Source: a virus. From it: a stretch of 54,989 nucleotides of DNA. The stretch spans positions 1-54,989 of IMG/VR virus record IMGVR_UViG_3300049989_000072; one strand, given 5' to 3'. How positions within the stretch are numbered: the stretch's first letter is position 1; each line of letters opens with the position of its first letter. This document shows, piece by piece, positions 1 through 54,989 of this stretch. A program made the translations under genes and the position numbers. Under the pieces are notes generated by a model. The model searched no databases. It was not told the DNA's origin and saw nothing but the letters and a program-made list of their open reading frames with translations.

Positions 1-127
1 AAGCACTACGGTGTCAAGGGGATGAAGTGGGGCGTTCGCAAGGATCGAGTCAAGAAGGCTCGCAAGCCCAAGCGCACTCCGTCCGAGCAGCACATCGAAT
101 CTCGGAAGATCAAGCGCAAGAAGCTTT
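1..127. repeat. terminal overlap; identical to nt 54863-54989 (circular closure)
   Basis: Both ends read AAGCACTACGGTGTCAAGGGGATGAAGTGG...ATCAAGCGCAAGAAGCTTT. The exact 127-nt identity is typical of an assembler k-mer overlap on a circular contig. Confidence 0.9.
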
Positions 128-345
128 CCGAGATGTCCAACGACGAGATCGCAACTCTCAATCGTCGTCTGCAGCTGGAGAGCCAGTACGCAAAGCTCAA
201 CCCCAACGCCTACCAGCGGGGTCGATCTGTCATCAACGAGTTTACCTCGGCGGTGAACACAGCAAACACGATTGCGTCGCTACCGACAAGCCCTCTGGGT
301 AAGGCGGTAATTGCCGGCGCCGGCGAGATCAAGGGCAAGTGGTAG
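1..345 (+). CDS. 3' part of the junction-spanning GNAT gene with two HYGVKGMKWGVRK motifs (5' part is 54200..54989)
   Basis: The frame of track ORF 22..345 is open back to nt 1. It is in phase with the open frame 54200..54989 once the 127-nt overlap is collapsed. It encodes KHYGVKGMKWGVRKDR plus a K/R-rich tail and ends at TAG 343-345. Confidence 0.6.
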   Translation, partial: KHYGVKGMKWGVRKDRVKKARKPKRTPSEQHIESRKIKRKKLSEMSNDEIATLNRRLQLESQYAKLNPNAYQRGRSVINEFTSAVNTANTIASLPTSPLGKAVIAGAGEIKGKW

Positions 346-352
346 CTTGCAG

Positions 353-363
353 TCAAAATGGAA
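353..363 (+). repeat. TCAAAATGGAA 11-mer, copy 1
   Basis: Exact 11-mer, 13 nt upstream of the TerL ATG. Confidence 0.9.
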
Positions 364-376
364 GGGAGGGTTAGCT

Positions 377-2131
377 ATGGCGCTGTCAAACACGGCAGTC
401 CCGAAGTACTACGGTCAGTTTCGGGACCAGGTGCTGCGTCATGAGATTCCGGTAAACCGGGAAGTCGGTCTCGAGATGAATCGAATCGACGAACTTATCG
501 CTAACCCTCTCTTCTACTACGACGATAAGGCAATCGACGGCTTTATCAACTTCTGTGAGGCAGAGCTTACTCTCACGGATGGTTCAGATCTTCAGCTTCT
601 CGATACATTCAAGCTGTGGTCCGAGCAGATCTTTGGTTGGTACTACTTCACAGAGCGTGAGGTGTGGCAGCCAGGAAAGAATGGACGCCCCGGTCGCTTT
701 GTGACCAAGGTCGTCAAGCAGAGGCTTGTCAAGAAGCAGTATCTTATCGTTGCACGTGGTGCCGCGAAGTCGATGTATGCTTCTTGCCTCCACAACTACT
801 TCCTCACGGTCGACACGGAGACCACTCACCAGATTGCGACGGCTCCGACGATGGCGCAGGCCGAAGAGGTCATGTCACCCATTCGTACTTCGATCACGAG
901 GGCTCGAGGACCTTACTTCCAGTTCCTGACGGACGGTTCTCTCCAGAACACCACCGGCAGTCGGTTCAATCGACAGAAGCTCTTCTCTTCCAAGAAGGGT
1001 GTCGAGAACAACTTGACCAACTCTCTACTTGAAGTTCGTCCAATGACGAAGGACAAGCTCCAGGGTCTTCGGTCAAAGATCAACACCATCGATGAGTGGC
1101 TCTCCGGAGACGTTCGCGAGGACGTGATCGGCGCTCTCGAGCAGGGCGCGTCGAAACTCGAAGACTATCTGATCGTTGCCATCTCTTCGGAGGGAACGGT
1201 CCGCAATGGTAGCGGCGATAGCATCAAAATGGAACTTCAAAAGATCCTCAATGGTGACTACTACGACCCGCACACCTCAATCTGGCACTACAAGCTCGAT
1301 GACATCAAGGAAGTCAACGACCCTTCGATGTGGCTGAAGGCTCAGCCAAACCTCAACCGTACCGTAACGTACGAAACCTACCATCGAGACGTTGAGAGAG
1401 CAGCTCAGGCTCCCGCAGCGCGAAACGACATCCTCGCCAAGCGCTTCGGAATTCCCATGGAGGGCTTCACCTACTTCTTCAGCTATGCTGAAACCGAAGT
1501 CTTTAGTGCACAGAGGCCTCGGGCGTACGATGGCATGGTCGGTGCGATGGGTGCGGACCTTTCGCAGGGTGATGACTTCTGTGCATTTACCTTCCTATTC
1601 CCTCTTCCCGACGGACGCTTTGGGGTCCAGGTCAGAAGCTACATCTCTCAGAAGACTCTTGACAATCTACCAGGCGCAACCCGTCTGAAGTACAATGAGT
1701 TCCTTGCAGAAGACACTCTTCATGTCCTCGAAGGCAGCGTCATTGATCTTGACGTGGTCTATGAGGACATCGACGCCTTTATCACGGACCACAAGTACGA
1801 CATTGCGGCGTTTGGGTATGACCCTTACAACGCAAACGAGTTCGTCAAGCGCTGGACGACTGAGAATGGACCTTTCGGGGTCGAGAAGGTCATTCAGGGC
1901 TCGAAGACCGAGTCCGTCCCCCTGGGGGAGCTCAAGAACTTCAGTCAGGACCGTCAGCTTGTCTTCACGGAGAAGCTGATGTCCTACGCGATGGGTAACG
2001 CCATCACGCTCGAGGACACCAACGGAAACCGCAAGCTGTCGAAGCTTCGCCACGAGAACAAGATCGATAATGTCTCCGCACTGATGGATGCTTACGTTGC
2101 GTGGAAGCGCAACCGCGAAGCGTTCGAGTAG
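377..2131 (+). CDS. terL: terminase large subunit
   Basis: ATG 377 is preceded by GGAGGG. There is a Walker-A-like 'IVARGAAKS' and C-terminal acidic nuclease-type motifs (GADLSQGDD, GYDPYNANEF, DNVSALMDA). Size (584 aa) and position upstream of the portal fit. Confidence 0.8.
   Translation: MALSNTAVPKYYGQFRDQVLRHEIPVNREVGLEMNRIDELIANPLFYYDDKAIDGFINFCEAELTLTDGSDLQLLDTFKLWSEQIFGWYYFTEREVWQPGKNGRPGRFVTKVVKQRLVKKQYLIVARGAAKSMYASCLHNYFLTVDTETTHQIATAPTMAQAEEVMSPIRTSITRARGPYFQFLTDGSLQNTTGSRFNRQKLFSSKKGVENNLTNSLLEVRPMTKDKLQGLRSKINTIDEWLSGDVREDVIGALEQGASKLEDYLIVAISSEGTVRNGSGDSIKMELQKILNGDYYDPHTSIWHYKLDDIKEVNDPSMWLKAQPNLNRTVTYETYHRDVERAAQAPAARNDILAKRFGIPMEGFTYFFSYAETEVFSAQRPRAYDGMVGAMGADLSQGDDFCAFTFLFPLPDGRFGVQVRSYISQKTLDNLPGATRLKYNEFLAEDTLHVLEGSVIDLDVVYEDIDAFITDHKYDIAAFGYDPYNANEFVKRWTTENGPFGVEKVIQGSKTESVPLGELKNFSQDRQLVFTEKLMSYAMGNAITLEDTNGNRKLSKLRHENKIDNVSALMDAYVAWKRNREAFE
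1224..1234 (+). repeat. TCAAAATGGAA 11-mer, copy 2
   Basis: Exact 11-mer inside terL; its ATG is in frame (..SIKMELQ..). Confidence 0.9.
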
Positions 2132-2136
2132 AGGAA

Positions 2137-2147
2137 TCAAAATGGAA
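2137..2147 (+). repeat. TCAAAATGGAA 11-mer, copy 3
   Basis: Exact 11-mer; its ATG (2142) is the start of motif protein 1. Confidence 0.9.
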
Positions 2148-2528
2148 TCAAATCTTGATGACTTCCTCATGCATTACGGTGTCAAGGGGATGAAGTGGGG
2201 CGTTCGCAACAAGAAGCCCTCTAAGCGGCTCGTTCGCAAGGCCAAGAAGATCCGGGAGCGCCGAGAAAAGCTTCGAGAAGATTCGATCAAGGAGCAGCAC
2301 GCCTATCAAAGGAAGCTGAATCAGCAGCAGGCACTTCGAATCGTCCTCGGGCTTGTTCAAAAGCGCTCTCGGATGAAGCTCAATGAGATCAATCTCGATT
2401 ATGCGCGAAAGCACAAGGTCAAGGAGATGATCGATGCAATGGGCGGCCTTCCCGTGGCCGACACTCCAACCGTACTCAACGCCACACCCACGAATGGTGT
2501 GTACGACATCACAAGCCTAGGGAGGTAA
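2142..2528 (+). CDS. HYGVKGMKWGVR-motif protein 1 (short, basic)
   Basis: N-terminus is MESNLDDFLMHYGVKGMKWGVRNKK, followed by a K/R-rich helical region. The ATG lies inside a TCAAAATGGAA 11-mer, with AGAGGA upstream. Confidence 0.7.
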   Translation: MESNLDDFLMHYGVKGMKWGVRNKKPSKRLVRKAKKIRERREKLREDSIKEQHAYQRKLNQQQALRIVLGLVQKRSRMKLNEINLDYARKHKVKEMIDAMGGLPVADTPTVLNATPTNGVYDITSLGR

Positions 2529-2535
2529 GCTCCGA

Positions 2536-3651
2536 ATGTCTCAAGAGCTTGACGACTTCCTTATGCACTACGGTGTCAAGGGAATGAAGTGGGGTGTCCG
2601 TAAGGACGATGGTCTGAATCGCAAGGAGCGACGAAAGGCAAAAGAAGAGGCTCGCAAGAAGCTCCCCAAAGAAGTCAAGAAGGGGGTCAGTAATGCCGAC
2701 CTCTTGTTCAAGACCGCGAAGGGTCGCCGGTACGCAGCTTCGTTGAAGCGTCAGATCGAAGCCGATGCCGCAGAGATCGCAAAGAACAACACGAAATTTC
2801 TGGCTAAGGGCGGATTCACCGACGCCGATGTCACTCCGGAGCAGAAGCGTAAGAAGCTTACTCCGCAAGAAATTGCGTGGCTTGCGGTTGCCGGTACCAG
2901 TCTTGCTGTGGTTGCGGCGGCATACGCCTATGATCCCATCAAGAATGCGGTACAAAAGCGAATCGTCGCCAATGTCAAGCCGGGCGACAAAGTTTCTTCC
3001 GGAAACTACACAGAGCTGGTCCATGGCAGCAAGTCGAGGACTTGGCGAGGTAAGAAGGCTGGTGGATATTTCCAGCCAGAAGCTCTGGAGCGCAAGGAAT
3101 TTGAGATTCCCGCGGGAACCACATTCCATCGAATTTCTCGAAAGCCGGAAACCACCTTTCGGTCGGAGACCGGTACCTACGCAACCCACTCGACCGAAGA
3201 CTTCAATCGCTATGTGAACTCTTTTCGTAAAGAGCTTGGTTCCGTCGAGCTGCATCATGTACAGTTCAAGGCGAAGCAGCCCGTTCGTGTTTCGGACTAC
3301 AAGACAAACTCCAGAGCTATGGCTATGGCCATGGAAGGTCGCGTTTCGTCTCAGAGTCCCGTAACGCTGGAAGAAGGCGCAAAGAGATTCCGAGCCGAAG
3401 CCGGTGGGTCGTGGCATCGAGTGGGTTTTAGCGACCCCAGCAAGCCCACCACTGTCCAGAGTTTCTTTGAAATTCTTGAGCACAAGGGTTATGGCGCACT
3501 TGTCGACGAAATGGACGCGGGGGTCATTGGTGAAACCCCTCTGATGGTCTTTGCAAATCGGCTTTTTGACACAAAGTCTTCTTCGGAACTCACCCCCGAG
3601 ATGATTGCTGCTGCTCAGCGAGCGCTCATCGAGATCAACAATAGAAAGTAA
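2536..3651 (+). CDS. HYGVKGMKWGVR-motif protein 2 (basic region, hydrophobic helix, unknown C-terminal domain)
   Basis: N-terminus is MSQELDDFLMHYGVKGMKWGVRKDD, with a hydrophobic helix IAWLAVAGTSLAVVAAAYAY. I cannot place the ~230-aa C-terminal domain. Confidence 0.7.
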   Translation: MSQELDDFLMHYGVKGMKWGVRKDDGLNRKERRKAKEEARKKLPKEVKKGVSNADLLFKTAKGRRYAASLKRQIEADAAEIAKNNTKFLAKGGFTDADVTPEQKRKKLTPQEIAWLAVAGTSLAVVAAAYAYDPIKNAVQKRIVANVKPGDKVSSGNYTELVHGSKSRTWRGKKAGGYFQPEALERKEFEIPAGTTFHRISRKPETTFRSETGTYATHSTEDFNRYVNSFRKELGSVELHHVQFKAKQPVRVSDYKTNSRAMAMAMEGRVSSQSPVTLEEGAKRFRAEAGGSWHRVGFSDPSKPTTVQSFFEILEHKGYGALVDEMDAGVIGETPLMVFANRLFDTKSSSELTPEMIAAAQRALIEINNRK

Positions 3652-3662
3652 GGAGGGGTCAC

Positions 3663-4823
3663 ATGGAAGAACCTCTTGACGACTTCCTTGCTCACTATGG
3701 AGTCAAGGGGATGAAGTGGGGTGTCCGTAAGGACGACGATACCCCCAAGGAGCCTCGAAAGACCCGCGCCGAGAAGAAGATCGAACGCGCAAAGGCCCAA
3801 AGAGAGCGTCGCGAGCGACGTGTGGGCAAGATCCAAGGTCGAGTCAACATCATGGAGACCCGTGTCTCCGAGCTCAACAAGATCGCGGAGACGACAAAGA
3901 ACCCCTTCCGTCGAGCCATGGCCGTAGGTGATGTCAAAGATCTCAAGAAGGATATTCGGAAGTCCCAGAAGGACATCAAGGCAATTCGTGCTGGAAAGTT
4001 CACGGACACCGAGAAAGCGCTCCTTATTGGTGGCGCCACGCTGGCCACTGCAGCTCTCGCATACGGTACTTACAAGGGTATTGAGACTGGCGACTTCCGA
4101 CGTCTTGCCGCAAAGGGTAAGGCCGCTCTCCAGCTTCGAGACCACGTGGACTTCAAAGAGAACAAGGAATTCGCCAACAAGAACTACACGGAGAATGATA
4201 TTTTCCATCGAGTAGTTACCGGAATCAATCCGGGTTGGGGCGATGAGCCTGGAACCTCGATGAACTGTCGTCGGGCTACGCTTGCGTACGAGATGCGTCG
4301 CCGAGGCTACAACGTCAAGGCAACAAAGACGCTTACCGGCGCCGGTCAGACCCCTTTGGGCATGGGAAACGTTCTCGCGAGAGGGGAAAACGCTCCCGAG
4401 CGCGGCGTTCTTTCGTTTGTCTCTAAGACGTTTAGCGAAACCATGGAAAAGTCGAAAAACCCGCAAGCAAAGACGCCGAACCTTGATCTCTCAAACCGAA
4501 TCAAGGCAAGTGGGTCTTGGGGCGCACAGCGAGTTTGGCGCGCGGACGACAATAGTCCCGGAATCCTCGATGCTCTCAGCAAACTTCCTAACGGTGCTCG
4601 AGGTGAGCTCGGTATGAAGTGGAAGATGGGTGGCGGACACAGCATGGCGTGGGAGATCATCAACGGAAAGCCTGTCATCTTTGACACGCAGGTTCTTCAG
4701 CGATACAATACGCCCGAGAAGTTTGAGGAACTCCAGAACATGCTTGAGGAGGCCGCTATTACGCGTCTCGACAACGTCCAACTCAACGAGGACTTCCTCC
4801 TAAGGTGGCTGCAGAATGCTTGA
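3663..4823 (+). CDS. HYGVKGMKWGVR-motif protein 3 with a C-terminal papain-fold toxin-like (Tox-PL1-like) domain
   Basis: N-terminus is MEEPLDDFLAHYGVKGMKWGVRKDD, with helix ALLIGGATLATAALAYGTY. The C-terminus has 'SMNCRRATLAYEMRRRGY' ... 'GGGHSMAWEIINGKPVIFDTQ', a Cys/His/Asp pattern of papain-fold polymorphic-toxin domains. Confidence 0.65.
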   Translation: MEEPLDDFLAHYGVKGMKWGVRKDDDTPKEPRKTRAEKKIERAKAQRERRERRVGKIQGRVNIMETRVSELNKIAETTKNPFRRAMAVGDVKDLKKDIRKSQKDIKAIRAGKFTDTEKALLIGGATLATAALAYGTYKGIETGDFRRLAAKGKAALQLRDHVDFKENKEFANKNYTENDIFHRVVTGINPGWGDEPGTSMNCRRATLAYEMRRRGYNVKATKTLTGAGQTPLGMGNVLARGENAPERGVLSFVSKTFSETMEKSKNPQAKTPNLDLSNRIKASGSWGAQRVWRADDNSPGILDALSKLPNGARGELGMKWKMGGGHSMAWEIINGKPVIFDTQVLQRYNTPEKFEELQNMLEEAAITRLDNVQLNEDFLLRWLQNA

Positions 4824-5055
4824 TCGTCAAGAAGCGACGCTTGTCGTTCAGAAGAACCTTCCCGAGGGTGACATCCAGAATCTCATCGAGTACCAAGATC
4901 TTTACGTCTTCCAGGTCTTTTCCCCAGACCCCGACGAAGGTCAGTACGACCCGTTCTTCTCCGTTCACATGGAGACCGGCGAGTTTCGAGATTTCTCTAT
5001 CCTCAAGGATGGGAATACAGCCCAGATCATCGCTCTCTTCCTCGAGGAAGACTAG
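4816..5055 (+). CDS. small acidic protein; candidate immunity partner of the preceding toxin-like domain
   Basis: The 79-aa ORF overlaps the upstream stop (ATGCTTGA). The function rests only on the toxin-then-small-ORF arrangement. Confidence 0.4.
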   Translation: MLDRQEATLVVQKNLPEGDIQNLIEYQDLYVFQVFSPDPDEGQYDPFFSVHMETGEFRDFSILKDGNTAQIIALFLEED

Positions 5056-5084
5056 TGCCATCGACACCATCTAGGAGGTGACAT

Positions 5085-6344
5085 GTGAGTTTCCGAGATC
5101 GCTTGGCTCATGCAGCCAACGCGTTCGTCCGTAATGACCGAGAGCTTGCTCGGCCGCCGGTAGACTATGGTCCGAGCTACTTTGCTCGCCCAGATCGTCG
5201 TCGAGCAGTATCTCCGACCGATCGCTCGATCGTTTCGTCGATCTACACGCGAATCGGCATCGATGTCACCGCCGTCGACATGCGACACGTTGTGCTCGAT
5301 CAAAATGGAAGATTCTTGAAGTTGAAGGAGAAGAGCGGACTCAACGTTTGTCTCTCTCTGGAAGCCAACATCGACCAGGCAGCTCGACACTTCATGCTGG
5401 ATGCCGTTCTCACGCTCTTTGATGAGGGTGTGGTGGCTCTCGTACCCATCGACACGTCTGTGGATACCACGGACACGGGCGCTTTCGACATCCACTCCAT
5501 GCGAGTCGGGAAGATCACGGGATGGTACCCGGAGCACGTTCGAGTCGACGTCTACAACGAGAAGACAGCTCAGCACGAAGAGCTCATTCTCCTGAAGCGA
5601 AGCGTCGCGATCGTCCAGAACCCCCTCTGGAACGTGATGAACGAGCCAAACTCGACTCTGCAGCGTCTGATTCGGAAGCTTGCTCTCATTGACTCCGTCG
5701 ACGAGCAGACGAGCTCGGGTAAGCTGGACATCATCATCCAGCTGCCCTACACCGTGAAGACGCAGACGAAGCGAGACCAGGCGGAGACCCGCCGAACCGA
5801 ACTTGAGCGCCAGATGAAGGACTCGAAGTACGGTATCGGCTACATCGACGGCACCGAGCGAATCACGCAGCTCAACCGTCCGGCGGAGAACAACATGCTT
5901 CGGCAGGTCGAGTACCTGACCAACATGCTGTACTCGCAGCTTGGTATCACCGAGGCCGTGTTCAACGGTACGGCTGACGAATCCGAGATGCTCAACTACT
6001 ACAACCGGACGATCGAGCCCCTCCTGACTGCTTTCCAGCAGGCAATGGAGCGCTCGTTCCTGACGAAGACGGCAAGGACGCAGCGGCAGGCTATTCGCTT
6101 CTATCGCGACCCGTTCAAGCTGGTTTCGATGGAGAAGATCGCCGAGATCGCGGACAAGTTCACGCGCAACGAGATCGCATCCTCCAACGAGATGCGTGGC
6201 GCAATCGGTATGGCTCCTTCCACGGATCCCAAGGCCGACGAACTCCGCAATGCGAACATGCCCCAGCCCAAGGACGAGGAAAAGCCGTCCGTGAAGCCAA
6301 CAGAGGAAGGAAGCCTTCAAAATGGAAGACGGCCGGAAGCCTGA
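5085..6344 (+). CDS. portal protein (putative)
   Basis: GTG start lies 8 nt after AGGAGG. The 419-aa ORF sits between the terminase block and the protease-capsid gene. The call rests on position, size and general portal-like composition. Confidence 0.6.
   Translation: MSFRDRLAHAANAFVRNDRELARPPVDYGPSYFARPDRRRAVSPTDRSIVSSIYTRIGIDVTAVDMRHVVLDQNGRFLKLKEKSGLNVCLSLEANIDQAARHFMLDAVLTLFDEGVVALVPIDTSVDTTDTGAFDIHSMRVGKITGWYPEHVRVDVYNEKTAQHEELILLKRSVAIVQNPLWNVMNEPNSTLQRLIRKLALIDSVDEQTSSGKLDIIIQLPYTVKTQTKRDQAETRRTELERQMKDSKYGIGYIDGTERITQLNRPAENNMLRQVEYLTNMLYSQLGITEAVFNGTADESEMLNYYNRTIEPLLTAFQQAMERSFLTKTARTQRQAIRFYRDPFKLVSMEKIAEIADKFTRNEIASSNEMRGAIGMAPSTDPKADELRNANMPQPKDEEKPSVKPTEEGSLQNGRRPEA
5300..5310 (+). 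repeat. TCAAAATGGAA 11-mer, copy 4
   Basis: Exact 11-mer inside the portal gene; the ATG is out of frame. Confidence 0.9.
6317..6327 (+). repeat. TCAAAATGGAA 11-mer, copy 5
   Basis: Exact 11-mer; its ATG (6322) is the start of the protease-capsid fusion. Confidence 0.9.
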
Positions 6345-8505
6345 TTTCTCAGGCTACGCCACTAAGGCGGGACTTCTGTGCACGGATGGTCGTACCATCA
6401 CGCCAGAGGCCTTTGCCCACCAGGATGGACTCACTGTCCCTCTCGCCTGGTCACACAAGCAGGGTGCGCCTGCCAACATCCTCGGTCACGGCGTGCTTTC
6501 TGCGCGTCCCGACGGTATGTGGGTAGACGCCTACTTCAACGAGACTACCATGGCTAAGGATGCCAAGGAGCTCGTGCGCCACGGGGACATTCGGTCCCTC
6601 TCCATCCTCGCAAATCAGCTCGAGCACCGTGGTTCCCACGTGGTGAAGGGTCAGATCAACGAGGTGAGCCTGGTTGTCCAGGGGGCGAACCCGGGTGCGT
6701 TCATCGAGGAAGTCTCGCTGGCGCATTCGATCAACGGTGTCGACGTCGTCGATGCCATCATCTACGCGGACCAGCCGCTGGAGCTCTCCGACGAGCTGAG
6801 GCATTCTGCCTCGGACGACGAGGATGAGTTCGAGGGTGAGGATGTTCTGGAGCACTCCAATCAGGAGATCTTCGACAGCCTCACCGACGAGCAGCGGGAG
6901 TTCGTTGGGACTCTTCTCGGGGATGCGCTCAAGCATTCCGCGTCCAATGAGGACGAGGACGAGGACAACGATTCGGAGGAGACCGACATGGCCGACGAGG
7001 TCAAGCACGAGGTTGCCATCGACGAGAGCAAGACCGTTCAGGAGATCCTGGACAGCTTCTCGCCGGAGCAGCTCCGCGTCGTGGAGGGTCTGATCGGTCA
7101 GGGCATCGAGAACGCACTTGCTGCGATCGACGATGATGACGCCGATGACGACAAGAACGACGACACCAAGGACGACAGCGCGGAGCACTCCGCAGCTGAC
7201 GAAGACAACCAGCTCGCACACGCCCACCAGGAGGGTAACACCATGACCATGAAGAACGCTTTCGACGAGGCGAAGAAGGAGCAGCACGGCTCCACGCTGT
7301 CGCACAACCAGCTCGACGTCGACCAGCTCGAGGCGATCCTCGGCCAGGCCAAGTCGTCGTCGAACGGTTCGACGCTGCACGAGTCCTTCCTCGCGCACGC
7401 CGGCACGTACGGCATCGACAACATCGATCTGCTCTTCCCCGACTTCAAGACCCTTCAGTCGACGCCCGAGTTCCTCTCGCGTCGCATGGAGTGGGTCAGC
7501 CACGTCTGGGGCTCGATCAAGCGCGCACCCTTCACGCGCATCAAGTCGGTCTTCGCCGACATCACCACCGAGGAGGCTCGTGCGCGAGGCTACGTCACCG
7601 GTGACCTGAAGAAGGACGAGGTGTTCAAGCTCCTCGACCGCAAGACCACGCCGCAGACCATCTACAAGAAGCAGAAGCTCGACCGCGATGACATCCTCGA
7701 CATCACGGACATCGACATCATCGTCTGGCTCAAGGCCGAGATGCGCATCATGCTCGACGAGGAGATCGCCGGCGCGATCCTGATCGGTGACGGCCGCGAG
7801 GTCGACTCGCCCGACAAGATCAAGGAGGACCACCTCCGTCCGATCGCCTCCGACCACGAGATGTACGCTCACCCGGTGAACGTCGCCTCGAACACGGAGC
7901 CGCGTCAGCTCGTCAAGACGATCCTGCGTTCGCGCAAGCACTACAAGGGCTCCGGCACGCCGACGCTCTACACGACGGACGACACCCTCACGGACCTCAT
8001 CCTCATCGAGGACCGCATGGGCCGTCGCCTCTACGAGACGGAGCAGTCCCTCGCGGCAGCTCTTCGCGTGAAGGACATCGTCGTCGTCGAGGTCTTCGAC
8101 CGCGCACCCGACGTCATGGCCATCATCGTGAACCTGCTCGACTACACCGTCGGTGCAGACCGCGGTGGCGCCGTCACGTTCTTCGAGGACTTCGACATCG
8201 ACTTCAACCAGCAGAAGTACCTGCTGGAGACGCGCATCTCGGGTGCGCTCACGAAGGCGAAGTCGGCTCTCGTGTTCCGCCGCACCGCCGGCACCGTCGT
8301 CACGGCTGAGGAGCCCACGTTCGACAACACGGACAACACGCTGACCATCCCGACGGTCACGGGCGTCCAGTACCGCATCGACGACCAGAACGCAGCTGCC
8401 GGCGACCGTGTGATCACCGAGGGCGTCGACGTCACGGCACACGCCAAGGCCGGCTACCAGCTCGCCGACGGCTCGACCAAGTCCTGGTCGTACGAGCCCG
8501 TCTGA
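6322..8505 (+). CDS. prohead protease - acidic scaffold - major capsid protein fusion
   Basis: The N-terminus is HK97-type S78 protease-like (PLAWSHKQG..ILGHG.., SLSILANQ, INEVSLVVQGANPGAFIEE). A D/E-rich linker with a duplicated EI(F/L)DS..EQ segment follows, then a ~420-aa capsid-like C-terminal part. Confidence 0.75.
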   Translation: MEDGRKPDFSGYATKAGLLCTDGRTITPEAFAHQDGLTVPLAWSHKQGAPANILGHGVLSARPDGMWVDAYFNETTMAKDAKELVRHGDIRSLSILANQLEHRGSHVVKGQINEVSLVVQGANPGAFIEEVSLAHSINGVDVVDAIIYADQPLELSDELRHSASDDEDEFEGEDVLEHSNQEIFDSLTDEQREFVGTLLGDALKHSASNEDEDEDNDSEETDMADEVKHEVAIDESKTVQEILDSFSPEQLRVVEGLIGQGIENALAAIDDDDADDDKNDDTKDDSAEHSAADEDNQLAHAHQEGNTMTMKNAFDEAKKEQHGSTLSHNQLDVDQLEAILGQAKSSSNGSTLHESFLAHAGTYGIDNIDLLFPDFKTLQSTPEFLSRRMEWVSHVWGSIKRAPFTRIKSVFADITTEEARARGYVTGDLKKDEVFKLLDRKTTPQTIYKKQKLDRDDILDITDIDIIVWLKAEMRIMLDEEIAGAILIGDGREVDSPDKIKEDHLRPIASDHEMYAHPVNVASNTEPRQLVKTILRSRKHYKGSGTPTLYTTDDTLTDLILIEDRMGRRLYETEQSLAAALRVKDIVVVEVFDRAPDVMAIIVNLLDYTVGADRGGAVTFFEDFDIDFNQQKYLLETRISGALTKAKSALVFRRTAGTVVTAEEPTFDNTDNTLTIPTVTGVQYRIDDQNAAAGDRVITEGVDVTAHAKAGYQLADGSTKSWSYEPV

Positions 8506-8531
8506 TCGGCTGACCTAAGGGGTGAAACGAA

Positions 8532-8918
8532 ATGCCGAAGTTCACAGGAGTTGTTGGCTACGGCCAGAGCGTACAGACCGATCCAGGAGTGTATGAGGAC
8601 CAGATCGTCGAGCGAAAGCTCTCTGGCGACGTTCTCAAGAATTCCCGGAAGATGCAGGACGGGACAGGCCCCATCAATGGGGATCTCACGCCCAGCAATT
8701 CGATCAGTCTTGTCGCCGATGCGTACGCGCGAGAGAACTTCTGGCGAATTCGGTATATTTCGTGGGCGGGGACGCTCTGGACGGTGACAGATGTGACCGT
8801 GGAGCGTCCCCGCCTCATCCTGAGGCTAGGAAAGGTGTACAATGGACCTCGACCTGCTGATACAGGCGAAGAGGGAACGCTGGCTGGAGCTTCAAGCTCT
8901 ACTGACGGCGATTCCTGA
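8532..8918 (+). CDS. head-tail joining / head-closure-like protein (tentative)
   Basis: 128-aa ORF directly after the capsid gene, with AAGGGGTG upstream. The C-terminal 'WRIRYISWAGTLWTVTDVTVERPRLILRLG' resembles head-closure proteins. Confidence 0.35.
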   Translation: MPKFTGVVGYGQSVQTDPGVYEDQIVERKLSGDVLKNSRKMQDGTGPINGDLTPSNSISLVADAYARENFWRIRYISWAGTLWTVTDVTVERPRLILRLGKVYNGPRPADTGEEGTLAGASSSTDGDS

Positions 8919-9177
8919 CGTCACAGAGGCATATTTCCAGCAGCCTAACAACGTGGACATGCGGTATCCCTGCATTGTCTTCGCAGCGGACGTTGTGGCT
9001 ACCCAGCATGCGTCCAACCGGCCATATTTTCGACAGCAGCGGTATCTGGTGACCATCATGGACACTCGACCGAACACACCTATCGAGCAGTATGTGGCAG
9101 AAATGCCCACGGCCAAGTTCAACAGACGATTCACAGCGGATAAACTGCACCACGTTGTGTACACTCTCTTCTTCTAA
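8842..9177 (+). CDS. neck / tail-completion-like protein (tentative)
   Basis: 111-aa ORF between the head-closure-like and tail-tube genes. 'RYPCIVF..' is reminiscent of tail-completion (DUF3168-like) proteins. Confidence 0.3.
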   Translation: MDLDLLIQAKRERWLELQALLTAIPDVTEAYFQQPNNVDMRYPCIVFAADVVATQHASNRPYFRQQRYLVTIMDTRPNTPIEQYVAEMPTAKFNRRFTADKLHHVVYTLFF

Positions 9178-9192
9178 GGAGCAACAAGACTC

Positions 9193-9948
9193 ATGAGCAA
9201 GATCAAGTGGGATCAGGTAGGCGAGCGCAAGTTCGAGAACGGCGTCGACCACGGCGTCCTCTACCTTCCCGACGAGACGGGTGTCTACGACACCGGCTTC
9301 GCATGGAACGGTCTCGTGTCGGTCACGGAGAAGCCCTCGGGCGCCGAGCCGACCCCCGTCTACGCGGACAACATCAAGTACATCACGCTGATCTCCGCCG
9401 AGGAGTACGCAGCGTCGATCGAGGCCATCACCTACCCCGACGAGTTCATGCTCTGCGACGGTACGGCTGAGGTTTCGGTGGGCGTCTACGCCGGTCAGCA
9501 GGCTCGTCGAGCGTTCGGTCTCTCGTACCGCACGAAGATCGGCGATGACCTGAGCCCGGAGCGTGGGTACAAGATCCACCTCATCTACGGCGCGCTCGCA
9601 GCGCCCACGGAGAAGGCCCACACGACCATCAACGACTCGCCCGAGGCCGCCACGTTCACGTGGGAGCTCTCGACGACGCCGGTGGAGATCGAGGGCTTCA
9701 AGCCCACGGCCTCGCTGGTCATCGACTCGACCAAGGTCGACGCGGCGAAGCTGAAGACGCTCGAGGACCTGCTGTACGGCACGGCTTCCTCCGAGCCCTC
9801 GCTCCCCACGCCCGATGAGGTCGTGGCGATCTTCGGCGCAGCCCCCGCAGGTGCTCAGACGATGGGGACCCAGTCGTTCTCCAACTCGGAGGACAACTCG
9901 ACGGACTTCGAGGTCCAGTCGGGCGGCGACGCCGACAACGCGTTCTAA
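9193..9948 (+). CDS. major tail (tube) protein, copy 1
   Basis: AAGGAGCAAC lies upstream. N-terminus 'KWDQVGERKFENGVDHGVLYLPDETG..FAWNGLVSVTEKP' is a tail-tube-type opening as I recall it. The position before the chaperone and tape measure fits. Confidence 0.55.
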   Translation: MSKIKWDQVGERKFENGVDHGVLYLPDETGVYDTGFAWNGLVSVTEKPSGAEPTPVYADNIKYITLISAEEYAASIEAITYPDEFMLCDGTAEVSVGVYAGQQARRAFGLSYRTKIGDDLSPERGYKIHLIYGALAAPTEKAHTTINDSPEAATFTWELSTTPVEIEGFKPTASLVIDSTKVDAAKLKTLEDLLYGTASSEPSLPTPDEVVAIFGAAPAGAQTMGTQSFSNSEDNSTDFEVQSGGDADNAF

Positions 9949-9973
9949 TCTAGAACGGAAAGGAGAACAGGGA

Positions 9974-10528
9974 GTGCTAACACTCACCATTCGCGATCAG
10001 GAACACTTCGACGACGAAACAAACAAGTTTGTCGAAGGACCGACCATCGTGACGCTCGAACTCGAGCACTCCCTGTTCTCCCTCAAGACGTGGGAATCAA
10101 AATGGAAGAAGCCATTCCTCTCGTCTGACAAAACTTCTGAGGAAACCGTTGACTACGTCAAGATCATGACGCTCAACGACGTTCCTGAGACTGCCTTTGG
10201 GCGTCTCACCCAAGAACATTACAACCAGGTCGCGGAGTACATCAACGATCCTCACACCGCAACCTGGTTCAGCGAGACTCCTGGCGGCCGCTCCGGCCCC
10301 CAAAAGGAGATCATCACTGCGGAGATCATCTACTACTGGATTATTTCCCTCAACATCGACTTCGAGACCCAGTATTGGAATCTCAGTCAACTTCTAGCGC
10401 TCGTTCGCGTTTGCAACGAGAAGAACACGCCGGAAAAGAAGAAGCGAAAGATGAGCATGTCCGATCTGGCAGCTCAACGCCGTGCTCTCAACGAAAAGCG
10501 AAGACGAGACATGGGAACCAAGGGTTAG
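9974..10528 (+). CDS. tail assembly chaperone-like protein
   Basis: GTG follows GGAAAGGAGAAC. 'LEHSLFSLKTWESKWKKPFL' matches a motif I recall from chaperone-position genes of Gram-positive phages, and the tail is basic. Confidence 0.4.
   Translation: MLTLTIRDQEHFDDETNKFVEGPTIVTLELEHSLFSLKTWESKWKKPFLSSDKTSEETVDYVKIMTLNDVPETAFGRLTQEHYNQVAEYINDPHTATWFSETPGGRSGPQKEIITAEIIYYWIISLNIDFETQYWNLSQLLALVRVCNEKNTPEKKKRKMSMSDLAAQRRALNEKRRRDMGTKG
10097..10107 (+). repeat. TCAAAATGGAA 11-mer, copy 6
   Basis: Exact 11-mer inside the chaperone-like gene (encodes ESKWK); the ATG is out of frame. Confidence 0.9.
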
Positions 10529-10536
10529 GAGGTGTC

Positions 10537-11337
10537 ATGGCAACCGTAGAGTGGAATAAAATTCCTGATCGAACCTTCCAATACGGCGTTGATCGTGGCG
10601 TCCTCTATGTCGAAGGCTCTCCTGGGGTTCCTTGGAACGGTCTTCTCCGGGTTGACGAGAAGACCGAAGGCGCTCAGCTTCGTCCGGTCTTCATGGAAGG
10701 TCGATTGATCGATCAGGTTAGCTATCCGGGAAACTTCTCAGGTGCAATTTCGGCTATCACCTACCCCGACGAGTTCGAGCTTTGCGATGGATACGCTGTC
10801 TCTGCCGACGGCCTCATGCTGAGTCATCAGCCTCGCAAGAAGTTCTCTCTCACCTACCGGACAAAGGTAGCAAACCCTCTGACCCAAGAGCTCGCTAACC
10901 GAATTCACCTCATTTTTGGTGCTCGGATTGCCCCAACAGATCGATCGAACGCTTCTGTGGGTACAAACGTCAACCCCCTAGCGTTTAGCTGGCCCGTATC
11001 GGCCGTTCCTGCTATATTCACGGATCGTCGTCCCACGGCTCATGTAATTGTGGACTCTCGACTGGTGGATCCCTCGGCATTCAGCATGCTCGAGGATATT
11101 CTCTACGGAACCGACACCACAAACCCTCGATTTCCCACCCCCGCCGAGATTACGTCGCTGATGAAGCTTCGTGGCCTTGTCTTTGCGCTGGGATCTTCCG
11201 GTACGAGCGCTATCATCAAGCTTGGTCAGCCGGCCGAACTTGTCGGCGACCCCCTTGTTGGTGTTTATCGTACGACAGAGAATTCTCCTCTGGTTGCCGT
11301 TCCGGGCAGACCTGACATCTATCGATTGGAGCTGTAA
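10537..11337 (+). CDS. tail-tube paralog (copy 2)
   Basis: ATG follows AGGAGGTGTC. 'EWNKIPDRTFQYGVDRGVLYVEGSPGVPWNGLLRVDEK', 'AITYPDEFELCDG', 'FSLTYRTK' and 'EDILYGT...PTPAEI' are collinear with the 9193 protein. Confidence 0.5.
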   Translation: MATVEWNKIPDRTFQYGVDRGVLYVEGSPGVPWNGLLRVDEKTEGAQLRPVFMEGRLIDQVSYPGNFSGAISAITYPDEFELCDGYAVSADGLMLSHQPRKKFSLTYRTKVANPLTQELANRIHLIFGARIAPTDRSNASVGTNVNPLAFSWPVSAVPAIFTDRRPTAHVIVDSRLVDPSAFSMLEDILYGTDTTNPRFPTPAEITSLMKLRGLVFALGSSGTSAIIKLGQPAELVGDPLVGVYRTTENSPLVAVPGRPDIYRLEL

Positions 11338-11909
11338 TGGCATTCTTCGACGTTCCAGCTCTTGATGGTAGCGGTCGACTTCCCGTCAACGTTCGAACGG
11401 CCAACGCCGCCACGGACGAATTCCGAATGCAGGACTCTCTGCTACCGGTTGTCACCACTCTTCCGACGGCAAGCGCCGAAAAGATCCGTGGTCGACAGGT
11501 TCTTCTCAATAGCGACAACACGGTCTACGTTTCGGACGGCACCAACTGGCGACCGATTGGCGCAACCAGCGAGATCGGATGGGGTCAGCTAGGTAGCGTT
11601 GGCCCCAACTTCTACATGGACGGCGCAAGTACAATCTACGCCTTCCGCAACGGTCGCGCGATCGACTTCCGGTTCCGATTCGGACGAACGAGCGGCTCTC
11701 TCGTTGCCGGAGACAACCTGTACCAGATGGCGGCAATGTACGTCCCGTTTGGTAACGGTGACACGGTTCTCAACGCAGTTCAGAGGGCGGGAACGGGCAC
11801 ACCAACCCCGATTGCTTGCTACCTCACCGGATCAGGGACAATCTTCCTTGGTACCCCGGCGTCTACCATGAACCAGGTCCATGTTCAGGGACGTTTCTAC
11901 CTCCCGTAA
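11337..11909 (+). CDS. fiber-tip-like small structural protein (tentative)
   Basis: 190 aa. 'VLLNSDNTVYVSDGTNWRPIG' resembles tail-fibre distal motifs, and the gene sits inside the tail module. Confidence 0.3.
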   Translation: MAFFDVPALDGSGRLPVNVRTANAATDEFRMQDSLLPVVTTLPTASAEKIRGRQVLLNSDNTVYVSDGTNWRPIGATSEIGWGQLGSVGPNFYMDGASTIYAFRNGRAIDFRFRFGRTSGSLVAGDNLYQMAAMYVPFGNGDTVLNAVQRAGTGTPTPIACYLTGSGTIFLGTPASTMNQVHVQGRFYLP

Positions 11910-11920
11910 TCAAAATGGAA
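11910..11920 (+). repeat. TCAAAATGGAA 11-mer, copy 7
   Basis: Exact 11-mer immediately after stop TAA 11907-11909, 7 nt before GTG 11928. Confidence 0.9.
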
Positions 11921-11927
11921 GTGATCA

Positions 11928-12305
11928 GTGATTCGAATTCGCTCTAGGGGCTCTTTTCGAAACACCGAAAAGTTCCTTGATAAGATGGATCGCCGTGAGA
12001 TCTTCCAGGCTCTGGAAGCATACGGCAGAGAAGGCGTTGCAGCCCTCGAACTTTACACTCCTATGGACTCCGGCATCACCGCGGCTTCTTGGGACTTTGT
12101 AATCGAGGAAACGAACGACACCTACTCCATCACATGGACTAACAGCAATGTCGTCGCGGGAATGCCCCTCGTTATCATGCTTCAGTATGGTCACGGTACG
12201 GGAACCGGCGGTTGGGTTCGAGGTAGAGACTTCATCAACCCCGCAATTCAACCAGTGTTTGACAAGATCGCCGACGAGGTGTGGAAGGAGGTGGTGAACG
12301 CATGA
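11928..12305 (+). CDS. HK97 gp10-like head-tail component
   Basis: 125 aa. '..LELYTPMDSGITAASWDF..' fits the gp10-family pattern (aPvdTG.L). GTG start lies 8 nt after a TCAAAATGGAA copy. Confidence 0.45.
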   Translation: MIRIRSRGSFRNTEKFLDKMDRREIFQALEAYGREGVAALELYTPMDSGITAASWDFVIEETNDTYSITWTNSNVVAGMPLVIMLQYGHGTGTGGWVRGRDFINPAIQPVFDKIADEVWKEVVNA

Positions 12306-15300
12306 GCAGTATTGACGAGCGCGTCGTCGAAATGCAGTTCAACAATGGACAGTTCCAAGATGGAATTCGAGATACCATTGGCGCGCTGGATCAGCTAAAG
12401 ACCAGCTTGAATTTCGCTGGCGTGGAGAACACGCTTGATGACATTTCAAGCAAGATCTCGATCGTCGGTGCAATTGCGTTCACCGCCGTTCAGAATCTCA
12501 CCAATTCGGCTATCGGGTTGGGCGGACAGCTACTCAACTCCGTTCTCGACCCACTCATCGAGGGTGGTCAGCGTCGAGCACTGTCCATCGAGCAGGCAAA
12601 GTTCCAGTTCCGAGGCCTTGGTCTGGACGTCGAGGCCACCATGGCCAGTGCTCGCGAGGCTGTTCTTGGTACGGCGTTCGGTCTCGACGCAGCCGCCTCA
12701 GCCGCAGCACAGTTTGCGGCCTCTGGCATGCGTGCCGGCCCAGAGATGACATCTGCGCTTCGTGCTATCTCCGGCGTTGCTGCTCAGACGGGCAGCTCGT
12801 ACGAGGATATTTCTCGAATCTTCATCGGTGTGTCGGGTAATGCTCGACTCATGGGTAATGACCTTCTTTCGCTGTCTTCTCGAGGAATCAATGCTGCGGC
12901 AACGCTTGCGCAGTCCATGGGTATCAGCGAAGCGGAAGTTCGTCAACTTGTCACCAAGGGAAAGATCTCCTTCGAGGAGTTCTATCAGGCAATGGACGTT
13001 GCGTTCGGAGAGAACGCCACAAAGGCTTCCGAAACGTTCACGGGCTCCCTTGCAAACATGCGTGCGGCACTGTCTCGAATCGGCGCGTCCTTCGCGACGG
13101 TAGACTTTGAGAATCAGCGCAACGTCTTCAACGCCCTTACGCCGATCATCGACAAGATCGGTGCGGCACTCGTTCCCGTCATTGCTCTCTACCAGGAGCT
13201 TTCGGGAATTGGTAACGCCAACCTTGTCTCCTTCATCTCGGGACTCGATCTTGAGTTCGTAGCCCCAATGATGCTCGACATCGTTGCAGCTCTGCGTCAT
13301 ATTTATGGCCTGGCGATGCAAGTCAAGGATGCGCTCGTCGGTGCCTTCTCGGACATCTTCCCAAGCGACGGAATGTCCATCGGCGATCAGATTCGAGACA
13401 TTGTCTGGAATATCTGGGCGTTTATCGACACTCTTCGCCTTGGTGATGCTGAAATTGCAAAGATTCGCACTGGCTTTGCCGGGTTCTTTGCGGTTCTTGA
13501 CATCGGTCGCATGTTTGTCATGGAGCTTCTCGGCCTTCTTGGCCGGCTGTTCGGTGAAATCATGCCCGAGGGTGAAGGAACCTTCCTTGATACGGTTGAG
13601 AGCATCGGTGAGTTCCTCATCGGTCTTCGAGATACCATCAAGGAAAGCGGTGCCTTCGAAACTGCCTTCAATGCTATTGGCGATGTCCTCGTTAAGATCA
13701 TCGACATCTTCCAGCGAGCTCGAGACGCTGTTCTTGATATTCGCGATCGCATTGCCGACTTCCTCGGGACGATCGGCGGCGCGGCAGGAGATGTAGCGGC
13801 AGATCCAGGCGGCGTTGGCGGTTGGGTCGACAACCTTCGGGAGCGAATCCAGGGCCTTGCAAACCTCGGCGACATCATTGCCCTCGTTTGGGATGGAATT
13901 GTCGCTGGTGCGATGACCGCATGGAACGTCATTGCGCCTGTGATGTTCGCAATCGGCGGGTTCTTTGCCGACATGGGCGCAAACATTGCAGATGCTCTTC
14001 AGCGGACCGACTTCAACGCCATTCTCGACACGCTCAATCTGGGTCTTCTGACCTCGATCGTAGTGATGCTTCGGAACTTCCTCAACCCCCCGTTGGATGA
14101 TAACAACGGCGGACTGATGGGGCAGGTTCAGGAAGTCTTGGGCGGTTTGCAGGAGTCCCTCTCTGCGTTGACCGCATCCATCAAGGTCGGAACCCTTCTT
14201 CTGATCGCAGCTGCTGTGGGAATTCTTGCTGCTTCGGCAGTGGCTCTCGCAACGGTCGATTCCGAGGCTCTTCTGGTCTCTCTGTCGGCAATGACCATCA
14301 TGTTCGGGCAGCTGCTCGGATTCATGGCGGTCTTTGACGCGATCAGTGGCAGCACCGGCTTCCTGAAGATGGGGATGGTCGCAGCATCCTTCATCGTGCT
14401 CGGCATCGCACTCCGAATCCTTGTGTCGTCGGTCATTGCCCTGTCTTCTCTCTCGTGGGAGGAGCTCGGTAAGGGTCTTTCGGCAGTGACTGTCCTCATG
14501 GGCATCATGATCGGGGTCAGTCGAACGATGGGTGGCAGCATTGTCGGCCTTCAGGGCACGGCAGTCGCCATGATCCTGCTCGCAGTCGCGCTCAAGATCC
14601 TCGCAAGTGCTCTCGGCGACTTCGTCCAGTACAACTGGGAGGAGCTTGGTCGAGGCATGGCTGCAATCGCAGTCGGCATGGGCATTCTGGTCGCTACGTC
14701 GCAGCTCATGAAGGGTAGCTTCGTCGGTCTCACGCAGACGGCGCTCGCTATGATCCTCATGGGCGTTGCTCTGAAGATATTTGCTAGCGCCCTTGGCGAT
14801 TTCACTCAGTTCAGCTGGGAGGAGCTCGGTCGAGGCATGGCAGCCATCGCGGTTGGCATGGGTATCCTCGTCGCAACGTCGCAGCTGATGAAGGGCAGCT
14901 TCGTTGGTCTCACGCAGACCGCGATTGCTATGATCCTCATGGGTGTTGCCCTGAAGATCCTCGCTAGCGCCGTTCTCGACTTCGCTTCCATGAGCTGGGA
15001 TCAGCTGACGCAGGGCTTCATCGGCCTTGTTGGCACGCTTCTCGGTCTTGCGGTGGCGATGCAGGCCATGCCGGACAACCTCCCTCTCCTCGCTCTTGGT
15101 CTTCTCGGGATTTCGGTCGCGCTGAACATCATGGCCGCGGCGATGGCGACGCTTGGAGGCATGTCCCCCGAGCAGATGATGATCGCAATCATCGGACTCG
15201 GCGCAACGCTGGGTCTCCTGGTGCTTGCAGTCAACGCTCTGTCTGCAACCGCAACTGGAATCGTGGCCATCATGGCCATCTCCGGCGCCCTTCTTGTTCT

Positions 15301-16834
15301 GGCAATCGCTATGAACATGCTGGGGAGCATGTCGATCGAGCAGATCCTGACGGGCCTTGCGGCTCTGGCAGGCGTGCTGCTTCTTCTCGGCATTGCTGGC
15401 TACGTTCTCACCCCGACCATCCCCACTCTCCTCGGGCTTGGAGCCGCCGTGCTCCTGCTTGGTGTGGGTGTGGCACTCGCGGGCGTGGGCGTTGGTCTTC
15501 TCGCTGTTGGTCTCACCGCCCTTGGCGTTGCTCTCGCGAGCGTCACCGTGGGTGTGGTCACCTTCATCGCCGGCATCATCGGTCTCATCCCAATGCTCTT
15601 CGAGCAGATCGGGTATGGCATCGTTGCTCTGGCGGTGGTTCTCGGCGAGAACATGCCACTGCTGGTCGAAGCAATCGTCACACTGGCCCTCGGACTGATC
15701 GAGGCTCTTGGGATCATCGTCCCCGAGCTGATTATTCTGCTTGGCGAGATCGTGATCGCGCTTCTCGACATGCTCGCAACCCTGCTCCCACAGGTGATTG
15801 AGCTGCTCGTGAGTCTGATTCTTCAGCTCATCGCAGCGCTTACCGAGATCATCCCCGACATCATCAATCTCGCAGTGCAGATCATTCTGGCCCTTCTCGA
15901 GGGTATCCAGACGACCTTCCCTGTGCTGATCGAAACGATGCTCGTTCTGATCATGACGCTTGTGGAAGCAATCGTCACGCTGGTCCCGTTCCTCGTGGAC
16001 GCGGGCTACCGTCTGATCACCGGGGTCATCAACGGTATTGCCAACAACATTGGCGGTATCATCAATGCGGGTACCAACCTTATCGTCAACTTCCTTGAGG
16101 GTATTGGTGCAGCTATCCCGCGGCTTATTCAGGCAGCAGCCGACCTCATCGTCGACTTCCTCCAGGGTATTGCTGATGGTATCCGCAACAACACCTCCCG
16201 CATCCAGGCAGCTGGTCGGGATATTGCTTCGGCAATCATCGAGGGTGTCGTTGGTGGTATCACCGGGGGCGTCGGGCAGGTCATCACGGCCGCGCAGAAC
16301 ATGGCTTCGAGTGCACTCAACGCCGCAATGGACTTCCTTGACATCAACTCCCCGTCGAGAAAGTTCCGTGACCAGGTGGGTAAGCCCATGACCGAGGGTG
16401 TTGCCGTCGGTATCCTTGCCCTCATCGGTCTCGTCACCTCTGCGTCGGAGAGAGTCGGTTCTGCCGCCATCTCTTCTCTGCAGAGCTCCCTGTCCAACAT
16501 GAACGACGTCGTCCCCGACAACATCGACATGACGCCTACGATTCGTCCTGTGCTCGACCTGAGTGCTGTGCAGTCCGAGGCCTCTCGCATCGATGACATG
16601 ATGGCCGCAAACGCTCTGATTGCTTCCGCGAACCTCGATAGTGCTACGGCAATTTCTGAGGAACAGGAGGCGATTCGATCGCAGCGGGATTATGAGACGG
16701 GTCCGACCGTGGTCAACAACACCCACACGTTCAACCAAACCAACAACTCTCCGAAGGCCCTGCCTGCGGGTGAAATCTACCGGAGCACCCGGAACCTTCT
16801 ATCCGCAACCAAGGCCGACATCGCGAAGGGTTAG
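12302..16834 (+). CDS. tape measure protein
   Basis: 1510 aa. The N-terminal core is TP901-type (..GMRAGPEMTSALRAISGVAAQTGSSYEDISRIF..NARLMGNDLLSLSSRGINAA..). There is a long Ala/Gly/Leu-rich helical body with 3 x 60-aa tandem repeats. Confidence 0.85.
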   Translation: MSSIDERVVEMQFNNGQFQDGIRDTIGALDQLKTSLNFAGVENTLDDISSKISIVGAIAFTAVQNLTNSAIGLGGQLLNSVLDPLIEGGQRRALSIEQAKFQFRGLGLDVEATMASAREAVLGTAFGLDAAASAAAQFAASGMRAGPEMTSALRAISGVAAQTGSSYEDISRIFIGVSGNARLMGNDLLSLSSRGINAAATLAQSMGISEAEVRQLVTKGKISFEEFYQAMDVAFGENATKASETFTGSLANMRAALSRIGASFATVDFENQRNVFNALTPIIDKIGAALVPVIALYQELSGIGNANLVSFISGLDLEFVAPMMLDIVAALRHIYGLAMQVKDALVGAFSDIFPSDGMSIGDQIRDIVWNIWAFIDTLRLGDAEIAKIRTGFAGFFAVLDIGRMFVMELLGLLGRLFGEIMPEGEGTFLDTVESIGEFLIGLRDTIKESGAFETAFNAIGDVLVKIIDIFQRARDAVLDIRDRIADFLGTIGGAAGDVAADPGGVGGWVDNLRERIQGLANLGDIIALVWDGIVAGAMTAWNVIAPVMFAIGGFFADMGANIADALQRTDFNAILDTLNLGLLTSIVVMLRNFLNPPLDDNNGGLMGQVQEVLGGLQESLSALTASIKVGTLLLIAAAVGILAASAVALATVDSEALLVSLSAMTIMFGQLLGFMAVFDAISGSTGFLKMGMVAASFIVLGIALRILVSSVIALSSLSWEELGKGLSAVTVLMGIMIGVSRTMGGSIVGLQGTAVAMILLAVALKILASALGDFVQYNWEELGRGMAAIAVGMGILVATSQLMKGSFVGLTQTALAMILMGVALKIFASALGDFTQFSWEELGRGMAAIAVGMGILVATSQLMKGSFVGLTQTAIAMILMGVALKILASAVLDFASMSWDQLTQGFIGLVGTLLGLAVAMQAMPDNLPLLALGLLGISVALNIMAAAMATLGGMSPEQMMIAIIGLGATLGLLVLAVNALSATATGIVAIMAISGALLVLAIAMNMLGSMSIEQILTGLAALAGVLLLLGIAGYVLTPTIPTLLGLGAAVLLLGVGVALAGVGVGLLAVGLTALGVALASVTVGVVTFIAGIIGLIPMLFEQIGYGIVALAVVLGENMPLLVEAIVTLALGLIEALGIIVPELIILLGEIVIALLDMLATLLPQVIELLVSLILQLIAALTEIIPDIINLAVQIILALLEGIQTTFPVLIETMLVLIMTLVEAIVTLVPFLVDAGYRLITGVINGIANNIGGIINAGTNLIVNFLEGIGAAIPRLIQAAADLIVDFLQGIADGIRNNTSRIQAAGRDIASAIIEGVVGGITGGVGQVITAAQNMASSALNAAMDFLDINSPSRKFRDQVGKPMTEGVAVGILALIGLVTSASERVGSAAISSLQSSLSNMNDVVPDNIDMTPTIRPVLDLSAVQSEASRIDDMMAANALIASANLDSATAISEEQEAIRSQRDYETGPTVVNNTHTFNQTNNSPKALPAGEIYRSTRNLLSATKADIAKG
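14456..14995 (+). repeat. 3 x 180-bp tandem repeat inside the tape measure gene
   Basis: Units start at TGGGAGGAGCT at 14456, 14636 and 14816, with a degenerate fourth at 14996. Each encodes WEELG(R/K)G(M/L)(A/S)A(I/V)..GMGI.....Q/R.MKGS.VGL..TA.AMIL..VALKI.ASALGDF.Q(Y/F)(N/S). Confidence 0.85.
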
Positions 16835-16838
16835 CACG

Positions 16839-17693
16839 ATGCTGAATGAGTTGACCAGCCTTCGGGCACGAGTTCGCAGCTCGTACAACAACCAAATCCG
16901 TCATTCGATCGACGTGGGGTTCATCACACCGAACATTCGTTTGGTGAACATCGATGGACTCGCCGCCGTGAAGACGGACGTTCGAATGGTCGACTCCGGC
17001 ACGGACGCCGGTGGACTGTATATTTCGTCTCGGGACCCCGAGCGAAACATCGTCCTGACCGTGGAGTTTGATCCAGACCATTCCAGTCCGGAAAACTCCA
17101 CGGTCACCGGTCTCCGGCAAAAGCTTTCAAAGATTTTTGCTCCCCAGAATCGCGTGGAACTTCTGTTCTACCACGAGTACTTTAATGAAGTGATGTTCAT
17201 TGTGGGTACGGTGGAATCGAACGACCCCACGCTGTTCTCCGAGGAGACCCAGACCACCATTTCAATTCTGTGTGAGTACCCATATTTCCAGTCGCCGTAC
17301 GGCGAAGACCCCGCGTTCTTCAATCTTGCAAATACCTTGAGCCCTCAGATGGTTCCGTATGACCAGGATGTCAACGTGGGCTTCGTCTACAGCTTCGACG
17401 TCACTGCAGACACGACTGTCTCTCTCGGAATCACGGGAATCACCACAGGGACCGATCTCATTGTCGGTGGTCAGCATCTTGCTGGCGATCGCATTGAAAT
17501 TTCAACCGGATACGGCAATCGATACGTTCGACGAACAAGAAGTAGTGCCACGCAGACGCTTCTTGGTCGATTTGTCGGCAACCTCCAAGACACCAAGCTG
17601 TTTAGCAACGACGACAACTGGTTCCAGATCATCACGCCTGGGTTCACGGCCAATCACAGGATTGCATGGCGTCGTGAAAGGGGAAGTGTGTAA
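16839..17693 (+). CDS. distal tail protein (Dit-like)
   Basis: 284-aa ORF immediately after the tape measure. Called on position and size only. Confidence 0.45.
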   Translation: MLNELTSLRARVRSSYNNQIRHSIDVGFITPNIRLVNIDGLAAVKTDVRMVDSGTDAGGLYISSRDPERNIVLTVEFDPDHSSPENSTVTGLRQKLSKIFAPQNRVELLFYHEYFNEVMFIVGTVESNDPTLFSEETQTTISILCEYPYFQSPYGEDPAFFNLANTLSPQMVPYDQDVNVGFVYSFDVTADTTVSLGITGITTGTDLIVGGQHLAGDRIEISTGYGNRYVRRTRSSATQTLLGRFVGNLQDTKLFSNDDNWFQIITPGFTANHRIAWRRERGSV

Positions 17694-17695
17694 GG

Positions 17696-18763
17696 ATGGA
17701 CTTCCGAATCGGATCGACGAACCTCGACCCCGAGCACCCGATCGAGGATTTCGAGAGTATGGTGTGGACCGAAAGGTTCAACGCCTTTGGTGACTTCGAA
17801 CTCACCATGAAGAAGAGCAAGAAGAACCTGGCCCGTTACGCTCCAGGCGACTTCATCTTCAACGATGGCCCCACGGTCATGATGCTCGAGACCAGGGACA
17901 CGACTGAGCCCAATCTCATCAAGTACACGGGCAGATCTCTCGAAGCATTCCTCAAGTTCCGAGGAAACCTCAGCCCTGGCTCTCAGGGCGAGCGCCTGAC
18001 GGGAACGTACAAGCAGCTTATGCGATATTTCGTCAATCGCTACTGCATCGATGCGACTACCGCTGGTGTCAACAAGCTCCCTAACCTGTATCTCCCCACG
18101 GAAGACACGTCGGGCACGATCAATCAAGACATTGAGGTCCGTCGAGGCACGATTTACGACATTGTGAAGTCTTTGGCTGATGCAGGAGGTCTCGGCTTTG
18201 CGATTGAGCGTCGTGCGCAGTCCAACGGTGCATATTTGCTCGCCTTCACCACAAAGAGCGGCGCAAACACGAGCTACAACCCCGACGACTCCTTCTACAC
18301 GGAGGCGTCAGAAGCCAACGGCAAGCTTCTCAACGTCAAGGAGCTCGAGTCGAGTGCGAACTACAAGAACCACGCGTATATTGTAGGCGCCAAGGAAGTG
18401 CACAACTACTATCCGCCTGGGATTCCTTCGACGATCTCGGGATGGGCTAAGCGTACGCTTCTGGTCAACGCTACGGACATCGACACCGGAACTCCGTCGC
18501 TGGATTGGTCTCTTCTTCGCCTTCGAGGGATCGAGGCACTGGCTGAGTACAACAATCGGTATATTCGGATGGTCGATGCCGAAGTTCCGCCCCCCACGCT
18601 CGGTAATCTTCGCACGTCGACTGGTTATATCGTTGGTCAGACCGTTCTCATTCGTAAGCGGGACGGTGGACGGACGCCAATGCTCGTGACCGAGGTCGTG
18701 CACTCTCAGGATTCCGAGGGATACCGCAGCACCCCGACATTTGTCGACCCCAGCAACTTGTAA
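17696..18763 (+). CDS. minor tail protein, siphovirus Gp37-like
   Basis: 355 aa. N-terminus 'MDFRIGSTNLDP..EDFESMVWTERFNAFGDFELTM' resembles the ReqiPepy6 Gp37-like family as I recall it. It follows the Dit-like gene. Confidence 0.45.
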   Translation: MDFRIGSTNLDPEHPIEDFESMVWTERFNAFGDFELTMKKSKKNLARYAPGDFIFNDGPTVMMLETRDTTEPNLIKYTGRSLEAFLKFRGNLSPGSQGERLTGTYKQLMRYFVNRYCIDATTAGVNKLPNLYLPTEDTSGTINQDIEVRRGTIYDIVKSLADAGGLGFAIERRAQSNGAYLLAFTTKSGANTSYNPDDSFYTEASEANGKLLNVKELESSANYKNHAYIVGAKEVHNYYPPGIPSTISGWAKRTLLVNATDIDTGTPSLDWSLLRLRGIEALAEYNNRYIRMVDAEVPPPTLGNLRTSTGYIVGQTVLIRKRDGGRTPMLVTEVVHSQDSEGYRSTPTFVDPSNL

Positions 18764-18775
18764 GAAGGAGAAAAC

Positions 18776-19183
18776 ATGGATGTAACCAAGGGCACCAGCC
18801 TGATCACCACGCAGAGCACCTACGACACCTGGAAGGACATCATCACGATCGTCTTCCCCGGTGCAGGAGCGCTGTACGCCGGACTCGCGCTCATCTGGGG
18901 CTTCCCGTTTGCCGAGGAGGTCGTCGGAACCATCGCTCTGATCGTCACCTTCGGCAGCATCCTGCTCAAGGTGGCGTCCAAGCAGTACGAGAACGCCCAG
19001 CCGGCACCTCCTCTCGAGGGTGGAATGGTGGTCGTCAACACGACGAGCATTTCCGCAGACCCTGTCTCCGCAAGCTTCACGGTCGACCCCCTCACCCTTC
19101 CCACTGGCACGGACCTTCTGATGACGGTTCGCAACGACAGCAACCCCGACGAGCTTCCCGATAACGCGCCCTCGCAGGACTAA
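18776..19183 (+). CDS. holin, Dp-1 family-like, with a C-terminal extension
   Basis: 'YDTWKDIITIVFPGAGALYAGLALIWGFPFAEEVVGTIALIVTFGSILLKVASKQY' parallels the Dp-1 holin signature (YD.LK......P....LY..L..IWglP....i.gT......FLG). AAGGAGAAAAC lies upstream. Confidence 0.6.
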   Translation: MDVTKGTSLITTQSTYDTWKDIITIVFPGAGALYAGLALIWGFPFAEEVVGTIALIVTFGSILLKVASKQYENAQPAPPLEGGMVVVNTTSISADPVSASFTVDPLTLPTGTDLLMTVRNDSNPDELPDNAPSQD

Positions 19184-19205
19184 CACGTCCTATAGTGAGA
19201 CCCCC
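19170..19205 (+). promoter_or_regulatory. promoter-like motif P1 (CCTCGCAGGACTAACACGTCCTATAGTGAGACCCCC)
   Basis: One of nine copies in identical register (21 nt from the first C to TATAGT). It overlaps the holin 3' end, 20 nt upstream of GTG 19225. Confidence 0.55.
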
Positions 19206-19220
19206 TCTTTGAAAGGAGAA
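19205..19220 (+). promoter_or_regulatory. conserved initiation motif copy (CTCTTTGAAAGGAGAA)
   Basis: Variant of TCTCTTGAAAGGAGAAC, 4 nt before GTG 19225. Confidence 0.6.
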
Positions 19221-19224
19221 GCGC

Positions 19225-19509
19225 GTGTTCGGTAAGACCAGCACCAAGCCCAACTTCAACAAGGAGATCACCTCCGTCCTCGAGCAACTCGACGGCATGA
19301 GCGTGACGACCCCGGAGTACGCAGAGACCCTAACGATCCTCGAGCGCCTCGCCAAAGTCCAGACCCAGCACAAGGGAAAGACCCAGGTGAGCGCCGACGC
19401 GATCGTGACGGCCGCTGCATCCCTCGGTGGCATCGCACTCATCCTCGGCTTCGAGAGGGCCCACGTGATCACCACGAAGGCGTTGGGCTTTGTAGCAAAG
19501 CTCAAGTAA
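19225..19509 (+). CDS. small protein with a C-terminal TM helix
   Basis: GTG follows TTTGAAAGGAGAAGCGC. The gene is preceded by promoter-like motif copy P1 and followed by a 20-bp-stem terminator. Confidence 0.55.
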   Translation: MFGKTSTKPNFNKEITSVLEQLDGMSVTTPEYAETLTILERLAKVQTQHKGKTQVSADAIVTAAASLGGIALILGFERAHVITTKALGFVAKLK

Positions 19510-19537
19510 CACCCGCCCATCACCAGATAGGCATCAC

Positions 19538-19589
19538 AAACAGAGAACGCGTGTAGAACGTAACAATCATCTACACGCGTTCTCTGTTT
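19538..19589 (+). terminator. intrinsic terminator after the late operon
   Basis: Perfect 20-bp stem AAACAGAGAACGCGTGTAGA / TCTACACGCGTTCTCTGTTT with a 12-nt loop and a T-rich tail. Confidence 0.8.
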
Positions 19590-19595
19590 CTGTCT

Positions 19596-19619
19596 TATAA
19601 ATTTTCTCCGATCAAAATG
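19596..19619 (+). promoter_or_regulatory. module-boundary motif copy A (TATAAATTTTCTCCGATCAAAATG)
   Basis: Shares TATAAA..TTCTCCGATCA.A.AAT with 51277-51301. It lies just after the late-operon terminator. Confidence 0.35.
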
Positions 19620-19623
19620 TGAG

Positions 19624-19658
19624 TCTCGCAGGATCTACAGGCCATATAATGAGACCCC
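19624..19658 (+). promoter_or_regulatory. promoter-like motif P2 (TCTCGCAGGATCTACAGGCCATATAATGAGACCCC)
   Basis: Same register; the hexamer here is TATAAT. It follows the strong terminator at 19538-19589 and precedes ATG 19685. Confidence 0.55.
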
Positions 19659-19684
19659 TACCCACTTCACACAAGGAGATACCC

Positions 19685-19945
19685 ATGTTCGACAAGATCG
19701 CAACCGGCATCGTCCTCACGTCAGTCGTGAGCCTCGGAGTCATCGCAACGATCAACATCGAGAAGCTCTACCGCACTCGAGTCAAGCTCATCAACACCGA
19801 GCTGAAGCTCAAGGCGGCAGAGGAACTCTCGAAGAAGCTCGTCCACGCGATGCCCTCCGACCAGCTCGTCGACTTCGCCGCTGAGAACATGTCGCCGGAA
19901 GCATTCGAGGCATGGGGCACCGCCGTGCTCGCAAGCAGGCAGTAG
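19685..19945 (+). CDS. small membrane protein (MFDKI family)
   Basis: AAGGAGATACCC precedes the ATG, with an N-terminal TM helix. The first 19 nt (ACCCATGTTCGACAAGATC) are identical to the start region of the 20295 gene. P2 lies upstream and a hairpin downstream. Confidence 0.6.
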   Translation: MFDKIATGIVLTSVVSLGVIATINIEKLYRTRVKLINTELKLKAAEELSKKLVHAMPSDQLVDFAAENMSPEAFEAWGTAVLASRQ

Positions 19946-19955
19946 CCCTCAAGGG

Positions 19956-19975
19956 TGTAACCAGCAATGGTTACA
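19956..19975 (+). terminator. weak hairpin terminator
   Basis: TGTAACC-AGCAAT-GGTTACA followed by TTCTTTCTCC and preceded by CCCTCAAG. Confidence 0.35.
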
Positions 19976-19983
19976 TTCTTTCT

Positions 19984-20019
19984 CCTCGCAAGATTTACAG
20001 GGCCTATAGTGAGACCCCC
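19984..20019 (+). promoter_or_regulatory. promoter-like motif P3 (CCTCGCAAGATTTACAGGGCCTATAGTGAGACCCCC)
   Basis: Near-consensus copy that precedes ATG 20039. Confidence 0.55.
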
Positions 20020-20038
20020 TAATTCTAAGGAGAACATC

Positions 20039-20224
20039 ATGGAGACCCAGACCCCCCTCGCAGTCCTGTCCAAGATCGACTTCGCCAAGGTCGTCGGCCA
20101 GCAGGCCACCATCGCATTCGCCGTCACGGCGGGTTCGCTGGCTGGTATCACGGTCGTCGGCGCAGGCATCGTCCTCATCGACAGCATCATCGAGAAGCGT
20201 AAGGCTTCCAAGAACGACAACTGA
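20039..20224 (+). CDS. small membrane protein
   Basis: 61 aa. TAAGGAGAACATC precedes the ATG. There is a TM segment ATIAFAVTAGSLAGITVVGAGIVLI, and P3 lies upstream. Confidence 0.55.
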   Translation: METQTPLAVLSKIDFAKVVGQQATIAFAVTAGSLAGITVVGAGIVLIDSIIEKRKASKNDN

Positions 20225-20294
20225 GAACCACCCCTCAAGGAGAGAGTACCCTAACCGGTGCTCCCTTCTTTTTCGTTTCGAGAAAGGCAGACCC

Positions 20295-20522
20295 ATGTTC
20301 GACAAGATCCCGGCCGCAACCACCGCAGCCATCGAGAAGACCACGCCCATCATCCTCTCGGCATCGCAGCTGGCGGACAGCATCGAGGAGTTCGTCTCCT
20401 ACCGTCAGCTCGCATACCAGAAGGGCTACAACAAGGGTCTCTTCGTCGGTGTCGTCGCGACCATCGTCATCGCCACGGCCATCAACCACTACGACAAGAA
20501 GCAGGGTACGTGGAAGTCGTAG
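20295..20522 (+). CDS. small membrane protein (MFDKI family)
   Basis: 75 aa with a C-terminal TM helix GLFVGVVATIVIATAI. It shares its start region with the 19685 gene. Confidence 0.55.
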   Translation: MFDKIPAATTAAIEKTTPIILSASQLADSIEEFVSYRQLAYQKGYNKGLFVGVVATIVIATAINHYDKKQGTWKS

Positions 20523-20659
20523 ACTACGTCCTCTTCGCTCTCATCGTGATCGGTGGACCTCTCGGTCTTCTCATATTTGCAGCCGTCTCCGCTGTTCGTA
20601 GCTACAACCGCGAAGACGATGCTCGCAAGAATGACACCGGCTATAGTGAGAAGATCTAG
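20510..20659 (+). CDS. possible 49-aa membrane peptide
   Basis: GTG overlaps the upstream gene end. TM segment is YVLFALIVIGGPLGLLIFAAV. The 3' end contains promoter-like motif P4. There is no clear SD. Confidence 0.3.
   Translation: MEVVDYVLFALIVIGGPLGLLIFAAVSAVRSYNREDDARKNDTGYSEKI
20621..20653 (+). promoter_or_regulatory. promoter-like motif P4 (GCTCGCAAGAATGACACCGGCTATAGTGAGAAG)
   Basis: Same register, upstream of the 20739 gene. Confidence 0.5.
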
Positions 20660-20710
20660 AGTACCCCACTCCGCCGAAACCTCGGCTTGATCAAGCATGC
20701 GACTTCTCAT

Positions 20711-20735
20711 CATATTTTTCTCTTGAAAGGAGAAC
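20711..20735 (+). promoter_or_regulatory. conserved initiation motif copy (CATATTTTTCTCTTGAAAGGAGAAC)
   Basis: 3 nt before ATG 20739. Confidence 0.65.
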
Positions 20736-20738
20736 CTC

Positions 20739-20909
20739 ATGATGAAAACCGGAAGGTTTCGAAGAGTCTACGTCGTGAAGTTTCCTGACGGTCGTCAAGA
20801 GACATACGACGAGTACGGAAGCCTCTACGAGCTTGGAAAAGCTCTCCGATCCGAAGGGATCGATACCGATACCCTGACTCTCATCTCCGGCGAGCCCTAC
20901 AAGCTCTAA
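20739..20909 (+). CDS. hypothetical protein (56 aa)
   Basis: A canonical CATATTTTTCTCTTGAAAGGAGAAC motif lies 3 nt upstream of the ATG. The ORF is too short for the supplied track. Confidence 0.5.
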   Translation: MMKTGRFRRVYVVKFPDGRQETYDEYGSLYELGKALRSEGIDTDTLTLISGEPYKL

Positions 20910-20912
20910 CGT

Positions 20913-20930
20913 TTCTCTTGAAAGGAGAAC
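20913..20930 (+). promoter_or_regulatory. conserved initiation motif copy (TTCTCTTGAAAGGAGAAC)
   Basis: 2 nt before ATG 20933. Confidence 0.65.
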
Positions 20931-20932
20931 TA

Positions 20933-21142
20933 ATGCCTCTTCCCTCCTCGACGCTCGACTACACCATCGGCTCGATGCCGTTCTGGTTCGGGCTTCCCCT
21001 CTTCTTCATCCTCCTGCTCATCCTCGCGATGCAGTGGCGACGCGCCGTCGTCGTTCGCAGACGCGCAGAGGTCAAGCTCCCCACCGGCAACATGTCGGCT
21101 GCCGGAACACCCAAGCCCCGCTCTAAGGAGTACCGCAAGTGA
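20933..21142 (+). CDS. small membrane protein
   Basis: TTCTCTTGAAAGGAGAAC lies 2 nt upstream. TM segment is MPFWFGLPLFFILLLILAM. Confidence 0.55.
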   Translation: MPLPSSTLDYTIGSMPFWFGLPLFFILLLILAMQWRRAVVVRRRAEVKLPTGNMSAAGTPKPRSKEYRK

Positions 21143-21975
21143 AGGACCAGATCATCACGATCGCCCGGTCTGCATTCAAGCAGATCTCGGACAACTCGCC
21201 CACCATCCTGACCGCCCTCGGCGCAACGGGTGTCGTGGGTACAGCTGTCCTCGCCGCTCGGGGTCACCGCGACGCTCGAGCAGCAATCATGCGTCAGAAG
21301 CATGTCCTCACGGGCATGGATGACGGCGAGTGGACCTACCAGGAGGTGCTCCAGGCCCTCGAGCAGATCGAGATCCCGCCGGCGGATGTCTTCAAGCTCA
21401 CCTGGTCGCACTACCTGCCGGCCGCCGTCACGGGCGCGGCATCGATCGCGTGCATCATCGGCGCCAACTCGATCCACACGAGGCGTCAGGCCATCCTGAT
21501 GAGCGCCTACACCCTCTCCGAGCGTGCTCTCAACGAGTACCAGGCGAAGGTCCAGGAGGTCATCGGCGAGAAGAAGGCTGAGGCGATCAAGGATGAGGTC
21601 GCCAAGGATCGTGTGCTCGCCACGCCGTCAGACGCCTACGTCCCGCCGTACCAGGGCAAGGGTCAGCTGTGCCAGGACTCGCAGTCCGGTCGATATTTCT
21701 GGGCAACCCCGGAGCAGATCGACCGAGCTGAGAACGAGGTCAACCAGATGATCCTCAACGACGGTCATGCCTCGCTCAACGACTTCTACCGGCGCATCCC
21801 GGACGAGGAACTGGGGCCGATCGCTGCAGGCGAGGAGCTCGGGTGGACCAACGGTACCCTCATCGGTCTCCGCAAGACCGCGGTGCTGACGCCCGAGGAC
21901 AAGACCGTACTCTTCATCGAGTACACGACCGATCCCATCCGCAACTACTGGCGCGCGCACCCCTACGAGCGCTGA
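21139..21975 (+). CDS. membrane-anchored protein, paralog of 27140..28018 (DUF6353-like, name from memory)
   Basis: GTG follows AAGGAG. It shares with the 27140 protein two N-terminal hydrophobic helices, 'Y.P......ASIACIIGA' and a coiled region followed by a globular C-terminus. Confidence 0.45.
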   Translation: MKDQIITIARSAFKQISDNSPTILTALGATGVVGTAVLAARGHRDARAAIMRQKHVLTGMDDGEWTYQEVLQALEQIEIPPADVFKLTWSHYLPAAVTGAASIACIIGANSIHTRRQAILMSAYTLSERALNEYQAKVQEVIGEKKAEAIKDEVAKDRVLATPSDAYVPPYQGKGQLCQDSQSGRYFWATPEQIDRAENEVNQMILNDGHASLNDFYRRIPDEELGPIAAGEELGWTNGTLIGLRKTAVLTPEDKTVLFIEYTTDPIRNYWRAHPYER

Positions 21976-22023
21976 CCAACGTTCGGGGACGGTGCATATT
22001 TTGGCCGTCCCCGACACCCAATC

Positions 22024-22040
22024 GCTCTTGAAAGGAGCAC
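22024..22040 (+). promoter_or_regulatory. conserved initiation motif copy (GCTCTTGAAAGGAGCAC)
   Basis: 3 nt before ATG 22044. Confidence 0.6.
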
Positions 22041-22043
22041 ATC

Positions 22044-22700
22044 ATGGATTCCAAGACCTTCGACGACGTCATCGAGCACGTCGACAACATCTCGCGTGAC
22101 ACCCTCATGAAGAAGAACGGTGCCTACAACCCGAGCGAGGACAAGCTGGCCGGATTCAAGACCGCCGCAAACCTCCAGGGTATCACCCCTCGTGAGGCGT
22201 GCGTCGGTATGATGGCCAAGCACATCGTCTCCGTCTTCGACATGGTCGGAGCAGAAGGACCGTTCGACGAGGAAGTCTGGGACGAGAAGATCGGCGACTC
22301 GATCAACTACATGTACCTCCTTCGTGCGCTCATCGTGGAGGAGACCATGGATCGACTCGAGCGCGAGGACAAGATGATCGAGGATGCGCAGACCATGTCC
22401 AGCGAGCGTGTCAACGCCGAGGCTCGCAAGAACACGATGGAGTACTACATCGACCGTCCGAACGAGCCGATCCCGGAGGGGTATTCGACCGAGGTTCGGG
22501 AGGAGATCCAGCAGAAGCGCAAGGAAGCCGAGATCGAGCGCTTCCAGAAGGATCCCTACAAGCCCACGGCAGCCGAGCAGACCCTCATCGGCAAGCTCGT
22601 GAACAATCCCGACGCCTCCATCCCCGAGGACAAGCCGCAGGGGTTCAAGGACGCGGTCGAGTTCGGTCGAAGGCTGGCCAAGGGAGCTCACGCCCAGTAG
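22044..22700 (+). CDS. DUF1599 / MazG-like nucleotide-pyrophosphohydrolase-related N-terminal domain protein (tentative)
   Basis: 'LMKKNGAYN..DKLAGFKTAANLQGITPREACVGMMAKHIVSVFDMV......DEKIGDSINYMYLLRALIVEE' fits the DUF1599-type helical pattern (K..dY....F....g.....KH.........D..nY..L). Confidence 0.35.
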   Translation: MDSKTFDDVIEHVDNISRDTLMKKNGAYNPSEDKLAGFKTAANLQGITPREACVGMMAKHIVSVFDMVGAEGPFDEEVWDEKIGDSINYMYLLRALIVEETMDRLEREDKMIEDAQTMSSERVNAEARKNTMEYYIDRPNEPIPEGYSTEVREEIQQKRKEAEIERFQKDPYKPTAAEQTLIGKLVNNPDASIPEDKPQGFKDAVEFGRRLAKGAHAQ

Positions 22701-22702
22701 AT

Positions 22703-22737
22703 CCTCGCAGGATTTACACGCCCTATAGTGAGACCCC
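22703..22737 (+). promoter_or_regulatory. promoter-like motif P5 (CCTCGCAGGATTTACACGCCCTATAGTGAGACCCC)
   Basis: Starts 3 nt after the stop of the 22044 gene and precedes ATG 22768. Confidence 0.55.
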
Positions 22738-22767
22738 TCATTCACCCTCAACCCAAGGAGTAATCCC

Positions 22768-22986
22768 ATGGACGCAGAGAAGAAGAACTTCCTCGAGACC
22801 CTCAAGGCCAACAAGGAGACCATCATCCGTCGCACCCTGCTCGTCGCAGGCGTCGTCGGTGGCATCGCAATCGCCACCGTCATCGCCTCCGCAGCAGCCA
22901 AGCAGTCGGATGAGGCCGCCCTGGAGGCCCTGGAGGACTCGGAGCTCGTCTTCCTCGAGCCCATCGACACCCCCGTCGAGAGCTGA
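22768..22986 (+). CDS. small membrane protein
   Basis: P5 lies upstream and AAGGAGTAATCCC precedes the ATG. TM segment is LLVAGVVGGIAIATVIASAAA. A perfect 12-bp hairpin follows. Confidence 0.6.
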   Translation: MDAEKKNFLETLKANKETIIRRTLLVAGVVGGIAIATVIASAAAKQSDEAALEALEDSELVFLEPIDTPVES

Positions 22987-22997
22987 GACCCTCACCC

Positions 22998-23035
22998 GAA
23001 GGGAGCGTATAGTAGCAATACCGTACGCTCCCTTC
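22998..23035 (+). terminator. intrinsic terminator
   Basis: Perfect 12-bp stem GAAGGGAGCGTA / TACGCTCCCTTC followed by TTCTCTCTTTG. Confidence 0.7.
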
Positions 23036-23076
23036 TTCTCTCTTTGTCTGCATATTTGGAAAGGATGAGTTTTCAA

Positions 23077-23385
23077 ATGGTCATTCCTGTCGGCTTCAAC
23101 GACGATCACCTCCCTGCGCCACCCCGCGTGCCAGGAACAGATCTTAGCGACATGGATCGCAGACTCATGGAGGTCTGGGGGCGGTACTACGCACGCTCCG
23201 GCGGTCGTGACAACCACGCACTGGCTTCTGCTGCCACATATCTGAATCTCGCAATCACGGATCTGGAGATCCAGCGGGTGAAGAAGTGGTGGTCCAACGG
23301 CGTCCTCGACTACGCCCAGGATCAAGACACGGTAGACAAGTTCGTGGACGATCTCGAGATCTTCGCAAACATCCTTCTGGGCTAG
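23077..23385 (+). CDS. hypothetical protein
   Basis: Frame of track ORF 23044. ATG 23077 lies 8-12 nt after GGAAAGGATGAG, and ATG 23065 is an alternative start. Confidence 0.45.
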   Translation: MVIPVGFNDDHLPAPPRVPGTDLSDMDRRLMEVWGRYYARSGGRDNHALASAATYLNLAITDLEIQRVKKWWSNGVLDYAQDQDTVDKFVDDLEIFANILLG

Positions 23386-23389
23386 AGCC

Positions 23390-23411
23390 CATATTCTCTT
23401 GAAAGGAGAAC
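23390..23411 (+). promoter_or_regulatory. conserved initiation motif copy (CATATTCTCTTGAAAGGAGAAC)
   Basis: 8 nt before ATG 23420. Confidence 0.65.
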
Positions 23412-23419
23412 CACGTCTG

Positions 23420-23572
23420 ATGGCGGGTAAAGCAATCGGTTTCGTCAACCCTCAGGGTCGCTACGAGGTGTCATATTTCTTCACGGAGATCGACAACGAG
23501 GAGCGAGCCATCCTTCAAACGGGCCTCAACGAGCGTGCCCAGGAGCACTTCAAGGCGATGGAGGCAGCCTGA
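23420..23572 (+). CDS. hypothetical protein (50 aa)
   Basis: CATATTCTCTTGAAAGGAGAAC motif lies 8 nt upstream. The stop overlaps the next start (TGATG). Confidence 0.5.
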   Translation: MAGKAIGFVNPQGRYEVSYFFTEIDNEERAILQTGLNERAQEHFKAMEAA

Positions 23573-24120
23573 TGGGCAAGCGAGGACGACCCGTCACGTT
23601 GGATCAACTTGCAAAGCAAGGGATTCGACCAAACTTCCTTCGCCCGGAAGATCGCCTTCCCGAGGAGATGATTCCAGGTCCGAAACTGCCGGGCAGTGCA
23701 ACGACCTTCGATCCGCCCCTCACGTTCGACACATCAACCCTCGACCATCCCTTCTACAAGGAGAAGACCATGCTGCCCGACACCACCATGGGCCCGATGG
23801 GCCTTACCTCCTCGCACGACAGCGAGAGCGACCCCGACCAGTACCTGACCAAAGCGAAGGACATCGTCAGGAACTTCGTCGACTCGTACCTCCAGAACAA
23901 CCCCGAGCACCGCATGGAGATGCCCCACTACGAGGTCTACATCGTGTGGTTCTCCAAGGTGCTCAAGAACTGGAAGGCCGTCCTCTCGACGAGCCTCCCT
24001 GACGGACGCATCTACGAGGTCACCTACAACGGCGAGAAGGCTGAGGCCTACCTCGACTCGTACATGAAGACCCAGAACGCCGTGTTCGCCGATGACCTCG
24101 GCCGCGGCCTTCCCCGCTAA
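23572..24120 (+). CDS. hypothetical protein
   Basis: 182-aa ORF translationally coupled to the previous one. C-terminal 'IVWFSKVLKNWKAVLSTSLPDGRIYEVTYNG' resembles a conserved phage domain of unknown function. Confidence 0.5.
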   Translation: MGKRGRPVTLDQLAKQGIRPNFLRPEDRLPEEMIPGPKLPGSATTFDPPLTFDTSTLDHPFYKEKTMLPDTTMGPMGLTSSHDSESDPDQYLTKAKDIVRNFVDSYLQNNPEHRMEMPHYEVYIVWFSKVLKNWKAVLSTSLPDGRIYEVTYNGEKAEAYLDSYMKTQNAVFADDLGRGLPR

Positions 24121-24153
24121 CCACAACCACAACCCAGAAAGTAGGCATATTTC

Positions 24154-24882
24154 ATGCTGACCCTTCCCCTGACCTACCCCAACCCGTTCACGAACGAGGA
24201 CGAGACGAAGAACTTCTACTTCAACCTCACCCTCGCCGAGCTCAACGAGCTCAACGCGGACATGTCGGGCAACAACCTCATCCAGCGCGTCAAGGCGATG
24301 GGCGAGCGCGACCCCGAGATGTCGGAGACGTTCCGCACCCTTCGCGACCTCGTGCACGTGTCCTACGGCCAGCGAGTCACCGGCCAGAACGGCGAGATCG
24401 AGTTCATCAAGACCGAGATCGGCAAGCAGGGCTTCCTCGCTTCGGAGGCATATTCTGCCTTCATGGAGCAGATGTCGAGCGACGCCGACTTCGCGAGCAA
24501 GTTCGTGAACGGCGTCATGCCCAAGCGACTCCTCGAGCAGATGGACACGCCCGACGGCAACGCCGATGGCCTCACGCCTCGTCAGCGCTCGGAGCAGCGC
24601 ATGCAGGGTCGTCGTGGTCCCGGTGGCAAGCAGCGTTCGCCCCTCGGTGGCAGCGTGAGCAAGGCTCAGCTCGAGTTCGAGGAGAAGCAGGCCGAGCGCA
24701 TCCAGGGTGCGCAGGTCGAGCTCCAGCGCGAGGACATCGTCGAGGAGTCGGACCGCGCTCGTCGCAAGCGTGAGCTGCAGGAGCAAATGGACGCACTCGA
24801 CAACACTCCTTCGGAGACGGAGGAGGAGAAGTCCGCTCGCGAGTACCAGGAGTTCCTCGCCTGGAAGGCCTCGCAGGCCTAA
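24154..24882 (+). CDS. hypothetical protein with a charged coiled-coil C-terminus
   Basis: 242-aa ORF with coding-like composition. The SD is weak. Confidence 0.5.
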   Translation: MLTLPLTYPNPFTNEDETKNFYFNLTLAELNELNADMSGNNLIQRVKAMGERDPEMSETFRTLRDLVHVSYGQRVTGQNGEIEFIKTEIGKQGFLASEAYSAFMEQMSSDADFASKFVNGVMPKRLLEQMDTPDGNADGLTPRQRSEQRMQGRRGPGGKQRSPLGGSVSKAQLEFEEKQAERIQGAQVELQREDIVEESDRARRKRELQEQMDALDNTPSETEEEKSAREYQEFLAWKASQA

Positions 24883-24969
24883 GTAAGCCCTTGTGAGGGT
24901 GTGGGGGTACATGCCGAGTCTGGTCTCAACTTACCGGCTGTACTGAAATGACCTGTAAGGCGCCCCCGC

Positions 24970-25004
24970 CCTCGCAAGAACTGCATGGCCTATAGTGAGA
25001 ACCC
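24970..25004 (+). promoter_or_regulatory. promoter-like motif P6 (CCTCGCAAGAACTGCATGGCCTATAGTGAGAACCC)
   Basis: Same register; precedes ATG 25034. Confidence 0.55.
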
Positions 25005-25033
25005 ATTTTTCATCCCTCACCAAGGAGAACCAC

Positions 25034-25303
25034 ATGAACAAGCTCGCCATCGTCAAGGGCGTGTCCCACGTCGTCGTGTCCGTCGGTGTCGGAGCGGTCC
25101 TCGGGAATGCCATCCAGGCGACCTCCCCCATCAACGCAAGCACCCTCAACACGGTGCTGACCGCGGTGGGCAAGTTCGCGCTGGGCGGCATCCTCGCGGA
25201 CGCTTCGACCAAGTACGTCAACACGATCATCGAGGACACCGCCAAGGCATTCAAGGCCGGCAACACCATCGTGATCGACCCCTCGACCACGGACGAGAAG
25301 TAA
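25034..25303 (+). CDS. small membrane protein
   Basis: P6 lies upstream and AAGGAGAACCAC precedes the ATG. Hydrophobic segments are VSHVVVSVGVGAVLG and FALGGILA. A hairpin follows. Confidence 0.6.
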   Translation: MNKLAIVKGVSHVVVSVGVGAVLGNAIQATSPINASTLNTVLTAVGKFALGGILADASTKYVNTIIEDTAKAFKAGNTIVIDPSTTDEK

Positions 25304-25309
25304 CCCCTC

Positions 25310-25344
25310 AAGAGGATAAGACCCTAAACCAGTCTTATCTTCTT
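25310..25344 (+). terminator. intrinsic terminator
   Basis: Stem AAGAGGATAAGAC / GTCTTATCTTCTT (one mismatch), loop CCTAAACCA, T-rich tail. Confidence 0.65.
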
Positions 25345-25362
25345 TCTTCGGTCCCCGAGTTT

Positions 25363-25380
25363 TTCTCTTGAAAGGAGAAC
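25363..25380 (+). promoter_or_regulatory. conserved initiation motif copy (TTCTCTTGAAAGGAGAAC)
   Basis: 3 nt before ATG 25384. Confidence 0.65.
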
Positions 25381-25383
25381 CAG

Positions 25384-25584
25384 ATGCGTAAGATAATTCT
25401 TGCTCGCGAGGTCGTTCCCGGAACCATCATGGATAAGAGTCTTGACTCCGAGGTGTTCACCGTCAGGCAGGCATATCTTGCCCCTGCGACGGGCACCATG
25501 AACGGACAAGAGATGGTTATCCGAGGTCCTCTTGGGATCGTCATCAAGCGAGACGCAGACGCGAAAGTTTCCGTCCTGGTCTAG
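25384..25584 (+). CDS. hypothetical protein (66 aa)
   Basis: TTCTCTTGAAAGGAGAAC lies 3 nt upstream. Confidence 0.5.
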   Translation: MRKIILAREVVPGTIMDKSLDSEVFTVRQAYLAPATGTMNGQEMVIRGPLGIVIKRDADAKVSVLV

Positions 25585-25585
25585 T

Positions 25586-25607
25586 CATATTCTCTTGAAG
25601 GGAGAAG
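25586..25607 (+). promoter_or_regulatory. conserved initiation motif copy (CATATTCTCTTGAAGGGAGAAG)
   Basis: 4 nt before ATG 25612. Confidence 0.6.
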
Positions 25608-25611
25608 AACA

Positions 25612-25758
25612 ATGGTGACCAACAACCACTACCACTACAACCGGCGTCGTCCGAGCTTCCTCGGGTTCCTGGGGCACATCGTCGCGACCATCCTCACTGG
25701 CGGGCTGTGGCTCGTCGGTATGGGCATCTACGCCCTGTACAAGTACATCTCGAAGTAA
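25612..25758 (+). CDS. small membrane protein (48 aa)
   Basis: CATATTCTCTTGAAGGGAGAAG motif lies upstream. TM segment is FLGFLGHIVATILTGGLWLVGMGIYALY. Not in the supplied track. Confidence 0.5.
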   Translation: MVTNNHYHYNRRRPSFLGFLGHIVATILTGGLWLVGMGIYALYKYISK

Positions 25759-25767
25759 GGCAGCCAT

Positions 25768-26460
25768 ATGGCAACCCCAGAGGTCCCTTCCAACTCGCGC
25801 AACCCCAAGCCTGAGAAGAAGCAGCCCGTCGTCAACTACCAGAGCCTCCCGAAGAACGGGGAGGAGGTGGCCAAGGCCGATCGCGAGCCGGTCGGTCAGA
25901 TCGCGGCCGGAAAGACCCGGAAGCGCCCCCTCGGATCCAAGATCGCAGAGGCGTTCACGGGCGACGACGCGAAGACCGTGGGTCACTACGTGTTCTACGA
26001 CGTGGCGCTGCCCATGCTTCAGGAGCTGGTCGTGAAGTCGGGTCAGGAGGCACTCTCCAGGCTCATCTTCGGTTCCTCCCGTCTCCCCAGCACGACCACG
26101 CGATCCGGCTTCGTGAACTACCAGGCGCTCTCGCAGAAGAGTTCGTCCAGCGTCGTCGGTCGTGCGGCCGAGCCAGATGGTCCTCGTGGGCTCTCGAATC
26201 AGTCTCGAGCGCTCATGAACTACGACGAGATCGTGCTGGCGTCTCGTGCCGACGCAGAGCAGGTGCTGTTCGCACTTCGTGACCGCATCGAGCGCTACGA
26301 CGTCACGACGCTCTCGGATCTGCTCGAGATGATCGGTGTGTCGCCCGACTTCACGGATCACAAGATCGGCTGGTTCGACCTGAGTCGAGCTGCCGTGACC
26401 GGACCCATTCGAGGTGGCGGATATCTGCTGAACCTCCCCAAGGCGGAGGCGATCCAGTAA
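25768..26460 (+). CDS. hypothetical protein
   Basis: 230-aa ORF. The C-terminal 'YDEIVLASRADAEQVLFALRDRIERYDVTTLSDLLEMIG....KIGW' pattern recurs in phage proteins of unknown function. Confidence 0.5.
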   Translation: MATPEVPSNSRNPKPEKKQPVVNYQSLPKNGEEVAKADREPVGQIAAGKTRKRPLGSKIAEAFTGDDAKTVGHYVFYDVALPMLQELVVKSGQEALSRLIFGSSRLPSTTTRSGFVNYQALSQKSSSSVVGRAAEPDGPRGLSNQSRALMNYDEIVLASRADAEQVLFALRDRIERYDVTTLSDLLEMIGVSPDFTDHKIGWFDLSRAAVTGPIRGGGYLLNLPKAEAIQ

Positions 26461-26711
26461 TGGACGACGAGACGTTCCACGACAACCTGGAGGGACTCCA
26501 CCCCCTGCAGATCGGCGCGGTGGTGTGGGTCCAGATAACGGAGGTCGTCAGCGATCGTGTCATGACGGAGGTTGGCGTTCTCCGAGGCTACATGCACGAC
26601 ACAGGGACGAACACCCTTCGCTGGACACTCGGATTCCACCCGGAAGAGGGTTCGGAGACGGGAAGTATCATCCCACTCGACAACTTCAAGGTGAAGTTCG
26701 TCAGCATCTAG
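26460..26711 (+). CDS. hypothetical protein
   Basis: 83-aa ORF. The ATG overlaps the upstream stop (TAATG), with GGAGG upstream. Confidence 0.45.
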   Translation: MDDETFHDNLEGLHPLQIGAVVWVQITEVVSDRVMTEVGVLRGYMHDTGTNTLRWTLGFHPEEGSETGSIIPLDNFKVKFVSI

Positions 26712-26729
26712 TACAAGGAGATATTCCAG

Positions 26730-26996
26730 ATGGCAACGATCGTCAGCAACGCGGAGAAGCCCCTCAACCTCGACGTGATCCTCAGCATGGCGTGCTCGAA
26801 CCCCCACGACTTCAAGGCGTGGAACGATTTCGAGCAGACGAACCGCCAGCGACGTGCAGAGGGTCTTGAGCCGCTCGTGTACGACGGCTGGATGCGGTAC
26901 GACCTCCAGGTTCACTGCACGCAGATCGTGATCGTCGCCAGGGGAACCCTCGATGGCGGTTACGAGATCCGTGAGTACTTCCTCGAGGACCACTGA
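26730..26996 (+). CDS. hypothetical protein
   Basis: 88-aa ORF with AAGGAGATATTCCAG before the ATG. Confidence 0.5.
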   Translation: MATIVSNAEKPLNLDVILSMACSNPHDFKAWNDFEQTNRQRRAEGLEPLVYDGWMRYDLQVHCTQIVIVARGTLDGGYEIREYFLEDH

Positions 26997-27124
26997 TGTC
27001 GATCGAGCAGATGAAGGCCGCCATCTTGGACGCCCGTCCGGGATATTTCCACCGAATCAAGAGCATGCCGGATCACCAGATCGCTGCGATCTACAACCGC
27101 ATGCTCAGCCAGAACCAACTCTGA
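26996..27124 (+). CDS. hypothetical protein (42 aa)
   Basis: Coupled start (TGATG). Short ORF not in the track. Confidence 0.3.
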   Translation: MSIEQMKAAILDARPGYFHRIKSMPDHQIAAIYNRMLSQNQL

Positions 27125-27139
27125 AAGAAGAAACGAGAG

Positions 27140-28018
27140 ATGAAGATCAATCTTCCCCCCGCGGTCACCCGAGCGGTCGGCCGTAGCGTCCTCCAGGCGC
27201 AGAAGCACTCCCCCGAGATCCTCGTCGCAGCCGGTATCGCCGGTTTCGTCACCGCGGGCGTCCTGGCCGTCAAGGCAACGCTGAAGGTGGAGCCGGTCAT
27301 CGACCAGCACACCGAGAACGTCGAGATCATCACGTCCATCCAGGCCACCAGCGACGCCAGCCAGGCGCTCCAGAAGAAGGAGCTGTCGAAGCAGTATCGC
27401 CACACGGCGTTCGAGCTGACGAAGCTCTACGGTCCGTCGGTGACGCTCGCCATCGCCTCGGCCGCCTGCATCATCGGTGCACACGGCATCATGCGCAAGC
27501 GGAACGTCGCTCTCGCCGTCGCCTACAAGGGCGCGGAGCGGATGCTCGAGGAGTACCGCAAGCGTGTCGAGTCGGAGATCGGCATCGACAAGGAGCAGGA
27601 GCTCTACCACGGCCTCGTCGAGAAGGAGATCGTGGGTGAGGACGGCAAGACGCAGAAGGTGATGACTCGTGAGGGCAACACCTTCTCGCTGTACGCTCGA
27701 CTCTTCGATGAGTCGAACCCGAACTGGCGAAGCGACTCGGACTACAACCTCACCTTCCTCCGCAGCATCCAGGATCACGCCAACCACAAGCTCCGTACTC
27801 GTGGCCACGTCTTCCTGAACGAGGTCTACGACTGGCTGGGCATGGAGCGCAGCTCGCTCGGTGCCATGGCTGGCTGGCTCTACGAGGAGGGCGGCGACGA
27901 CTACATCGACTTCGGCCTCTACGACAACGTCGCCAACTCGGCAGCGTTCGTGGCGGGACTCGAGAAGAACGTCTGGATCGACTTCAACGTGGACGGACCG
28001 ATCCACACCCGCATCTGA
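27140..28018 (+). CDS. membrane-anchored protein, paralog of 21139..21975
   Basis: Collinear with the 21139 protein (two N-terminal helices, 'YGPSVTLAIASAACIIGAHG', coiled region). C-terminal 'FLRSIQDHANHKLRTRGHVFLNEVYDWLG'. Confidence 0.45.
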   Translation: MKINLPPAVTRAVGRSVLQAQKHSPEILVAAGIAGFVTAGVLAVKATLKVEPVIDQHTENVEIITSIQATSDASQALQKKELSKQYRHTAFELTKLYGPSVTLAIASAACIIGAHGIMRKRNVALAVAYKGAERMLEEYRKRVESEIGIDKEQELYHGLVEKEIVGEDGKTQKVMTREGNTFSLYARLFDESNPNWRSDSDYNLTFLRSIQDHANHKLRTRGHVFLNEVYDWLGMERSSLGAMAGWLYEEGGDDYIDFGLYDNVANSAAFVAGLEKNVWIDFNVDGPIHTRI

Positions 28019-28083
28019 AGGGATATTCCCATGGCGCTGCTCGATGAGCACAGCGTCGACATGATGATCTAGAAAGGGACCTC

Positions 28084-28233
28084 ATGGCCCTCCTGTACGT
28101 ATACACCTACCTGCATGAGGGCCGTGAGGTCCACTTCTACGCTTCCGAGCGTAGGCTCGCAGATCAACAGTTCAAGGATGCGTTCAACAAGACGCCCCTC
28201 GATGACCAGTTCGTCCGCCGGGATCGCTGGTAA
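28084..28233 (+). CDS. hypothetical protein (49 aa)
   Basis: GAAAGGGACCTC precedes the ATG. Short ORF not in the track. Confidence 0.3.
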   Translation: MALLYVYTYLHEGREVHFYASERRLADQQFKDAFNKTPLDDQFVRRDRW

Positions 28234-28234
28234 C

Positions 28235-28256
28235 CATATTCTCTTGAAAGGAGAAC
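28235..28256 (+). promoter_or_regulatory. conserved initiation motif copy (CATATTCTCTTGAAAGGAGAAC)
   Basis: 5 nt before ATG 28262 (LPXTG protein). Confidence 0.65.
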
Positions 28257-28261
28257 GCATC

Positions 28262-29428
28262 ATGAAGAAGTATCTCGCAGCCGCGGCTGCAGCAACGCTC
28301 GGTCTCGGTGGACTCGTCCTGGGTACCACCGCAGCCTCCGCCCACACGGCAACCGCCGACATCTCGTGCGAGAGCTGGTCTGCCAGCGCCACCGCATACG
28401 ACGAGGCTGCGTACGGCACGGTCATCGCCGACGGCGTCGTCATCCACGAGGGCGCTTTCAACGGCAACGGCTCCTACACGAACGTTCCGTGGGCATCCGA
28501 GGCGGACTCGCACCGTCTGCAGGTCACGATCGACTCGACCGAGGACCAGTACGACTACTCCTACGACCAGACGGTCACCGGATGCATCACCGAGGTTCCC
28601 CCGACGGAGGAGCCCCCGGTCGTCACGCCGCACATCCAGGACTACGTGGGCAACTGCGACGCCGCCTTCGTGCTCGACAACCTCGGCTCGACCGTGGACG
28701 TCACCTACACGATCAACGGCATCGACTTCCTCGTCTCAGCTGGTACGGCCGTCCACACGGACGCGGACGGAACCCGAATCGAGCCCTCGACCACCAACAC
28801 CTACGTCATCACGACCGACACGGGTGCGAGCTGGGAGTTCCAGGGTGGTGACTGCGAGACGATTCCTCCGACCGAGGAGCCGCCCGTGGAGCCCGAGGAG
28901 CCGGTGGTCTACCCGCCGAACGGCAACGTCTTCCTGCAGTGCGACTCGTTCCTCGTGGTGGCGGATAACCTGCCGGCCGGATCGATCGCTCGCGTCTACG
29001 TGAACGCCGTTCTCTTCGACGAGAAGGCGGCTGTGGGCGGCTCGTACACGCTGCGTGGTTCCTTCCCGGAGGACTACCGCGTGGTGCACCTGATCGTGAC
29101 GAACGAGGCTGGCGAGACGATCGTCGACATCATCCAGAACAACCAGGACTGCAACTTCCCGACGCCTCCCGCCGAGGTGTGCGAGGGAGATGAGGTCCAG
29201 GCTGAGGACGGTTCGTGCGTCCCGCCAACGTTCTACGAGCCCGAGATCGGAACGCCCATCAGCTCCGAGGCACCTGTCGCACCCGCACCGTCGGCAAGTG
29301 CGCCGCAGGCGCTGCAGGAGCAGGATGAGCTGCCTCAGACGGGCAACGAGCTCGCTCTGGGTGGTGGTCTGCTGGCGTTCGGCCTGATCGTCGCCGGCGT
29401 CATCGCTCGACGGTTCGCGAACCGCTAA
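28262..29428 (+). CDS. secreted, sortase-anchored (LPXTG) surface protein
   Basis: Signal peptide is MKKYLAAAAAATLGLGGLVLGTTAASAH. Cys-bracketed modules are separated by PPTEEPP linkers. The C-terminus is LPQTGNELALGGGLLAFGLIVAGVIARRFANR (LPXTG, TM helix, basic tail). CATATTCTCTTGAAAGGAGAAC lies upstream and a hairpin downstream. Confidence 0.8.
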   Translation: MKKYLAAAAAATLGLGGLVLGTTAASAHTATADISCESWSASATAYDEAAYGTVIADGVVIHEGAFNGNGSYTNVPWASEADSHRLQVTIDSTEDQYDYSYDQTVTGCITEVPPTEEPPVVTPHIQDYVGNCDAAFVLDNLGSTVDVTYTINGIDFLVSAGTAVHTDADGTRIEPSTTNTYVITTDTGASWEFQGGDCETIPPTEEPPVEPEEPVVYPPNGNVFLQCDSFLVVADNLPAGSIARVYVNAVLFDEKAAVGGSYTLRGSFPEDYRVVHLIVTNEAGETIVDIIQNNQDCNFPTPPAEVCEGDEVQAEDGSCVPPTFYEPEIGTPISSEAPVAPAPSASAPQALQEQDELPQTGNELALGGGLLAFGLIVAGVIARRFANR

Positions 29429-29440
29429 GTCCGCATATTT

Positions 29441-29475
29441 GGTGGGGTACGGTACACAGCTGACTGTACCCCACC
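29441..29475 (+). terminator. hairpin after the LPXTG gene
   Basis: GGTGGGGTAC ... GTACCCCACC is a 10-bp perfect stem, extendable with bulges. There is no U-tract. Confidence 0.5.
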
Positions 29476-29497
29476 ACTTCCCCCAAGGAGACCTCTC

Positions 29498-29686
29498 GTG
29501 AACACCCCCAAGCCCAAGGATCGTCGGAAGCCGGTCGCAAAGACCGAGGACAAGAAGACGCCCTTCGTCCACAAGCCGCACCTGACCGATCGCCCGATGA
29601 AGAACCACACTGGCCTCCAGGACCTCCTGCGAGACATGGGCGGTGCGCCTCGTCGTCGGACGATCCCGAACCCCAAGAAGAAGTAA
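29498..29686 (+). CDS. small highly basic protein
   Basis: GTG follows AAGGAGACCTCTC. 62 aa, K/R/P-rich. Confidence 0.45.
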   Translation: MNTPKPKDRRKPVAKTEDKKTPFVHKPHLTDRPMKNHTGLQDLLRDMGGAPRRRTIPNPKKK

Positions 29687-29913
29687 TGGCGGGCGAAGTC
29701 TGGCGCTACACCGGTAGGAAGTACAAGGATGGGATCGAAGTCCCATTTTTGACCTACAAGTGTAAGTCGACCGCAATCGCCCCCGCCAAGCACGACCGAG
29801 TCACATCCACGCATTCCTGCAAGATCCACATCGACCACGATGGTGATCATATTTGCATCTGCGAGAAGAAGTGGCCAAACAAGAACTCTCAGAAGGAGAA
29901 CGAAACGCGATGA
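29686..29913 (+). CDS. small Cys/His-rich protein
   Basis: 75 aa with 'YKCKS..HSCKIHIDHDGDHICICE'. Coupled start (TAATG). Confidence 0.45.
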   Translation: MAGEVWRYTGRKYKDGIEVPFLTYKCKSTAIAPAKHDRVTSTHSCKIHIDHDGDHICICEKKWPNKNSQKENETR

Positions 29914-30617
29914 ACTACAACACGCTGACCCTCGGGGTGGGCATCGGCATCGTGATCGGTGCCGTCCCTACCTTCTTCATCACGAAGAAGATCGTCACCC
30001 AGTCTGCCCAGGAGCGCGCGGACGCCGAGATCGCCGAGGTGACGGAGCGCTTCGCCAAGCTCAACAAGGTCGGGCAGTACGCAGACCCTTCGGCGCTGGC
30101 CCAGGAGCTCGGATACGTCACCACCGACACCGAGGACCCCACCTACGATGAGGCAGTTGCCGCTGAGGCGGTTCGAGTTCCGGTGATCGAGGTGTCTGAG
30201 GCGGATTCGGACGACGTCGAGGGCGTCGAGCCGCCGAAGCTTCCTCTTCCCTCGGACGTTCCTCAGCGACGCAACCTCTTCGAGGAGGCTGAGCGGATCG
30301 AGGCGAACATCAGCCAGGAGGAGATCGAGGCACGAAGCCCCGAGAACCCCTACATCATCACGGCTGAGGAGTGGGGCGACAACAACTCGCCCTTCGAGAA
30401 GATCACGCTCACGTACTACACGGACGGAACGCTCGCGGACGACCACGACAAGCCCGTCGAGGACAAGGGGACGCTCGTCGGTCTCGAGAATCTGCAGCGC
30501 TTCGGTACCTACTCGAGGGACCGTGAGATCGTGTACGTGCGCAACGAGAAGCACGATGCCGAGTTCGAGATCGTCCGCAGCGACCAGGACTACATCCAGA
30601 TGATGAACGAGCAGTAG
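29910..30617 (+). CDS. membrane-anchored hypothetical protein
   Basis: ATG follows AAGGAGAACGAAACGCG. N-terminal TM segment is LTLGVGIGIVIGAVPTFFI, followed by an acidic linker and a globular C-terminus. Confidence 0.55.
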   Translation: MNYNTLTLGVGIGIVIGAVPTFFITKKIVTQSAQERADAEIAEVTERFAKLNKVGQYADPSALAQELGYVTTDTEDPTYDEAVAAEAVRVPVIEVSEADSDDVEGVEPPKLPLPSDVPQRRNLFEEAERIEANISQEEIEARSPENPYIITAEEWGDNNSPFEKITLTYYTDGTLADDHDKPVEDKGTLVGLENLQRFGTYSRDREIVYVRNEKHDAEFEIVRSDQDYIQMMNEQ

Positions 30618-30630
30618 GAGGTGTGATGAA

Positions 30631-31179
30631 GTGGATCCCGTGATCGATGAGGGATATTTGGAGTGGCTGTACAGCCAGGTTGGCGCTGCCAGCAACCGAA
30701 ATCCCGCACGGTCCCATTGGTCTTTGACCAAGCAGCTTCATAGCAAGCCGTTCCGCACTGTCGTCTCTCGGGATGACAACCGGGCCGTGGACGGGGTCGT
30801 GCTGCGACAGGAATTCCTCTTGGAGTCCCAGTTTGCAGCCGACCCCGTCTGGCTTGCTATGGATGCGTCCATGCTCGAGGTTCTTGTTGCACTGTCGCGA
30901 CGAGCAGCTTTCGTGTCCGATGGCGTGTCGCTCGAATGGTTCTGGAAGATGCTTCAGAACGTCGAGATGCACCGCTACACGGATGATATTTATGATGAAG
31001 CGATCTACGAGGCCGTTGACCGGTCCTTGGAGATCATCCTCGACCGTCGGTATCGACCCAATGGCGTAGGCGGGTTCTTCCCACTTCATCATGCACATCA
31101 CGATCAGCGAACAATTGAGCTGTGGTATCAGCTGAACTCCTATATTCTGGAGAACACAGACATCGCCACGGCCCCTTGA
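30631..31179 (+). CDS. hypothetical protein
   Basis: GTG lies 10 nt after AGGAGG. 182 aa with 'YLEWLYSQVG....NRAVDGVVLRQEF'. It sits directly upstream of the replicase. Confidence 0.5.
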   Translation: MDPVIDEGYLEWLYSQVGAASNRNPARSHWSLTKQLHSKPFRTVVSRDDNRAVDGVVLRQEFLLESQFAADPVWLAMDASMLEVLVALSRRAAFVSDGVSLEWFWKMLQNVEMHRYTDDIYDEAIYEAVDRSLEIILDRRYRPNGVGGFFPLHHAHHDQRTIELWYQLNSYILENTDIATAP

Positions 31180-31201
31180 TGGACCTGAGATAAGGAGTTT
31201 T

Positions 31202-34200
31202 GTGGATTTTTACACCATCAAGGAAGTCCTGCAGAAGAACGGGGTCATCGAGATCTTCCCCGACTTCAAGGTTACTCGCTCCTCGGACCTCATGGTGCGG
31301 GGTAAGTCCTTCTATGCCGTGTGGGACGAGGAGCGGGGCCTGTGGTCGACGGATGAGTACGACGTACAGAGACTTGTGGACGAGCACCTGTGGCGTCACC
31401 GCAATTCCAAGACGGATGGCGTGTACTCGGTCAAGCTCATGAGCGACTTCTCGAGCGGCGTGTGGCGCCAGTTCAAGAACTACATGACGCTGGTGTCCGA
31501 CCACTACATCCAGCTCGACCAGGACCTCACCTTCAGCAACACCGAGGTGAAGAAGACCGACTACGTGTCGAAGCGCCTGCCCTATCCTCTTGTCACGGGG
31601 GATATTTCAGCGTACGACGAGCTCATTGGCACGCTGTACAACGAAGACGAGCGAGCAAAGCTCGAATGGGCGATCGGTGCGGTCATTGCCGGAGACGCCA
31701 AGAGCATTCAGAAGTTCCTGGTGCTCTATGGTGCGGCCGGTAAGGGCAAGTCCACCATGCTCAACATCATCATGAAGCTCACGGAGGGGTATCACACCAC
31801 CTTCGAGGCTAAGGCACTGACCTCTGCCGGCAACCAGTTTGCCATGGAGATGTTCGGAAACAACCCTCTCGTGGCTATTCAGCACGACGGTGACCTTTCC
31901 CGCATCGAGGACAACACGAGGCTCAACTCGATCGTCGCCCACGAAGACATGCTCATCAATGCCAAGTTCAAGGCGCCCTACACCGCAGCGGTGATGGCGT
32001 TCCTGTTCATGGGTACGAACAAGCCGGTCAAGATCACGGACGCAAAGTCCGGTATCATTCGACGACTCATCGACGTGCAGCCTTCGGGTAACATGCTGCC
32101 GTTCAAGCGGTATCAAGCACTCATGTCCCAGATCGACTTCGAGCTCGGTGCAATTGCACATCACTGCCTGAGCATCTATCGATCCATGGGTAAGGACTAC
32201 TACGGCAAGTATCAGCCGACCGAGATGATGCTGCAGACGGACGTCTTCTACAACTTCATTGAGTCATATTTCGATGTGTTCATGGAGCAGGACGGCGTTC
32301 AGCTGGCGCAGGCTTACAAGATGTACAAGGAGTTCGCGGATGACTCGAACCTTGAGTTCAAACTTCCGCTGCACAAGTTCCGTGAGGAGCTGAAGAACTA
32401 CTTCGGAGGGTATGTGGATCGCGGTTTCGTCGATGGCGTTCGTGTCCGCAGTTACTACACCGACTTCCAGCGGGACAAGTTCCGCCCACAGATCGAGGAT
32501 ACTGCCAGCTTCTCGCTGGTGTTGGATGAGACCACCTCGATATTTGACCAGATGTTCGCGGACCGACCGGCTCAGTATGAGAAGGAGAACGGTTCTCCTA
32601 CGGACTTCTGGGAGAATGTGAAGACGACTCTCGCCGACCTTGACACGTCACAGACGCATTACGTGAAGGTTCCTGTGAACCATATCGTGATCGACTTCGA
32701 CCTCGTGGACGACGAAGGCAACAAGTCGCTGGAGAAGAACCTCGAGGCTGCCAGTAAGTGGCCGGCAACCTACGCGGAGTTCAGCAAGTCTGGTGGTGGG
32801 GTGCACCTGCACTACAACTACACAGAGGATCCCACTCAGCTCGGTAGGATTTACGACGATCACATCGAGATCAAGGTCTATGAAGGCGGTGCCGCACTTA
32901 GGAGACGACTGTCCCACTGCAACAACGTTCCTGTTGCAACCCTCAATGGCGGACTTCCGCTGAAGGAGAAGAAAAAGATGCTGACGGATCAGACGATCCA
33001 GAGTGAGCGGGCCCTCCGCAATCTCATCATGCGGAACCTGCGGAAGGAGATCCACCCGGGCACCAAGCCCTCGGTCGACTTCATCCACAAGATCCTGTCC
33101 GACGCGTACGAGCAGGGTCTGACGTACGATATTTCGGATCTGCAGCCGGCGATCATGTCGTTTGCTGCGAACTCGAACAACCAGGCTGCGGCATGTCTGA
33201 AGCTGGTGGCTCAGATGAAGTTCAAGTCGGCTGTGCCTTCCGACGGCTCGCCTGACGCCGCGGTGAGCCTCAAGGACGACCGTCTGGTCTTCTTCGATGT
33301 CGAGGTCTTCCCCAACGTCCTCATGATCAACTGGAAGTTCCGTGGTTCCCCCACGATCGTCCGCATGATCAACCCGTCGCCGGAGCAGGTCGAGGAGCTG
33401 TTCAAGCTCAAGCTGGTTGGCTACAACTGCCGCCGCTACGACAACCACATCCTGTACGCCCGTTCGATGGGATATTCGATCGAGCAGGTGTACAAGAAGT
33501 CGCAGGAGATGATCACGCAGGGCAAGGGCTACTTTGCCGAGGCGTACAACCTCTCCTACGTCGACATCTACGACTTCGCGTCGAAGAAGCAGTCGCTCAA
33601 GAAGTGGCAAGTCGAGCTGGGGCTGAAGCACCAGGAGCTTGGTGAGCCGTGGGACGAGCCGCTGGACGAGTCCAAGTGGGAGAAGGCGTCCCTCTACTGC
33701 GACAACGATGTGCTCTCCACGGAGGCCGTCTTTGAGAACCGTCACGGAGACTTCGTGGCGCGTCAGATCCTGGCGGACCTCTCGGGTCTTCCGGTCAACT
33801 CGTCGACGCAGCAGCACACCGCTCGCATCATCTTCGGTCGCGATCGTGAGCCGCAGCAGAAGTTCATCTACACCAACCTCGCGCTCGAGTTCCCGGGCTA
33901 CGACTTCGACCTCAAGCGTCCTCGTGGCGAGTGGTCGATGTTCCATGGCGAGGCTGTGGGTGAGGGTGGATACGTCTACGCGGAGCCTGGCATCTACGAG
34001 GACGTCGCCGTGCTGGATATTCAGTCCATGCATCCGGCTTCCCTCATCGAGCTCGAGCACTTCGGACCCTACACGGAGCGGTTCGACATGCTCCGCAAGG
34101 CTCGTGTCGCGATCAAGCACGGTGACTACGCGTCGGCGCGCAAGATGTTCGACGGCAAGCTCGAGCCTCATCTCGAGGACGAGTCGACGGCCGAGGACCT

Positions 34201-35065
34201 GTCCTACGCGCTGAAGATCGCCATCAACATCGTGTACGGTCTTACCTCTGCCTCGTTCCCGAATCCCTTCAAGGACCCGAACAACATCGACAACATCGTC
34301 GCCAAGCGCGGCGCGCTGTTCATGGTGCTGCTCAAGCAGTTCGTCCAGGACAAGGGATATTCTGCCATCCACATCAAGACCGACTCGATCAAGATCCCGA
34401 ACGCCAATCCGGAGATCATCGACGCTGTCATGGAGTTCGGGCAGGAGTACGGCTACATCTTCGAGCACGAGGAGACGTACCAGAAGATCGCACTCGTCAA
34501 CGATGCGGTCTACATCGCGAAGACCAAGGACGGGCGTAAGCCCGCGCACTGGACCGCTACCGGCGCCCAGTTCCAGCACCCTTACGTCTTCAAGACCCTG
34601 TTCAGCGGCGAGGAGGTCGTGTTCCGCGACTTCTGCGAGGCGAAGCAGGTCACCGGCGCGATGTACCTGGACTACTCGGCAGGCGACGACCTGGAGGAGA
34701 CCGCCACGGCTCGGAAGTCTCGGAAGAAGGTTCCCGAGATGGTCGAGTCGAACGAGGAGCTCGAGGTCCCGATGTACCTGGAGGCTGAGGAGAAGGAGGC
34801 TGACGTCACCGAGGGGCTCACGTTCATCGGCAAGGTCGGACTCTTCGTCCCCGTGCTCAAGGGTGGCGCCAAGCTCGTGCGCGTCAAGGACAACAAGCTG
34901 TACGCGGTGGGTGGCACCAAGGGCTACCGCTGGGCTGAGGCAGACACGTTCGAGCAGGGTGGCAACATGGATGACATCGACATGTCATATTTCATGGCCC
35001 TCGCGGAGGCAGCTCGGAAGAACATCGAGCGCTTCGGTTCCTTCGAGGAGCTCGTCGATGCCTGA
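31202..35065 (+). CDS. replicase fusion: SF3 (D5-like) helicase + AEP primase-polymerase + family B DNA polymerase
   Basis: Walker A is VLYGAAGKGKST and Walker B-like is LVAIQHDGD. AEP motifs are IVIDFDLVD and SKSGGGVHLHY. PolB exonuclease motifs are FFDVEVFPN, YNCRRYDNHIL and YCDNDVLS. Polymerase motifs are LDIQSMHPAS, KIAINIVYG and IHIKTDSI. Confidence 0.8.
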   Translation: MDFYTIKEVLQKNGVIEIFPDFKVTRSSDLMVRGKSFYAVWDEERGLWSTDEYDVQRLVDEHLWRHRNSKTDGVYSVKLMSDFSSGVWRQFKNYMTLVSDHYIQLDQDLTFSNTEVKKTDYVSKRLPYPLVTGDISAYDELIGTLYNEDERAKLEWAIGAVIAGDAKSIQKFLVLYGAAGKGKSTMLNIIMKLTEGYHTTFEAKALTSAGNQFAMEMFGNNPLVAIQHDGDLSRIEDNTRLNSIVAHEDMLINAKFKAPYTAAVMAFLFMGTNKPVKITDAKSGIIRRLIDVQPSGNMLPFKRYQALMSQIDFELGAIAHHCLSIYRSMGKDYYGKYQPTEMMLQTDVFYNFIESYFDVFMEQDGVQLAQAYKMYKEFADDSNLEFKLPLHKFREELKNYFGGYVDRGFVDGVRVRSYYTDFQRDKFRPQIEDTASFSLVLDETTSIFDQMFADRPAQYEKENGSPTDFWENVKTTLADLDTSQTHYVKVPVNHIVIDFDLVDDEGNKSLEKNLEAASKWPATYAEFSKSGGGVHLHYNYTEDPTQLGRIYDDHIEIKVYEGGAALRRRLSHCNNVPVATLNGGLPLKEKKKMLTDQTIQSERALRNLIMRNLRKEIHPGTKPSVDFIHKILSDAYEQGLTYDISDLQPAIMSFAANSNNQAAACLKLVAQMKFKSAVPSDGSPDAAVSLKDDRLVFFDVEVFPNVLMINWKFRGSPTIVRMINPSPEQVEELFKLKLVGYNCRRYDNHILYARSMGYSIEQVYKKSQEMITQGKGYFAEAYNLSYVDIYDFASKKQSLKKWQVELGLKHQELGEPWDEPLDESKWEKASLYCDNDVLSTEAVFENRHGDFVARQILADLSGLPVNSSTQQHTARIIFGRDREPQQKFIYTNLALEFPGYDFDLKRPRGEWSMFHGEAVGEGGYVYAEPGIYEDVAVLDIQSMHPASLIELEHFGPYTERFDMLRKARVAIKHGDYASARKMFDGKLEPHLEDESTAEDLSYALKIAINIVYGLTSASFPNPFKDPNNIDNIVAKRGALFMVLLKQFVQDKGYSAIHIKTDSIKIPNANPEIIDAVMEFGQEYGYIFEHEETYQKIALVNDAVYIAKTKDGRKPAHWTATGAQFQHPYVFKTLFSGEEVVFRDFCEAKQVTGAMYLDYSAGDDLEETATARKSRKKVPEMVESNEELEVPMYLEAEEKEADVTEGLTFIGKVGLFVPVLKGGAKLVRVKDNKLYAVGGTKGYRWAEADTFEQGGNMDDIDMSYFMALAEAARKNIERFGSFEELVDA

Positions 35066-35390
35066 AGAGAAGAGTGGTGCGAGCGAGACGGCTGCTGACG
35101 GTCTCACGTTCGACGACTTCACGGTCGACCAACCTCTGAAGTTCGCGGGACGGGCGCTGGCAGATCGTCAGCGTACCGTCCCGGTGTTCCCCTACCCACT
35201 TCCGGCTAGGAATCTCTACACCAATGAGGTGGGCACCGCGTTCGGTACAGCAACCATCGATCTCGAGTCGGGCGAGATCGTCATCAAGCTCGGAAACGGA
35301 CCCGATGCCGAGCAGATCAAACAGAACCTGAGGACCATGCAGGAGTTCTACTTGTCTGGCCTCCATATTCGAGAGGACATGCGACCATGA
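35058..35390 (+). CDS. hypothetical protein
   Basis: 110-aa ORF. The ATG overlaps the polymerase stop (ATGCCTGA). Confidence 0.45.
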   Translation: MPEEKSGASETAADGLTFDDFTVDQPLKFAGRALADRQRTVPVFPYPLPARNLYTNEVGTAFGTATIDLESGEIVIKLGNGPDAEQIKQNLRTMQEFYLSGLHIREDMRP

Positions 35391-35704
35391 CCGAAGATTC
35401 CGAGCTGAAGGGCGTCGGAGACGAGCTAGTCTTCGAGGAGATGTTCATCCCGGAGCCCGAGGGCCCCCGAGTCGAGATCCATCTGCCGAACGGAGACGAG
35501 ACCCGACACGTCGGATACGGGATCCTCGACGAGGTGGGTGAGGTCATCGCGCTCATCCCTCGTGACGGCGATCGCAAGGGCGTGGAGTTCATCGAGCTGA
35601 TCGAGCGCCGCGCCGAGATGATCGTGAAGAACCCCGACTACCCGGACGAGATCCAGGGTCCGGAGATCCCGTTCGATTCCGGCGAGGTCCTCGAGGAGCA
35701 GTAA
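35387..35704 (+). CDS. acidic hypothetical protein
   Basis: 105-aa ORF with a coupled start (ATGA). Confidence 0.45.
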   Translation: MTEDSELKGVGDELVFEEMFIPEPEGPRVEIHLPNGDETRHVGYGILDEVGEVIALIPRDGDRKGVEFIELIERRAEMIVKNPDYPDEIQGPEIPFDSGEVLEEQ

Positions 35705-35708
35705 GCTT

Positions 35709-35742
35709 CCTCGCAAAAACCACACACCCCATAGTGAGAGCC
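35709..35742 (+). promoter_or_regulatory. promoter-like motif P7 (CCTCGCAAAAACCACACACCCCATAGTGAGAGCC)
   Basis: Same register with a CATAGT hexamer; precedes the SSB-like gene (ATG 35788). Confidence 0.5.
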
Positions 35743-35787
35743 GCCCCGGCTTTCATATTTTCATCTCACAACCAAGGAGAACAAGAG

Positions 35788-36267
35788 ATGGCACAGGCAC
35801 AGCGACGAAGCACCACCCTCGAGAACGTCCCCCTGATGTTCCGCAACTTCGCCGGCGAAGCTCGGCAGTTCAACGACGAGGGCAAGCGCAACTTCCACAT
35901 CTTCCTCGAGCCCGAGGTGGCGGAGGCGATGGCCCGCGACGGCTGGAACGTCAAGAACCTCAAGCCGAAGGACGAGGACGATCTCGTCGGTCAGGCGCAC
36001 CTGAAGGTCCTCGTGAACTTCAAGGGTCGTCCGCCGCAGATCTACATGGTGACGAGCAAGAAGAAGACCAAGCTCGACGAGGACACGGTGATGCTCCTCG
36101 ACACGGCGGACATCATCCGCGCCGACGTCACGATCAACCAGTACGAGTTCGACCCCCAGGGTCAGCCCGGAAAGTTCACGGCGTACTGCGACGTGCTCTA
36201 CGCGACCATCCGCGAGTCCGAGCTCGACATGAAGTACGACGAGCTGCCCGACGCAATCGCCGGCTAG
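35788..36267 (+). CDS. putative ssDNA-binding protein (OB-fold, acidic tail)
   Basis: P7 lies upstream, AAGGAGAACAAGAG precedes the ATG and a hairpin follows. 159 aa. 'FRNFAGEA..F...GKRNFHIFL', '..HLKVLVNF' and the acidic C-terminus ESELDMKYDELPDAIAG resemble phage SSBs (gp2.5/DUF2815-like). Confidence 0.4.
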   Translation: MAQAQRRSTTLENVPLMFRNFAGEARQFNDEGKRNFHIFLEPEVAEAMARDGWNVKNLKPKDEDDLVGQAHLKVLVNFKGRPPQIYMVTSKKKTKLDEDTVMLLDTADIIRADVTINQYEFDPQGQPGKFTAYCDVLYATIRESELDMKYDELPDAIAG

Positions 36268-36278
36268 CAGCAACAACT

Positions 36279-36316
36279 CAGGTGGGGCCTCGAAGTGGTT
36301 GTCGGGGTCCCACCTG
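36279..36316 (+). terminator. hairpin after the SSB-like gene
   Basis: CAGGTGGG ... CCCACCTG with additional inner pairs, followed by TCATATTCTCTTT. Confidence 0.5.
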
Positions 36317-36317
36317 T

Positions 36318-36340
36318 CATATTCTCTTTGAAAGGAGAAC
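36318..36340 (+). promoter_or_regulatory. conserved initiation motif copy (CATATTCTCTTTGAAAGGAGAAC)
   Basis: 4 nt before ATG 36345. Confidence 0.65.
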
Positions 36341-36344
36341 GAAC

Positions 36345-36518
36345 ATGTTCGTGTTCAAGCGTAAGAAGCCCAACCCCATCCGCGAGTTCTTCATCCAGCT
36401 CTTCGACAAGGATGCTCACAAGAAGGCCAAGAAGAAGTACCTGAAGAACCTCGACAAGACCGCCAAGAAGCATCTGAAGAGGACGAAGCGCGGTCTCAAG
36501 AAGTGGGGTAAGCGATGA
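36345..36518 (+). CDS. small lysine-rich protein
   Basis: CATATTCTCTTTGAAAGGAGAAC motif lies 4 nt upstream. 57 aa, K-rich. Confidence 0.45.
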   Translation: MFVFKRKKPNPIREFFIQLFDKDAHKKAKKKYLKNLDKTAKKHLKRTKRGLKKWGKR

Positions 36519-36567
36519 GCACCAAGGACGAGAAGATCGCCGAGATCCGACGCGATCGGATGAACTA

Positions 36568-37044
36568 GTGGCCTACACGCGTCACGGACACCAGATCGAG
36601 GGCACGCCCGTTGTCCTCCCAAGCCCCCCGAAGGCCCGCTGTGGTGGGCCTAAGCTGTGCGCGCAGTGCAGCTTGGACGTCGGGATATTTCATCGAGACC
36701 TGATGACTCACACCAAGGAGAAGCCCATGAACATCCTCACCATCGAGAACAAGGTGACCCAGAAGGAGGCGATGCTCTTCGACGGGTCCGACTCGGATCT
36801 GCATGCCGTCTACCTGTGGATCGAACGAAACCTCGGTTCGTACGACTACACCGCAACCGACGAGAACGGGAAGCGCATCATCGGTGAGGGCGTGACCATC
36901 CGTCCCGAGGACGGCGCCTTCCTCATCGGCACTCTCGAGGGTGAGATGGAGATCTCCCGAGGCGACTACGTCATCAAGGGTCTCGAGGGTGAGTTCTATC
37001 CCTGCAAGCCGGGCATCTTCGCCAACTCCTACAACATCGTCTGA
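36568..37044 (+). CDS. hypothetical protein; N-terminal 'RHGHQIEGT...CGGPKLCAQC' module plus a PGDYG-like C-terminal domain
   Basis: The frame is open from GTG 36568. An internal ATG at 36727 with AAGGAGAAGCCC could start a separate product. The C-terminus is 'RGDYVIKGLEGEFYPCKPGIFANSYNIV'. Confidence 0.45.
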   Translation: MAYTRHGHQIEGTPVVLPSPPKARCGGPKLCAQCSLDVGIFHRDLMTHTKEKPMNILTIENKVTQKEAMLFDGSDSDLHAVYLWIERNLGSYDYTATDENGKRIIGEGVTIRPEDGAFLIGTLEGEMEISRGDYVIKGLEGEFYPCKPGIFANSYNIV

Positions 37045-37066
37045 ACTACCAAGGAATCATATTTCA

Positions 37067-37339
37067 ATGGCACTGATCAACCACCAGTCCGAGACCGAAG
37101 TGATCCTCCGAGAGGACCTGGAGGATCGCTTCACCCTGATGTTCGACGATGTCGACGTGGTCAAGAAGCAGGAGGAGAAGGTCGACGGCCAGCTCACCTA
37201 CCTCGAGGTCTTCCGAGACCGCATCGTCAAGACAGCGGAGAAGCTCAACAAGGACGTACACGACTCCAGGGAGAAGTCGCTCGCGCTCACCAAGCTCGAG
37301 GAGGCTCTCATGTGGTCGGAGAAGGCGATCCTGAAGTGA
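37067..37339 (+). CDS. small helical hypothetical protein
   Basis: 90 aa with 'SREKSLALTKLEEALMWSEKAILK'. Confidence 0.45.
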   Translation: MALINHQSETEVILREDLEDRFTLMFDDVDVVKKQEEKVDGQLTYLEVFRDRIVKTAEKLNKDVHDSREKSLALTKLEEALMWSEKAILK

Positions 37340-37644
37340 GTCGCAAGAAGAAGTACAAGAAGTCTGATCGGTTCCAGGGCGATTCGATCCAGTTCTGGGG
37401 AGGTAGGGAGTCCGGCGCCGCGGTGGTCTCCTTCCTGAAGGGCTATGGCATTCGTGCCAAGTTCTTCCCCGCCAAGGACGATCGCCCCGACATCGTGATG
37501 GCAATCCCCAGGCTCGGCTCCACCTATCGCATCGACATCGGAGACGGCGTCATGGTGGATACGAACAAGCAGCTCCACGTGATCCTCAAGGTGGAGAAGG
37601 ATGAGCTGGAGGAGTCAGGTGTCTCTGATCCCGACATTCCGTGA
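37336..37644 (+). CDS. PGDYG-like small domain protein (paralog family)
   Basis: GTG overlaps the upstream stop (GTGA). 'SIQFWGGRESGAAVVSFL....RIDIGDGVMVDTNKQLHVI' follows the family pattern. Confidence 0.4.
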   Translation: MSRKKKYKKSDRFQGDSIQFWGGRESGAAVVSFLKGYGIRAKFFPAKDDRPDIVMAIPRLGSTYRIDIGDGVMVDTNKQLHVILKVEKDELEESGVSDPDIP

Positions 37645-37903
37645 GGTGATCTCGACCTCTCAGGCGGTGCAGTATACCGGAGAAGAGAAGCAGACAGAGA
37701 TCCTGCTGCAATTCTTCAAGGATTGCCGGCTCGAGGCCGAGTTCTTCCCACAGGGAGAAGTCCAGTCCATAAAGTCCGACGCCATTTTCGTGGACACCAA
37801 GCTCGGATACGAGCCGCTTCGTGTCGATGACTACGTGGTCGTCGACTGCCACAATCTCGTTCGCATCGTGCCCTGTCACGAGTTCGAGACCAACTACGTG
37901 TAG
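37601..37903 (+). CDS. PGDYG-like small domain protein (paralog family)
   Basis: 'AVQYTGEEKQTEILLQFF......LRVDDYVVVDCHNLVRIVPCHEFETNYV'. GTG 37619 after GGAGGAG is an alternative start. Confidence 0.4.
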   Translation: MSWRSQVSLIPTFREVISTSQAVQYTGEEKQTEILLQFFKDCRLEAEFFPQGEVQSIKSDAIFVDTKLGYEPLRVDDYVVVDCHNLVRIVPCHEFETNYV

Positions 37904-37905
37904 GG

Positions 37906-38142
37906 ATGGCTAACCCATTCACTTGGGTGCATATTCCTGCACATGAGATCCAGCAAGGCGACTCTATTGTGGTCGGCGGCAGAATGGTGCACATCATCAC
38001 GCCTCCGACCCGAGAGTCGATTGATCACGGGGGAATCCTCCTCGTGGCCAACAAGTCAGAAACAGGGACTGATCCTCAGTTCATGCTGATTGTTCCTGTC
38101 AACAACATCACTCGCGTCAGACGACGCACCATCCATATTTAG
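37906..38142 (+). CDS. small hypothetical protein ('W..I..GD.V.VGG' family)
   Basis: 78 aa with 'WVHIPAHEIQQGDSIVVGGRMVHIITP'. Confidence 0.4.
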   Translation: MANPFTWVHIPAHEIQQGDSIVVGGRMVHIITPPTRESIDHGGILLVANKSETGTDPQFMLIVPVNNITRVRRRTIHI

Positions 38143-38151
38143 GAGATCAGG

Positions 38152-38709
38152 ATGACCAACGACATCAAGACCCTCGTCAAGAACGGGCCCGCCTTCTTCG
38201 GTGTGCTCTTCGACGGCACCAACGCCAAGGAGATCGCACTCAAGCTGCGCGAGATCGTGGCAGACAACGATCTTCGGGTCGGTGTGTTCTACTCCAAGAG
38301 CTGGATCAAGCTCGAGTCGGACATCGACGACACCAAGGTCATCATCAAGAAGGACACGTGGGTCCTCTGGAACGAGATCGGCATCAAGACCGTCGCCAAG
38401 GAGGTGTTCGAGGCGGAGTTCAAGCGCTCCAACCCTCGCGCCAAGAAGTCCCCCGCAAGGTACGTGAAGCACCTGGGCGAGGGCTACAACGCGATCCAGT
38501 TCACCGGCAAGAACTCGACCGACGTCGCTCAGTTCGCTCGCGAGCACGGCGTCCACTCTCGAGCAGGTGGTTCCTACGTCCGATTCCAGCCGGCAGGCGA
38601 GGAGAAGGTCAACATCCAGAAGGGTGAGTGGCTCGGGTTCCCGATCGACGGCTCGGGCTGGTTCATCGGGTCGCAGGCCGAGGTCGCCTCGCGCTTCCGG
38701 ATCGGCTAG
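38152..38709 (+). CDS. tandem double PGDYG-like domain protein
   Basis: TTTAGGAGATCAGG precedes the ATG. The two halves ('FGVLFDGTNAKEIALKL...KKDTWVLWN' and 'AIQFTGKNSTDVAQFA...QKGEWLGFPIDGSGWF') repeat the family pattern. Confidence 0.45.
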   Translation: MTNDIKTLVKNGPAFFGVLFDGTNAKEIALKLREIVADNDLRVGVFYSKSWIKLESDIDDTKVIIKKDTWVLWNEIGIKTVAKEVFEAEFKRSNPRAKKSPARYVKHLGEGYNAIQFTGKNSTDVAQFAREHGVHSRAGGSYVRFQPAGEEKVNIQKGEWLGFPIDGSGWFIGSQAEVASRFRIG

Positions 38710-38716
38710 ACGTCAT

Positions 38717-38860
38717 ATTTGGTGATGGGGGACTCGTCTTGGTAGGCGGGCGATTGTTCGGCGCTTAGGTGTGCCGACTTAGGTCTATAAACAACGCATG
38801 CAGCAGCACGAAGGGGATACAACCGCGCGTGGACTGCACTTGCCTGTCCCATCACCAAAT
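38717..38860. repeat. 144-bp intergenic element bounded by perfect 13-bp inverted repeats
   Basis: ATTTGGTGATGGG (38717-38729) and CCCATCACCAAAT (38848-38860). The interior has a CTTAGGT direct repeat and GC-rich short palindromes. Confidence 0.7.
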
Positions 38861-38878
38861 CCGACAGAAGGAGAAATC

Positions 38879-39220
38879 ATGGCACTCGCCATCGTCCCTG
38901 CCCGACCGAAGAAGGCCCTCGAAGCTGTGATCTACAGCGGCTACACGCAGGACCTCAACAACGTCGATGACGTGATCGCGTGGATCGCCAAGAATGGTGG
39001 AAGCGCGCAGATTCGGACCAATCGCCCCAAGCCCAACGCCCCCGACGGAACGCTCGGACCGGACAAGAACCCGGTTCTGACGGTCTTCGAGGGCAACGGA
39101 ACCCGGTCGTTCCAGCTGAAGGCCGGAAAGGTCGTCGTGGCGACGGCTCCGGGTCGATTCCGCATTCTGACCACGGCTCAGTTCACCACGGAGTACACCT
39201 ACACGGACGAGGAGGAGTAA
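38879..39220 (+). CDS. PGDYG-like small domain protein (paralog family)
   Basis: GAAGGAGAAATC precedes the ATG. 'AVIYSGYTQDLNNVDDVIAWI....LKAGKVVVATAPGRFRILTTAQFTTEYTY'. A perfect 13-bp hairpin follows. Confidence 0.45.
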   Translation: MALAIVPARPKKALEAVIYSGYTQDLNNVDDVIAWIAKNGGSAQIRTNRPKPNAPDGTLGPDKNPVLTVFEGNGTRSFQLKAGKVVVATAPGRFRILTTAQFTTEYTYTDEEE

Positions 39221-39237
39221 TCCTCTTCACGCCGTAA

Positions 39238-39277
39238 AGAACGGGGGCGATCTCTTCACCGGGGTCGCCCCCGTTCT
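39238..39277 (+). terminator. intrinsic terminator
   Basis: Perfect 13-bp stem AGAACGGGGGCGA / TCGCCCCCGTTCT followed by TCTCTCTTTG. Confidence 0.75.
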
Positions 39278-39296
39278 TCTCTCTTTGAAATGAGAA
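39277..39296 (+). promoter_or_regulatory. degenerate initiation motif copy (TTCTCTCTTTGAAATGAGAA)
   Basis: 2 nt before ATG 39299; GGAG is replaced by TGAG. Confidence 0.4.
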
Positions 39297-39298
39297 TT

Positions 39299-39655
39299 AT
39301 GGGTCACGTCCACATCAACAATCCCGAATACCCGCACTCCCAGGACATGCTCGACTTCAAAGGCATGCCTATCCCCCGATGGCTGCATGAGCAAATCACA
39401 CAGTCGTACAAGGAGCACATGATGCGCACCGCATCCAAGCGAAGCCTCACCGAGTTGCTCGACGCCGCCAAGAGCATCGACTTCTCGTCCCCTGGATCGT
39501 TCTTCATCTCCGATGACGAGCTCTCCTCAATGTCGAAGTCAGATCGAGCCAAGCTCGGTCGAATCATGTACCACGGTGTCGGCAAGATCGTCGGCGCCTT
39601 CCTCGCTAAGGACAAGACCGACTCGGGACTCGTTGTCTCGTGGGGTCAGTCCTGA
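39299..39655 (+). CDS. hypothetical protein
   Basis: 118-aa ORF after a degenerate TTCTCTCTTTGAAATGAGAA motif. Confidence 0.45.
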   Translation: MGHVHINNPEYPHSQDMLDFKGMPIPRWLHEQITQSYKEHMMRTASKRSLTELLDAAKSIDFSSPGSFFISDDELSSMSKSDRAKLGRIMYHGVGKIVGAFLAKDKTDSGLVVSWGQS

Positions 39656-39671
39656 TATTTAGGAGAATCCC

Positions 39672-39872
39672 ATGCTCGAACTCACACTCACCGTTCTGCT
39701 CACGATCCTCATCATCGTGGTGATCATCGCCGCACTCGTCGGAGGCATTGCGCTCATCTTTTGGCTCGTTCGAGTCGTGGTGGACGAGTCGTGGCGCATC
39801 CGATACCGCCGCAATGTCACGCATCAGCACTTCAACGTCTACAACACCACACCGGCTGCGAAGGAGGAGTGA
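39672..39872 (+). CDS. small membrane protein
   Basis: TTTAGGAGAATCCC precedes the ATG. TM segment is LTLTVLLTILIIVVIIAALVGGIALIFWLV. Confidence 0.55.
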   Translation: MLELTLTVLLTILIIVVIIAALVGGIALIFWLVRVVVDESWRIRYRRNVTHQHFNVYNTTPAAKEE

Positions 39873-40222
39873 TGCTCGACAACGCCTATATTCGCATCGA
39901 CGACATCATCACGATCACTCGGGGCAAGTCCGAGATCATCGTCATCGAGACGGACGAGCTGCACGAGAAGCTGCAGGCTATCGGCAAGTCGGAGGCGCAG
40001 TTCTTCGATCATGTCACAATGCTGGCGGAGGTCGTTGGGATCAGCGTCGAGATCGTTCGGGACTCGGATGAGGAGCGGTTTATTTTCCGCACCACCCCGG
40101 GCAAGACCAAGCGTCGCAGCAAGTGGGTCTCGGACCTGTCTCCGTGGCAGATCATCGTCTACTACACCGCCGGCGTTCTCACGGCAAACCTCGTGCACCT
40201 GGTGTTCCTGTGGACGAGCTAG
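39872..40222 (+). CDS. hypothetical protein with a C-terminal TM helix
   Basis: GAAGGAGGAGTG precedes the ATG (coupled). The C-terminus is WQIIVYYTAGVLTANLVHLVFLW. Confidence 0.5.
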   Translation: MLDNAYIRIDDIITITRGKSEIIVIETDELHEKLQAIGKSEAQFFDHVTMLAEVVGISVEIVRDSDEERFIFRTTPGKTKRRSKWVSDLSPWQIIVYYTAGVLTANLVHLVFLWTS

Positions 40223-40458
40223 AGTTCCTTTCGCGATTCCCGGAGACGGTCGAGAAGAAGGGGGAAGTCTTTCTCACGAACGACGAGATGGCTTCCCTCA
40301 CCTTCCGACTTGAGCCCGTTATGCAGAGAGTTGTTGCCCGCGTCAAGGCCCAACACAACATCGCCGTTTCTGTCTGGTCAACGCGAAAGGTCAACGCGTT
40401 CCTACAACACGGCGTTTCCCTCTGCTGGGGACCCACCCCTCCTCGCAGCAAGAAGTAA
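40210..40458 (+). CDS. hypothetical protein
   Basis: 82 codons from GTG 40210, in the frame of track ORF 40123. The start is uncertain. Confidence 0.35.
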   Translation: MDELEFLSRFPETVEKKGEVFLTNDEMASLTFRLEPVMQRVVARVKAQHNIAVSVWSTRKVNAFLQHGVSLCWGPTPPRSKK

Positions 40459-40463
40459 CCCCC

Positions 40464-40480
40464 TCTCTTGAAAGGAGACC
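40464..40480 (+). promoter_or_regulatory. conserved initiation motif copy (TCTCTTGAAAGGAGACC)
   Basis: 4 nt before ATG 40485. Confidence 0.6.
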
Positions 40481-40484
40481 AAAG

Positions 40485-40652
40485 ATGGACGTCATTCTTT
40501 TCTTGGCCGCGTACGCAGTTCTGCTCGTGGCTTTTCTTCTGTCTTTCTGGATGAATCTTCGTCTATCCAAGGAAGTCAAGCGCTTGACATTCAGGAACCG
40601 CTACCTCGAGGCCTACAAGTCCTCGGTCGAAAGCATTGAGAGGCTTCGGTGA
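40485..40652 (+). CDS. small membrane protein (55 aa)
   Basis: TCTCTTGAAAGGAGACC motif lies 4 nt upstream. TM segment is VILFLAAYAVLLVAFLLSFW. Confidence 0.5.
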   Translation: MDVILFLAAYAVLLVAFLLSFWMNLRLSKEVKRLTFRNRYLEAYKSSVESIERLR

Positions 40653-40954
40653 CAGTCAACATCAGACACACGATCAAGGTCGGCGATCTCGTCACGCTGG
40701 TCAAGGGTGAGGCCAACTACACCACGCTCAGCCCTGACGAGATCCAGACCATCGCGAAGTGCTCCAAGAAGCAGATGTTCCAGGCACTCGAAGACTCAGC
40801 GGAGCAGCTGGACCTGACCATCGACATCACTCCCGAGGAAGACGGCTGGTGGGACGTCAAGTGGTTCCCCAAGGAGACCTCACGCCTGGGGAAGTTCTTC
40901 AGGAAGTCGATCTGGAAGCGGACGAAGCAGGTGAGCTACGGCTATGGAATCTGA
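40649..40954 (+). CDS. hypothetical protein
   Basis: 101-aa ORF. GTG overlaps the upstream stop (GTGA). Confidence 0.4.
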   Translation: MTVNIRHTIKVGDLVTLVKGEANYTTLSPDEIQTIAKCSKKQMFQALEDSAEQLDLTIDITPEEDGWWDVKWFPKETSRLGKFFRKSIWKRTKQVSYGYGI

Positions 40955-41210
40955 GCAGATCTGGTCGTGGGTTCTCGGTGCCATCGGAATCTGCGGCTTC
41001 ATCCTTGCCGGCCGGAAGGTGTGGTGGGCGTGGTACATCAACATCGCCAACCAGTTCATCTGGCTGGCATATTCCATCGTGACCCAGCAGTGGGGCTTCC
41101 TCGTGCTCTCGGTGTTCTACTTCATCGTGTTCTCGAAGAACGCGTACGACTGGACCAAAGAGCATTTTGGACGAGCCCCTCACTCTCGCGTCGATGACGG
41201 AGAGCGCTGA
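40944..41210 (+). CDS. 3-TM membrane protein, PnuC-like (tentative)
   Basis: 'WSWVLGAIGICGFILAGRKVWWAWYINIANQFIWLAYSIVTQQWGFLVLSVFYFIV' resembles the PnuC-like small membrane proteins common in actinophages. Confidence 0.35.
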   Translation: MESEQIWSWVLGAIGICGFILAGRKVWWAWYINIANQFIWLAYSIVTQQWGFLVLSVFYFIVFSKNAYDWTKEHFGRAPHSRVDDGER

Positions 41211-41700
41211 AGCCTGGGCGGACATCGAAGGATTCCCAAACTACGTAGTCAGCAGTGCGGGAGAAGTGGTGAATGTCAAGTTCCGACGTTCCCTCAACCC
41301 CCGCCCCAATCCGCACGGTGGTGGACTCCGGGTGACGCTTTCTCGTGAAGGGCGTCACCAGGAGTTCTACGTGCATCAGCTCGTAGCTGCGGCATTCCTT
41401 GATGGATACCGCCCCGGCGTGCATATTCGGCACGTCGACAGCAATAAGGACAACAACCATGTCAGCAACCTTTCATTCCGAAAGGGTCATTCTCGCGGTG
41501 ACGAGACCACTGGAGGTAGGGGACAACAGCTACCTCATCGAGGCTCTACGCGCGTCCGCATCGTCGAGACTGGCGAGGTCTTCCTCTCCGTCCGAGACTG
41601 CGCAAGATATTTGGGAGGGGACTACTCCACCATCTACCGATGCCTTCGAGACCCTGGTCGCAGACATAAAGGCTACACGTATGAGTACTTTGACGGGTGA
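41194..41700 (+). CDS. HNH homing endonuclease (NUMOD4 + HNH_3 + C-terminal HTH)
   Basis: 'WADIEGFPNYVVSSAGEVVN', 'HQLVAAAFL....IRHVDSNKDNNHVSNL' and 'VFLSVRDCARYLGGDYSTIYRCL'. Confidence 0.75.
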   Translation: MTESAEAWADIEGFPNYVVSSAGEVVNVKFRRSLNPRPNPHGGGLRVTLSREGRHQEFYVHQLVAAAFLDGYRPGVHIRHVDSNKDNNHVSNLSFRKGHSRGDETTGGRGQQLPHRGSTRVRIVETGEVFLSVRDCARYLGGDYSTIYRCLRDPGRRHKGYTYEYFDG

Positions 41701-42175
41701 AGAATTCCGGACGATTCCGGGATACCCTCGATACTCAATCTCGAATCACGGTCGAGTTCGCAACGACAAGAACGGGCGCTTTCTGAAGCCCAGTGCGGAT
41801 GCGCATGGATATTTGCGAGTGCAGCTTTCTCGAAGTCAGGGGAAGCGACTTTTCTATCTTGCGCGTCTGGTCTATGCGGTGTTCGTAGATGTGGAGCTTC
41901 GACAAGGCACCATCATTCGCCCAAAGGACGACGATCTCACGAATCTTCATGTCGACAACCTCGAGGCGTTGCATAGAAACATGGCCCAGGGAAAGGCTCT
42001 GTTCGACACGACCGAACCACCAAGAACTGTGCAAAGTCGCAGCGCAAGGCCGTTCGCCCGTCGAATCGAGATGTGTCCCAAAGTTCCTGATCACCCACCC
42101 CACAGATACCTGCACCCAGTCTTTGGGACGGTCTACTGTAACAACCTAGGAGTAAAGCGAGACCTCTATGCTTGA
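41681..42175 (+). CDS. second NUMOD4/HNH_3-like gene, possibly catalytically degenerate
   Basis: 'FRTIPGYPRYSISNHGRVRN' and 'LARLVYAVFV....IRPKDDDLTNLHVDNLE'. The first His of the HNH motif is replaced by Pro relative to the upstream paralog. Confidence 0.6.
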   Translation: MSTLTGEEFRTIPGYPRYSISNHGRVRNDKNGRFLKPSADAHGYLRVQLSRSQGKRLFYLARLVYAVFVDVELRQGTIIRPKDDDLTNLHVDNLEALHRNMAQGKALFDTTEPPRTVQSRSARPFARRIEMCPKVPDHPPHRYLHPVFGTVYCNNLGVKRDLYA

Positions 42176-42293
42176 GACCAAGCAGTGCACGTTCATCAAC
42201 CACAAGCACGATCCCCACAACTGGTTCGACCCCATCGTCGTCGACGGTAAGGTCTCGGGTCGTGAGAAGTTCCATTGCGAGGGGAAGTCGTAA
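42168..42293 (+). CDS. mini Cys/His protein 1 (41 aa)
   Basis: 'KQCTFINHKHDPHNW....KFHCEG'. It is the first of six tandem, overlapping tiny ORFs sharing a C-x(5-7)-H-x(2)-H ... C-x-G pattern. Confidence 0.4.
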   Translation: MLETKQCTFINHKHDPHNWFDPIVVDGKVSGREKFHCEGKS

Positions 42294-42568
42294 TGTCAGG
42301 ACCCATGAAGCCGGCCATTCCCGTCGGCCATGAGACCTCCACCCCTGTCGTCAAGTCCCGAGAGCGGATGAAGGCGAAGGAGAAGGCCAGAAAGGAACGC
42401 AAGAAGGAGCAGAAGGTACGCGGCAGTCGCATCGCCGAGTACACCAAGAAGCACCTGGTTCCGGTTCGCAAGTGCGAAAAGGTCACCAAGCACAACGAGC
42501 ACCTCTACTACTCCAAGGACGCGTTCGGGGCAAACCGCGCCATGCACTGTGTGGGACGAGCTTCGTGA
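42293..42568 (+). CDS. mini Cys/His protein 2 (basic N-terminus)
   Basis: Coupled start (TAATG). '..RKCEKVTKHNEHLYY.....AMHCVG'. Confidence 0.4.
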   Translation: MSGPMKPAIPVGHETSTPVVKSRERMKAKEKARKERKKEQKVRGSRIAEYTKKHLVPVRKCEKVTKHNEHLYYSKDAFGANRAMHCVGRAS

Positions 42569-42735
42569 CCATCAGCGCCTCGAGCAAGGCCCCCTCGAAG
42601 TCCGCCATGCCCAAGAAGGCGTGTCAAGATTGGCGTCCGCACCGTGCCCATGTGCGCAACGTCAAGTGGCCAACATATCCCTATCGCCAGGCAGTTGTGT
42701 GTCAGGGGGTGGAGAATGATGACGATTCCATGTGA
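42565..42735 (+). CDS. mini Cys/His protein 3
   Basis: GTG overlaps the upstream stop (GTGA). '..KKACQDWRPHRAHV......AVVCQG'. Confidence 0.35.
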   Translation: MTISASSKAPSKSAMPKKACQDWRPHRAHVRNVKWPTYPYRQAVVCQGVENDDDSM

Positions 42736-42835
42736 GCTGTGGATGCCGCATAAGGGACATAAGCACGTTCGAATGAAGGGTGAAGCTCCCGGGCAGATTT
42801 TCTGGTGCCCCGGAGTAGAGCAGCATGAATCCTAA
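42716..42835 (+). CDS. mini Cys/His protein 4 (39 aa)
   Basis: GGGGGTGGAGA precedes the ATG. 'IPCELWMPHKGHKHV......IFWCPG'. Confidence 0.4.
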   Translation: MMTIPCELWMPHKGHKHVRMKGEAPGQIFWCPGVEQHES

Positions 42836-42953
42836 GCGCTGTAACCTCGACGTCAAGCACTATGCTCACGACTGGGACTTCATTCTGATCGAGGATGATG
42901 AAGGTCGACAGGCGTGGCTATATTCGTTCTGCGACGGTCTCGTATGGCTGTAA
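42825..42953 (+). CDS. mini Cys/His protein 5 (42 aa)
   Basis: 'KRCNLDVKHYAHDW.......YSFCDG'. It overlaps its neighbours. Confidence 0.4.
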   Translation: MNPKRCNLDVKHYAHDWDFILIEDDEGRQAWLYSFCDGLVWL

Positions 42954-43123
42954 GTGAGTACGAAGGGTTCTTTCAGTGTGGCAACTTTGAGAATCACGGT
43001 CCTCACGAGCACGACATGATGGTCTTTGGGAGGGATGGTATGGGTTTTGACGCTGTCATCGAGACGGTGTGGTGTTTTGGTCGAGCCCACGACCTCCCTG
43101 CGTACAGAGATCTCGGACCATGA
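42944..43123 (+). CDS. mini Cys/His protein 6 (59 aa)
   Basis: 'FQCGNFENHGPHEHDM......VWCFG'. The stop overlaps the helicase start (ATGA). Confidence 0.4.
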   Translation: MAVSEYEGFFQCGNFENHGPHEHDMMVFGRDGMGFDAVIETVWCFGRAHDLPAYRDLGP

Positions 43124-44397
43124 CTTACGAACTGATGCCTCATCAACGTGAGGCGATTGGAAAGATGCGCAATGGCTCTGTCCTCAAAGGTGGTGTCGGA
43201 ACTGGCAAGACAATCACGGCGCTCGGGTATTTTTACGGCCACGTTGCAGGAGGCTGTCTCGAGCAGAAGCAGGATCGTTCGTATCACCCTCCGACCAGTC
43301 CCCGTGACCTCTACGTCATCACAACGGCAAAGAAGCGAGACTCCCTCGACTGGGAAGAAGAGGCCCTCATGGGCTTCGGCATCTCCCGAGACCCCGATCT
43401 TTCCGCTGGCGGCATAAAGCTCACCGTCGATAGCTGGAACAACATTGACCGCTACGTCGGAGTGAAGGATGCATTCTTCATTTTCGATGAGCAGCGGCTG
43501 GTGGGCTCCGGCGCCTGGGTCAAGGCCTTCCACAAGCTAGCCCAGGACAACCAATGGATCCTTCTGTCTGCCACCCCCGGTGACAGCTGGATCGAATACG
43601 CCCCTATCTTCATCGCACACGGTTGGTATAAGAACCGCACCGAGTTCATGAAGAAGCATGTGGTGTACAACACCTTCGCCAAGTTCCCCAAGATCGACCG
43701 CTATGTCGAGACGGGTATCCTGGAGAAGTACCGTCGTGCAGTCCTCGTCGAGATGCCGTACAACCGCCACACCAAGCGGCACGTGCTCAATACGATGGTC
43801 GGATACGACGAAGCACTGTACAACCGGGTGGTGAAAGACCGCTGGCACGTGTACGAGGAACGCCCCATTCGAGATATTGCGGAGATGATTCGCGTCGCTC
43901 GACAGGTGATCAACTCGGACACATCGAGACTTGCCGCGGTCATGGAGTTGCTCGAGAAGCACGACCGACTCATCATCTTCTACAACTTCAACTACGAGCT
44001 CGACATGCTCCGTACGTTGTCGTGTCTGGGACTTCCGATGGCCGAGTGGAACGGCATCAAGCATCAACCAATCCCAGAGGCAAAGAAGTGGATCTACCTC
44101 GTGCAGTATACAGCCGGCGCCGAAGGCTGGAACTGCATCTCGACCAACGCTATCTGCTTCTGGTCGCTCAACTACTCGTACAAGATCACCGAGCAGGGCA
44201 GAGGGCGCATCGACCGCCTGAACACCCCGTTCGACGATCTGTACTACTACACCCTGCGGTCTATGGCGGGTGTGGATACGGCGATCAACAAGAAGCTCGC
44301 CACCAAGACCAACTTCTCAGAGAAAGCCTACGTCAAACAGGCTGGTCTGTGGCCGGAAGAAAAGGAGCCGGAGAAGGTCTTGGTGTCATACCAGTAA
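43120..44397 (+). CDS. SF2 (SNF2/DEAD-like) helicase
   Basis: 'LMPHQREAI', motif I 'GGVGTGKT', motif II 'FIFDEQRL', 'LLSATPG', helicase-C 'LIIFYNFNYE' and motif VI-like 'TEQGRGRIDR'. Confidence 0.8.
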   Translation: MTYELMPHQREAIGKMRNGSVLKGGVGTGKTITALGYFYGHVAGGCLEQKQDRSYHPPTSPRDLYVITTAKKRDSLDWEEEALMGFGISRDPDLSAGGIKLTVDSWNNIDRYVGVKDAFFIFDEQRLVGSGAWVKAFHKLAQDNQWILLSATPGDSWIEYAPIFIAHGWYKNRTEFMKKHVVYNTFAKFPKIDRYVETGILEKYRRAVLVEMPYNRHTKRHVLNTMVGYDEALYNRVVKDRWHVYEERPIRDIAEMIRVARQVINSDTSRLAAVMELLEKHDRLIIFYNFNYELDMLRTLSCLGLPMAEWNGIKHQPIPEAKKWIYLVQYTAGAEGWNCISTNAICFWSLNYSYKITEQGRGRIDRLNTPFDDLYYYTLRSMAGVDTAINKKLATKTNFSEKAYVKQAGLWPEEKEPEKVLVSYQ

Positions 44398-44408
44398 GGA
44401 GAAGAAGG

Positions 44409-44891
44409 ATGAGTGAGCTCAGCAGAAAGATGGCGTTTGCTCTGCGCCACGGTCCGGGTGAGTTTGGGCTCGGACTGGCACCAAACGGGTCGATTCGACT
44501 GACCTGGTTTGCAGCGGCGATGAAAGCCACTGTCGAAGAGGTCAAAGAAGTCGTCAACAACGACTTTAAGGGCCGATTTGCAATCGAGGGACATCGAATT
44601 CGGGCGGTTCACGGTCATAGCATCGCGGTGGAGGCTCAGCGGGCGGCTTCGGTTGCTCCTGAGTGGCTCTACCACGGAACAAAGTCCAAGAACGTCGAAT
44701 CGATCATCAATCATGGGTTGATGCGCATGGAGCGTCAGCACGTCCACCTCAGCTCAAGCGCTGCTCGGGCTTTTGAGCGGGGTCCGCTGGTCATCCAAGT
44801 TCGATCGCAAGGTATCGAGGGTCTTCATATGGCCTCAAACGGTATCTGGCTCGCTCCCTGGGTGTCTTCCGACAACCTCTACTTCTTCTAA
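44409..44891 (+). CDS. kptA: RNA 2'-phosphotransferase (Tpt1/KptA family)
   Basis: AAGGAGAAGAAGG precedes the ATG. 'LSRKMAFALRHGPGEFGLGLAPNGSI', 'NDFKGRFAIEGHRIRAVHGHS', 'LYHGTKSKNVESIINHGLMRMERQHVHLS' match the family signature. Confidence 0.8.
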   Translation: MSELSRKMAFALRHGPGEFGLGLAPNGSIRLTWFAAAMKATVEEVKEVVNNDFKGRFAIEGHRIRAVHGHSIAVEAQRAASVAPEWLYHGTKSKNVESIINHGLMRMERQHVHLSSSAARAFERGPLVIQVRSQGIEGLHMASNGIWLAPWVSSDNLYFF

Positions 44892-44900
44892 GGAGCACTT

Positions 44901-45110
44901 ATGGGGACCATCACCGTCTGGGCACGGGCCATTCTGGTTAGCGACATCGTGTTCGTCGGTGGACAGGCCTATCGAGTGCACCGAGTCGTGGAAGACATCA
45001 ACGACGTGTGGGAGATTGAGGCCACACAGATCCATAACCAAGACCTATGGGTGGGTTTCGTGCTCATGGGCACTACCAATGTCCGCGTCATTCGCGGGCT
45101 TTCTCTTTGA
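44901..45110 (+). CDS. small hypothetical protein ('GD.V.VGG' family)
   Basis: TAAGGAGCACTT precedes the ATG. 'WARAILVSDIVFVGGQAYRVHRVVE'. The stop TGA lies inside the next TTCTCTTTGAAAGGAGAAC motif. Confidence 0.45.
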   Translation: MGTITVWARAILVSDIVFVGGQAYRVHRVVEDINDVWEIEATQIHNQDLWVGFVLMGTTNVRVIRGLSL

Positions 45111-45119
45111 AAGGAGAAC
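45101..45119 (+). promoter_or_regulatory. conserved initiation motif copy (TTCTCTTTGAAAGGAGAAC)
   Basis: 2 nt before ATG 45122. Its TGA is the stop of the 44901 gene. Confidence 0.65.
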
Positions 45120-45121
45120 AT

Positions 45122-45655
45122 ATGAAGATCACGCCCATCGACGAGCTTCGGCCCGAGCACATCGGTCAGATCGTTTCAGCCCAGTACATTCCTCGAGACC
45201 CTGAGGACGAGACGGGCGACACCCTGAAGACCGACAAGATGACCAAGCATGTCGGCATCCTTCAGACCTTCACCATCGATAAGGACGTCCCTCGTCGCTC
45301 GTTCCTTCGATTCCAGGGTGAGGGCACCTACATGCTTGCTCCGCGATCCGGAGACCGAGTCGAGCTGTACCTCCACACCCACGAGGACACAAAGCCGAGC
45401 GAGAGCGAGGAGGATGGCACCCTTCTCGAGATCTTCCCTCATGAGCTCAAGGAAGGCGATTGGGTTGAGCTTGGTACCGACTTCTACTCGATCAACACGC
45501 TCTACCACGAGCTGGAATCGGCCTCGATGGCGACCAGGTGGAAGTTGGAACTCCGTAACAAGAATCGCTCCAATTCGAGTACGATAGATGTTCTTTCCAT
45601 GACCCTCTCGTCGGAGACTCGCATCCGGATCAAGCGCTACAGAAGGCACGTCTGA
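45122..45655 (+). CDS. hypothetical protein
   Basis: TTCTCTTTGAAAGGAGAAC lies 2 nt upstream. 177 aa with 'FPHELKEGDWVELGTDFYSINTLY'. Confidence 0.5.
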   Translation: MKITPIDELRPEHIGQIVSAQYIPRDPEDETGDTLKTDKMTKHVGILQTFTIDKDVPRRSFLRFQGEGTYMLAPRSGDRVELYLHTHEDTKPSESEEDGTLLEIFPHELKEGDWVELGTDFYSINTLYHELESASMATRWKLELRNKNRSNSSTIDVLSMTLSSETRIRIKRYRRHV

Positions 45656-46050
45656 TGCCCAGGGAGTCTGAGGAGGTTGAAGTCCATCCGTGGGAGGTCC
45701 TTCAGGATGACGTGGTGAATGTTGCTGGGCGCATGCTGGCAATCGACTCCATCAACATGACGTCTCCGAGCGACCGAGAGGTATCTTTCAGCGACAATCG
45801 AGTCATGTTCGATACGTTTGATCGGCTGCTCATCAAGAACCTGGAGTTCACGTTCCGGTGTCGATCGGGGGAGACCTTCTGCGTTCCTGGTCACGAGCTC
45901 ATGAGGGTGCGGAGGTTCACGATTCCGGGCAATCGTGGGCGATCTGGGGAGACAGGGGAAGAAGCTCGGAGACGTGAGGAGGCGGAGTTCCGTCGGATGA
46001 ATCCGCACCTGTTCCCTGGCCAGGGTGGGGACATCGCTTCGCAAGAATGA
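45655..46050 (+). CDS. hypothetical protein
   Basis: Coupled start (TGATG). 131 aa with 'HPWEVLQDDVVNVAGRMLAIDSINM'. Confidence 0.45.
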   Translation: MPRESEEVEVHPWEVLQDDVVNVAGRMLAIDSINMTSPSDREVSFSDNRVMFDTFDRLLIKNLEFTFRCRSGETFCVPGHELMRVRRFTIPGNRGRSGETGEEARRREEAEFRRMNPHLFPGQGGDIASQE

Positions 46051-46070
46051 CAGGGCTCATAGTGAGACCC
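46037..46070 (+). promoter_or_regulatory. promoter-like motif P8 (CTTCGCAAGAATGACAGGGCTCATAGTGAGACCC)
   Basis: Same register; overlaps the 3' end of the 45655 gene and precedes ATG 46090. Confidence 0.5.
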
Positions 46071-46089
46071 ACTACCAAAGGAGAACCCC

Positions 46090-46302
46090 ATGCGTAAGCC
46101 CACTCGTCAGCAGATCGAGACCGGCGCCTTCGTCGCGTGTGCAGCCACTGGTGTCGTCGCCGCAGCGTACCTCGTCCTGACCCACAAGCAGAACGTGATC
46201 CGCACGGAGGCGTACGTCAAGTTCCTGCACGACTCGCTGAAGTCGTCGGACATCGCCCTGTCCAAGACCGTGGAGGCCATCGCCACCGCAATCCAGAAGT
46301 GA
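46090..46302 (+). CDS. small membrane protein
   Basis: P8 lies upstream and AAAGGAGAACCCC precedes the ATG. TM segment is GAFVACAATGVVAAAYLVL. A 9-bp-stem hairpin follows. Confidence 0.6.
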   Translation: MRKPTRQQIETGAFVACAATGVVAAAYLVLTHKQNVIRTEAYVKFLHDSLKSSDIALSKTVEAIATAIQK

Positions 46303-46310
46303 TCCACCTC

Positions 46311-46350
46311 GAGAGCCCCTGTAGACCCTAACCGGTTTGCGGGGGCTCTC
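46311..46350 (+). terminator. intrinsic terminator
   Basis: Perfect 9-bp stem GAGAGCCCC / GGGGCTCTC. The loop contains GACCCTAACCGG, and TTGTTGTC follows. Confidence 0.6.
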
Positions 46351-46354
46351 TTGT

Positions 46355-46386
46355 TGTCGCGAGAATGACTAGGGCTATAGTGAGAG
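46355..46386 (+). promoter_or_regulatory. promoter-like motif P9 (TGTCGCGAGAATGACTAGGGCTATAGTGAGAG)
   Basis: Same register; follows the hairpin at 46311-46350 and precedes ATG 46399. Confidence 0.5.
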
Positions 46387-46398
46387 AAAGGAACCACC

Positions 46399-46539
46399 AT
46401 GCCCAGAATCATCGTCAAGATCCTGCTCAACATCGCCATCGGTGTGCTCATCCGCCAACTGGAAAAGAAGATCCAGAAGGCGGTTCTGCACCGGATGACG
46501 GTCGACAAGCTGAATCTCATCAGCGAGCCTTCGGGCTAA
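46399..46539 (+). CDS. small membrane peptide (46 aa)
   Basis: P9 lies upstream and GAAAGGAACCACC precedes the ATG. 'IIVKILLNIAIGVLI'. Not in the track. Confidence 0.45.
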   Translation: MPRIIVKILLNIAIGVLIRQLEKKIQKAVLHRMTVDKLNLISEPSG

Positions 46540-46635
46540 CCCATCCACAACCTCGAAAAGCGGGGGCTTCGGCCCTCTCTTTTTGTCTGGGTCGGTGGCC
46601 AGAAATCTTGGAAAAGCCCACTTTTGCAAAAATCT

Positions 46636-46785
46636 TGTGGGAGTTTTCGTCCAACTTTTTTCTGTAGTGGCCAAAAAAGTGGGCAGAGTGGCCAAAAACG
46701 TTTTCAAAAGTGGGCACGTTTCGTCCAACTTTGTGGGACTTCGGTGGGACTTCGTCCAAGTTTTGTGGGACCTTTCGTCCAACTT
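46636..46785 (+). repeat. direct iterons (core GTGGGAC-n-TTCGTCCAAC-TT), about 5 copies
   Basis: Copies are at 46636-46657, 46709-46731, 46732-46744 (partial), 46745-46762 and 46764-46785. They lie in a ~600-bp non-coding, lower-GC region that also has five GTGGCCA / TTGGCCA words. Confidence 0.8.
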
Positions 46786-47075
46786 ATAGGGTGTTTTGGG
46801 CGGTTTTGGACCACTTTTCACAGGAAACTCATAGACTAGTGGCCAATTCTTGAAAACAGTACCAATTCACTATAGAAAAAGTTATTATAGTAGGTAGAGT
46901 AGAAAACGGGCAAAAAATTGGCCATCTGTCCACGAGGAGGACTTTGACATGCAAGACTCGTTGCCGACCCCAGGTTGCGGATGTGGCTACCCATGCCTCG
47001 GCAAGGTCATCCCAAACCCCGACCTCACAGGACTGAGCTCAGGCTGGATAAGTCTTCGATTCTAACGACCCTCAA

Positions 47076-47094
47076 AAGTTGGACGAAGTCCCAC
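47076..47094 (-). repeat. inverted iteron copy (AAGTTGGACGAAGTCCCAC)
   Basis: Reverse complement GTGGGACTTCGTCCAACTT matches the direct iteron core. It sits 17 nt upstream of TATAAT 47112. Confidence 0.8.
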
Positions 47095-47111
47095 GCAGTG
47101 TTTACATGCTA

Positions 47112-47117
47112 TATAAT
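47112..47117 (+). promoter_or_regulatory. consensus -10 hexamer TATAAT upstream of the nuclease-RNAP operon
   Basis: TTTACATGCTATATAATAGAAGG lies 58 nt upstream of ATG 47175. There is no -35 at 17-bp spacing; an inverted iteron copy (47076-47094) occupies that position. Confidence 0.35.
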
Positions 47118-47174
47118 AGAAGGGATAAAGGATGAACGACTACTCAAAGCTTATTTCTTTGTCTGAGGTGACTG

Positions 47175-47480
47175 ATGGCTGATCGCTTGGAGCGGGAGTT
47201 CCAGGCAGAGTTCATCAACGAACTGCGAGAGCGCTACCCCGAGGCCATCATTCTCAAGAATGACTCCGGCTATCAGCAGGGTATCCCGGACTGGATCATG
47301 CTGGTGGATGACCGCTGGTTCATGTTCGAGATCAAGCGCTCCCCGACCGCACCGCTGCGGCCGAATCAGGGCTACTACGTTGACTTGTGCAACGAGATGT
47401 CCTTCGCAGCCTTCGTCTATCCCCAGAACAAGGAGCAGGTGCTCGATGCACTTTCACGATCACTCCGTACTCGAAGGTAG
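47175..47480 (+). CDS. VRR-NUC family nuclease
   Basis: 'EREFQAEFINELR....GIPDWIMLVDDRWFMFEIKRS....PNQ' shows the PD-(D/E)xK pattern of VRR-NUC. GAGGTGACTG precedes the ATG. Confidence 0.65.
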   Translation: MADRLEREFQAEFINELRERYPEAIILKNDSGYQQGIPDWIMLVDDRWFMFEIKRSPTAPLRPNQGYYVDLCNEMSFAAFVYPQNKEQVLDALSRSLRTRR

Positions 47481-48027
47481 GCATTCCTTTCTTAGCCCCA
47501 GCCAGCACCATTGGATCAACGACACGGACGAGAAGTTCGACCGTCGATTCATGAAGCGGCTGTCCACGCTACACGGAAGCCAGCAACACGAGTTCGCCGC
47601 CTCCGCCATTCGCTTGGGCATCCGCCTCGCCGAATCGGAGCAGACGCTCAACCGTTACGTCAACGACTGTATCGGATTCCGCATGGAGCCCGAGGTCATG
47701 CTAGTCGCTGACGAGCACTTCGCCTTTGGCACCGCCGATGCGATCAAGTACCTCAGGCCTCACGGAGATCGCCGTGGCCTACTGAAGATCTTCGACCTGA
47801 AGACCGGTGAGACCCCCACCTCGTTCGTTCAGCTTGTCATCTACGCTGCGTTCTTCTGCATCGAGTATGACGTCAAGCCCATGGACATCGACTACGAGTT
47901 CAGGATCTACCAGTCCGACGACATCAAGATCTTCATCCCCGACCTCGACGACATCGTGAAGGCCTACTCCACGATCGTCAATCGCATCCGACGGATCTAT
48001 GACCTTCAGAGGGAGGTGTCCCTGTGA
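47446..48027 (+). CDS. PD-(D/E)xK (Cas4/RecB-like) nuclease
   Basis: 'SFLSPSQHHW', 'FGTADAIKYL....LLKIFDLKTGE....QLVIYAAFF' resemble the exonuclease motifs. Confidence 0.5.
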   Translation: MHFHDHSVLEGRHSFLSPSQHHWINDTDEKFDRRFMKRLSTLHGSQQHEFAASAIRLGIRLAESEQTLNRYVNDCIGFRMEPEVMLVADEHFAFGTADAIKYLRPHGDRRGLLKIFDLKTGETPTSFVQLVIYAAFFCIEYDVKPMDIDYEFRIYQSDDIKIFIPDLDDIVKAYSTIVNRIRRIYDLQREVSL

Positions 48028-50756
48028 CCGATGAGACCCATGTCAACGCCGACGAGATGATGGACGAAAGTCTCGCTCACTATGGCATTCTTCGTCGTTC
48101 CGGTAGGTACCCTTGGGGTTCCGGTGAAAACCCCTACCAGAACAACATGAACTTCCTGGCGTACGTCTCCGAACTTCAGAAGAAGGGTTGGAGCGAGAAG
48201 CAGATCGCCGAGGGCCTTGGTACCACTACCGGAGCTCTTCGCGATGCTAAGAAGATCGCCAAGACCGCCAATCGAGCCGCAGACCAGTCCCAGGCCCAGC
48301 GCCTCAAGGAGCGTGGGTGGTCGAACGTCGCCATCGGACAGCGAATGGGCATCAACGAGTCGTCGGTTCGCCAACTTCTCGCCCCGAGCAACCGAATCAA
48401 GAACGACAAGCTCCAGTCCACCGCAAATGCGATCCAGAAGCGTGTGGATGAGGTCGGCTACATCGATGTGGGTGCTGGAACCGAGCTTTACCTCGGTGTG
48501 AGTGCCACGCAGCTCAAGACTGCCGTCACCAAGCTCCGTGAAGAGGGTTACACGTACCATTACGTCGACATGCCTCAGCTCGGAACGGGTAAGGACACCC
48601 TCATGAAGGTGTTGGCCAAGCCTGGTATCGACGGCAAGACGATGTACGCCAACAAGCACCTCATCGAGCCCATTGCGGTCTACTCGGAGGACGGTGGTCG
48701 AACCTTCCTAGGCATCGAGAAGCCCAAGCAGGTCGATCTCAACCGCATTGAGGTTCGGTATGGGCCTGATGGCGGTGACGACAGGGACGGAATCATCCAG
48801 CTTCGCCGCGGAGTCGATGACATCTCCCTCGGCGCCTCGAAGTACGCTCAGGTTCGCATCCAGGTGGACGACACCCACTACCTCAAGGGCATGGCTGTCT
48901 ATACAGACGACCTTCCTGATGGCGTGGACATCCGCTTCAACACGAATAAGACCCGTGAGGAAGCTCCCACCAAGCTCGATGCGATGAAGCCGCTCAAGTC
49001 GGACGAAGACAACCCCTTCGGTGCCGTTGTTCGACAGAAGCACTACCTCGACAAGGACGGTAAGCGACAGCTTTCTGCCCTGAACATCGTCGGCGCCATG
49101 AACACCGAGGGTGGCGAAGAGGGTGCCTGGCGAAAGTGGTCTCGAAACCTGTCTTCCCAGATGCTTTCCAAGCAGTCTGCGCCTCTGGCCAAGCAGCAGC
49201 TCGGCATCGCAGGTGATCGTAAGCGCGCAGATCTTGATGAGATCCTCGCTCTGAACAACCCTGCCGTCAAGAAGAAGCTTCTCGATGGTATGGCTGACGA
49301 TCTCGATGCAGCAGCGGCCCACCTCAAGGCAGCCGGTCTTCCTCGAACCGCGTCTCACGTTCTCCTCCCCTTGACCACCATCAAGGAGACCGAGATCTAT
49401 GCACCCAACTACCGAGATGGCGAGCGAGTCGTTCTGATTCGTCACCCTCATGGTGGTACCTTCGAGATTCCCGAGCTCACGGTCAACAACCGTAACCGTG
49501 AAGCTGGTCGAATCATGAAGGGTGCGCAAGACGCAGTTGGCATCAACCCCAAGGTTGCCCAGCAGCTGTCGGGTGCCGACTTCGATGGCGATACCGTTCT
49601 GGTCATCCCGAACAACAATAAGGCTGTGAAGACTTCCTCCCCTCTCGAGGGCCTGAGGAACTTCGACCCCAAGACGGAGTACCGTGAATACCCTGGTATG
49701 AAGCGGATGTCCTCTGAGGGTACGCAGCTGAAGATGGGTGACATCTCCAACCTGATCACGGATATGACTATCCAGGATGCAACGGAAGCAGAGCTCGCTC
49801 GTGCTGTTCGTCATTCCATGGTGGTCATCGATGCAGAGAAGCACGGCCTCAACTACCAGCAGTCTGCCAAGGACCATGGTATTGCCGAGCTCAAGCGCAA
49901 GTACCAGGGCGATGCCCGTGCTGGTGCCGCAACTCTCATCTCTCGTGCCACCTCCCAGCAGAGGGTGGATGCTCGCAAGCCCCGGCCTGCAGCAGATGGT
50001 GGTCCTGTGGACCCGGAGACGGGTGAGCGTCGTTTCGTCCCCACCGGCGAGACATACGAGCGCCCCGTACGGGACCGCAAGACCAAGGAGATCATCGGCA
50101 CTGAGACGGTCAAGAAGACCCTCACCTCCACCAAGATGGCAGAGACCACCGATGCTCGAACTCTGAGCTCCGGGACTGTGATGGAAGGTGTGTACGCCGA
50201 CCATGCCAATCGTCTCAAGGCCATGGCCAATGAGGCCCGGAAGGCATCGCTTGCAATCAAGCCCATCCCCCAGTCGGCGTCTGCAAAGACCGCCTATGCC
50301 AAGGAGGTAAGTACCCTCCGGGATAAGCTAGATACGGCCCTCCGTAATAAGCCCCTAGAGCGCCGGGCCCAGACAGTCGCCAACATGATCGTCAAGGCCA
50401 AGCGGGATGCAACCCCCTCTATGGATGCGGCTGATCGTAAGAAGATTGCAGGGCAGGCCCTTGCAGAGGCGAGGCTCAGGGTCGGTGCACACAAGGCCCG
50501 TGTTGTGTTCACACCTCGTGAGTGGGAAGCTGTGCAGGCTGGTGCAATCAGCAACTCCTTCCTCACCCAACTGTTGAGCAATGCAGATCTCAATGAGGTA
50601 CGCCAACTGGCCACACCTCGTGACAGACCTGCCATCTCAGCAGCCCTCCTGGCCAGGGCACAGACCATGCTGTCTTCGGGTAACTACTCACAGGCAGATG
50701 TGGCTGATGCACTGGGTGTCAGTGTTAGCACTCTTAACACAGCGCTTCACGGATAG
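48024..50756 (+). CDS. candidate single-chain two-barrel RNA polymerase (YonO / crAss-vRNAP / RdRP-like) with HTH modules
   Basis: 'THYLKGMAVYTDDLPDGVDIRFNTN' resembles the beta DPBB (HGNKGV..EDMP..G..VDIVLNP). 'RVVLIRHPHGG...AVGINPKVAQQLSGADFDGDTVLVI' resembles the beta' DPBB ([11 protein letters not shown]...[24 protein letters not shown]). HTH-like 'WSEKQIAEGLGTTTGAL', 'WSNVAIGQRMGINESSVRQLL' and 'YSQADVADALGVSVSTLNTAL' are present. Confidence 0.55.
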   Translation: MTDETHVNADEMMDESLAHYGILRRSGRYPWGSGENPYQNNMNFLAYVSELQKKGWSEKQIAEGLGTTTGALRDAKKIAKTANRAADQSQAQRLKERGWSNVAIGQRMGINESSVRQLLAPSNRIKNDKLQSTANAIQKRVDEVGYIDVGAGTELYLGVSATQLKTAVTKLREEGYTYHYVDMPQLGTGKDTLMKVLAKPGIDGKTMYANKHLIEPIAVYSEDGGRTFLGIEKPKQVDLNRIEVRYGPDGGDDRDGIIQLRRGVDDISLGASKYAQVRIQVDDTHYLKGMAVYTDDLPDGVDIRFNTNKTREEAPTKLDAMKPLKSDEDNPFGAVVRQKHYLDKDGKRQLSALNIVGAMNTEGGEEGAWRKWSRNLSSQMLSKQSAPLAKQQLGIAGDRKRADLDEILALNNPAVKKKLLDGMADDLDAAAAHLKAAGLPRTASHVLLPLTTIKETEIYAPNYRDGERVVLIRHPHGGTFEIPELTVNNRNREAGRIMKGAQDAVGINPKVAQQLSGADFDGDTVLVIPNNNKAVKTSSPLEGLRNFDPKTEYREYPGMKRMSSEGTQLKMGDISNLITDMTIQDATEAELARAVRHSMVVIDAEKHGLNYQQSAKDHGIAELKRKYQGDARAGAATLISRATSQQRVDARKPRPAADGGPVDPETGERRFVPTGETYERPVRDRKTKEIIGTETVKKTLTSTKMAETTDARTLSSGTVMEGVYADHANRLKAMANEARKASLAIKPIPQSASAKTAYAKEVSTLRDKLDTALRNKPLERRAQTVANMIVKAKRDATPSMDAADRKKIAGQALAEARLRVGAHKARVVFTPREWEAVQAGAISNSFLTQLLSNADLNEVRQLATPRDRPAISAALLARAQTMLSSGNYSQADVADALGVSVSTLNTALHG

Positions 50757-50773
50757 CAGGAAGGTGTAGTGCA

Positions 50774-51022
50774 ATGGACACACAGCAAGTGATGCTGACA
50801 ACTGTTGACAATCCTTTCAATCCTTTCACTCAATGGAATGAATGGTTCGAGTTCGATGAGAGTTCAGGTTACTCAACTTGTTCGCTCCTTGCTCGAATCG
50901 CTTTGACAAGTGATGAGTTGAGTGATAGTGATCAACGGTTGGCAAGAGATGATGCAATCGACATCATCATTCGAGAAATTGGGCCAGGCTTCTACAAGCG
51001 AGTAACTTCGTCTGAAGCTTGA
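50774..51022 (+). CDS. hypothetical protein
   Basis: 82 aa. 'TVDNPFNPFTQWNEWFEFDESSGYSTCSLLARI' is a motif I recall from other phage proteins of unknown function. The segment has lower GC. Confidence 0.5.
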   Translation: MDTQQVMLTTVDNPFNPFTQWNEWFEFDESSGYSTCSLLARIALTSDELSDSDQRLARDDAIDIIIREIGPGFYKRVTSSEA

Positions 51023-51046
51023 CACCTTTGGCTCACCGACGGTGCC

Positions 51047-51081
51047 GGGGGGAGGGGTCTCGAAATTCTGACCCCCCCTCC
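51047..51081 (+). terminator. G/C-rich hairpin after the early/middle region
   Basis: GGGGGGAGGGGTC-TCGAAATTCT-GACCCCCCCTCC (imperfect). A second perfect 8-bp palindrome, CATGCAGG..CCTGCATG, lies at 51210-51237. Confidence 0.45.
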
Positions 51082-51276
51082 GCATCGCCTCCCTCCTCAA
51101 AAATTCCCCGGGGGACATTTTTAGGGAAACATTACTACCCCGGTTGGTTTATCTGGGGGTATCAGGCACAAAAAAACTGGGACTCATCCACCCAATCTCC
51201 TTTCAAGAGCATGCAGGAACTAGTCGTGACCTGCATGTAAGACCTGGTACCCTCAGATAAACTAATTGACAAACAC

Positions 51277-51301
51277 TATAAAAATTCTCCGATCATAGAA
51301 T
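51277..51301 (+). promoter_or_regulatory. module-boundary motif copy B (TATAAAAATTCTCCGATCATAGAAT)
   Basis: Lies 23 nt upstream of ATG 51324, after two hairpins. TTGACA at 51266-51271 is adjacent. Confidence 0.35.
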
Positions 51302-51323
51302 CCACACAGCTTTTGGAGCAGGA

Positions 51324-51749
51324 ATGAAGACGATTCGATCACTGCGTCCGGAAAACTGGGCGTGGCTACACGCAAAGGCCGGGCTGATGCTCTGGTCGGT
51401 TCTGTTTCTCATCTTTACACCGAATACACTGATGTTCAACCTCGGATACCTCATCCCGGTGTTCATCAGTGCGGTGACCATCCTAGGTTTGGCTCTGTCA
51501 GTCTATGGATTCTTCGTTTCTCGGTCAGATGTCATCATTCGTAAGGTTCGAGGCTTTACGATCGAGATCTCAGGCCTCTACGTCGCGATGGCCGGGCCAG
51601 GGGCATATTTCGCAACTCAACTCCTTCTCATTCCCGGGGAAGGAGGCGATCAGCGTATCGCGTTGGGCGCGTTTGCATATTTCGCAACGTCTGCTCTCGT
51701 GGTTCGGATTGTTGAGGTGCACCAGCGTAGAAAGAAGTACATCCGATGA
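51324..51749 (+). CDS. 4-TM membrane protein (holin-like?)
   Basis: 141 aa with four hydrophobic segments and a basic C-terminus (HQRRKKYIR). It is the first gene after the 51.0-51.3 kb non-coding region. Confidence 0.4.
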   Translation: MKTIRSLRPENWAWLHAKAGLMLWSVLFLIFTPNTLMFNLGYLIPVFISAVTILGLALSVYGFFVSRSDVIIRKVRGFTIEISGLYVAMAGPGAYFATQLLLIPGEGGDQRIALGAFAYFATSALVVRIVEVHQRRKKYIR

Positions 51750-52165
51750 TCCCGGACTTCACACCCGAGCTCATTCAGAGCATCGTGAGTTCGGTGGTCG
51801 TTGCCGCGGTCGTCACAGGTATCTTCACCTATCTCAACAAGCGAGCAAAGTCCCCCGAGTCACAGAACCAGCTTGCCGAGATCGGCACGAAGTTCGCGTC
51901 CCAGCTCCTTGTCGAGGCGCAGAACGAACGCAAGGAACTGCGAACCACGATCGCTGACCTCGAGAAGCTCAACGACGTCAAGCAATCCACCATCGATCGA
52001 CTCCAGAATCTCTTGAATGAGAAGGATCGTCGCATTCATGAGCTAGAGAACAGACAGCGCACCGTGGCCTTCAAGCTTCAGCGCGGAGAGGTCATCACGC
52101 TCAACGACATCTTTGGAGAAGACGCTCCTCACATCCAGGTCGCGCTCGAGGAGAACGCGGCATAA
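51746..52165 (+). CDS. N-terminally anchored coiled-coil membrane protein
   Basis: TM segment is IVSSVVVAAVVTGIFTYL, followed by a long heptad-like region. Coupled start (ATGA). Confidence 0.45.
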   Translation: MIPDFTPELIQSIVSSVVVAAVVTGIFTYLNKRAKSPESQNQLAEIGTKFASQLLVEAQNERKELRTTIADLEKLNDVKQSTIDRLQNLLNEKDRRIHELENRQRTVAFKLQRGEVITLNDIFGEDAPHIQVALEENAA

Positions 52166-52185
52166 CCAAGGAGGTGAACACATCT

Positions 52186-52527
52186 ATGGCACGCCCCAAC
52201 AAGGCTGACCCAGCGGCGCGAAAGTCCCTGCCCCTCGCAACGACTATGCAGGGTAGGGAAGACCAGCTGGTAAATCTGGCCTTGGACGTCGTCGAGAAGC
52301 AGATGCTCGACGGCACGGCGTCGTCACAGACGCTTGCGCACTGGCTCAAGCTAGGTAGCAGCAGGCATCGCAAGGAGATGCAGAAGATGCAGGTCGAGCT
52401 CGACCTGGCGAACGCTAAGATTCGTCAGATGGAGTCCGCCTCGCAGGGTGACGAGAAGCTCGAGAGAGCTCTCAAGGCCTTCCGCAACTACAGTGGACAG
52501 GAAGAGGACGAGGACCATGACGCTTAG
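52186..52527 (+). CDS. terminase small subunit-like protein (tentative)
   Basis: AAGGAGGTGAACACATCT precedes the ATG. 'LDGTASSQTLAHWLKLGSSRHRKEMQKMQVELDLANAKI' resembles a motif I recall in small terminases of Gram-positive phages. An HNH gene follows. Confidence 0.4.
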   Translation: MARPNKADPAARKSLPLATTMQGREDQLVNLALDVVEKQMLDGTASSQTLAHWLKLGSSRHRKEMQKMQVELDLANAKIRQMESASQGDEKLERALKAFRNYSGQEEDEDHDA

Positions 52528-52933
52528 GACATATTCTGTTCTGCGGACCCTCGAGACCTTCGAAGAGCGATACGAATACCTCCGCTTGTTTGGTCAGGTC
52601 GGGGAAGCCACGTTTGGTTCTGAACGATATTTGAATCAGACATTCTATCGCTCTACCGAGTGGAGACAGATCAGAAACCATGTTATTGCGCGTGATAACG
52701 GCTGTGACATGGGTGTTTCTGGTCGAGAGATTCACGATAAGATCATCATTCATCATATGAACCCGATGCAGTCGTCAGATCTCATCCACGGCAACGCCGA
52801 TATTTTGGACCCCGAGTTCTTGGTTTCGGTGACGCACAACACGCATAACGCCATCCACTATGGTGATCGCACCCGCCTTGTACGTGACTACGTCCCAAGG
52901 ACAGCAAACGACACGGCCCCATGGCTTCTTTGA
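52517..52933 (+). CDS. HNH endonuclease
   Basis: 'RDNGCDMGVSGREIHDKIIIHHMNP........VTHNTHNAIHYG'. The start overlaps the upstream stop. Confidence 0.8.
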   Translation: MTLRTYSVLRTLETFEERYEYLRLFGQVGEATFGSERYLNQTFYRSTEWRQIRNHVIARDNGCDMGVSGREIHDKIIIHHMNPMQSSDLIHGNADILDPEFLVSVTHNTHNAIHYGDRTRLVRDYVPRTANDTAPWLL

Positions 52934-52942
52934 AAGGAGAAC
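52926..52942 (+). promoter_or_regulatory. conserved initiation motif copy (TTCTTTGAAAGGAGAAC)
   Basis: 3 nt before ATG 52946. Its TGA is the stop of the HNH gene. Confidence 0.6.
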
Positions 52943-52945
52943 CAG

Positions 52946-53815
52946 ATGGCATATCCTGTTGATAAGCGCACTGCCGCCTTCAATACCAACAAGCACGATG
53001 CATTTGGGCATGATTGCCTAGGTGAAGTCGGCATCAAGAACGCTCGAAAGATTCCGCACTCCGGAGGAGACTTCGGTGGTAGCGGACCCATCTTCTCCAT
53101 TGCTGGCGGTAAGATTGTCAAGTCCGGCTGGAGCAACATGGCCGGCTGGTACGCAATTGAGGATAGCGGATACGGCATCTTCTTCGTGTACTTCCACGCA
53201 CTCCAGCAGATGGCTCCCGAGGGTACAATTACCGAGCCCGGCGATCGTATTGGCTACATCGGGAACACCGGTTCTGGCTCAAAGGGCCAGCACCTACACC
53301 TCAGTGCAGCTCTGTCGCTGTTCGCAGCCATGATGCTGGTCGCCATTGGCACCTACGCTCGTGGCAAGCGATCCACTGCTCAGTGGGCGGCCGATCACGG
53401 TCTCACCGACCCGATGCCCTACATCTACGACGAGACGCTCCGTCCCGTTCGTCCTCCTGTCCCCGAGCCCGTGCCCGAGGTCACCAACGAGTTTGGAGTC
53501 AACATGGCCACCTTCATCGACAAGAACAACACCATCGTCTGGGGCGACGACTGGATCCAGTCCTACCCCCCGGGCGTCTACATGGCGCTGCGCTACGGTC
53601 TCCGCGACGGCGTTCGCGACGCCAACATGCCCGAGTACATCTACGGCACCGTGGTCCGTGAGGTCTGGGCAGTCAACCAGAAGCGTGGCGAGGCAATGGC
53701 CCGCGCGGTCGGCAAGGAGTTCAAGAAGACGGCAGTCCCCGCGAGCTTCCCCGCCGCGGCAACGGACGCCCAGCTCCAGACCTTCGTGTCGGAGCGAGCT
53801 CTTTCCACTGTCTGA
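52946..53815 (+). CDS. M23 family peptidase (endolysin or virion lysin) with an unknown C-terminal domain
   Basis: 'HSGGDFGGSGPIFSIAGGKIV', 'FFVYFHALQQ', 'GDRIGYIGNTGSGSKGQHLHLS' give the HxxxD and HxH zinc motifs. TTCTTTGAAAGGAGAAC lies upstream. Confidence 0.75.
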   Translation: MAYPVDKRTAAFNTNKHDAFGHDCLGEVGIKNARKIPHSGGDFGGSGPIFSIAGGKIVKSGWSNMAGWYAIEDSGYGIFFVYFHALQQMAPEGTITEPGDRIGYIGNTGSGSKGQHLHLSAALSLFAAMMLVAIGTYARGKRSTAQWAADHGLTDPMPYIYDETLRPVRPPVPEPVPEVTNEFGVNMATFIDKNNTIVWGDDWIQSYPPGVYMALRYGLRDGVRDANMPEYIYGTVVREVWAVNQKRGEAMARAVGKEFKKTAVPASFPAAATDAQLQTFVSERALSTV

Positions 53816-53835
53816 GGATATTTAGGAGAGCAGTC

Positions 53836-54207
53836 GTGCCTGAAGAGATCGACAACAAGAAGAGCATCCTCAACTCGGTCAAGCTCGGTCTCGACATCAT
53901 CCCCGAGAACGACGAGTACGACCAGGTCGTCATGATGCACATCAATTCCGTCATCGCAAAGCTCGATCAGTTGGGTGTCGATCAGTTCGGCCCCTTCGAA
54001 GTCGAGGACGAGACGGCAAAGTGGTCTGACTTCCTTGGTGAGGACAAGCTCCTCAACATGGTCAAGAGCTATGTCGTTCTCCAGGTGCGGCTGCTCTTCG
54101 ATCCTCCCACCACTTCTTTCCTCCTCGACGCTTTCAACAAGATGTCGCAGGAGATGGAGTGGCGGATCAACGTCCAGACCGAAGGAAAGCGAGTCCTCAG
54201 TGACTAG
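53836..54207 (+). CDS. gp6-like head-tail connector protein (tentative)
   Basis: GTG follows TTTAGGAGAGCAGTC. 'SVKLGLDIIPENDEYDQVVMMHINSVIAKLDQLG' fits the connector/DNA-packaging (QLRG-type) pattern. Confidence 0.4.
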   Translation: MPEEIDNKKSILNSVKLGLDIIPENDEYDQVVMMHINSVIAKLDQLGVDQFGPFEVEDETAKWSDFLGEDKLLNMVKSYVVLQVRLLFDPPTTSFLLDAFNKMSQEMEWRINVQTEGKRVLSD

Positions 54208-54989
54208 TCCCGAAGACTTCCTGAAGCACTACGGTGTCAAGGGGATGAAGTGGGGCGTTCGCAAGGATCGGGATATTTCGGGCGGTTCTTCGGTCCCTGA
54301 GCACGAGCGGACAGAGGCGGTCGTCGTCCTTCAAGAAAAGTTGAAGGATGGCGGCTCTCTGACCGTCCTCAAGGATCCCCCCGGGGCTATCGCACGCTTC
54401 CGAGCAAGGCATAGCAAGAAGTTCCGCAAGGAGATGAAGAAGGATCACTTCTTTACCCTTAAGGATGCAGACGGAAACAAGGTTGGCGACGCGTCTTTCC
54501 GCCAAGACAGCCCTACGTCCCTCAATCTTGAGTGGATTGGTGTCTCCTCGAAGCATCGTGGGAAGGGCTATGCCAGTGCCGCACTCAGAGGTGTCATTCG
54601 CTACGCCCAGGACAACGGTCTAGAGCGTCTTACGCTCGAGGTCCCCGGAGCCTCCCCCGACGCACTCCACATCTACACCAAGCTTGGCTTCAAGGTCCTT
54701 GATCAGGTCGCTGGCTCGTCGGAAGATGACTTCTGGGGTGGTCTGACCAACATGGAGATGCTGATTCCTCAGGATTCGGTTCGACACTCCGACTTTGACC
54801 CCCAAGAGGTGGTGAACTACATCGTGGAAGCACTCAACAACCCCACGCCCTCCGACTTCCTCAAGCACTACGGTGTCAAGGGGATGAAGTGGGGCGTTCG
54901 CAAGGATCGAGTCAAGAAGGCTCGCAAGCCCAAGCGCACTCCGTCCGAGCAGCACATCGAATCTCGGAAGATCAAGCGCAAGAAGCTTT
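54200..54989 (+). CDS. 5' part of the junction-spanning GNAT acetyltransferase carrying two HYGVKGMKWGVRK motifs (continues at nt 128..345)
   Basis: It is absent from the ORF track because it runs off the window end. GTG 54200 starts VTSPEDFLKHYGVKGMKWGVRKDRD. GNAT motif A is 'LEWIGVSSKHRGKGYASAALRGVIRYAQDNGLERLTLEV....ALHIYTKLGFKV', followed by a second 'PSDFLKHYGVKGMKWGVRKDR'. Confidence 0.65.
   Translation, partial: MTSPEDFLKHYGVKGMKWGVRKDRDISGGSSVPEHERTEAVVVLQEKLKDGGSLTVLKDPPGAIARFRARHSKKFRKEMKKDHFFTLKDADGNKVGDASFRQDSPTSLNLEWIGVSSKHRGKGYASAALRGVIRYAQDNGLERLTLEVPGASPDALHIYTKLGFKVLDQVAGSSEDDFWGGLTNMEMLIPQDSVRHSDFDPQEVVNYIVEALNNPTPSDFLKHYGVKGMKWGVRKDRVKKARKPKRTPSEQHIESRKIKRKKL
54863..54989. 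repeat. terminal overlap; identical to nt 1-127
   Basis: Same 127-nt string as the window start. Confidence 0.9.

Follow-up and report, generated by a model that had tools for sequence, protein, structure and literature searches.

The window analysed here is the whole of a viral DNA of 54,989 nucleotides (IMG/VR record IMGVR_UViG_3300049989_000072). It represents a circularly closed assembly, its first 127 nt being identical to its last 127 nt, and motif counts are not affected by this repetition. The structural module, which includes the genes for TerL, the portal, a capsid-protease fusion and a tail protein, contains seven exact copies of the 11-mer TCAAAATGGAA, all of them on the + strand. 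Early-type promoters and the gene for a phage RNA polymerase homologue are found further along the same DNA. The features relevant to this work are as follows.

353 to 363, + strand: motif copy 1 (class E), 8 nt past the stop codon of the gene at 22 to 345; followed by the SD sequence GGGAGGG and the TerL start codon at 377
1224 to 1234, + strand: copy 2 (class A), within TerL, with the ATG in frame; aTC AAA ATG GAA encodes I-K-M-E (in S-I-K-M-E-L)
2137 to 2147, + strand: copy 3, whose ATG at 2142 opens the reading frame of a DUF7211 protein, 6 nt past the stop codon of TerL
5300 to 5310, + strand: copy 4, within the portal gene (5085 to 6344), in the frame GAT CAA AAT GGA AGA (D-Q-N-G-R); no gene start follows
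6317 to 6327, + strand: copy 5 (class B), whose ATG at 6322 starts the capsid-protease fusion; the SD sequence GGAAGGAAG lies 8 nt upstream of the ATG
10097 to 10107, + strand: copy 6 (class D), within the phrog_4338 tail gene (9974 to 10528), in the frame TCA AAA TGG AAG (S-K-W-K)
11910 to 11920, + strand: copy 7 (class F), abutting the TAA at 11907 to 11909, 18 nt ahead of the GTG (11928) that starts the gene before the tape-measure gene
19160 to 19201, + strand: example of the early-type promoter (CTCGCAgGAcTAACAcgtcCTATAGTGAGAcccc), whose core hexamer plus GAGA resembles the late motif
near 19995, 20641, 22714, 24990, 35722, 46375, 47102 and ~51390: other copies of the early-type promoter
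48024 to 50756, + strand: two-barrel (YonO/RdRP-like) RNA polymerase homologue of 910 aa, with HTH domains at both ends; full-length match to phrog_4291 (E = 0)

The original prediction, that an exact 11-mer recurs seven times on the + strand between positions 353 and 11920 and that this exceeds chance, was borne out, as the seven copies compare with a mean of 0.04 and a maximum of 1 in 100 dinucleotide-preserving shuffles. Its account of the gene context also held when all seven sites were re-examined. No site beyond the seven was detected when the window was searched with TCAAAATGGAA allowing one mismatch. Counting both strands, the 55 kb contain only eight TCAAAAT heptamers, the eighth being at 19612, while CAAAATGG is confined to the seven motif sites. 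The GATCAAAATG at 19611, previously put forward as a related motif, adjoins a variant of the early-type promoter and appears to be incidental. All seven copies belong to the structural module and are packed into 21% of the genome (rough probability 6e-4). Since every gene of the window is on the + strand, the restriction of the motif to this strand means that it is co-oriented with transcription.

Comparison with related phages indicates that TCAAAATGGAA is one phage's version of a one-strand signal with the core TCAAAATGG, kept at matching places of the structural genes in a large and very diverse group. The core of the element is TCAAAAT-[G/A]-[G/A]-N-A. TCAAAATGG is conserved in a siphovirus supercluster that includes phages of Arthrobacter, Gordonia, Streptomyces, Curtobacterium, Microbacterium and Rhodococcus (with phage Pepy6 among the latter), as well as the Lactococcus 1706 group. 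By cluster name, we take the members to include Arthrobacter AW, Gordonia DJ and Streptomyces BI (Scap1-type). In 41 non-redundant loci, 730 kb in total, it was found 104 times on the coding strand against 4.5 expected, which is a 23-fold enrichment, and once on the other strand, where 1.4 occurrences were expected. The metagenomic loci compared are not near-identical copies of the window, as their capsid identity to it is 36-55%. Arthrobacter clusters AM and AU also belong to this motif-bearing supercluster (PMC5513430). We found no published description of the motif.

It had been proposed that lack of conservation at orthologous positions in related phages would speak against a function of the 11-mer; the core is kept at such positions across this very diverse group. 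Five of the seven window sites have orthologous counterparts, namely the two associated with TerL (ahead of the gene and within it), the one on the start codon of the capsid-protease, the one in the tail gene and the one 18 nt before the pre-tape-measure gene. Copies orthologous to the first lie at 4665 and 5272 in loci L010 and L017, respectively. The codons of copy 2 recur at the same position in 10 of 23 distinct TerL orthologues, and also in Lactococcus phage P162. The capsid start in most relatives reads TCAAAATG, and TCA AAA TGG is present in a short stretch of the tail gene in all of the ~22 actinophage-type orthologues. The 18-nt register of copy 7 is common to Arthrobacter phages Egad (16843 to 16861) and Circum (16997 to 17015), whose pre-tape-measure proteins are 55-60% identical to that of the window. 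As to copy 3, analogous motif copies are found in Curtobacterium phage JoyLin, where genes 11 and 14, both of the DUF7211 type, have them at their annotated start codons. In Streptomyces phage Scap1 (61% GC, 43 kb) there are only three TCAAAAT sequences, and these are the TerL-internal, capsid-start and tail-gene sites, while in P162 (33% GC), of which 50 kb were examined, the first 19 kb contain all 11 occurrences of TCAAAATG, each of them on the + strand. Among 154 motif sites across relatives, the embedded AUG is a gene start in 46, a further 25 abut an SD sequence and start codon, and ~54% of sites are intragenic.

The three intragenic copies of the window are read in three different frames and employ seldom-used codons, which argues for action of the motif at the nucleotide level; in this genome Lys is encoded by AAA in 4% of cases, Ser by TCA in 5%, Gln by CAA in 9% and Glu by GAA in 18%. 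In the portal gene, the codons CAA, AAT and GGA of copy 4 account for 9%, 18% and 16% of their own families. At the tail-gene site of relatives, Ser-Lys is invariably encoded by TCA AAA, whereas the flanking Leu, Ser, His and Glu codons vary freely. Copy 6 uses the second S-K-W of the tail protein and not the first, which places it 12 nt downstream of where most relatives have the motif; locus L015 has the same shifted position and L017 has both copies, so that the motif was moved or doubled, yet kept. The earlier suggestion that the signal acts through DNA or RNA, and not through protein, is thus well supported by the differing frames and by codon choice.

Similarity to the early-type promoters, which are conserved in the early region throughout this phage group, provides a hint as to the nature of the element. 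Their core, cCTATA(A/G)T-GAGA, and the late one, tTCA(A/T)AAT-GGNA, share a common build, in which an AT-rich hexamer is followed by G-R-R-A, and TCATAATGG and TCAAAATAGG are variants fitting the same family. The fourth base after the hexamer, which had no part in selecting either set, is A in 79% of early sites and in 80% of late ones. The late element is devoid of the upstream TCGCA..TTACA part of the early promoter; upstream of the late sites we observed no more than a slight bias, towards C at 3 nt and T at 1 nt ahead of the first T of the motif. From the fifth to about the eleventh position after the hexamer early promoters contain C or T only, which suggests that initiation takes place in the GAGA directly following the hexamer.

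All these motif-bearing phages encode a two-barrel (YonO-like) RNA polymerase of ~900 aa with the GADFDGD sequence. The 910-aa homologue of the window gives a weak hit to PF05183 and bears, apart from GADFDGD, HTHs similar to sigma-70 region 4. Homologues of this polymerase were found in 250 phage records and the phrog_4338 tail gene in 240, with a nearly identical host breakdown. The phage enzyme has been discussed as a putative RNA polymerase to which no promoter was assigned (10.1101/842583, bioRxiv), and the related YonO transcribes late genes of SPbeta (PMC5467207). Phages of hosts as different as Actinobacteria and Lactococcus have retained this element, which points to a phage-encoded reader, and the phage's own single-subunit two-barrel RNA polymerase would be the most likely one. 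On the other hand, the N-terminal motif of the polymerase is related to the DUF7211 tag of virion proteins; thus, the enzyme may be injected and serve the early-type promoters instead.

The options listed originally were a short late promoter, an RNA processing or ribosome-loading site, and a protein binding site, with no choice made between them. The first is also the one that we favour, and we propose tentatively, at somewhat less than even chances, that the motif is a minimal internal late promoter. Throughout the siphovirus supercluster, the element marks the late operon of packaging, head and tail genes. It could act as a 'core-only' promoter or initiator on the non-template strand, giving rise to extra transcripts within the long structural operon, with additional starts upstream of the portal, capsid, tail-tube and tape-measure genes. 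Loss of the upstream part could make it a weak, late-acting promoter, firing after new polymerase builds up. Because no conserved sequence precedes the late sites, such a promoter would need to be recognized through ~11 nt around the start point. Transcription would probably start within the hexamer or immediately after it, as otherwise the SD sequence directly abutting the motif at many sites would be lost from the RNA. The placement of the copies may reflect economy: there is almost no intergenic space in the genome and the motif contains ATG and GG-A, so it would be cheapest to accommodate over the spacer, start and second codon, or next to an abutting SD sequence. Where no such place is free, the motif would be written into the coding sequence with rare codons.

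Several points speak against a promoter. Initiation past the hexamer would leave the capsid start codon out of the RNA made from the capsid site, which is the best conserved one. The whole structural arm could be transcribed already from an early-type promoter close to the physical left end. The intragenic location of about half of the sites, and the presence of the TerL site in a minority of orthologues, also have to be counted against it. At position 26414 of Circum a terminator is followed by the motif, but this is a single such case and not decisive; other terminators of this phage have ribosome-binding sites directly after them and no promoter. Gene starts devoid of an SD sequence occur also without the motif, and this makes an argument from leaderless mRNA weak.

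A close parallel to a minimal late promoter is that of T4, TATAAATA, served by gp55/gp33 with the gp45 clamp. Like the motif, it is very short, AT-rich, similar to a -10 element and devoid of a -35, and it is repeated before and within late genes, on the non-template strand only and in the late class only. T4 late transcription is carried out by the host core polymerase with a phage sigma-like protein, whereas the relatives have no gene annotated as gp55-like, and the candidate reader here is a lineage-specific, single-subunit two-barrel polymerase. Moreover, the motif sequence differs, and the SD sequence that abuts it does not agree with a start 6-7 nt downstream. A further parallel is offered by the enzymes of phiKZ and AR9 and by YonO of SPbeta, where a two-barrel phage polymerase, not of the T7 type, transcribes late genes; late promoters of phiKZ and AR9 consist of only a few conserved bases around the start site. 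The candidate reader is, however, a single 900-aa chain with HTHs at both ends, distant from YonO and different in architecture from the enzymes of phiKZ and AR9, which are multisubunit and not related to it in build, and nothing resembling the motif was found in the yonN-yonK region of SPbeta.

Another explanation, somewhat unlikely in our opinion, is that the motif operates in the late polycistronic mRNA (as UCAAAAUGG), either as a site of cleavage defining 5' ends or as an element that loads ribosomes, enhances translation or stabilises the message. Its reader would be a phage RNA-binding protein or nuclease, or the ribosome. Strict co-orientation with transcription is in accord with such a role, as are the 46 gene-start AUGs and the 25 further sites abutting an SD sequence and start codon, the -18 register before the pre-tape-measure gene fixed in three phages, and the form of many sites, UCAAAAU-GGGAG or -AGGAG, where an SD-like sequence comes after an A-rich tract. 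Occurrence in two registers with respect to start codons, and at conserved sites within genes and far from any start, is not what one would expect of a translation enhancer, and SD-less starts do without the motif. Cleavage at the TerL and tail-gene sites would cut expression of proteins which we assume to be needed in low amounts (phrog_4338 has no known function), but cleavage between the capsid SD sequence and its AUG would hurt the protein needed most. The two host groups, Actinobacteria and Lactococcus, have different RNases, and none is annotated in the phages; neither a common RNA structure around the sites nor a match in Rfam was found. A similar situation is presented by SAS of cluster K mycobacteriophages, conserved short sequences located at translation starts of a subset of genes and always in the coding orientation. 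Nevertheless, SAS lie at a fixed short distance upstream of starts, while the motif occupies two registers and about half of its copies, the best-conserved ones included, are intragenic.

It is rather unlikely that the motif is a target in DNA for some phage protein which does not initiate transcription, either as an orientation-dependent roadblock or regulator setting the time of late expression, similar to a stoperator, or as a strand-specific nicking site of one of the conserved HNH endonucleases, as in T5. An asymmetric, exact sequence in few copies on a single strand would suit such a protein, and an HNH endonuclease gene lies near the left end in all relatives examined. The early-type promoter at the left end would also need restraint if the structural genes are truly late. 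The stoperators of cluster A mycobacteriophages (the gp71 sites of L5) are asymmetric, near-exact, short and co-oriented, and they often overlap stop and start codons in tiny intergenic gaps, as the motif does. However, stoperators belong to temperate phages, bind the immunity repressor, are located throughout both arms of the genome and vary from one immunity group to another. The phages described here appear to be lytic, with no integrase or immunity repressor annotated in any relative, and their sites are limited to the structural arm rather than spread genome-wide. Repressor sites normally diverge fast, whereas the core of the motif is constant across phages of two host phyla. Neither a roadblock nor nicking would explain the likeness to the early promoter core.

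We also regard as quite unlikely a weak late promoter for host sigma-A RNA polymerase, composed of a -10-like cAAAAT and a GGGA-type discriminator without a -35, and probably assisted by a phage factor, as in N4 and T4 late transcription. CAAAAT and CATAAT do retain the key -10 positions, A at 2 and T at 6, and GGGA or GGAA following many copies is similar to the discriminator optimum of sigma region 1.2. Late genes of N4 and crAss-like phages are transcribed by the host enzyme, and this could also be the case here if the phage polymerase is virion-borne and early. Nevertheless, a sigma-70 start 6-8 nt past the hexamer would leave out of the RNA the SD sequence that abuts the motif at E- and F-type sites, and also the start codon of the capsid gene. 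The first base of the hexamer is C and not T, both a TG extension and a -35 element are missing, and a generic sigma-70 scan gave nothing at the motif sites.

That the motif has no function, and results from codon or amino-acid usage, from shared ancestry of protein motifs (IKME, SKW) or from chance, is hardly credible: two intragenic sites do fall on conserved residues (IK(M)EL of TerL, SKW of the tail protein), and the former site is kept in fewer than half of the orthologues, but copy number, strand bias and codon statistics across loci that are far from identical effectively refute this reading, given also the invariant synonymous positions amid saturated neighbours, the relocation within the tail gene and the conservation of non-coding and start-codon copies.

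A separate problem is the internal TerL product from nt 1229, which was suggested previously. Such a product is unlikely to be general, as the motif is absent from this site in 13 of the 23 distinct TerL orthologues, six of which have Leu or Phe in place of Met.

Seven exact copies of the 11-mer TCAAAATGGAA are present in the window, all on the + strand and all within 353-11920, as the original prediction had stated. Its further claims were likewise borne out: such repetition is negligible by chance (mean of 0.04 copies in dinucleotide-preserving shuffles), four copies lie at gene boundaries and three inside genes in three different frames, and the flanks are free of extended conservation, with just a preference for an A preceding the motif and a G following it. 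The copies are listed below, with the class of orthologous site and its occurrence in related phages and metagenomic loci.

353, + strand: upstream of the Shine-Dalgarno sequence (SD) and ATG of TerL (class E, just 5' of the TerL SD; also in metagenomic loci L010 and L017)
1224, + strand: within TerL, frame I-K-M-E (class A, at ...RNGSGDxIKMEL)
2137, + strand: start codon of a DUF7211 protein (class at start codons of DUF7211 genes; also in Curtobacterium phage JoyLin)
5300, + strand: within the portal gene, frame D-Q-N-G-R
6317, + strand: start codon of the capsid-protease fusion (class B, capsid-protease start codon; also in most relatives)
10097, + strand: within the phrog_4338 tail gene, frame S-K-W-K (class D, at ...LEHSLVSL-SKWE)
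11910, + strand: 18 nt upstream of the GTG that starts the gene ahead of the tape measure (class F, exactly 18 nt 5' of the start of the pre-tape-measure gene; also at 16843 in Arthrobacter phage Egad and 16997 in Arthrobacter phage Circum)

Class C, located where the gene following the capsid begins, is not represented in the window. The pre-tape-measure proteins of Egad and Circum are 55-60% identical to that of the window. One-mismatch variants of TCAAAATGGAA add no site in the window, where CAAAATGG is confined to the seven sites and TCAAAAT occurs eight times on both strands together. One further TCAAAATG, the only one besides these sites, lies at 19612-19619, directly upstream of an early-type promoter variant (TCTCGCAGGATCTACAGGCCATATAATG); it is not extended by GGAA and is probably an incidental copy.

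In the window the first 127 nt (1-127) are identical to the last 127 nt (54863-54989), which makes it a circularly closed assembly of a complete phage genome of 54,862 bp. Homology with the termini of JoyLin, Scap1 (Streptomyces), OhMyWard (Gordonia), Circum, and P162 and 1706 (both Lactococcus) places the physical cos junction probably at about 51,090-51,100 (...CCTCCGCATCGCCTCCCTCC / TCAAAAATTCCCCGGGGGACATTTTT; region 51040-51130). Genes are arranged as follows.

First from the physical left end, + strand: lysis and DUF7211 genes
Next, to about 19 kb in window coordinates, + strand: TerL, portal, capsid-protease and tail genes
19-47 kb, + strand: many small early genes and replication genes
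48024-50756, right end, + strand: gene of the 910-aa protein

All genes being on the + strand, the confinement of the motif to that strand means that it is co-directional with transcription. Association of the motif with genome ends was considered and rejected, because TCAAAAT at the left end of OhMyWard is due solely to a conserved A-run of the cos region; the other ends read CCCAAAAA or similar. Scans for Rfam families and tRNAs found none.

No close relatives of the window were found in the phage collection or IMG/VR. The best nucleotide matches, to TerL and capsid genes of Curtobacterium and Microbacterium phages, show about 71% identity, and the capsid shares at most 55% amino-acid identity with metagenomic contigs (most 36-50%). 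The nearest relatives are thus too distant for comparison of the full 11-mer, and conservation concerns its 9-mer core, which was found lineage-wide and at orthologous positions. JoyLin, a distant relative, contains eight copies of TCAAAAT, all on the + strand, four of which supply annotated start codons (genes 11, 14, 18, the capsid gene, and 19). The same pattern is seen in 39 metagenomic loci (GC 0.39-0.60) collected via the capsid protein. For 41 non-redundant loci (730 kb), a second-order Markov model predicts 4.5 copies of TCAAAATGG on the coding strand and 1.4 on the other; the observed numbers are 104 and 1. Counts on the opposite strand are thus near expectation and give no evidence of counter-selection there. 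Copies of TCAAAAT in annotated phage genomes are distributed between the strands as follows.

Circum, first 50 kb: 12 on +, 3 on -
OhMyWard, first 50 kb: 7 on +, 3 on -
Scap1, whole genome: 3 on +, 0 on -
ReqiPepy6 (Rhodococcus), 24-27 kb structural region: 7 on +, 0 on -
DizzyRudy, 24-27 kb structural region: 5 on +, 0 on -
Egad, 24-27 kb structural region: 7 on +, 0 on -
Lactococcus phage 1706, 24-27 kb structural region: 13 on +, 1 on -

For P162, of which 50 kb were examined, the 8-mer TCAAAATG was counted: there are 11 copies on the + strand, every one of them inside the first 19 kb, and none on the - strand. The motif is clustered in the structural region of the relatives and limited to about 20-40% of each genome, and the same core is shared by phages of Actinobacteria and of Lactococcus. 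In Scap1 (61% GC) the only three TCAAAAT copies in 43 kb are exactly sites A, B and D.

That the signal acts at the level of nucleotides rather than protein, as originally proposed, is supported by the composition of the three intragenic copies, each made of codons rare in the window (AAA 4% of Lys, TCA 5% of Ser, CAA 9% of Gln, GAA 18% of Glu, AAT 18% of Asn, GGA 16% of Gly). Codons ending in A are strongly disfavoured genome-wide, as the first three of these show; the GAA share is 28% in structural genes versus 18% genome-wide. Orthologous protein contexts of sites A and D were gathered without requiring the motif. At site D all of the approximately 22 distinct actinophage-type sequences read TCA AAA TGG, while no such constancy is seen in the codons for the surrounding Leu, Ser, His, Val and Glu residues, which vary freely. 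K-T-W or S-L-W replaces the first S-K-W in the window and in locus L015, where the motif is found at a second S-K-W, 12 nt downstream; locus L017 has it at both positions. More distant low-GC lineages are without it at this site. Such turnover with retention is the strongest evidence of selection on the nucleotide word itself. At site A, the motif is found in 10 of 23 distinct TerL orthologues and the Met is replaced by Leu or Phe in six others; hence the internal TerL translation product, which the original prediction had considered, is not a conserved feature. In most relatives the phrog_4338 site could form a small hairpin with the motif in its loop (CUCCC-UU-UCAAAAU-GGGAG, 5-bp stem; for example L003 13190-13215 and L012 8095-8120), which was not seen at the other site classes or in the window.

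The early region of the window contains a separate promoter-like element of about 30 bp, TCGCAnnAnTT(T/G)ACA-N4-5-CTATA(A/G)T-GAGAcccc, at the following places.

19160-19201: early-type element near 19181
19975-20015: early-type element near 19995
20612-20652: early-type element near 20641
22694-22734: early-type element near 22714
24960-25000: early-type element near 24990
35700-35740: early-type element near 35722
46345-46385: early-type element near 46375
47085-47125: early-type element near 47102
About 51375-51400: early-type variant, about 300 nt from the left end

This architecture is kept in Gordonia, Streptomyces, Arthrobacter, Rhodococcus and Lactococcus phages. The -35-like and -10-like parts are just 4-5 nt apart, so that the element, though conserved across host phyla, is not a canonical sigma-A promoter; it may serve the phage polymerase as its strong promoter. 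Downstream of it, a conserved leader carries the ribosome-binding motif CTCTTGAAAGGAG, which is situated 5-8 nt upstream of early-region start codons, also in JoyLin and Circum. The cassette (T)CTCTTGAAAGGAG(AAC) lies at these positions.

19209, 20723, 20918, 22028, 23399, 25368, + strand: ribosome-binding cassette
28244, 36328, 40468, 45107, 52930, + strand: ribosome-binding cassette
51206, - strand: ribosome-binding cassette

Its 5' part, CTCTT, exceeds what pairing with 16S rRNA explains.

When the early and late sequences are aligned by their hexamers, early C-TATAAT-G-A-R-A corresponds to late T-CAAAAT-G-G-N-A. The fourth position after the hexamer, which was used in selecting neither set, is A in 79% of the early sites and in 80% of the late ones, and TCATAATGG and TCAAAATAGG are variants fitting the same family. 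Bases 5 to about 11 after the early hexamer are all C or T, which suggests initiation in the GAGA directly after it. At late sites of types E and F and in Circum the SD abuts the hexamer, and a start within or just after the hexamer would be needed to retain it in the RNA. The 3' extension of the motif reads GGAA in the window and GGGAG or AGGAG in other phages. The explanation with the best support is that the motif belongs, as a core-only form, to the promoter family of the phage itself and would provide the structural operon with internal late promoters. Like known late promoters read with a phage polymerase or sigma factor, it is short, tied to the non-template strand and confined to late genes. 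We hold this reading tentatively, somewhat short of probable, because sequence upstream of late sites is almost unconserved; because, at the best-conserved site, a transcript begun after the hexamer would leave out the capsid start codon; and because the candidate polymerase carries an N-terminal motif related to a tag of DUF7211 proteins, so it may serve the early promoters.

This candidate is the 910-aa protein, a full-length match to phrog_4291 ('RNA-dependent RNA polymerase', E = 0) with a weak Pfam RdRP match and helix-turn-helix motifs resembling sigma-70 region 4 at each end. It contains GADFDGD, which resembles NADFDGD, a motif of the beta-prime subunits of cellular RNA polymerases. 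Koert et al. noted the DxDGD catalytic-loop signature of two-barrel RNA polymerases, which GADFDGD matches, and described the supercluster and its putative polymerase, with a supporting HHpred result, while no promoter was assigned (bioRxiv 10.1101/842583). A homologue is present in 250 phage records and, with few exceptions among the matches listed, lies close to the right end of its record; the phrog_4338 tail gene, in 240 records, has a nearly identical host breakdown. The window encodes a dedicated candidate polymerase of its own, which would be the most likely reader of the late motif. A bolder proposal goes further: single-chain two-barrel polymerases of about 900 aa, YonO/RdRP-like and with sigma region 4-like HTH domains built in, would form a hitherto uncharacterised family, with TCAAAATGG(NA) as its initiator-type late promoter and the 30-bp TCGCA..TTACA..CTATAATGAGA as the strong early promoter of the same enzyme. 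We consider this possible and on balance doubtful. YonO, a distant relative, is the polymerase that transcribes SPbeta late genes; the paper on it states that its promoter has still to be identified (PMC5467207). The yonN-yonK gap of SPbeta, the only mapped YonO start region, contains no TCAAAATG-like or early-type element, and was set aside as uninformative, YonO being very distant.

The tag in question, (D/E)DFLxHYGVKGMKWGVRK, opens five proteins of the window.

54227-54290, + strand: DUF7211-motif protein
54866-54989 continuing to 1-345, + strand: DUF7211-motif protein
2142-2210, + strand: DUF7211-motif protein
2536-2610, + strand: DUF7211-motif protein
3663-3740, + strand: DUF7211-motif protein

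A PHROG family annotated 'virion structural protein' matches these proteins, and the start of the 1706 structural protein gp07 is related to the tag, which looks like a capsid-targeting or ejection-protein signal. The polymerase N-terminus (48024-48150) carries a related ELAHYGILRRSGRYPWGSG, kept in JoyLin and Scap1 (ELAHYGILRxSGRYPWGSG against DFLxHYGVKGMKWG). Because of this relatedness, the polymerase may be packaged in the virion and injected, serving the early-type promoters.

An unlikely, still serious, alternative is a signal in RNA, concerned with 5' ends, ribosome loading or stability. Among the 154 coding-strand matches to TCAAAAT[GA][GA], the motif supplies a putative start codon at 46 and is followed by an SD and a start codon at 25, and copies at gene boundaries take two registers relative to start codons; when all ATGs are judged by the same criterion, only 13% qualify as gene starts. 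The coincidence with start codons nevertheless says little about function, since a motif containing ATG and GG-A, in genomes where intergenic DNA is almost absent, is cheapest to place over the spacer, start and second codon or against an SD. The remaining 83 sites are intragenic (three of seven in the window), in contrast to the start-associated sequences of cluster K phages, which are fixed a few bases upstream of starts. The gene after the capsid usually begins at the motif ATG without an SD in actinophages; in low-GC relatives the order is motif, SD, ATG. Leaderless mRNA was considered, and the argument is weak, as starts without an SD also occur without the motif (L009, L011, OhMyWard, Scap1).

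It is improbable that the motif is a place in the DNA where a regulator of the roadblock type binds or a nickase cuts. The stoperators of cluster A mycobacteriophages are similarly asymmetric, co-directional with transcription and often at gene boundaries; however, they belong to temperate phages, bind an immunity repressor and occupy both early and late arms, whereas the motif is restricted to the structural arm. The annotations of JoyLin, Circum, OhMyWard, Scap1 and P162, and of the structural-region stretches of ReqiPepy6, DizzyRudy, Egad and 1706, list neither an integrase nor a repressor. Strand specificity and low copy number would be compatible with single-strand interruptions of the T5 type, which are physical nicks at a strand-specific consensus in virion DNA. 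Chi- or KOPS-type sites are set by host enzymes, genome-wide and oriented with replication or translocation, while the motif is regional and its core is common to two host phyla.

Less probable again is a weak late promoter for host sigma-A. CAAAAT and CATAAT keep the A at position 2 and the T at position 6 of TATAAT, with C at position 1 and GGGA or GGAA following. Against this, there is almost no conserved sequence upstream (no -35, no TG extension), a start 6-8 nt downstream would lose the abutting SD of the E- and F-type sites and of Circum, and a sigma-70 promoter and terminator scan of window positions 1-20000 gave nothing above shuffled background and nothing at motif sites. That a word so enriched on one strand has no function is hardly credible.

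Returning to the reading as a late promoter, short late-promoter words are an already known kind of element; the word itself, its conservation in two phyla, its upkeep in coding sequence and its association with a polymerase family not yet characterised appear to be new. No description of it was found in the searchable literature (YonO promoters, the actinophage supercluster, phage 1706 transcription, the Arthrobacter phage paper), and a full-text search for its sequence returned primers only. Single-subunit relatives of cellular two-barrel RNA polymerases are of evolutionary interest, and we know of no promoters for them. The motif and the early family are concrete candidates, directly testable on many cultured SEA-PHAGES isolates. 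If the bolder proposal is true, they would be the first defined promoters of this polymerase class and would make up a complete host-independent two-tier transcription programme, kept from phages of Actinobacteria to those of Lactococcus. If confirmed as promoters, they would explain expression timing in several hundred sequenced Arthrobacter, Gordonia, Streptomyces, Rhodococcus, Microbacterium, Curtobacterium and Lactococcus phages, and could yield a compact orthogonal polymerase/promoter pair for Gram-positive hosts that differ widely in GC. Should the motif prove not to be a promoter, its interest would remain: a signal of 9-11 nt that keeps to the same codons across about 50% protein divergence, and is relocated when lost, shows clearly that overlapping nucleotide information is under selection within phage structural genes. 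The motif has a use in annotation as well, because it marks the true start codons of the capsid and neighbouring genes.

A separate observation concerns strong intrinsic terminators inside operons of Circum.

26362-26394: strong intrinsic terminator
28499-28531: strong intrinsic terminator
31830-31866: strong intrinsic terminator

A strong terminator stands 13 nt upstream of TCAAAATGGGAG at 26414, and an argument for promoter function from this order was dropped, as the two other terminators directly precede a ribosome-binding site without a promoter. Two of the three have near-identical hairpins; all three have a ribosome-binding site and gene 5-20 nt beyond and no recognisable promoter. This implies either leaky termination or a polymerase that ignores such terminators.

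Follow-up and report, generated by a model that had tools for sequence, protein, structure and literature searches.

DUF7211, a short repeated leader peptide encoded around the terminase gene, as a candidate capsid-loading signal in a siphophage lineage

The DUF7211 peptide, a leader of ~20 residues with an acidic lead-in, is on balance probably a capsid-loading or ejection leader of the siphophage lineage described here, although the case is circumstantial. The placement of its genes, the effector-like nature of its cargo and the 'structural protein' labels of two relatives in Lactococcus phage 1706 make this the best explanation; the presence of multiple and internal copies in one polypeptide, which a simple N-terminal signal would not need, counts against it. 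Bases 1-127 of the window (the whole stretch of DNA analysed, 54,989 nt) recur as bases 54863-54989, which makes it a circularly assembled genome of 54,862 bp; the phage is a siphophage of the Lactococcus-1706/actinophage "RNAP" supercluster. The canonical leader, DDFLxHYGVKGMKWGVRK, occurs in five copies in four ORFs that flank the large terminase gene (Table 1).

Table 1. Position and assignment of the features discussed in the text.
Feature	Coordinates	Strand	Evidence and remarks
335-aa ORF, end	1..345	+	1-127 duplicates 54863-54989
Large terminase subunit	377..2131	+	phrog_9, E 3e-107; DUF7211 genes on both sides
128-aa DUF7211 protein	2142..2528	+	PF23847 E 1e-14, net charge +15
371-aa DUF7211 protein	2536..3651	+	PF23847, phrog_7502
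386-aa DUF7211 protein	3663..4823	+	PF23847; predicted deamidase-type C-terminus
79-aa acidic ORF, putative immunity protein	4816..5055	+	overlaps deamidase stop codon
Portal protein, candidate leader receptor	5085..6344	+	phrog_12, E 4e-37
Prohead protease-major capsid fusion	6322..8505	+	phrog_3270, E 2e-219
910-aa single-subunit two-barrel (YonO/RdRP-like) RNA polymerase	48024..50756	+	phrog_4291 E 0, full length
335-aa ORF, first 263 codons	54200..54989	+	two PF23847 stretches, E 5e-29; spans assembly junction

The six motif instances in five proteins listed in a preliminary description of this DNA are all present where it had placed them, the copy at nt 1-44 being the copy at 54857 seen again through the terminal duplication. 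That description had taken the leader for an undescribed family, which is only half right: all four canonical ORFs match Pfam PF23847 (DUF7211; a 25-position HMM with a gathering score of 27 bits) at E 1e-14 to 5e-29, the three single-copy ORFs with 54.1, 55.3 and 55.7 bits and the two-copy ORF with 99.7 bits over two stretches, but the Pfam entry gives no function, and in the literature searched we found neither a function nor a mention of DUF7211. The family comprises 31,204 clusters at 50 % identity. Cargo domains surveyed across 180 members are effector-like and include GNAT, 2H/LigT phosphoesterase and ADP-ribosyltransferase; judged by these matches, the cargo is predicted to be toxin- or effector-like.

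Conservation acts on the peptide. A back-translated 29-nt pattern gave 6 matches (5 unique sites) against 0 expected from 100 shuffles, and the start codon directly 5' of every N-terminal copy is served by a good ribosome-binding site. Identity at the nucleotide level had been put at 36-47 nt; long runs do exist, but the actual range between copies is 14-47 nt, the 47-nt run being found only between two copies within one ORF and a 35-nt run in two pairs, while other pairs share merely 14-20 identical nt. Runs of 35-47 nt between some copies would fit an element acting as DNA or RNA, be it a hotspot of recombination, a regulatory site or a signal for translation, with the conserved peptide as its by-product. 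The copies differ, however, mostly by synonymous third-position changes (6 synonymous codons to 2 non-synonymous ones in one comparison, 7 to 1 in another), hence the leader is conserved at the protein level, and the peptide persists in phages as far apart as those of Lactococcus and Streptomyces, whose phyla differ in codon usage. The synonymous pattern effectively refutes an element at the DNA or RNA level, to which we assign a negligible likelihood.

One conserved leader with variable cargo, encoded beside terminase and portal, is an architecture that holds for the window and extends to hundreds of related loci. A terminase homologue is nearby in 142/159 loci with a motif ORF; in 114/133 loci no more than 400 nt separate the end of a DUF7211 ORF from the terminase gene downstream of it, and in 72/107 at least one DUF7211 ORF lies between terminase and portal. 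Within the protein, the motif histidine occupies residues 10-12 in most of ~310 gene-called family members, and 207 of the 239 ORFs from IMG/VR loci have the motif inside their first 30 aa. A minority of the genes follow tail genes (L105, L150, L163); in L129 and L162 their neighbours are genes for DNA polymerase and helicase and the motif lies at residue ~173, and in Blautia and Lachnospira elements they are found beside replication genes. Genes outside head modules would suit a motif that has nothing to do with the virion, that is, a host-factor binding, localisation or turnover motif (for membrane targeting, as a chaperone or protease adaptor, or as a secretion signal) on host-takeover enzymes that are encoded late by chance. 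The disorder of the motif in isolation fits this too, and made inside the infected cell the cargo enzymes would be no less useful. Some members have transmembrane-like helices and a membrane-protein annotation and could act in the membrane of the producing cell, which counts against a loading leader. We nevertheless regard a virion-unrelated role as improbable: gene placement between the connector, terminase and portal genes is tight and near-universal, homologues that include the polymerase are annotated as structural proteins, late expression would be mistimed for takeover enzymes unless these are packaged for the next infection, and the putative immunity gene implies that the toxin must stay inactive in the producing cell.

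The sole experimental support for a place in the virion comes from GenBank product names in Lactococcus phage 1706, in which both ORF7 (with two copies of DUF7211, its gene adjoining that of the terminase on the upstream side) and ORF75 (the polymerase, with the variant leader) are named 'structural protein'; the labels in ReqiPepy6 and ReqiPoco6 were given by similarity to 1706 and are not independent. The polymerase of the window matches PF05183 weakly (E 0.003), a DFDGD catalytic motif (DxDGD loop) can be read in its translation, and homologues have been given the same two-barrel assignment (bioRxiv 10.1101/842583). Its variant leader, 'DESLAHYGILRRSGRYPWGSG', spans residues 14-34 (nt 48063-48125) and is the diverged sixth instance. 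The polymerase N-terminus has no match to PF23847 at E<=1, and four observations place it as a related variant outside that Pfam family: (i), hhalign aligns the DUF7211 profile with the polymerase N-terminal profile at a probability of 94.8 % (E 5e-8), with a 4-residue insertion; (ii), the two profiles are mutual best non-self matches in a six-frame scan of the window; (iii), 'DDILMHYGVKRRSGRYPWGSG', from the bridging polymerase homologue L127, matches the canonical HMM at E 6e-4; and (iv), the motif is kept in all polymerase homologues read.

Downstream of the motif, DUF7211 proteins carry a strongly basic helical segment of 50-90 residues. The K/R-rich helical region previously noticed is borne out in the window, where the four proteins have net charges between +15 and +19 and residues 29-91 of the 371-aa protein are predicted by AF2 to be helical, and family-wide the 50 aa after the motif average +6.4 +/- 3.2 against a background of -0.5, with 98 % of 420 DUF7211 proteins net positive (median +17). 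The hydrophobic helix ascribed to two proteins is found in the 371-aa and 386-aa proteins, and a hydrophobic 19-mer in 91/420 members. In the AF2 model of the 371-aa protein the cargo domain is predicted with confidence but the motif stays unstructured (pLDDT below 50), which fits a peptide that folds upon binding a partner. One candidate electrostatic partner of the basic proteins, judging from charge, is the protease-capsid fusion, whose linker is extremely acidic (net charge -45 over residues 151-300); an acidic window occurs in all 97 homologues, with a median of -32.

The same features have to be weighed against a reading in which DUF7211 proteins are in the virion and the motif is a structural or post-ejection element rather than an addressing tag, such as a small beta-hairpin by which the proteins oligomerise or hold on to packaged DNA, or which enters the host envelope as the DNA passes in; the conserved pre-terminase protein would then serve as pilot or channel, and the paralogues with enzyme domains would be fusions to it. 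In favour of this reading, the proteins are as extremely basic as DNA-binding internal proteins and some bear the hydrophobic 19-mers; the most conserved member is moreover the small pre-terminase protein, with its second conserved helix motif and Gly/Ala-rich hydrophobic tail, and the 1706 annotation fits equally well. Two observations make a structural element unlikely in our view. The polymerase, which has DNA-binding HTH domains of its own, bears the leader-like motif without the basic and hydrophobic segments, which argues for a function of the motif itself, and a placement so rigidly N-terminal is seen more typically in signals than in structural repeats.

How the leader is repeated is best seen in the 335-aa ORF, which runs from leader 1 (54209-54270) through a GNAT acetyltransferase (PF00583, 48.8 bits against a cut-off of 20.7, residues 79-164) to leader 2 (54848-54909), and ends in a basic segment, a conserved 'LSEMSNDEIATLNRRLQLESQYAKLNP' motif and a Gly/Ala-rich tail. 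The C-terminal cargo had been described as none, unknown, papain-fold or GNAT; the GNAT in fact sits between two motif copies, whereas the papain-fold assignment stands through its PF15644 homologues. The end of the ORF, its pre-terminase module, is the core DUF7211 protein of the lineage, with orthologues directly upstream of the terminase gene in 114/133 loci and ORF7 as its counterpart in phage 1706; the fusion of GNAT and pre-terminase modules in the window corresponds to JoyLin gp11 alone, the modules being fused or separate depending on the phage. Proteins with 2-4 copies are common and reach 1,469 aa, the copies lying at module boundaries with a median spacing of 202 aa, the length of one module. 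This periodicity, the occurrence of the same modules as separate genes in some phages and as fusions in others, and the protease that the phage encodes fused to its capsid protein would all be accounted for if the motif were mainly a prohead-protease recognition or cleavage site that splits [motif-module]n polyproteins during maturation; the capsid targeting sequence of T4 offers a precedent, uniting targeting and cleavage in one element. Most copies, however, are at the very N-terminus, where only 3-8 residues could be removed, and no residues upstream of internal copies are conserved beyond the motif and its acidic lead-in. Cleavage as the main function is thus doubtful, though it is compatible with a capsid-loading leader.

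The three single-copy proteins differ in what follows the leader. The 128-aa protein, whose gene has a ribosome-binding site and an ATG 11 nt past the terminase stop codon, consists of leader (nt 2154-2215), basic helix and short C-terminal tail, with no recognisable cargo domain. In the 371-aa protein, the leader (nt 2548-2609) and basic helices are followed by hydrophobic helices (~110-145) and an alpha/beta domain (~150-371), modelled by AF2 at a pLDDT of 82.7 for the full length and 94.6 for the domain alone. The modelled fold of this domain weakly suggests (TM 0.35-0.42, E >= 1e-3) an ART/RES-like toxin, an assignment for which we found no sequence-family match. Its best PDB fold match by Foldseek is a cyanophage A4 pre-ejectosome chain (9k3a_B, E 1e-3, weak at TM 0.38); MbcT follows with prob 0.97 but a TM of only 0.35-0.43, and diphtheria/Chelona toxin and ParT are further weak matches (diphtheria-toxin family E 0.15-1), while BFVD returned paralogues in related actinophages and an ART-PolyVal-like protein (E 0.04). 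R199, D222, R225, Y226, D324 and D327 are invariant. Compared by sequence with the PDB, neither the 371-aa nor the 386-aa protein had a significant match.

The 386-aa protein is built of leader (nt 3675-3736), basic coiled region, Gly/Ala-rich hydrophobic helix and a C-terminal domain that is predicted to be a papain-fold glutamine-deamidase-type toxin of the PF15644 family. The protein itself reaches only E 0.03 against PF15644, below the cut-off, but PF15644 and PF23847 occur together in ~30 of 120 homologues listed, at 40-50 % identity to it, and C202, H326 and D341 are invariant in 71 homologues. The 79-aa ORF that follows has no Pfam, PHROG or NCBIfam match; in 165 loci its homologues occur only directly after the genes for the deamidase's four closest homologues (L142, L146, L060 and L130), a pattern that suggests a putative cognate immunity protein. 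No candidate immunity gene accompanies the other DUF7211 paralogues.

T4 packages an ADP-ribosyltransferase, Alt. The T4 internal proteins are diverse and have only the capsid targeting sequence in common (PMC3012670); as in DUF7211 proteins, this sequence (in IPI/II/III and Alt) is a short N-terminal leader on otherwise unrelated small basic proteins with diverse anti-host or anti-defence cargo, which are packaged in the head and injected with the DNA, a step that in the DUF7211 phage we infer. The two leaders share no sequence similarity: that of T4, a myophage, docks on the scaffolding core, and gp21 removes it (PMC3012670), whereas the carriers of DUF7211 are Gram-positive siphophages with a protease-capsid fusion, and DUF7211 can be repeated in one polypeptide and, in a variant form, heads an RNA polymerase. 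MuF toxins (PMC5576092) combine a conserved N-terminal head-associated module with variable C-terminal toxins, deamidase- and ART-type included, from genes that adjoin the portal gene and are sometimes followed by an immunity gene, a pattern that the predicted deamidase and its putative immunity ORF would fit; their MuF domain (PF04233) is, however, ~100-300 aa long instead of a 20-aa peptide, and there is one per genome against several paralogous leader proteins in the DUF7211 phage. The MuF/SPP1 gp7 domain PF04233 has no match at E<=1 in the five leader-bearing proteins.

For the polymerase, the systems to compare are N4 vRNAP and phi14:2 gp66 (bioRxiv 10.1101/2020.03.07.982082; PMC11445570), also single-chain phage polymerases, which travel in the virion so that transcription can begin; packaging of an RdRP-like polymerase is described for crAss-like phages (bioRxiv 10.1101/2020.03.07.982082), and the gp66/YonO type shares with ours the two-barrel RdRP-like class and a DxDGD-type catalytic loop. 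N4 and the crAss-like phi14:2 are podoviruses while the phage here is a long-tailed siphophage, for whose lineage the 1706 annotation alone points to packaging, and its polymerase, unlike theirs, has a leader common to other putative internal proteins. Podophage ejection proteins (T7 gp14-16; cyanophage A4 gp26-29, PMC12002296) and P1 Dar proteins (PMC12810830, PMC9024508) are internal head proteins on or near the portal, with basic DNA-contacting surfaces and embedded enzymatic domains, that are released at infection. A chain of the A4 pre-ejectosome is, as noted, the weak best fold match of the 371-aa cargo, and, in the PDB sequence comparisons mentioned, no homology between DUF7211 proteins and the ejection or Dar proteins was detected.

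The capsid-targeting or ejection role suggested in the preliminary description thus has circumstantial support, from the 1706 structural labels, the toxin- or effector-like cargo and the co-conserved putative immunity ORF, and we propose that it could operate as follows. During procapsid assembly, the leader would bind a conserved component of the head, be it the portal or the protease/scaffold portion of the protease-capsid fusion, and the basic segment would pair with the acidic scaffold-like linker of that fusion. The prohead protease would then remove the acidic linker, and may also cut multi-module proteins at leader junctions; as DNA enters the head, the basic segments would remain bound to it. 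At infection, DUF7211 proteins would exit with the DNA through portal and tail into the host, perhaps aided in membrane crossing or docking by the Gly/Ala-rich hydrophobic helices. Siphophages are thought to form a channel with the tape-measure protein, and to our knowledge there is no described precedent for a 100-kDa polymerase passing through a long siphophage tail. Once inside, the deamidase, ART/RES-like and GNAT proteins (and, in relatives, the 2H phosphoesterase) would act on host targets or defence signals, the injected polymerase would transcribe from nine phage-specific promoter-like repeats, and the 79-aa ORF would have protected the producing cell until the deamidase toxin was packaged.

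Leader-directed head loading is well characterised in few systems, mainly in phages of Gram-negative hosts (T4 CTS, P1 Dar, MuF fusions), and the match between very basic cargo and a very acidic linker in the protease-capsid fusion points to a loading mechanism that can be tested. Confirmation of the leader role would give a function to a 31,000-cluster domain of unknown function, would allow injected anti-host and anti-defence effectors to be read from sequence in actinophages, lactococcal phages and many phages of gut Clostridia, would mean that siphophages with long tails are able to bring an RNA polymerase of their own inside the virion, and would provide a compact tag to package foreign proteins into phages of Gram-positive bacteria. 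More tentatively, and with somewhat less confidence than we place in the leader role itself, DUF7211 might be a general 'zip code' with which a very large siphophage lineage of Gram-positive hosts labels its injected proteome. Any carrier would then be taken up into the capsid and reach the host through a long non-contractile tail, be it a 100-kDa two-barrel RNA polymerase, an NAD+-targeting or deamidase toxin, a GNAT or a 2H phosphoesterase, and the motif alone would predict injected effectors over >30,000 protein clusters.

The motif (D/E)DFLxHYGVKGMKWGVRK occurs in five canonical copies spread over four ORFs of the window, all of which match the Pfam family PF23847 (DUF7211; 54-100 bits against a cut-off of 27), and each N-terminal copy is directly preceded by a start codon with a ribosome-binding site. 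The back-translated pattern finds six matches at five unique sites, 0 being expected from shuffles, and a diverged sixth copy opens the RNA polymerase, which bears out the preliminary description of a repeated leader. That description had not recognised the leader as a described family: it is in fact already catalogued as DUF7211, but as a family without function or literature, since searches for 'DUF7211' and for the motif strings returned no relevant paper; NCBIfam has no model for it either. The conservation claimed at the nucleotide level is seen in identical runs of 14-47 nt between copies, but the differences are mainly synonymous and fall on third codon positions, so the constraint acts on the peptide and not on the DNA. 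This pattern effectively refutes a nucleotide-level element, to which we attach a negligible probability, and a DNA-level repeat or recombination element was rejected on the same grounds. A type VII secretion signal of the WXG/LXG kind was set aside by reasoning only, the motif having 'WG' rather than W-x-G and the genes lying in head modules.

Bases 1-127 of the window recur exactly at 54863-54989, which makes it a circular or terminally redundant assembly; once circularised, the genome has 54,862 bp (57 % G+C), and one DUF7211 ORF spans the assembly junction. Megablast and tblastn assign it to the supercluster of Koert et al. (bioRxiv 10.1101/842583), whose members are Arthrobacter, Gordonia, Rhodococcus, Microbacterium, Streptomyces and Curtobacterium phages; Lactococcus 1706-like and Faecalibacterium phages also fall within it. 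Apart from the head genes, the tail region holds two tandem 180-nt units (76 % identity) that are probably an internal duplication of a tail or tape-measure gene, and a 39-nt stretch recurs at a spacing of 1.3 kb with 87 % identity, in agreement with a pair of paralogous major-tail-type genes such as Curtobacterium phage JoyLin is annotated to have.

Positions of genes and repeated elements in the window and in two relative loci
Feature	Position	Strand	Remarks
335-aa DUF7211 ORF	54200 across junction to 345	+	
Large terminase	377-2131		
Three DUF7211 ORFs	2142-2528, 2536-3651, 3663-4823		after terminase
79-aa acidic ORF	4816-5055	+	overlaps stop codon of deamidase-toxin gene; before portal
Portal	5085-6344		
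Protease-capsid fusion	6322-8505		
39-nt repeat	9423-9461, 10752-10790		
Tandem 180-nt units	14534-14893		tail region
29-nt element copies	19172-19200, 19626-19654, 19986-20014, 20623-20651, 22705-22733, 24972-25000, 35711-35739, 46039-46067, 46357-46385	+	intergenic
27-nt element copies	20715-20741, 20910-20936, 22020-22046, 23391-23417, 25360-25386, 25587-25613, 28236-28262, 52922-52948		
910-aa YonO/RdRP-like two-barrel RNA polymerase	48024-50756	+	DFDGD motif, HTH domains at both ends
Lysis genes			between polymerase and connector
Connector	53836-54207		PF24829
L129 (Blautia faecis isolate), DUF7211 protein	7482-8447		copy HSGVKGMKWGVRNGPPYPI at residue ~173; neighbours DNA polymerase/primase and helicase genes
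L162 (Lachnospira hominis isolate), DUF7211 protein	7479-8429		same copy and neighbours

Searched as a profile, the motif retrieves, at the level of 50 %-identity clusters, 31,204 representatives at E<=1e-3 and 1,983 at E<=1e-10, with its His at residues 10-12 in most gene-called members. The top-scoring members are proteins of up to 1,469 aa with two to four copies; the median distance from one motif to the next in multi-copy proteins is 202 aa, so that each opens a module, and upstream of internal copies conservation is limited to an acidic lead-in. That the motif marks prohead-protease cleavage sites in polyproteins strikes us as improbable, and would in any case be compatible with a loading leader. 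Genomic context was taken from 159 loci with 420 motif ORFs (80 IMG/VR loci, 75 from GTDB species genomes and four from annotated phages). With the window's terminase as reference, a terminase homologue is nearby in 142 of the 159; a DUF7211 ORF ends at most 400 nt upstream of the terminase gene in 114/133 loci, and at least one lies between terminase and portal in 72/107, with a maximum of seven per locus. Exceptions to this placement are a few loci with DUF7211 genes after the tail genes, and two Lachnospiraceae elements with an internal copy in a protein encoded beside DNA polymerase and helicase genes. In the latter two the copy follows a His-rich phrog_20637 domain (HIHRNPHHWQHW), a context unlike the head module.

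The protein encoded directly upstream of terminase (window 1-345) and its orthologues carry a second motif, LSxxELxxxxxRxxLExxYxxL, 40-60 aa past the leader, and beyond it a Gly/Ala-rich hydrophobic tail. Pfam has no model for this second motif, which is found in JoyLin gp11, the C-terminus of ReqiPoco6 gp015, 1706 ORF7 and Psst4 gene 3; motif and tail together characterise the lineage's core pre-terminase DUF7211 protein. It is unlikely to be the missing small terminase subunit: it has a hydrophobic tail, and its 1706 counterpart is deposited as a structural protein of the virion, in which small terminase subunits are not usually found.

The leader is always followed by a strongly basic stretch, the next 50 aa having a net charge of +6.4 +/- 3.2 against a background of -0.5, and 98 % of the 420 DUF7211 proteins are net positive (median +17). 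The K/R-rich helical region noted earlier is confirmed in the window, where the four proteins have net charges of +15 to +19 and AF2 places helices at 29-91 of the 371-aa protein; in that model the motif ahead of them is unstructured (pLDDT below 50), and behind them come hydrophobic helices (110-145) and a confidently predicted C-terminal domain. This alpha/beta domain, modelled on its own (pLDDT 94.6), has as best Foldseek match in the PDB a cyanophage A4 pre-ejectosome chain (E 1e-3, prob 0.99, TM 0.38), followed by the RES-type NAD+ phosphorylase toxin MbcT (prob 0.97), diphtheria/Chelona toxins, ParT and Xre-RES; the full-length model gave only matches at E >= 0.14. In BFVD, relatives have several paralogues of the domain per genome, with a weak ART-PolyVal-like match. 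From these models we propose, with low to moderate confidence, an ART/RES-like fold; PDB sequence searches with the 371-aa and 386-aa proteins gave no significant match.

The 386-aa protein carries a papain-fold glutamine-deamidase toxin domain: its own PF15644 score is only E 0.03, the family is present in many homologues at 40-50 % identity, and Cys202, His326 and Asp341 are invariant among homologues. No cargo domain is recognised in the 128-aa protein, and GNAT, previously listed as a C-terminal cargo, instead sits between the two leader copies of the 335-aa ORF. Among 180 other members, tabulated from the IMG/VR loci and the representative search, cargo comprises 2H/LigT phosphoesterase, GNAT, PF15644, one ADP-ribosyltransferase exotoxin, one HTH and one CW_7 protein. 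Most members have no known domain; a motif-profile search of a 5.8-billion-protein set gave only DUF7211-only proteins <92 aa and is uninformative on cargo. The small acidic ORF behind the deamidase gene matches no known family, and its homologues occur in only four fetched loci, where each directly follows one of the four closest homologues of the deamidase. It is likely an immunity protein, judging from this toxin-immunity pair pattern, which would imply that the deamidase is an active toxin whose action has to be restrained in the cell that makes it.

The polymerase starts with 'DESLAHYGILRRSGRYPWGSG', a diverged copy that the Pfam search misses. Three observations tie it to DUF7211: (i), profile-profile comparison aligns the two leaders with a four-residue insertion (probability 94.8 %, E 5e-8); (ii), in a six-frame scan of the window the two profiles are each other's best non-self match; (iii), one polymerase homologue, L127 ('DDILMHYGVKRRSGRYPWGSG'), matches the canonical HMM (E 6e-4). 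The leader is kept in every polymerase homologue examined, from Streptomyces to Lactococcus phages, and in the phage collection the genera with polymerase and with motif are essentially identical (Arthrobacter 95/95, Streptomyces 54/53, Curtobacterium 7/7, Microbacterium 4/4). Rather than an address tag, the motif could also be an element of virion proteins with a role in structure, oligomerisation or membrane/DNA anchoring; this seems unlikely to us, because the polymerase has the leader but lacks the basic segment, a combination that speaks for an independent function of the leader.

A 29-nt element, TCGCAAGA-N10-12-CTATAGTGAGA, occurs nine times, where 0 copies are expected by chance, and the series begins directly behind the structural module; CCCC often follows, and the 3' half of the element resembles a T7-type promoter core. 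The copies probably serve the phage's own single-subunit RNA polymerase as promoters, in keeping with an injected enzyme that would start transcription. Separately, a 27-nt element, TTCTCTTGAAAGGAGAAC(N)ATG, is present eight times just before start codons; it takes in a short inverted repeat (TTCTC...GAGAA) along with the ribosome-binding site and may serve the non-structural genes as a conserved signal for translation initiation or RNA structure.

In Lactococcus phage 1706, ORF7, directly upstream of the terminase gene, has two DUF7211 copies and an 'LSxxELxxxxxRxxLExxY'-type helix and is deposited as 'structural protein', as is the polymerase homologue ORF75 with its variant leader. These labels reportedly derive from a 2008 virion SDS-PAGE and mass-spectrometry study by Garneau and colleagues; those of Rhodococcus phages ReqiPepy6 and ReqiPoco6 were assigned by similarity to 1706 and are discounted as independent evidence. 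We give little credence to a virion-independent role, in which the motif would bind a host factor or localise proteins inside the cell. On balance, DUF7211 is probably a loading leader for the procapsid, whose proteins leave with the DNA at infection: the context statistics, cargo types, putative immunity gene, polymerase link and homologue annotation make this earlier capsid-targeting and ejection reading plausible and support it in part. The leader would dock the proteins inside the assembling procapsid and supply specificity, while the basic segment would ride on the acidic, scaffold-like linker of the protease-capsid fusion. This partner is suggested by an acidic window between protease and capsid domains in 97/97 fusion homologues (median -32; residues 151-300 of the window's fusion, net -45 over 150 aa), which mirrors the uniformly basic DUF7211 proteins across the lineage. 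Removal of the linker by the protease would then let the basic segments bind packaged DNA, and the loaded proteins would exit with it through the long tail.

Portal-adjacent position and variable toxin domains are shared with the MuF polymorphic toxins (PMC5576092), but the defining MuF domain is absent from the window proteins in Pfam, so they are not MuF members. The closest functional parallel is the T4 capsid targeting sequence. We know of no shared leader described for the packaged polymerases of crAss-like phages. Packaging of an RdRP-like polymerase is described in these podoviruses (bioRxiv 10.1101/2020.03.07.982082), and the deposition of 1706 ORF75 as 'structural protein' suggests a virion-borne polymerase in a siphophage, which, once injected, would start transcription from the nine promoter-like elements.

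Follow-up and report, generated by a model that had tools for sequence, protein, structure and literature searches.

Genes of the window and the ATATT word

The window is the whole stretch of DNA analysed here, the 54,989 nucleotides of virus record IMGVR_UViG_3300049989_000072 of IMG/VR. It holds a phage genome of 57% GC in which all 89 called genes lie on the + strand. The phage comes from a leaf metagenome. Its assembly is circular, the two ends of the window overlapping by 127 bp, so that the true length is 54,862 bp. The features considered are the following.

377–2131, + strand: terminase large subunit gene, motif-free
3065–54279, + strand: ATATT field, 69 B-ATATT-Y words by exact count
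4203–8754, + strand: motif-free stretch 1, with the portal gene (5085–6344) and a capsid-protease fusion (6322–8505)
8755–43878, + strand: dense block of 59 ATATT copies (~1.7 per kb) covering the tail genes, the small genes of early type and the replication module
13408–13414, − strand: GATATTC, the sole copy on that strand, within the tape-measure gene
19159–46398, + strand: nine copies of a ~32-nt promoter-like motif
31202–35065, + strand: 1287-aa primase/polymerase homologous to GP55 of Lactococcus phage 1706, candidate reader of the word
43120–44397, + strand: helicase, 1706 gp67-like (phrog_62, 1.7e-54), present in all seven relatives compared
43879–51604, + strand: motif-free stretch 2
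44409–44891: Tpt1-family gene, not common to the relatives compared
46580–46950, no strand assigned: origin-like non-coding region that carries iterons, roughly midway along motif-free stretch 2
48024–50756, + strand: 910-aa YonO/RdRP-like two-barrel RNA polymerase (phrog_4291, 1242 bits), rival candidate reader

A preliminary description had estimated by eye 65–70 copies of ATATT on the + strand and about one AATAT. Exact counting on both strands of the whole window confirmed this excess on one strand, with 69 copies on + vs 1 on − (AATAT at 13409–13413); [CGT]ATATT[CGT] also gave 69:1 and ATATT[TC] 66:1. The example coordinates proposed by eye each fell 0–8 nt from a true site. The cores start on the + strand at:

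3066, 3952, 4198, 8755, 8931, 9024, 11014, 11096, 12807, 13299, 13737, 14777, 16221, 17020, 17282, 18025, 18232, 18378, 18561, 20573, 20712, 21693, 21996, 23052, 23391, 23473, 24147, 24450, 25587, 26721, 27043, 28023, 28236, 29435, 29849, 30654, 30986, 31142, 31602, 32266, 32540, 33129, 33472, 34017, 34357, 34987, 35365, 35755, 36319, 36685, 37059, 37931, 38135, 38715, 39655, 39888, 41069, 41423, 41607, 41809, 42920, 43874, 51605, 51677, 52531, 52627, 52800, 53818, 54273.

The consensus of the 69 + strand copies is B-ATATT-Y, the base at −1 being C31/G30/T8/A0 and the base at +5 T43/C23/G3/A0. T is tolerated at −1 and −2, where A is excluded, and the palindrome AATATT is absent from the window. 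Across six genomes the information is limited to ~9 nt (no A at −2/−1, ATATT, Y at +5), and neither an informative base beyond ±2 nt nor a distal element was seen. Our literature search found no paper describing this word.

Excess, spacing and motif-free stretches

We compared the + strand count with two null models. A second-order Markov model predicted 7.3 copies of ATATT vs 69 seen, and 1.2 copies of ATATTT vs 43. When synonymous codons were shuffled inside each of the 89 called genes, ATATT in coding sequence was expected 14.6 ± 3.4 times and found 51 times (z 10.7), and B-ATATT-Y was expected 8.5 times and found 48 times (z 15.4), so that the excess stands against the codon-shuffled null. 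The copies in genes fall in the frames xAT ATT (24), xxA TAT T (23) and ATA TT (4); intergenic DNA, which makes up ~7% of the sequence, holds 18 of the 69. On the other strand the picture is ordinary: A/T-only pentamers generally stand at 0–0.2× of the codon-shuffle null (AATAT 0.09×, TATTA 0.08×, AATTA 0.10×), so a single − strand copy calls for no separate explanation. The anomaly is therefore the + strand excess only, and not − strand scarcity.

To describe the distribution, we defined as synonymously reachable any position able to hold ATATT with the protein unchanged, of which there are 149 in all genes. In the blocks of tail, small and replication genes about 40% of these sites are occupied, against 0/31 in the terminase (0/5), portal-capsid (0/8) and helicase-to-RNA-polymerase (0/18) stretches. 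By exact count ATATT is absent from 1–3065, 4203–8754 and 43879–51604. The preliminary description was thus partly supported: the motif-free stretches it had drawn by eye were borne out with high significance, and selection at the nucleotide level is supported by the use of two reading frames, the intergenic copies and the ~40% occupancy in positive blocks; the rarity of AATAT that it had pointed out is no sign of a polar constraint, A/T runs being rare in general. The ATATT excess is clearly maintained by selection.

Within the dense block, spacing averages 605 nt (CV 0.76, minimum 82 nt), and the density of ~1.5–1.9 per kb is uniform over its three sub-blocks of late tail, early-type small and replication genes. 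Five copies lie in the tape-measure gene, and the eight noted by eye in the polymerase gene (31202–35065) were all found. Between 8.7 and 43.9 kb, 38 of the 97 synonymously reachable coding sites are used. Compared with a random choice of 38 from 97, spacing is more even (CV 0.81 vs 1.02, P 0.007) and pairs less than 150 nt apart are fewer (4 vs 11.7, P 0.001). The median distance to the nearest other ATATT is 125 nt for unused sites vs 288 nt for used ones. Site use depends on spacing, unused sites usually lying within ~125 nt of an existing copy.

The genes of the motif-free stretches are of several kinds. The terminase protein is 64–69% identical to annotated terminases, and the portal and capsid-protease genes were named by tblastn to annotated portal/capsid genes of Scap1 and Yotsuba. 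Stretch 2 holds the 3' part of the helicase gene, Tpt1, small genes, the origin-like region, a VRR-Nuc-like ORF, a Cas4-type exonuclease and the RNA polymerase gene, in which ATATT is absent by exact count. An RNA polymerase operon had been supposed here; instead there is a single 910-aa YonO-like polymerase gene. Since at least three terminator-like hairpins and two copies of the long promoter lie inside it, stretch 2 is not a single transcription unit. The origin-like region carries TTTCGTCCAACTTT four times, AGTGGCCAAAAA three times and AAAAGTGGGC three times, with one inverted TTTCGTCCAACTTT copy at 47074–47087, and these repeats suggest a putative origin.

Relatives, candidate readers and the long promoter

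The bias was sought in related genomes, where it held in some and not in others. In distant relatives ATATT stands at 24:0 (+:−) in Scap1, 113:2 in Secretariat and 163:5 in ReqiPepy6, and FP_oengus has TGATATTT at 33:0. Arthrobacter phage Circum (41 B-ATATT-Y on + vs 75 on −) and phage 1706 (28 vs 92) are not polar to +. Portal and capsid genes are likewise motif-free in Scap1 and Secretariat, and portal, capsid and RNA polymerase genes are free of ATATT in every relative examined. In Scap1 the entire replication module lacks the word, with 0 copies in its polymerase gene. One ATATT core is common to phages of Actinobacteria and of Faecalibacterium, which suggests a phage-encoded reader.

Two enzymes are candidates. 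The 1287-aa protein matched by tblastn, at 36–58% identity over its full length, genes named 'DNA primase/polymerase' in 253 phages, among them the Lactococcus 1706 group (36–39%, full length), and carries a Pfam DUF5906/Pox_D5 helicase match at residues 175–401; the window genes scanned included no second primase gene. The 910-aa RNA polymerase has a weak Pfam RdRP match (residues 510–610) and HTH modules at both ends, with HTH/sigma-70 region 4 matches at residues 90–119 and 887–909. Homologues of both are found in one and the same set of ~250 phages, so the two cannot be told apart by gene presence. A helicase and a Cas4-type exonuclease are also encoded by the phage, as is a strand-annealing protein.

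The genome further holds a ~32-nt promoter-like motif with the consensus TCCTCGCAAGAATnACAnGnCCTATAGTGAGAnCC (summary form …CTATAGTGAGA). Its nine copies, with none on −, lie 22–57 nt upstream of start codons, with TATAGT/ATAGTG anchors on + at 19191, 19645 (weaker), 20005, 20642, 22724, 24991, 35730, 46058 and 46376. Related long motifs occur at the same map position in Scap1, Secretariat, ReqiPepy6, Yotsuba, Circum and Qui. This motif is a separate signal, outside the ATATT field, and is likelier than ATATT to be the target of the YonO-like RNA polymerase. In the relatives, ATATT occurs in the free A/T-rich spacer of 8 of ~56 long promoters, which looks like opportunistic placement.

Possible functions and known systems

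Among the four roles that the preliminary description had offered, a primase site appears the most likely. We tentatively propose, as a reading that may well prove wrong, that B-ATATT-Y marks lagging-strand-template priming sites for the GP55-type helicase-primase-polymerase. The word would then be a selected nucleotide-level signal placed roughly evenly, about once per 300–600 nt on +, its most likely reader being the AEP primase domain within the GP55-type helicase-primase-PolB replicase of the phage. The fork would run rightward, in the direction of all 89 genes, and the helicase would move 5'→3' along the displaced + strand, the lagging-strand template. On reaching ATATT the primase would begin a short RNA primer, its first nucleotide by analogy probably being ATP placed opposite the first T, and each primer would be extended leftward into an Okazaki fragment. 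Bases −1 and −2 would be copied next, and exclusion of A there may keep weak rU:dA pairs from the nascent primer. As a 57% GC genome that avoids A/T runs gives almost no ATATT by chance, selection would write the word into synonymous and intergenic positions with no copy nearby.

Several observations bear on this proposal. The uniform density across gene classes suggests a per-length rather than a per-gene function, and the compact element of ~9 nt, unlike the long phage promoter of the same genome, favours a primase format. GP55 is a sequence-dependent RNA primase that prefers the template word 5'-CCAAC-3', of 5 nt; initiation is at the second base of this word, where T is also accepted, with ATP, and the GP55 helicase is loaded onto 5' flaps on the displaced strand (PMC12205980). 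Against the proposal, Circum has both enzymes, primase/polymerase and RNA polymerase, at 57% and 55% identity and lacks the polar word; 1706 behaves likewise. CCAAC, the only site established experimentally, shows neither polarity nor enrichment in the 1706 genome (38 vs 55), and the 1706 enzyme favoured another template over CATATTT-bearing ones. The primase model also leaves the gene-specific gaps (portal, capsid, RNA polymerase; the Scap1 replication module) unexplained. Since all genes lie on +, the polarity suits a signal linked to transcription or to RNA just as well.

A transcription signal is unlikely, though the strongest of the rivals. In that case ATATT would be a minimal promoter, initiator or loading/pause site on the non-template strand for the YonO-like or host RNA polymerase, so that starts on the sense strand would be scattered along long operons. 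ATATT always occurs in the sense orientation and is enriched ~2.5× at 10–60 nt 5' of start codons (62 vs 27 expected, four genomes), five copies form a conserved leader, CATATTCTCTTGAAAGGAGAAC, and gene-specific gaps are easier to link with expression than with replication. Other sigma-less two-barrel phage polymerases are reported to use short A/T-rich promoters. However, the −10-like or initiator element first suggested is weakened by the distinct, family-conserved ~32-nt motif already present before early genes, by the position of ~75% of copies, for which the next start codon is over 100 nt away (matching uniform expectation), and by the lack of start-site-like or upstream information beyond ±2 nt. 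In addition, one copy lies 24 nt downstream (3') of a long promoter, many small genes have none, and the motif-free 43.9–51.6 kb covers several transcription units, two with long promoters. We know of no promoter set with one site per 300–600 nt inside genes.

It is improbable that AUAUU(U/C) acts in mRNA as a processing/decay or RNA-binding site for a phage-encoded factor that tunes transcript stability, such that genes needing stable, abundant mRNA (capsid, portal, virion RNA polymerase) would avoid it. ATATT is confined to the sense strand, its absence from head and RNA polymerase genes is gene-specific across relatives, and the 1706 gp67-type helicase, counted in favour, is said to resemble RNA helicases (PMC12205980). 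The word is often unpaired in local RNA folds (0.62 vs 0.41 at random positions), but other A/T-rich pentamers show the same tendency (0.55, P 0.17), and no association with hairpins was found for ATATT. Destabilisation hardly explains ~40% occupancy and even spacing in the polymerase (8) and tape-measure (5) genes; moreover, host RNases differ between Actinobacteria and Clostridia, and no phage RNase was identified.

We consider quite improbable a putative + strand cut site of a phage nickase, as in T5, tf/LUZ24-like and phiKMV-like phages, where one strand is interrupted at a consensus sequence. ATATT is a short, polar and over-represented word and all genes of its genome lie on one strand, as is reported for those phages; AATATT is absent, and the Tpt1 family includes enzymes able to cap 5'-phosphate ends. 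Nevertheless, 69–163 sites per genome are an order of magnitude above the numbers in the known nicked phages, the relatives compared have no conserved candidate nickase and do not share Tpt1 either, and generic A/T-run rarity predicts the absence of AATATT.

Very improbable is a Chi-like signal attenuating a helicase-nuclease, either host AdnAB/RecBCD or a phage helicase with the Cas4-type exonuclease, so that linear phage DNA which the enzyme enters from one end would be protected or recombined. In favour, polar, over-represented short phage words are known for Chi (PMC12315714), and this phage has a helicase, a Cas4-type exonuclease and a strand-annealing protein of its own. Against it, Chi-rich lambdoid phages are those without their own recombination module (PMC12315714), whereas this phage has one. 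One A/T core serves phages whose hosts belong to two phyla, an A/T-only pentamer would hardly be frequent in 65–72% GC hosts, and a 3'-strand reader from the right-hand physical end meets no site in the first 7 kb. Evasion of orientation-dependent restriction (Type III-like), for which T7 offers a parallel in the EcoP15I word CAGCAG (0 on + vs 36 on −; ATATT in the window 69 vs 1), or a codon/dipeptide by-product is largely refuted. Evasion explains a lost orientation and not an excess of the other, 3.5–5.5× relative to the codon null; rarity on the − strand is common to A/T pentamers in general; and the by-product is excluded by the shuffle (z 10.7–15.4), the intergenic copies and 0/31 vs ~40% between blocks of similar codon usage. 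The modification target also suggested would leave the excess unexplained.

Among known systems, cluster A mycobacteriophage stoperators are also many asymmetric sites oriented with transcription; they are 13 bp, mostly intergenic and repressor-bound in temperate phages, whereas ATATT is a 7–9-nt word mostly within genes, and no lysogeny genes were seen among the window genes scanned. The nick sites of T5, tf/LUZ24-like and phiKMV-like phages are strand-specific consensus words in genomes with genes all one way, but number 4–15 and span 9–19 nt, against 69–163 sites of 7–9 nt here. EcoP15I sites in T7 share the complete one-orientation bias and the genes all one way; that case is a loss of one orientation, whereas the window shows a large + gain with − at generic background. 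Chi of lambdoid phages (PMC12315714) and KOPS/SRS of bacterial chromosomes are likewise short, polar, over-represented words met by a strand-tracking enzyme; their readers are host enzymes and the words host-specific and G-rich, whereas ATATT has an A/T-only core common across host phyla, in a phage with recombination genes.

The sites of the T7 gene 4 primase (5'-GGGTC, TGGTC, GTGTC) are also short template words, read by a helicase-primase as it moves 5'→3' along the lagging-strand template, and the T7 genes too all point one way. They are equal on both strands (161 on + vs 159 on −) and barely over expectation, without genome-wide sculpting, which counts against the primase reading. The 1706 GP55 site also invites comparison. 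CCAAC lacks enrichment and polarity in 1706 and in the window stands at 74 vs 85 expected, unlike ATATT, and the specificity of the 1706 enzyme is described as loose. However, that enzyme is homologous to the window's primase/polymerase, both words are 5-nt template words fitting N-Y-A-N-Y (pyrimidine at 2, A at 3, pyrimidine at 5), and GP55 helicase loading on the displaced strand fits a one-strand signal.

Strand-specific excess of ATATT

An exact count over the window returned 69 copies of ATATT on the + strand and 1 on the − strand, with a B-ATATT-Y consensus in which A was never observed at −1 or +5. A second-order Markov model predicted 7.3 copies on the + strand. No other pentamer came close to ATATT in over-representation, and the hexamer ATATTT was observed 43 times for 1.2 expected. 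Genes held 74% of the copies, with 24 and 23 in two frames and 4 in the third, and the remaining 18 were intergenic. After synonymous codon shuffling within each gene, coding DNA was expected to contain 14.6 ± 3.4 copies of ATATT and 8.5 of the B-ATATT-Y 7-mer, compared with 51 and 48 observed. The + strand excess put forward in a preliminary description therefore stands against a codon-shuffled null model, and the description was correct in its coordinates, in counting eight copies within the polymerase gene and in the three stretches it gave as empty.

The rarity on the − strand, also noted there, is not specific to the word and is generic for A/T pentamers. We applied the same shuffle to the 32 A/T-only pentamers in the coding DNA of four genomes (the window, Streptomyces phage Scap1, listed as L009, and loci L012 and L034), and nearly all of them occurred at 0-0.2× of expectation, as illustrated by AATAT (0.09-0.16×), TATTA (0.08×) and AATTA (0.10×). 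These phages generally avoid A/T runs, and strongly so across codon junctions. Because A/T runs are generally avoided, the single − strand copy is at background level and does not reflect a specific ban. The + strand excess amounts to approximately 25-fold over the real A/T-pentamer background and to 3.5-5.5× over the codon null.

Use of protein-neutral sites and spacing

All genes together offer 149 positions at which B-ATATT-Y can be written without changing the protein, and we compared the use of these positions between blocks of the genome.

Protein-neutral B-ATATT-Y positions by block (used/reachable)
2.5-4.8 kb: 3/5
Terminase: 0/5
Portal-capsid: 0/8
Tail genes: 13/31
Small-gene block: 9/25
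Replication block: 17/38
Helicase to RNA polymerase: 0/18
51.3-55 kb: 6/19

The terminase, portal-capsid and helicase-to-RNA-polymerase blocks used 0 of 31 reachable positions (P ~1e-7 at p = 0.4). Between 8.7 and 43.9 kb, unused reachable sites lay at a median of 125 nt from another copy, with 59% having one within 150 nt, compared with 288 nt and 16% for used sites. The spacing of the copies was more even than that of random sets of 38 of the 97 sites (CV 0.81 vs 1.02, P 0.007) and close pairs were fewer (4 vs 11.7, P 0.001). The use of reachable sites in this region thus depends on neighbouring copies, which indicates that selection acts to keep roughly one copy every few hundred bases. The density of ATATT, approximately 1.5-1.9 per kb, was equal in blocks of differing function. 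We found no second word filling the motif-free stretches in the window gaps and the Scap1 replication module, and no association of ATATT with hairpins, terminators or pauses.

With ~40% of protein-neutral sites used, a controlled spacing and a single strand, the word is among the strongest non-coding selective signals visible in phage genomes. No published description of it was found in the literature searched on actinobacteriophages, ReqiPepy6 and YonO promoters. In practical terms, the signal would be lost from any of these phages that was recoded synonymously or codon-optimised.

Genome organisation and relatives

The record is complete and carries an exact 127-bp direct repeat at its two ends (1-127 and 54863-54989). 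This repeat arises from assembly, where the ends of a circular or permuted genome overlap, and is not a terminal repeat of the biological molecule; the assembly is thus circular, 54,862 bp long, and starts at an arbitrary point. The gene at 54200-54988 continues into 1-345. The GC content is 57.4%, and 89 of the 89 genes called with a simple coding-potential caller are on the + strand. The phage is a member of the actinophage/Firmicutes-phage group defined by a GP55-type primase/polymerase and a YonO-like RNA polymerase (bioRxiv 10.1101/842583). The main features are as follows.

31202-35065, +: GP55-type primase/polymerase (1287 aa), with a full-length match to GP55-group proteins and an N-terminal part matching D5-type helicase models
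35788-36267: strand-annealing protein
44409-44891: Tpt1/KptA RNA 2'-phosphotransferase gene (PF01885, 7e-28)
46580-46950: origin-like non-coding region with iterons, after a terminator-like hairpin at 46562-46577; inverted copy at 47074-47087
47175-47480: 101-aa ORF overlooked by the gene caller, at the position of the relatives' VRR-Nuc endonuclease, directly before the Cas4-type exonuclease
47446-48027: Cas4-type exonuclease
48024-50756, +: HTH-flanked RdRP/YonO-like two-barrel RNA polymerase (910 aa; phrog_4291, 1242 bits)
54200-54988: GNAT acetyltransferase with DUF7211 repeats at both ends (PF23847, 4.5e-29)

The iterons of the origin-like region are TTTCGTCCAACTTT (four copies), AGTGGCCAAAAA (three) and AAAAGTGGGC (three), and the first of them includes CCAAC, the word at which GP55 of Lactococcus phage 1706 primes in vitro. 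Further matches of the acetyltransferase's DUF7211 repeat are to numerous PHROGs of unknown function and to a single family of virion structural proteins. No counterpart of the Tpt1/KptA gene was found in the seven relatives compared, and neither an integrase nor a repressor among the approximately 30 window proteins scanned. In cultured relatives the physical genome ends lie directly after the RNA polymerase gene, so the natural left end of this phage should be near 51 kb. The ReqiPepy6 record likens its RNA polymerase homologue to gp75 of Lactococcus phage 1706, a "structural protein", and on the basis of this annotation the YonO-like polymerase may be a virion component that is injected. 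The closest relative of the phage reaches ~58% protein identity at most, and the sole sequencing run containing its sequence is a leaf metagenome. The RNA polymerase relatives in IMG/VR are all at most 56% identical with short flanks, and none is therefore close enough for an analysis of site turnover.

Polar words in relatives (copies on the + strand:copies on the − strand)
Streptomyces phage Scap1, GC 61%: ATATT 24:0
Gordonia phage Secretariat, GC 53%: ATATT 113:2
Rhodococcus phage ReqiPepy6, GC 53%: ATATT 163:5
Curtobacterium phage Yotsuba, GC 59%: ATATT 43:14, plus CATATCT 19:0
Faecalibacterium phage FP_oengus, GC 49%: TGATATTT 33:0
Arthrobacter phage Qui, GC 48%: ATATT 71:38
Arthrobacter phage Circum, GC 45%: polar word absent
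Lactococcus phage 1706, GC 33%: polar word absent

Whether the bias holds in related genomes was a question of the preliminary description; it does in Scap1, Secretariat and ReqiPepy6, and the polar word is absent from Circum and 1706. In these last two genomes the full B-ATATT-Y 7-mer is rarer on the + than on the − strand, and we rejected the explanation that AT-rich relatives acquire the word by chance. The word is common to a large group comprising hundreds of culturable SEA-PHAGES isolates (Gordonia, Streptomyces, Arthrobacter) and human-gut relatives. The relatives have a flank rule in common (A excluded from −2 and −1, Y at +5, and no constraint farther out), and the word is missing from the portal, capsid and RNA polymerase genes of every motif-bearing relative examined. 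Some word positions in the polymerase gene are common to four genomes, at conserved permitting dipeptides. In Scap1 the word is restricted to 8-24 kb, with none in the polymerase gene, and in FP_oengus it is found chiefly in early and replication genes. The deposited Scap1 genome (L009:1-10) starts with ATATT at base 3, the sole copy in its first 8.1 kb.

Since the same core word occurs in phages of two host phyla, its reader is probably phage-encoded. The same phages carry the genes for both the primase/polymerase and the RNA polymerase, and no window gene was found to be present in all motif-bearing relatives and missing from Circum and 1706. In every relative fetched all genes are on the + strand, except for two reverse genes in FP_oengus, and this one-way arrangement makes replication and transcription polarity inseparable. 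The two reverse genes, a natural inversion test, held no full-consensus copy on either strand.

Candidate readers of the word

The reading that we rank first, tentatively, is that ATATT is a priming site for the GP55-type primase. GP55, the four-in-one replicase of phage 1706, is a sequence-dependent RNA primase that reads a 5-nt template word, starts the primer at position 2 of this word, is able to start with ATP opposite T, and has a helicase that engages the displaced strand (PMC12205980). A homologous sequence-dependent primase is encoded in the window genome, and ATATT has a pyrimidine, T, at position 2, which by analogy would correspond to the start position in CCAAC/CTAAC and would allow initiation with a purine NTP. 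On the GP55 geometry, the signal would be confined to one strand, the template of the lagging strand, with the fork moving with transcription. The compact word, its uniform density, the spacing-dependent use and the lack of an A just 5' all fit the primase reading.

We hold it no more firmly because of Circum and 1706, the non-polar CCAAC and T7 sites, and the gene-specific gaps. The word was found in six or seven relatives bearing the enzyme and is missing in Circum and 1706, which also bear it, so enzyme presence does not predict the word. The 1706 enzyme showed no preference for CATATTT-bearing templates, and 1706 itself is without a polar word; CCAAC is not polar in 1706, nor are the primase sites of T7. 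The gene-specific gaps look more like an expression-linked constraint, and priming does not explain them. GC/AT skew was uninformative for fork direction because all genes are on one strand.

A slightly more doubtful extension of the primase reading is that the phage lineage, meaning ~200 sequenced isolates with gut and environmental relatives, rewrote ~40% of its synonymous opportunities into an evenly spaced, one-strand ATATT track of start sites for the single-polypeptide helicase-primase-polymerase. If true, this would be the first genome sculpted genome-wide for lagging-strand priming, and replication would be strictly unidirectional and co-oriented with transcription. A primase reading the word would offer a test of lagging-strand organisation by a four-in-one replicase; a YonO-type RNA polymerase reading it would make it possible to test how DNA is located by a polymerase that lacks sigma; another reader would mean a new polar process.

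The preliminary description had also proposed a promoter-like element, with many copies upstream of start codons. However, approximately 75% of the ATATT copies are separated from the next start codon by over 100 nt, the distances of intergenic copies vary from 7 to 164 nt instead of marking a fixed upstream position, the word has no hairpin partner, and positions outside −2 to +6 carry no information. Extended conservation is shown instead by a separate ~32-nt motif (CTATAGTGAGA-type, …CTCGCAAGAATnACAnnGnCTATAGTGAGA…; consensus TCCTCGCAAGAATnACAnGnCCTATAGTGAGAnCC), a better candidate for the RNA polymerase. Its nine copies, all on the + strand, lie 22-57 nt before start codons, and five start codons are preceded, at 25-29 nt, by a conserved leader, CATATTCTCTTGAAAGGAGAAC.

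19159-19212, 19613-19666, 19973-20026, 20610-20663, 22692-22745, 24959-25012, 35698-35751, 46026-46079, 46344-46397, +: copies of the ~32-nt motif
20712-20738, 23391-23419, 25587-25611, 28236-28261, 36319-36344: leader CATATTCTCTTGAAAGGAGAAC

Relatives carry cognates of the long motif (TATAATGAGA and similar) at a matching map position; in Scap1, Secretariat, ReqiPepy6 (CTATAATGAGA), Qui (~22 copies) and Circum they lie in the corresponding early-gene region. The motif is likely the promoter of the YonO-like polymerase. The ribosome-binding block of the leader, CTCTTGAAAGGAGAA, also follows long promoters without ATATT. Another heptamer, TCGCAAG, occurs 23 times on the + strand and 0 times on the − strand of the window, with only ~9 copies being part of the long motif.

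Among known systems, a Chi-type hotspot, expected where a phage has no recombination genes and the word is the abundant, skewed Chi of the host, is very unlikely, as the phage does possess a recombination module, with its own strand-annealing protein and Cas4-type exonuclease. Nick sites of the T5, tf and phiKMV types, at which one strand is interrupted at a consensus, are an unlikely counterpart. The stoperators of cluster A phages are asymmetric 13-bp sites for a repressor, lying mostly between genes in temperate phages, compared with a 7-9-nt word here that is 74% genic. Evasion of Type III restriction is not needed given the generic avoidance of A/T runs: the − strand count is at the level of A/T pentamers in general, and the + strand count is 3.5-5.5× above the null. 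In T7, CAGCAG (0 vs 36) represents the loss of one orientation, whereas ATATT in the window represents a gain.
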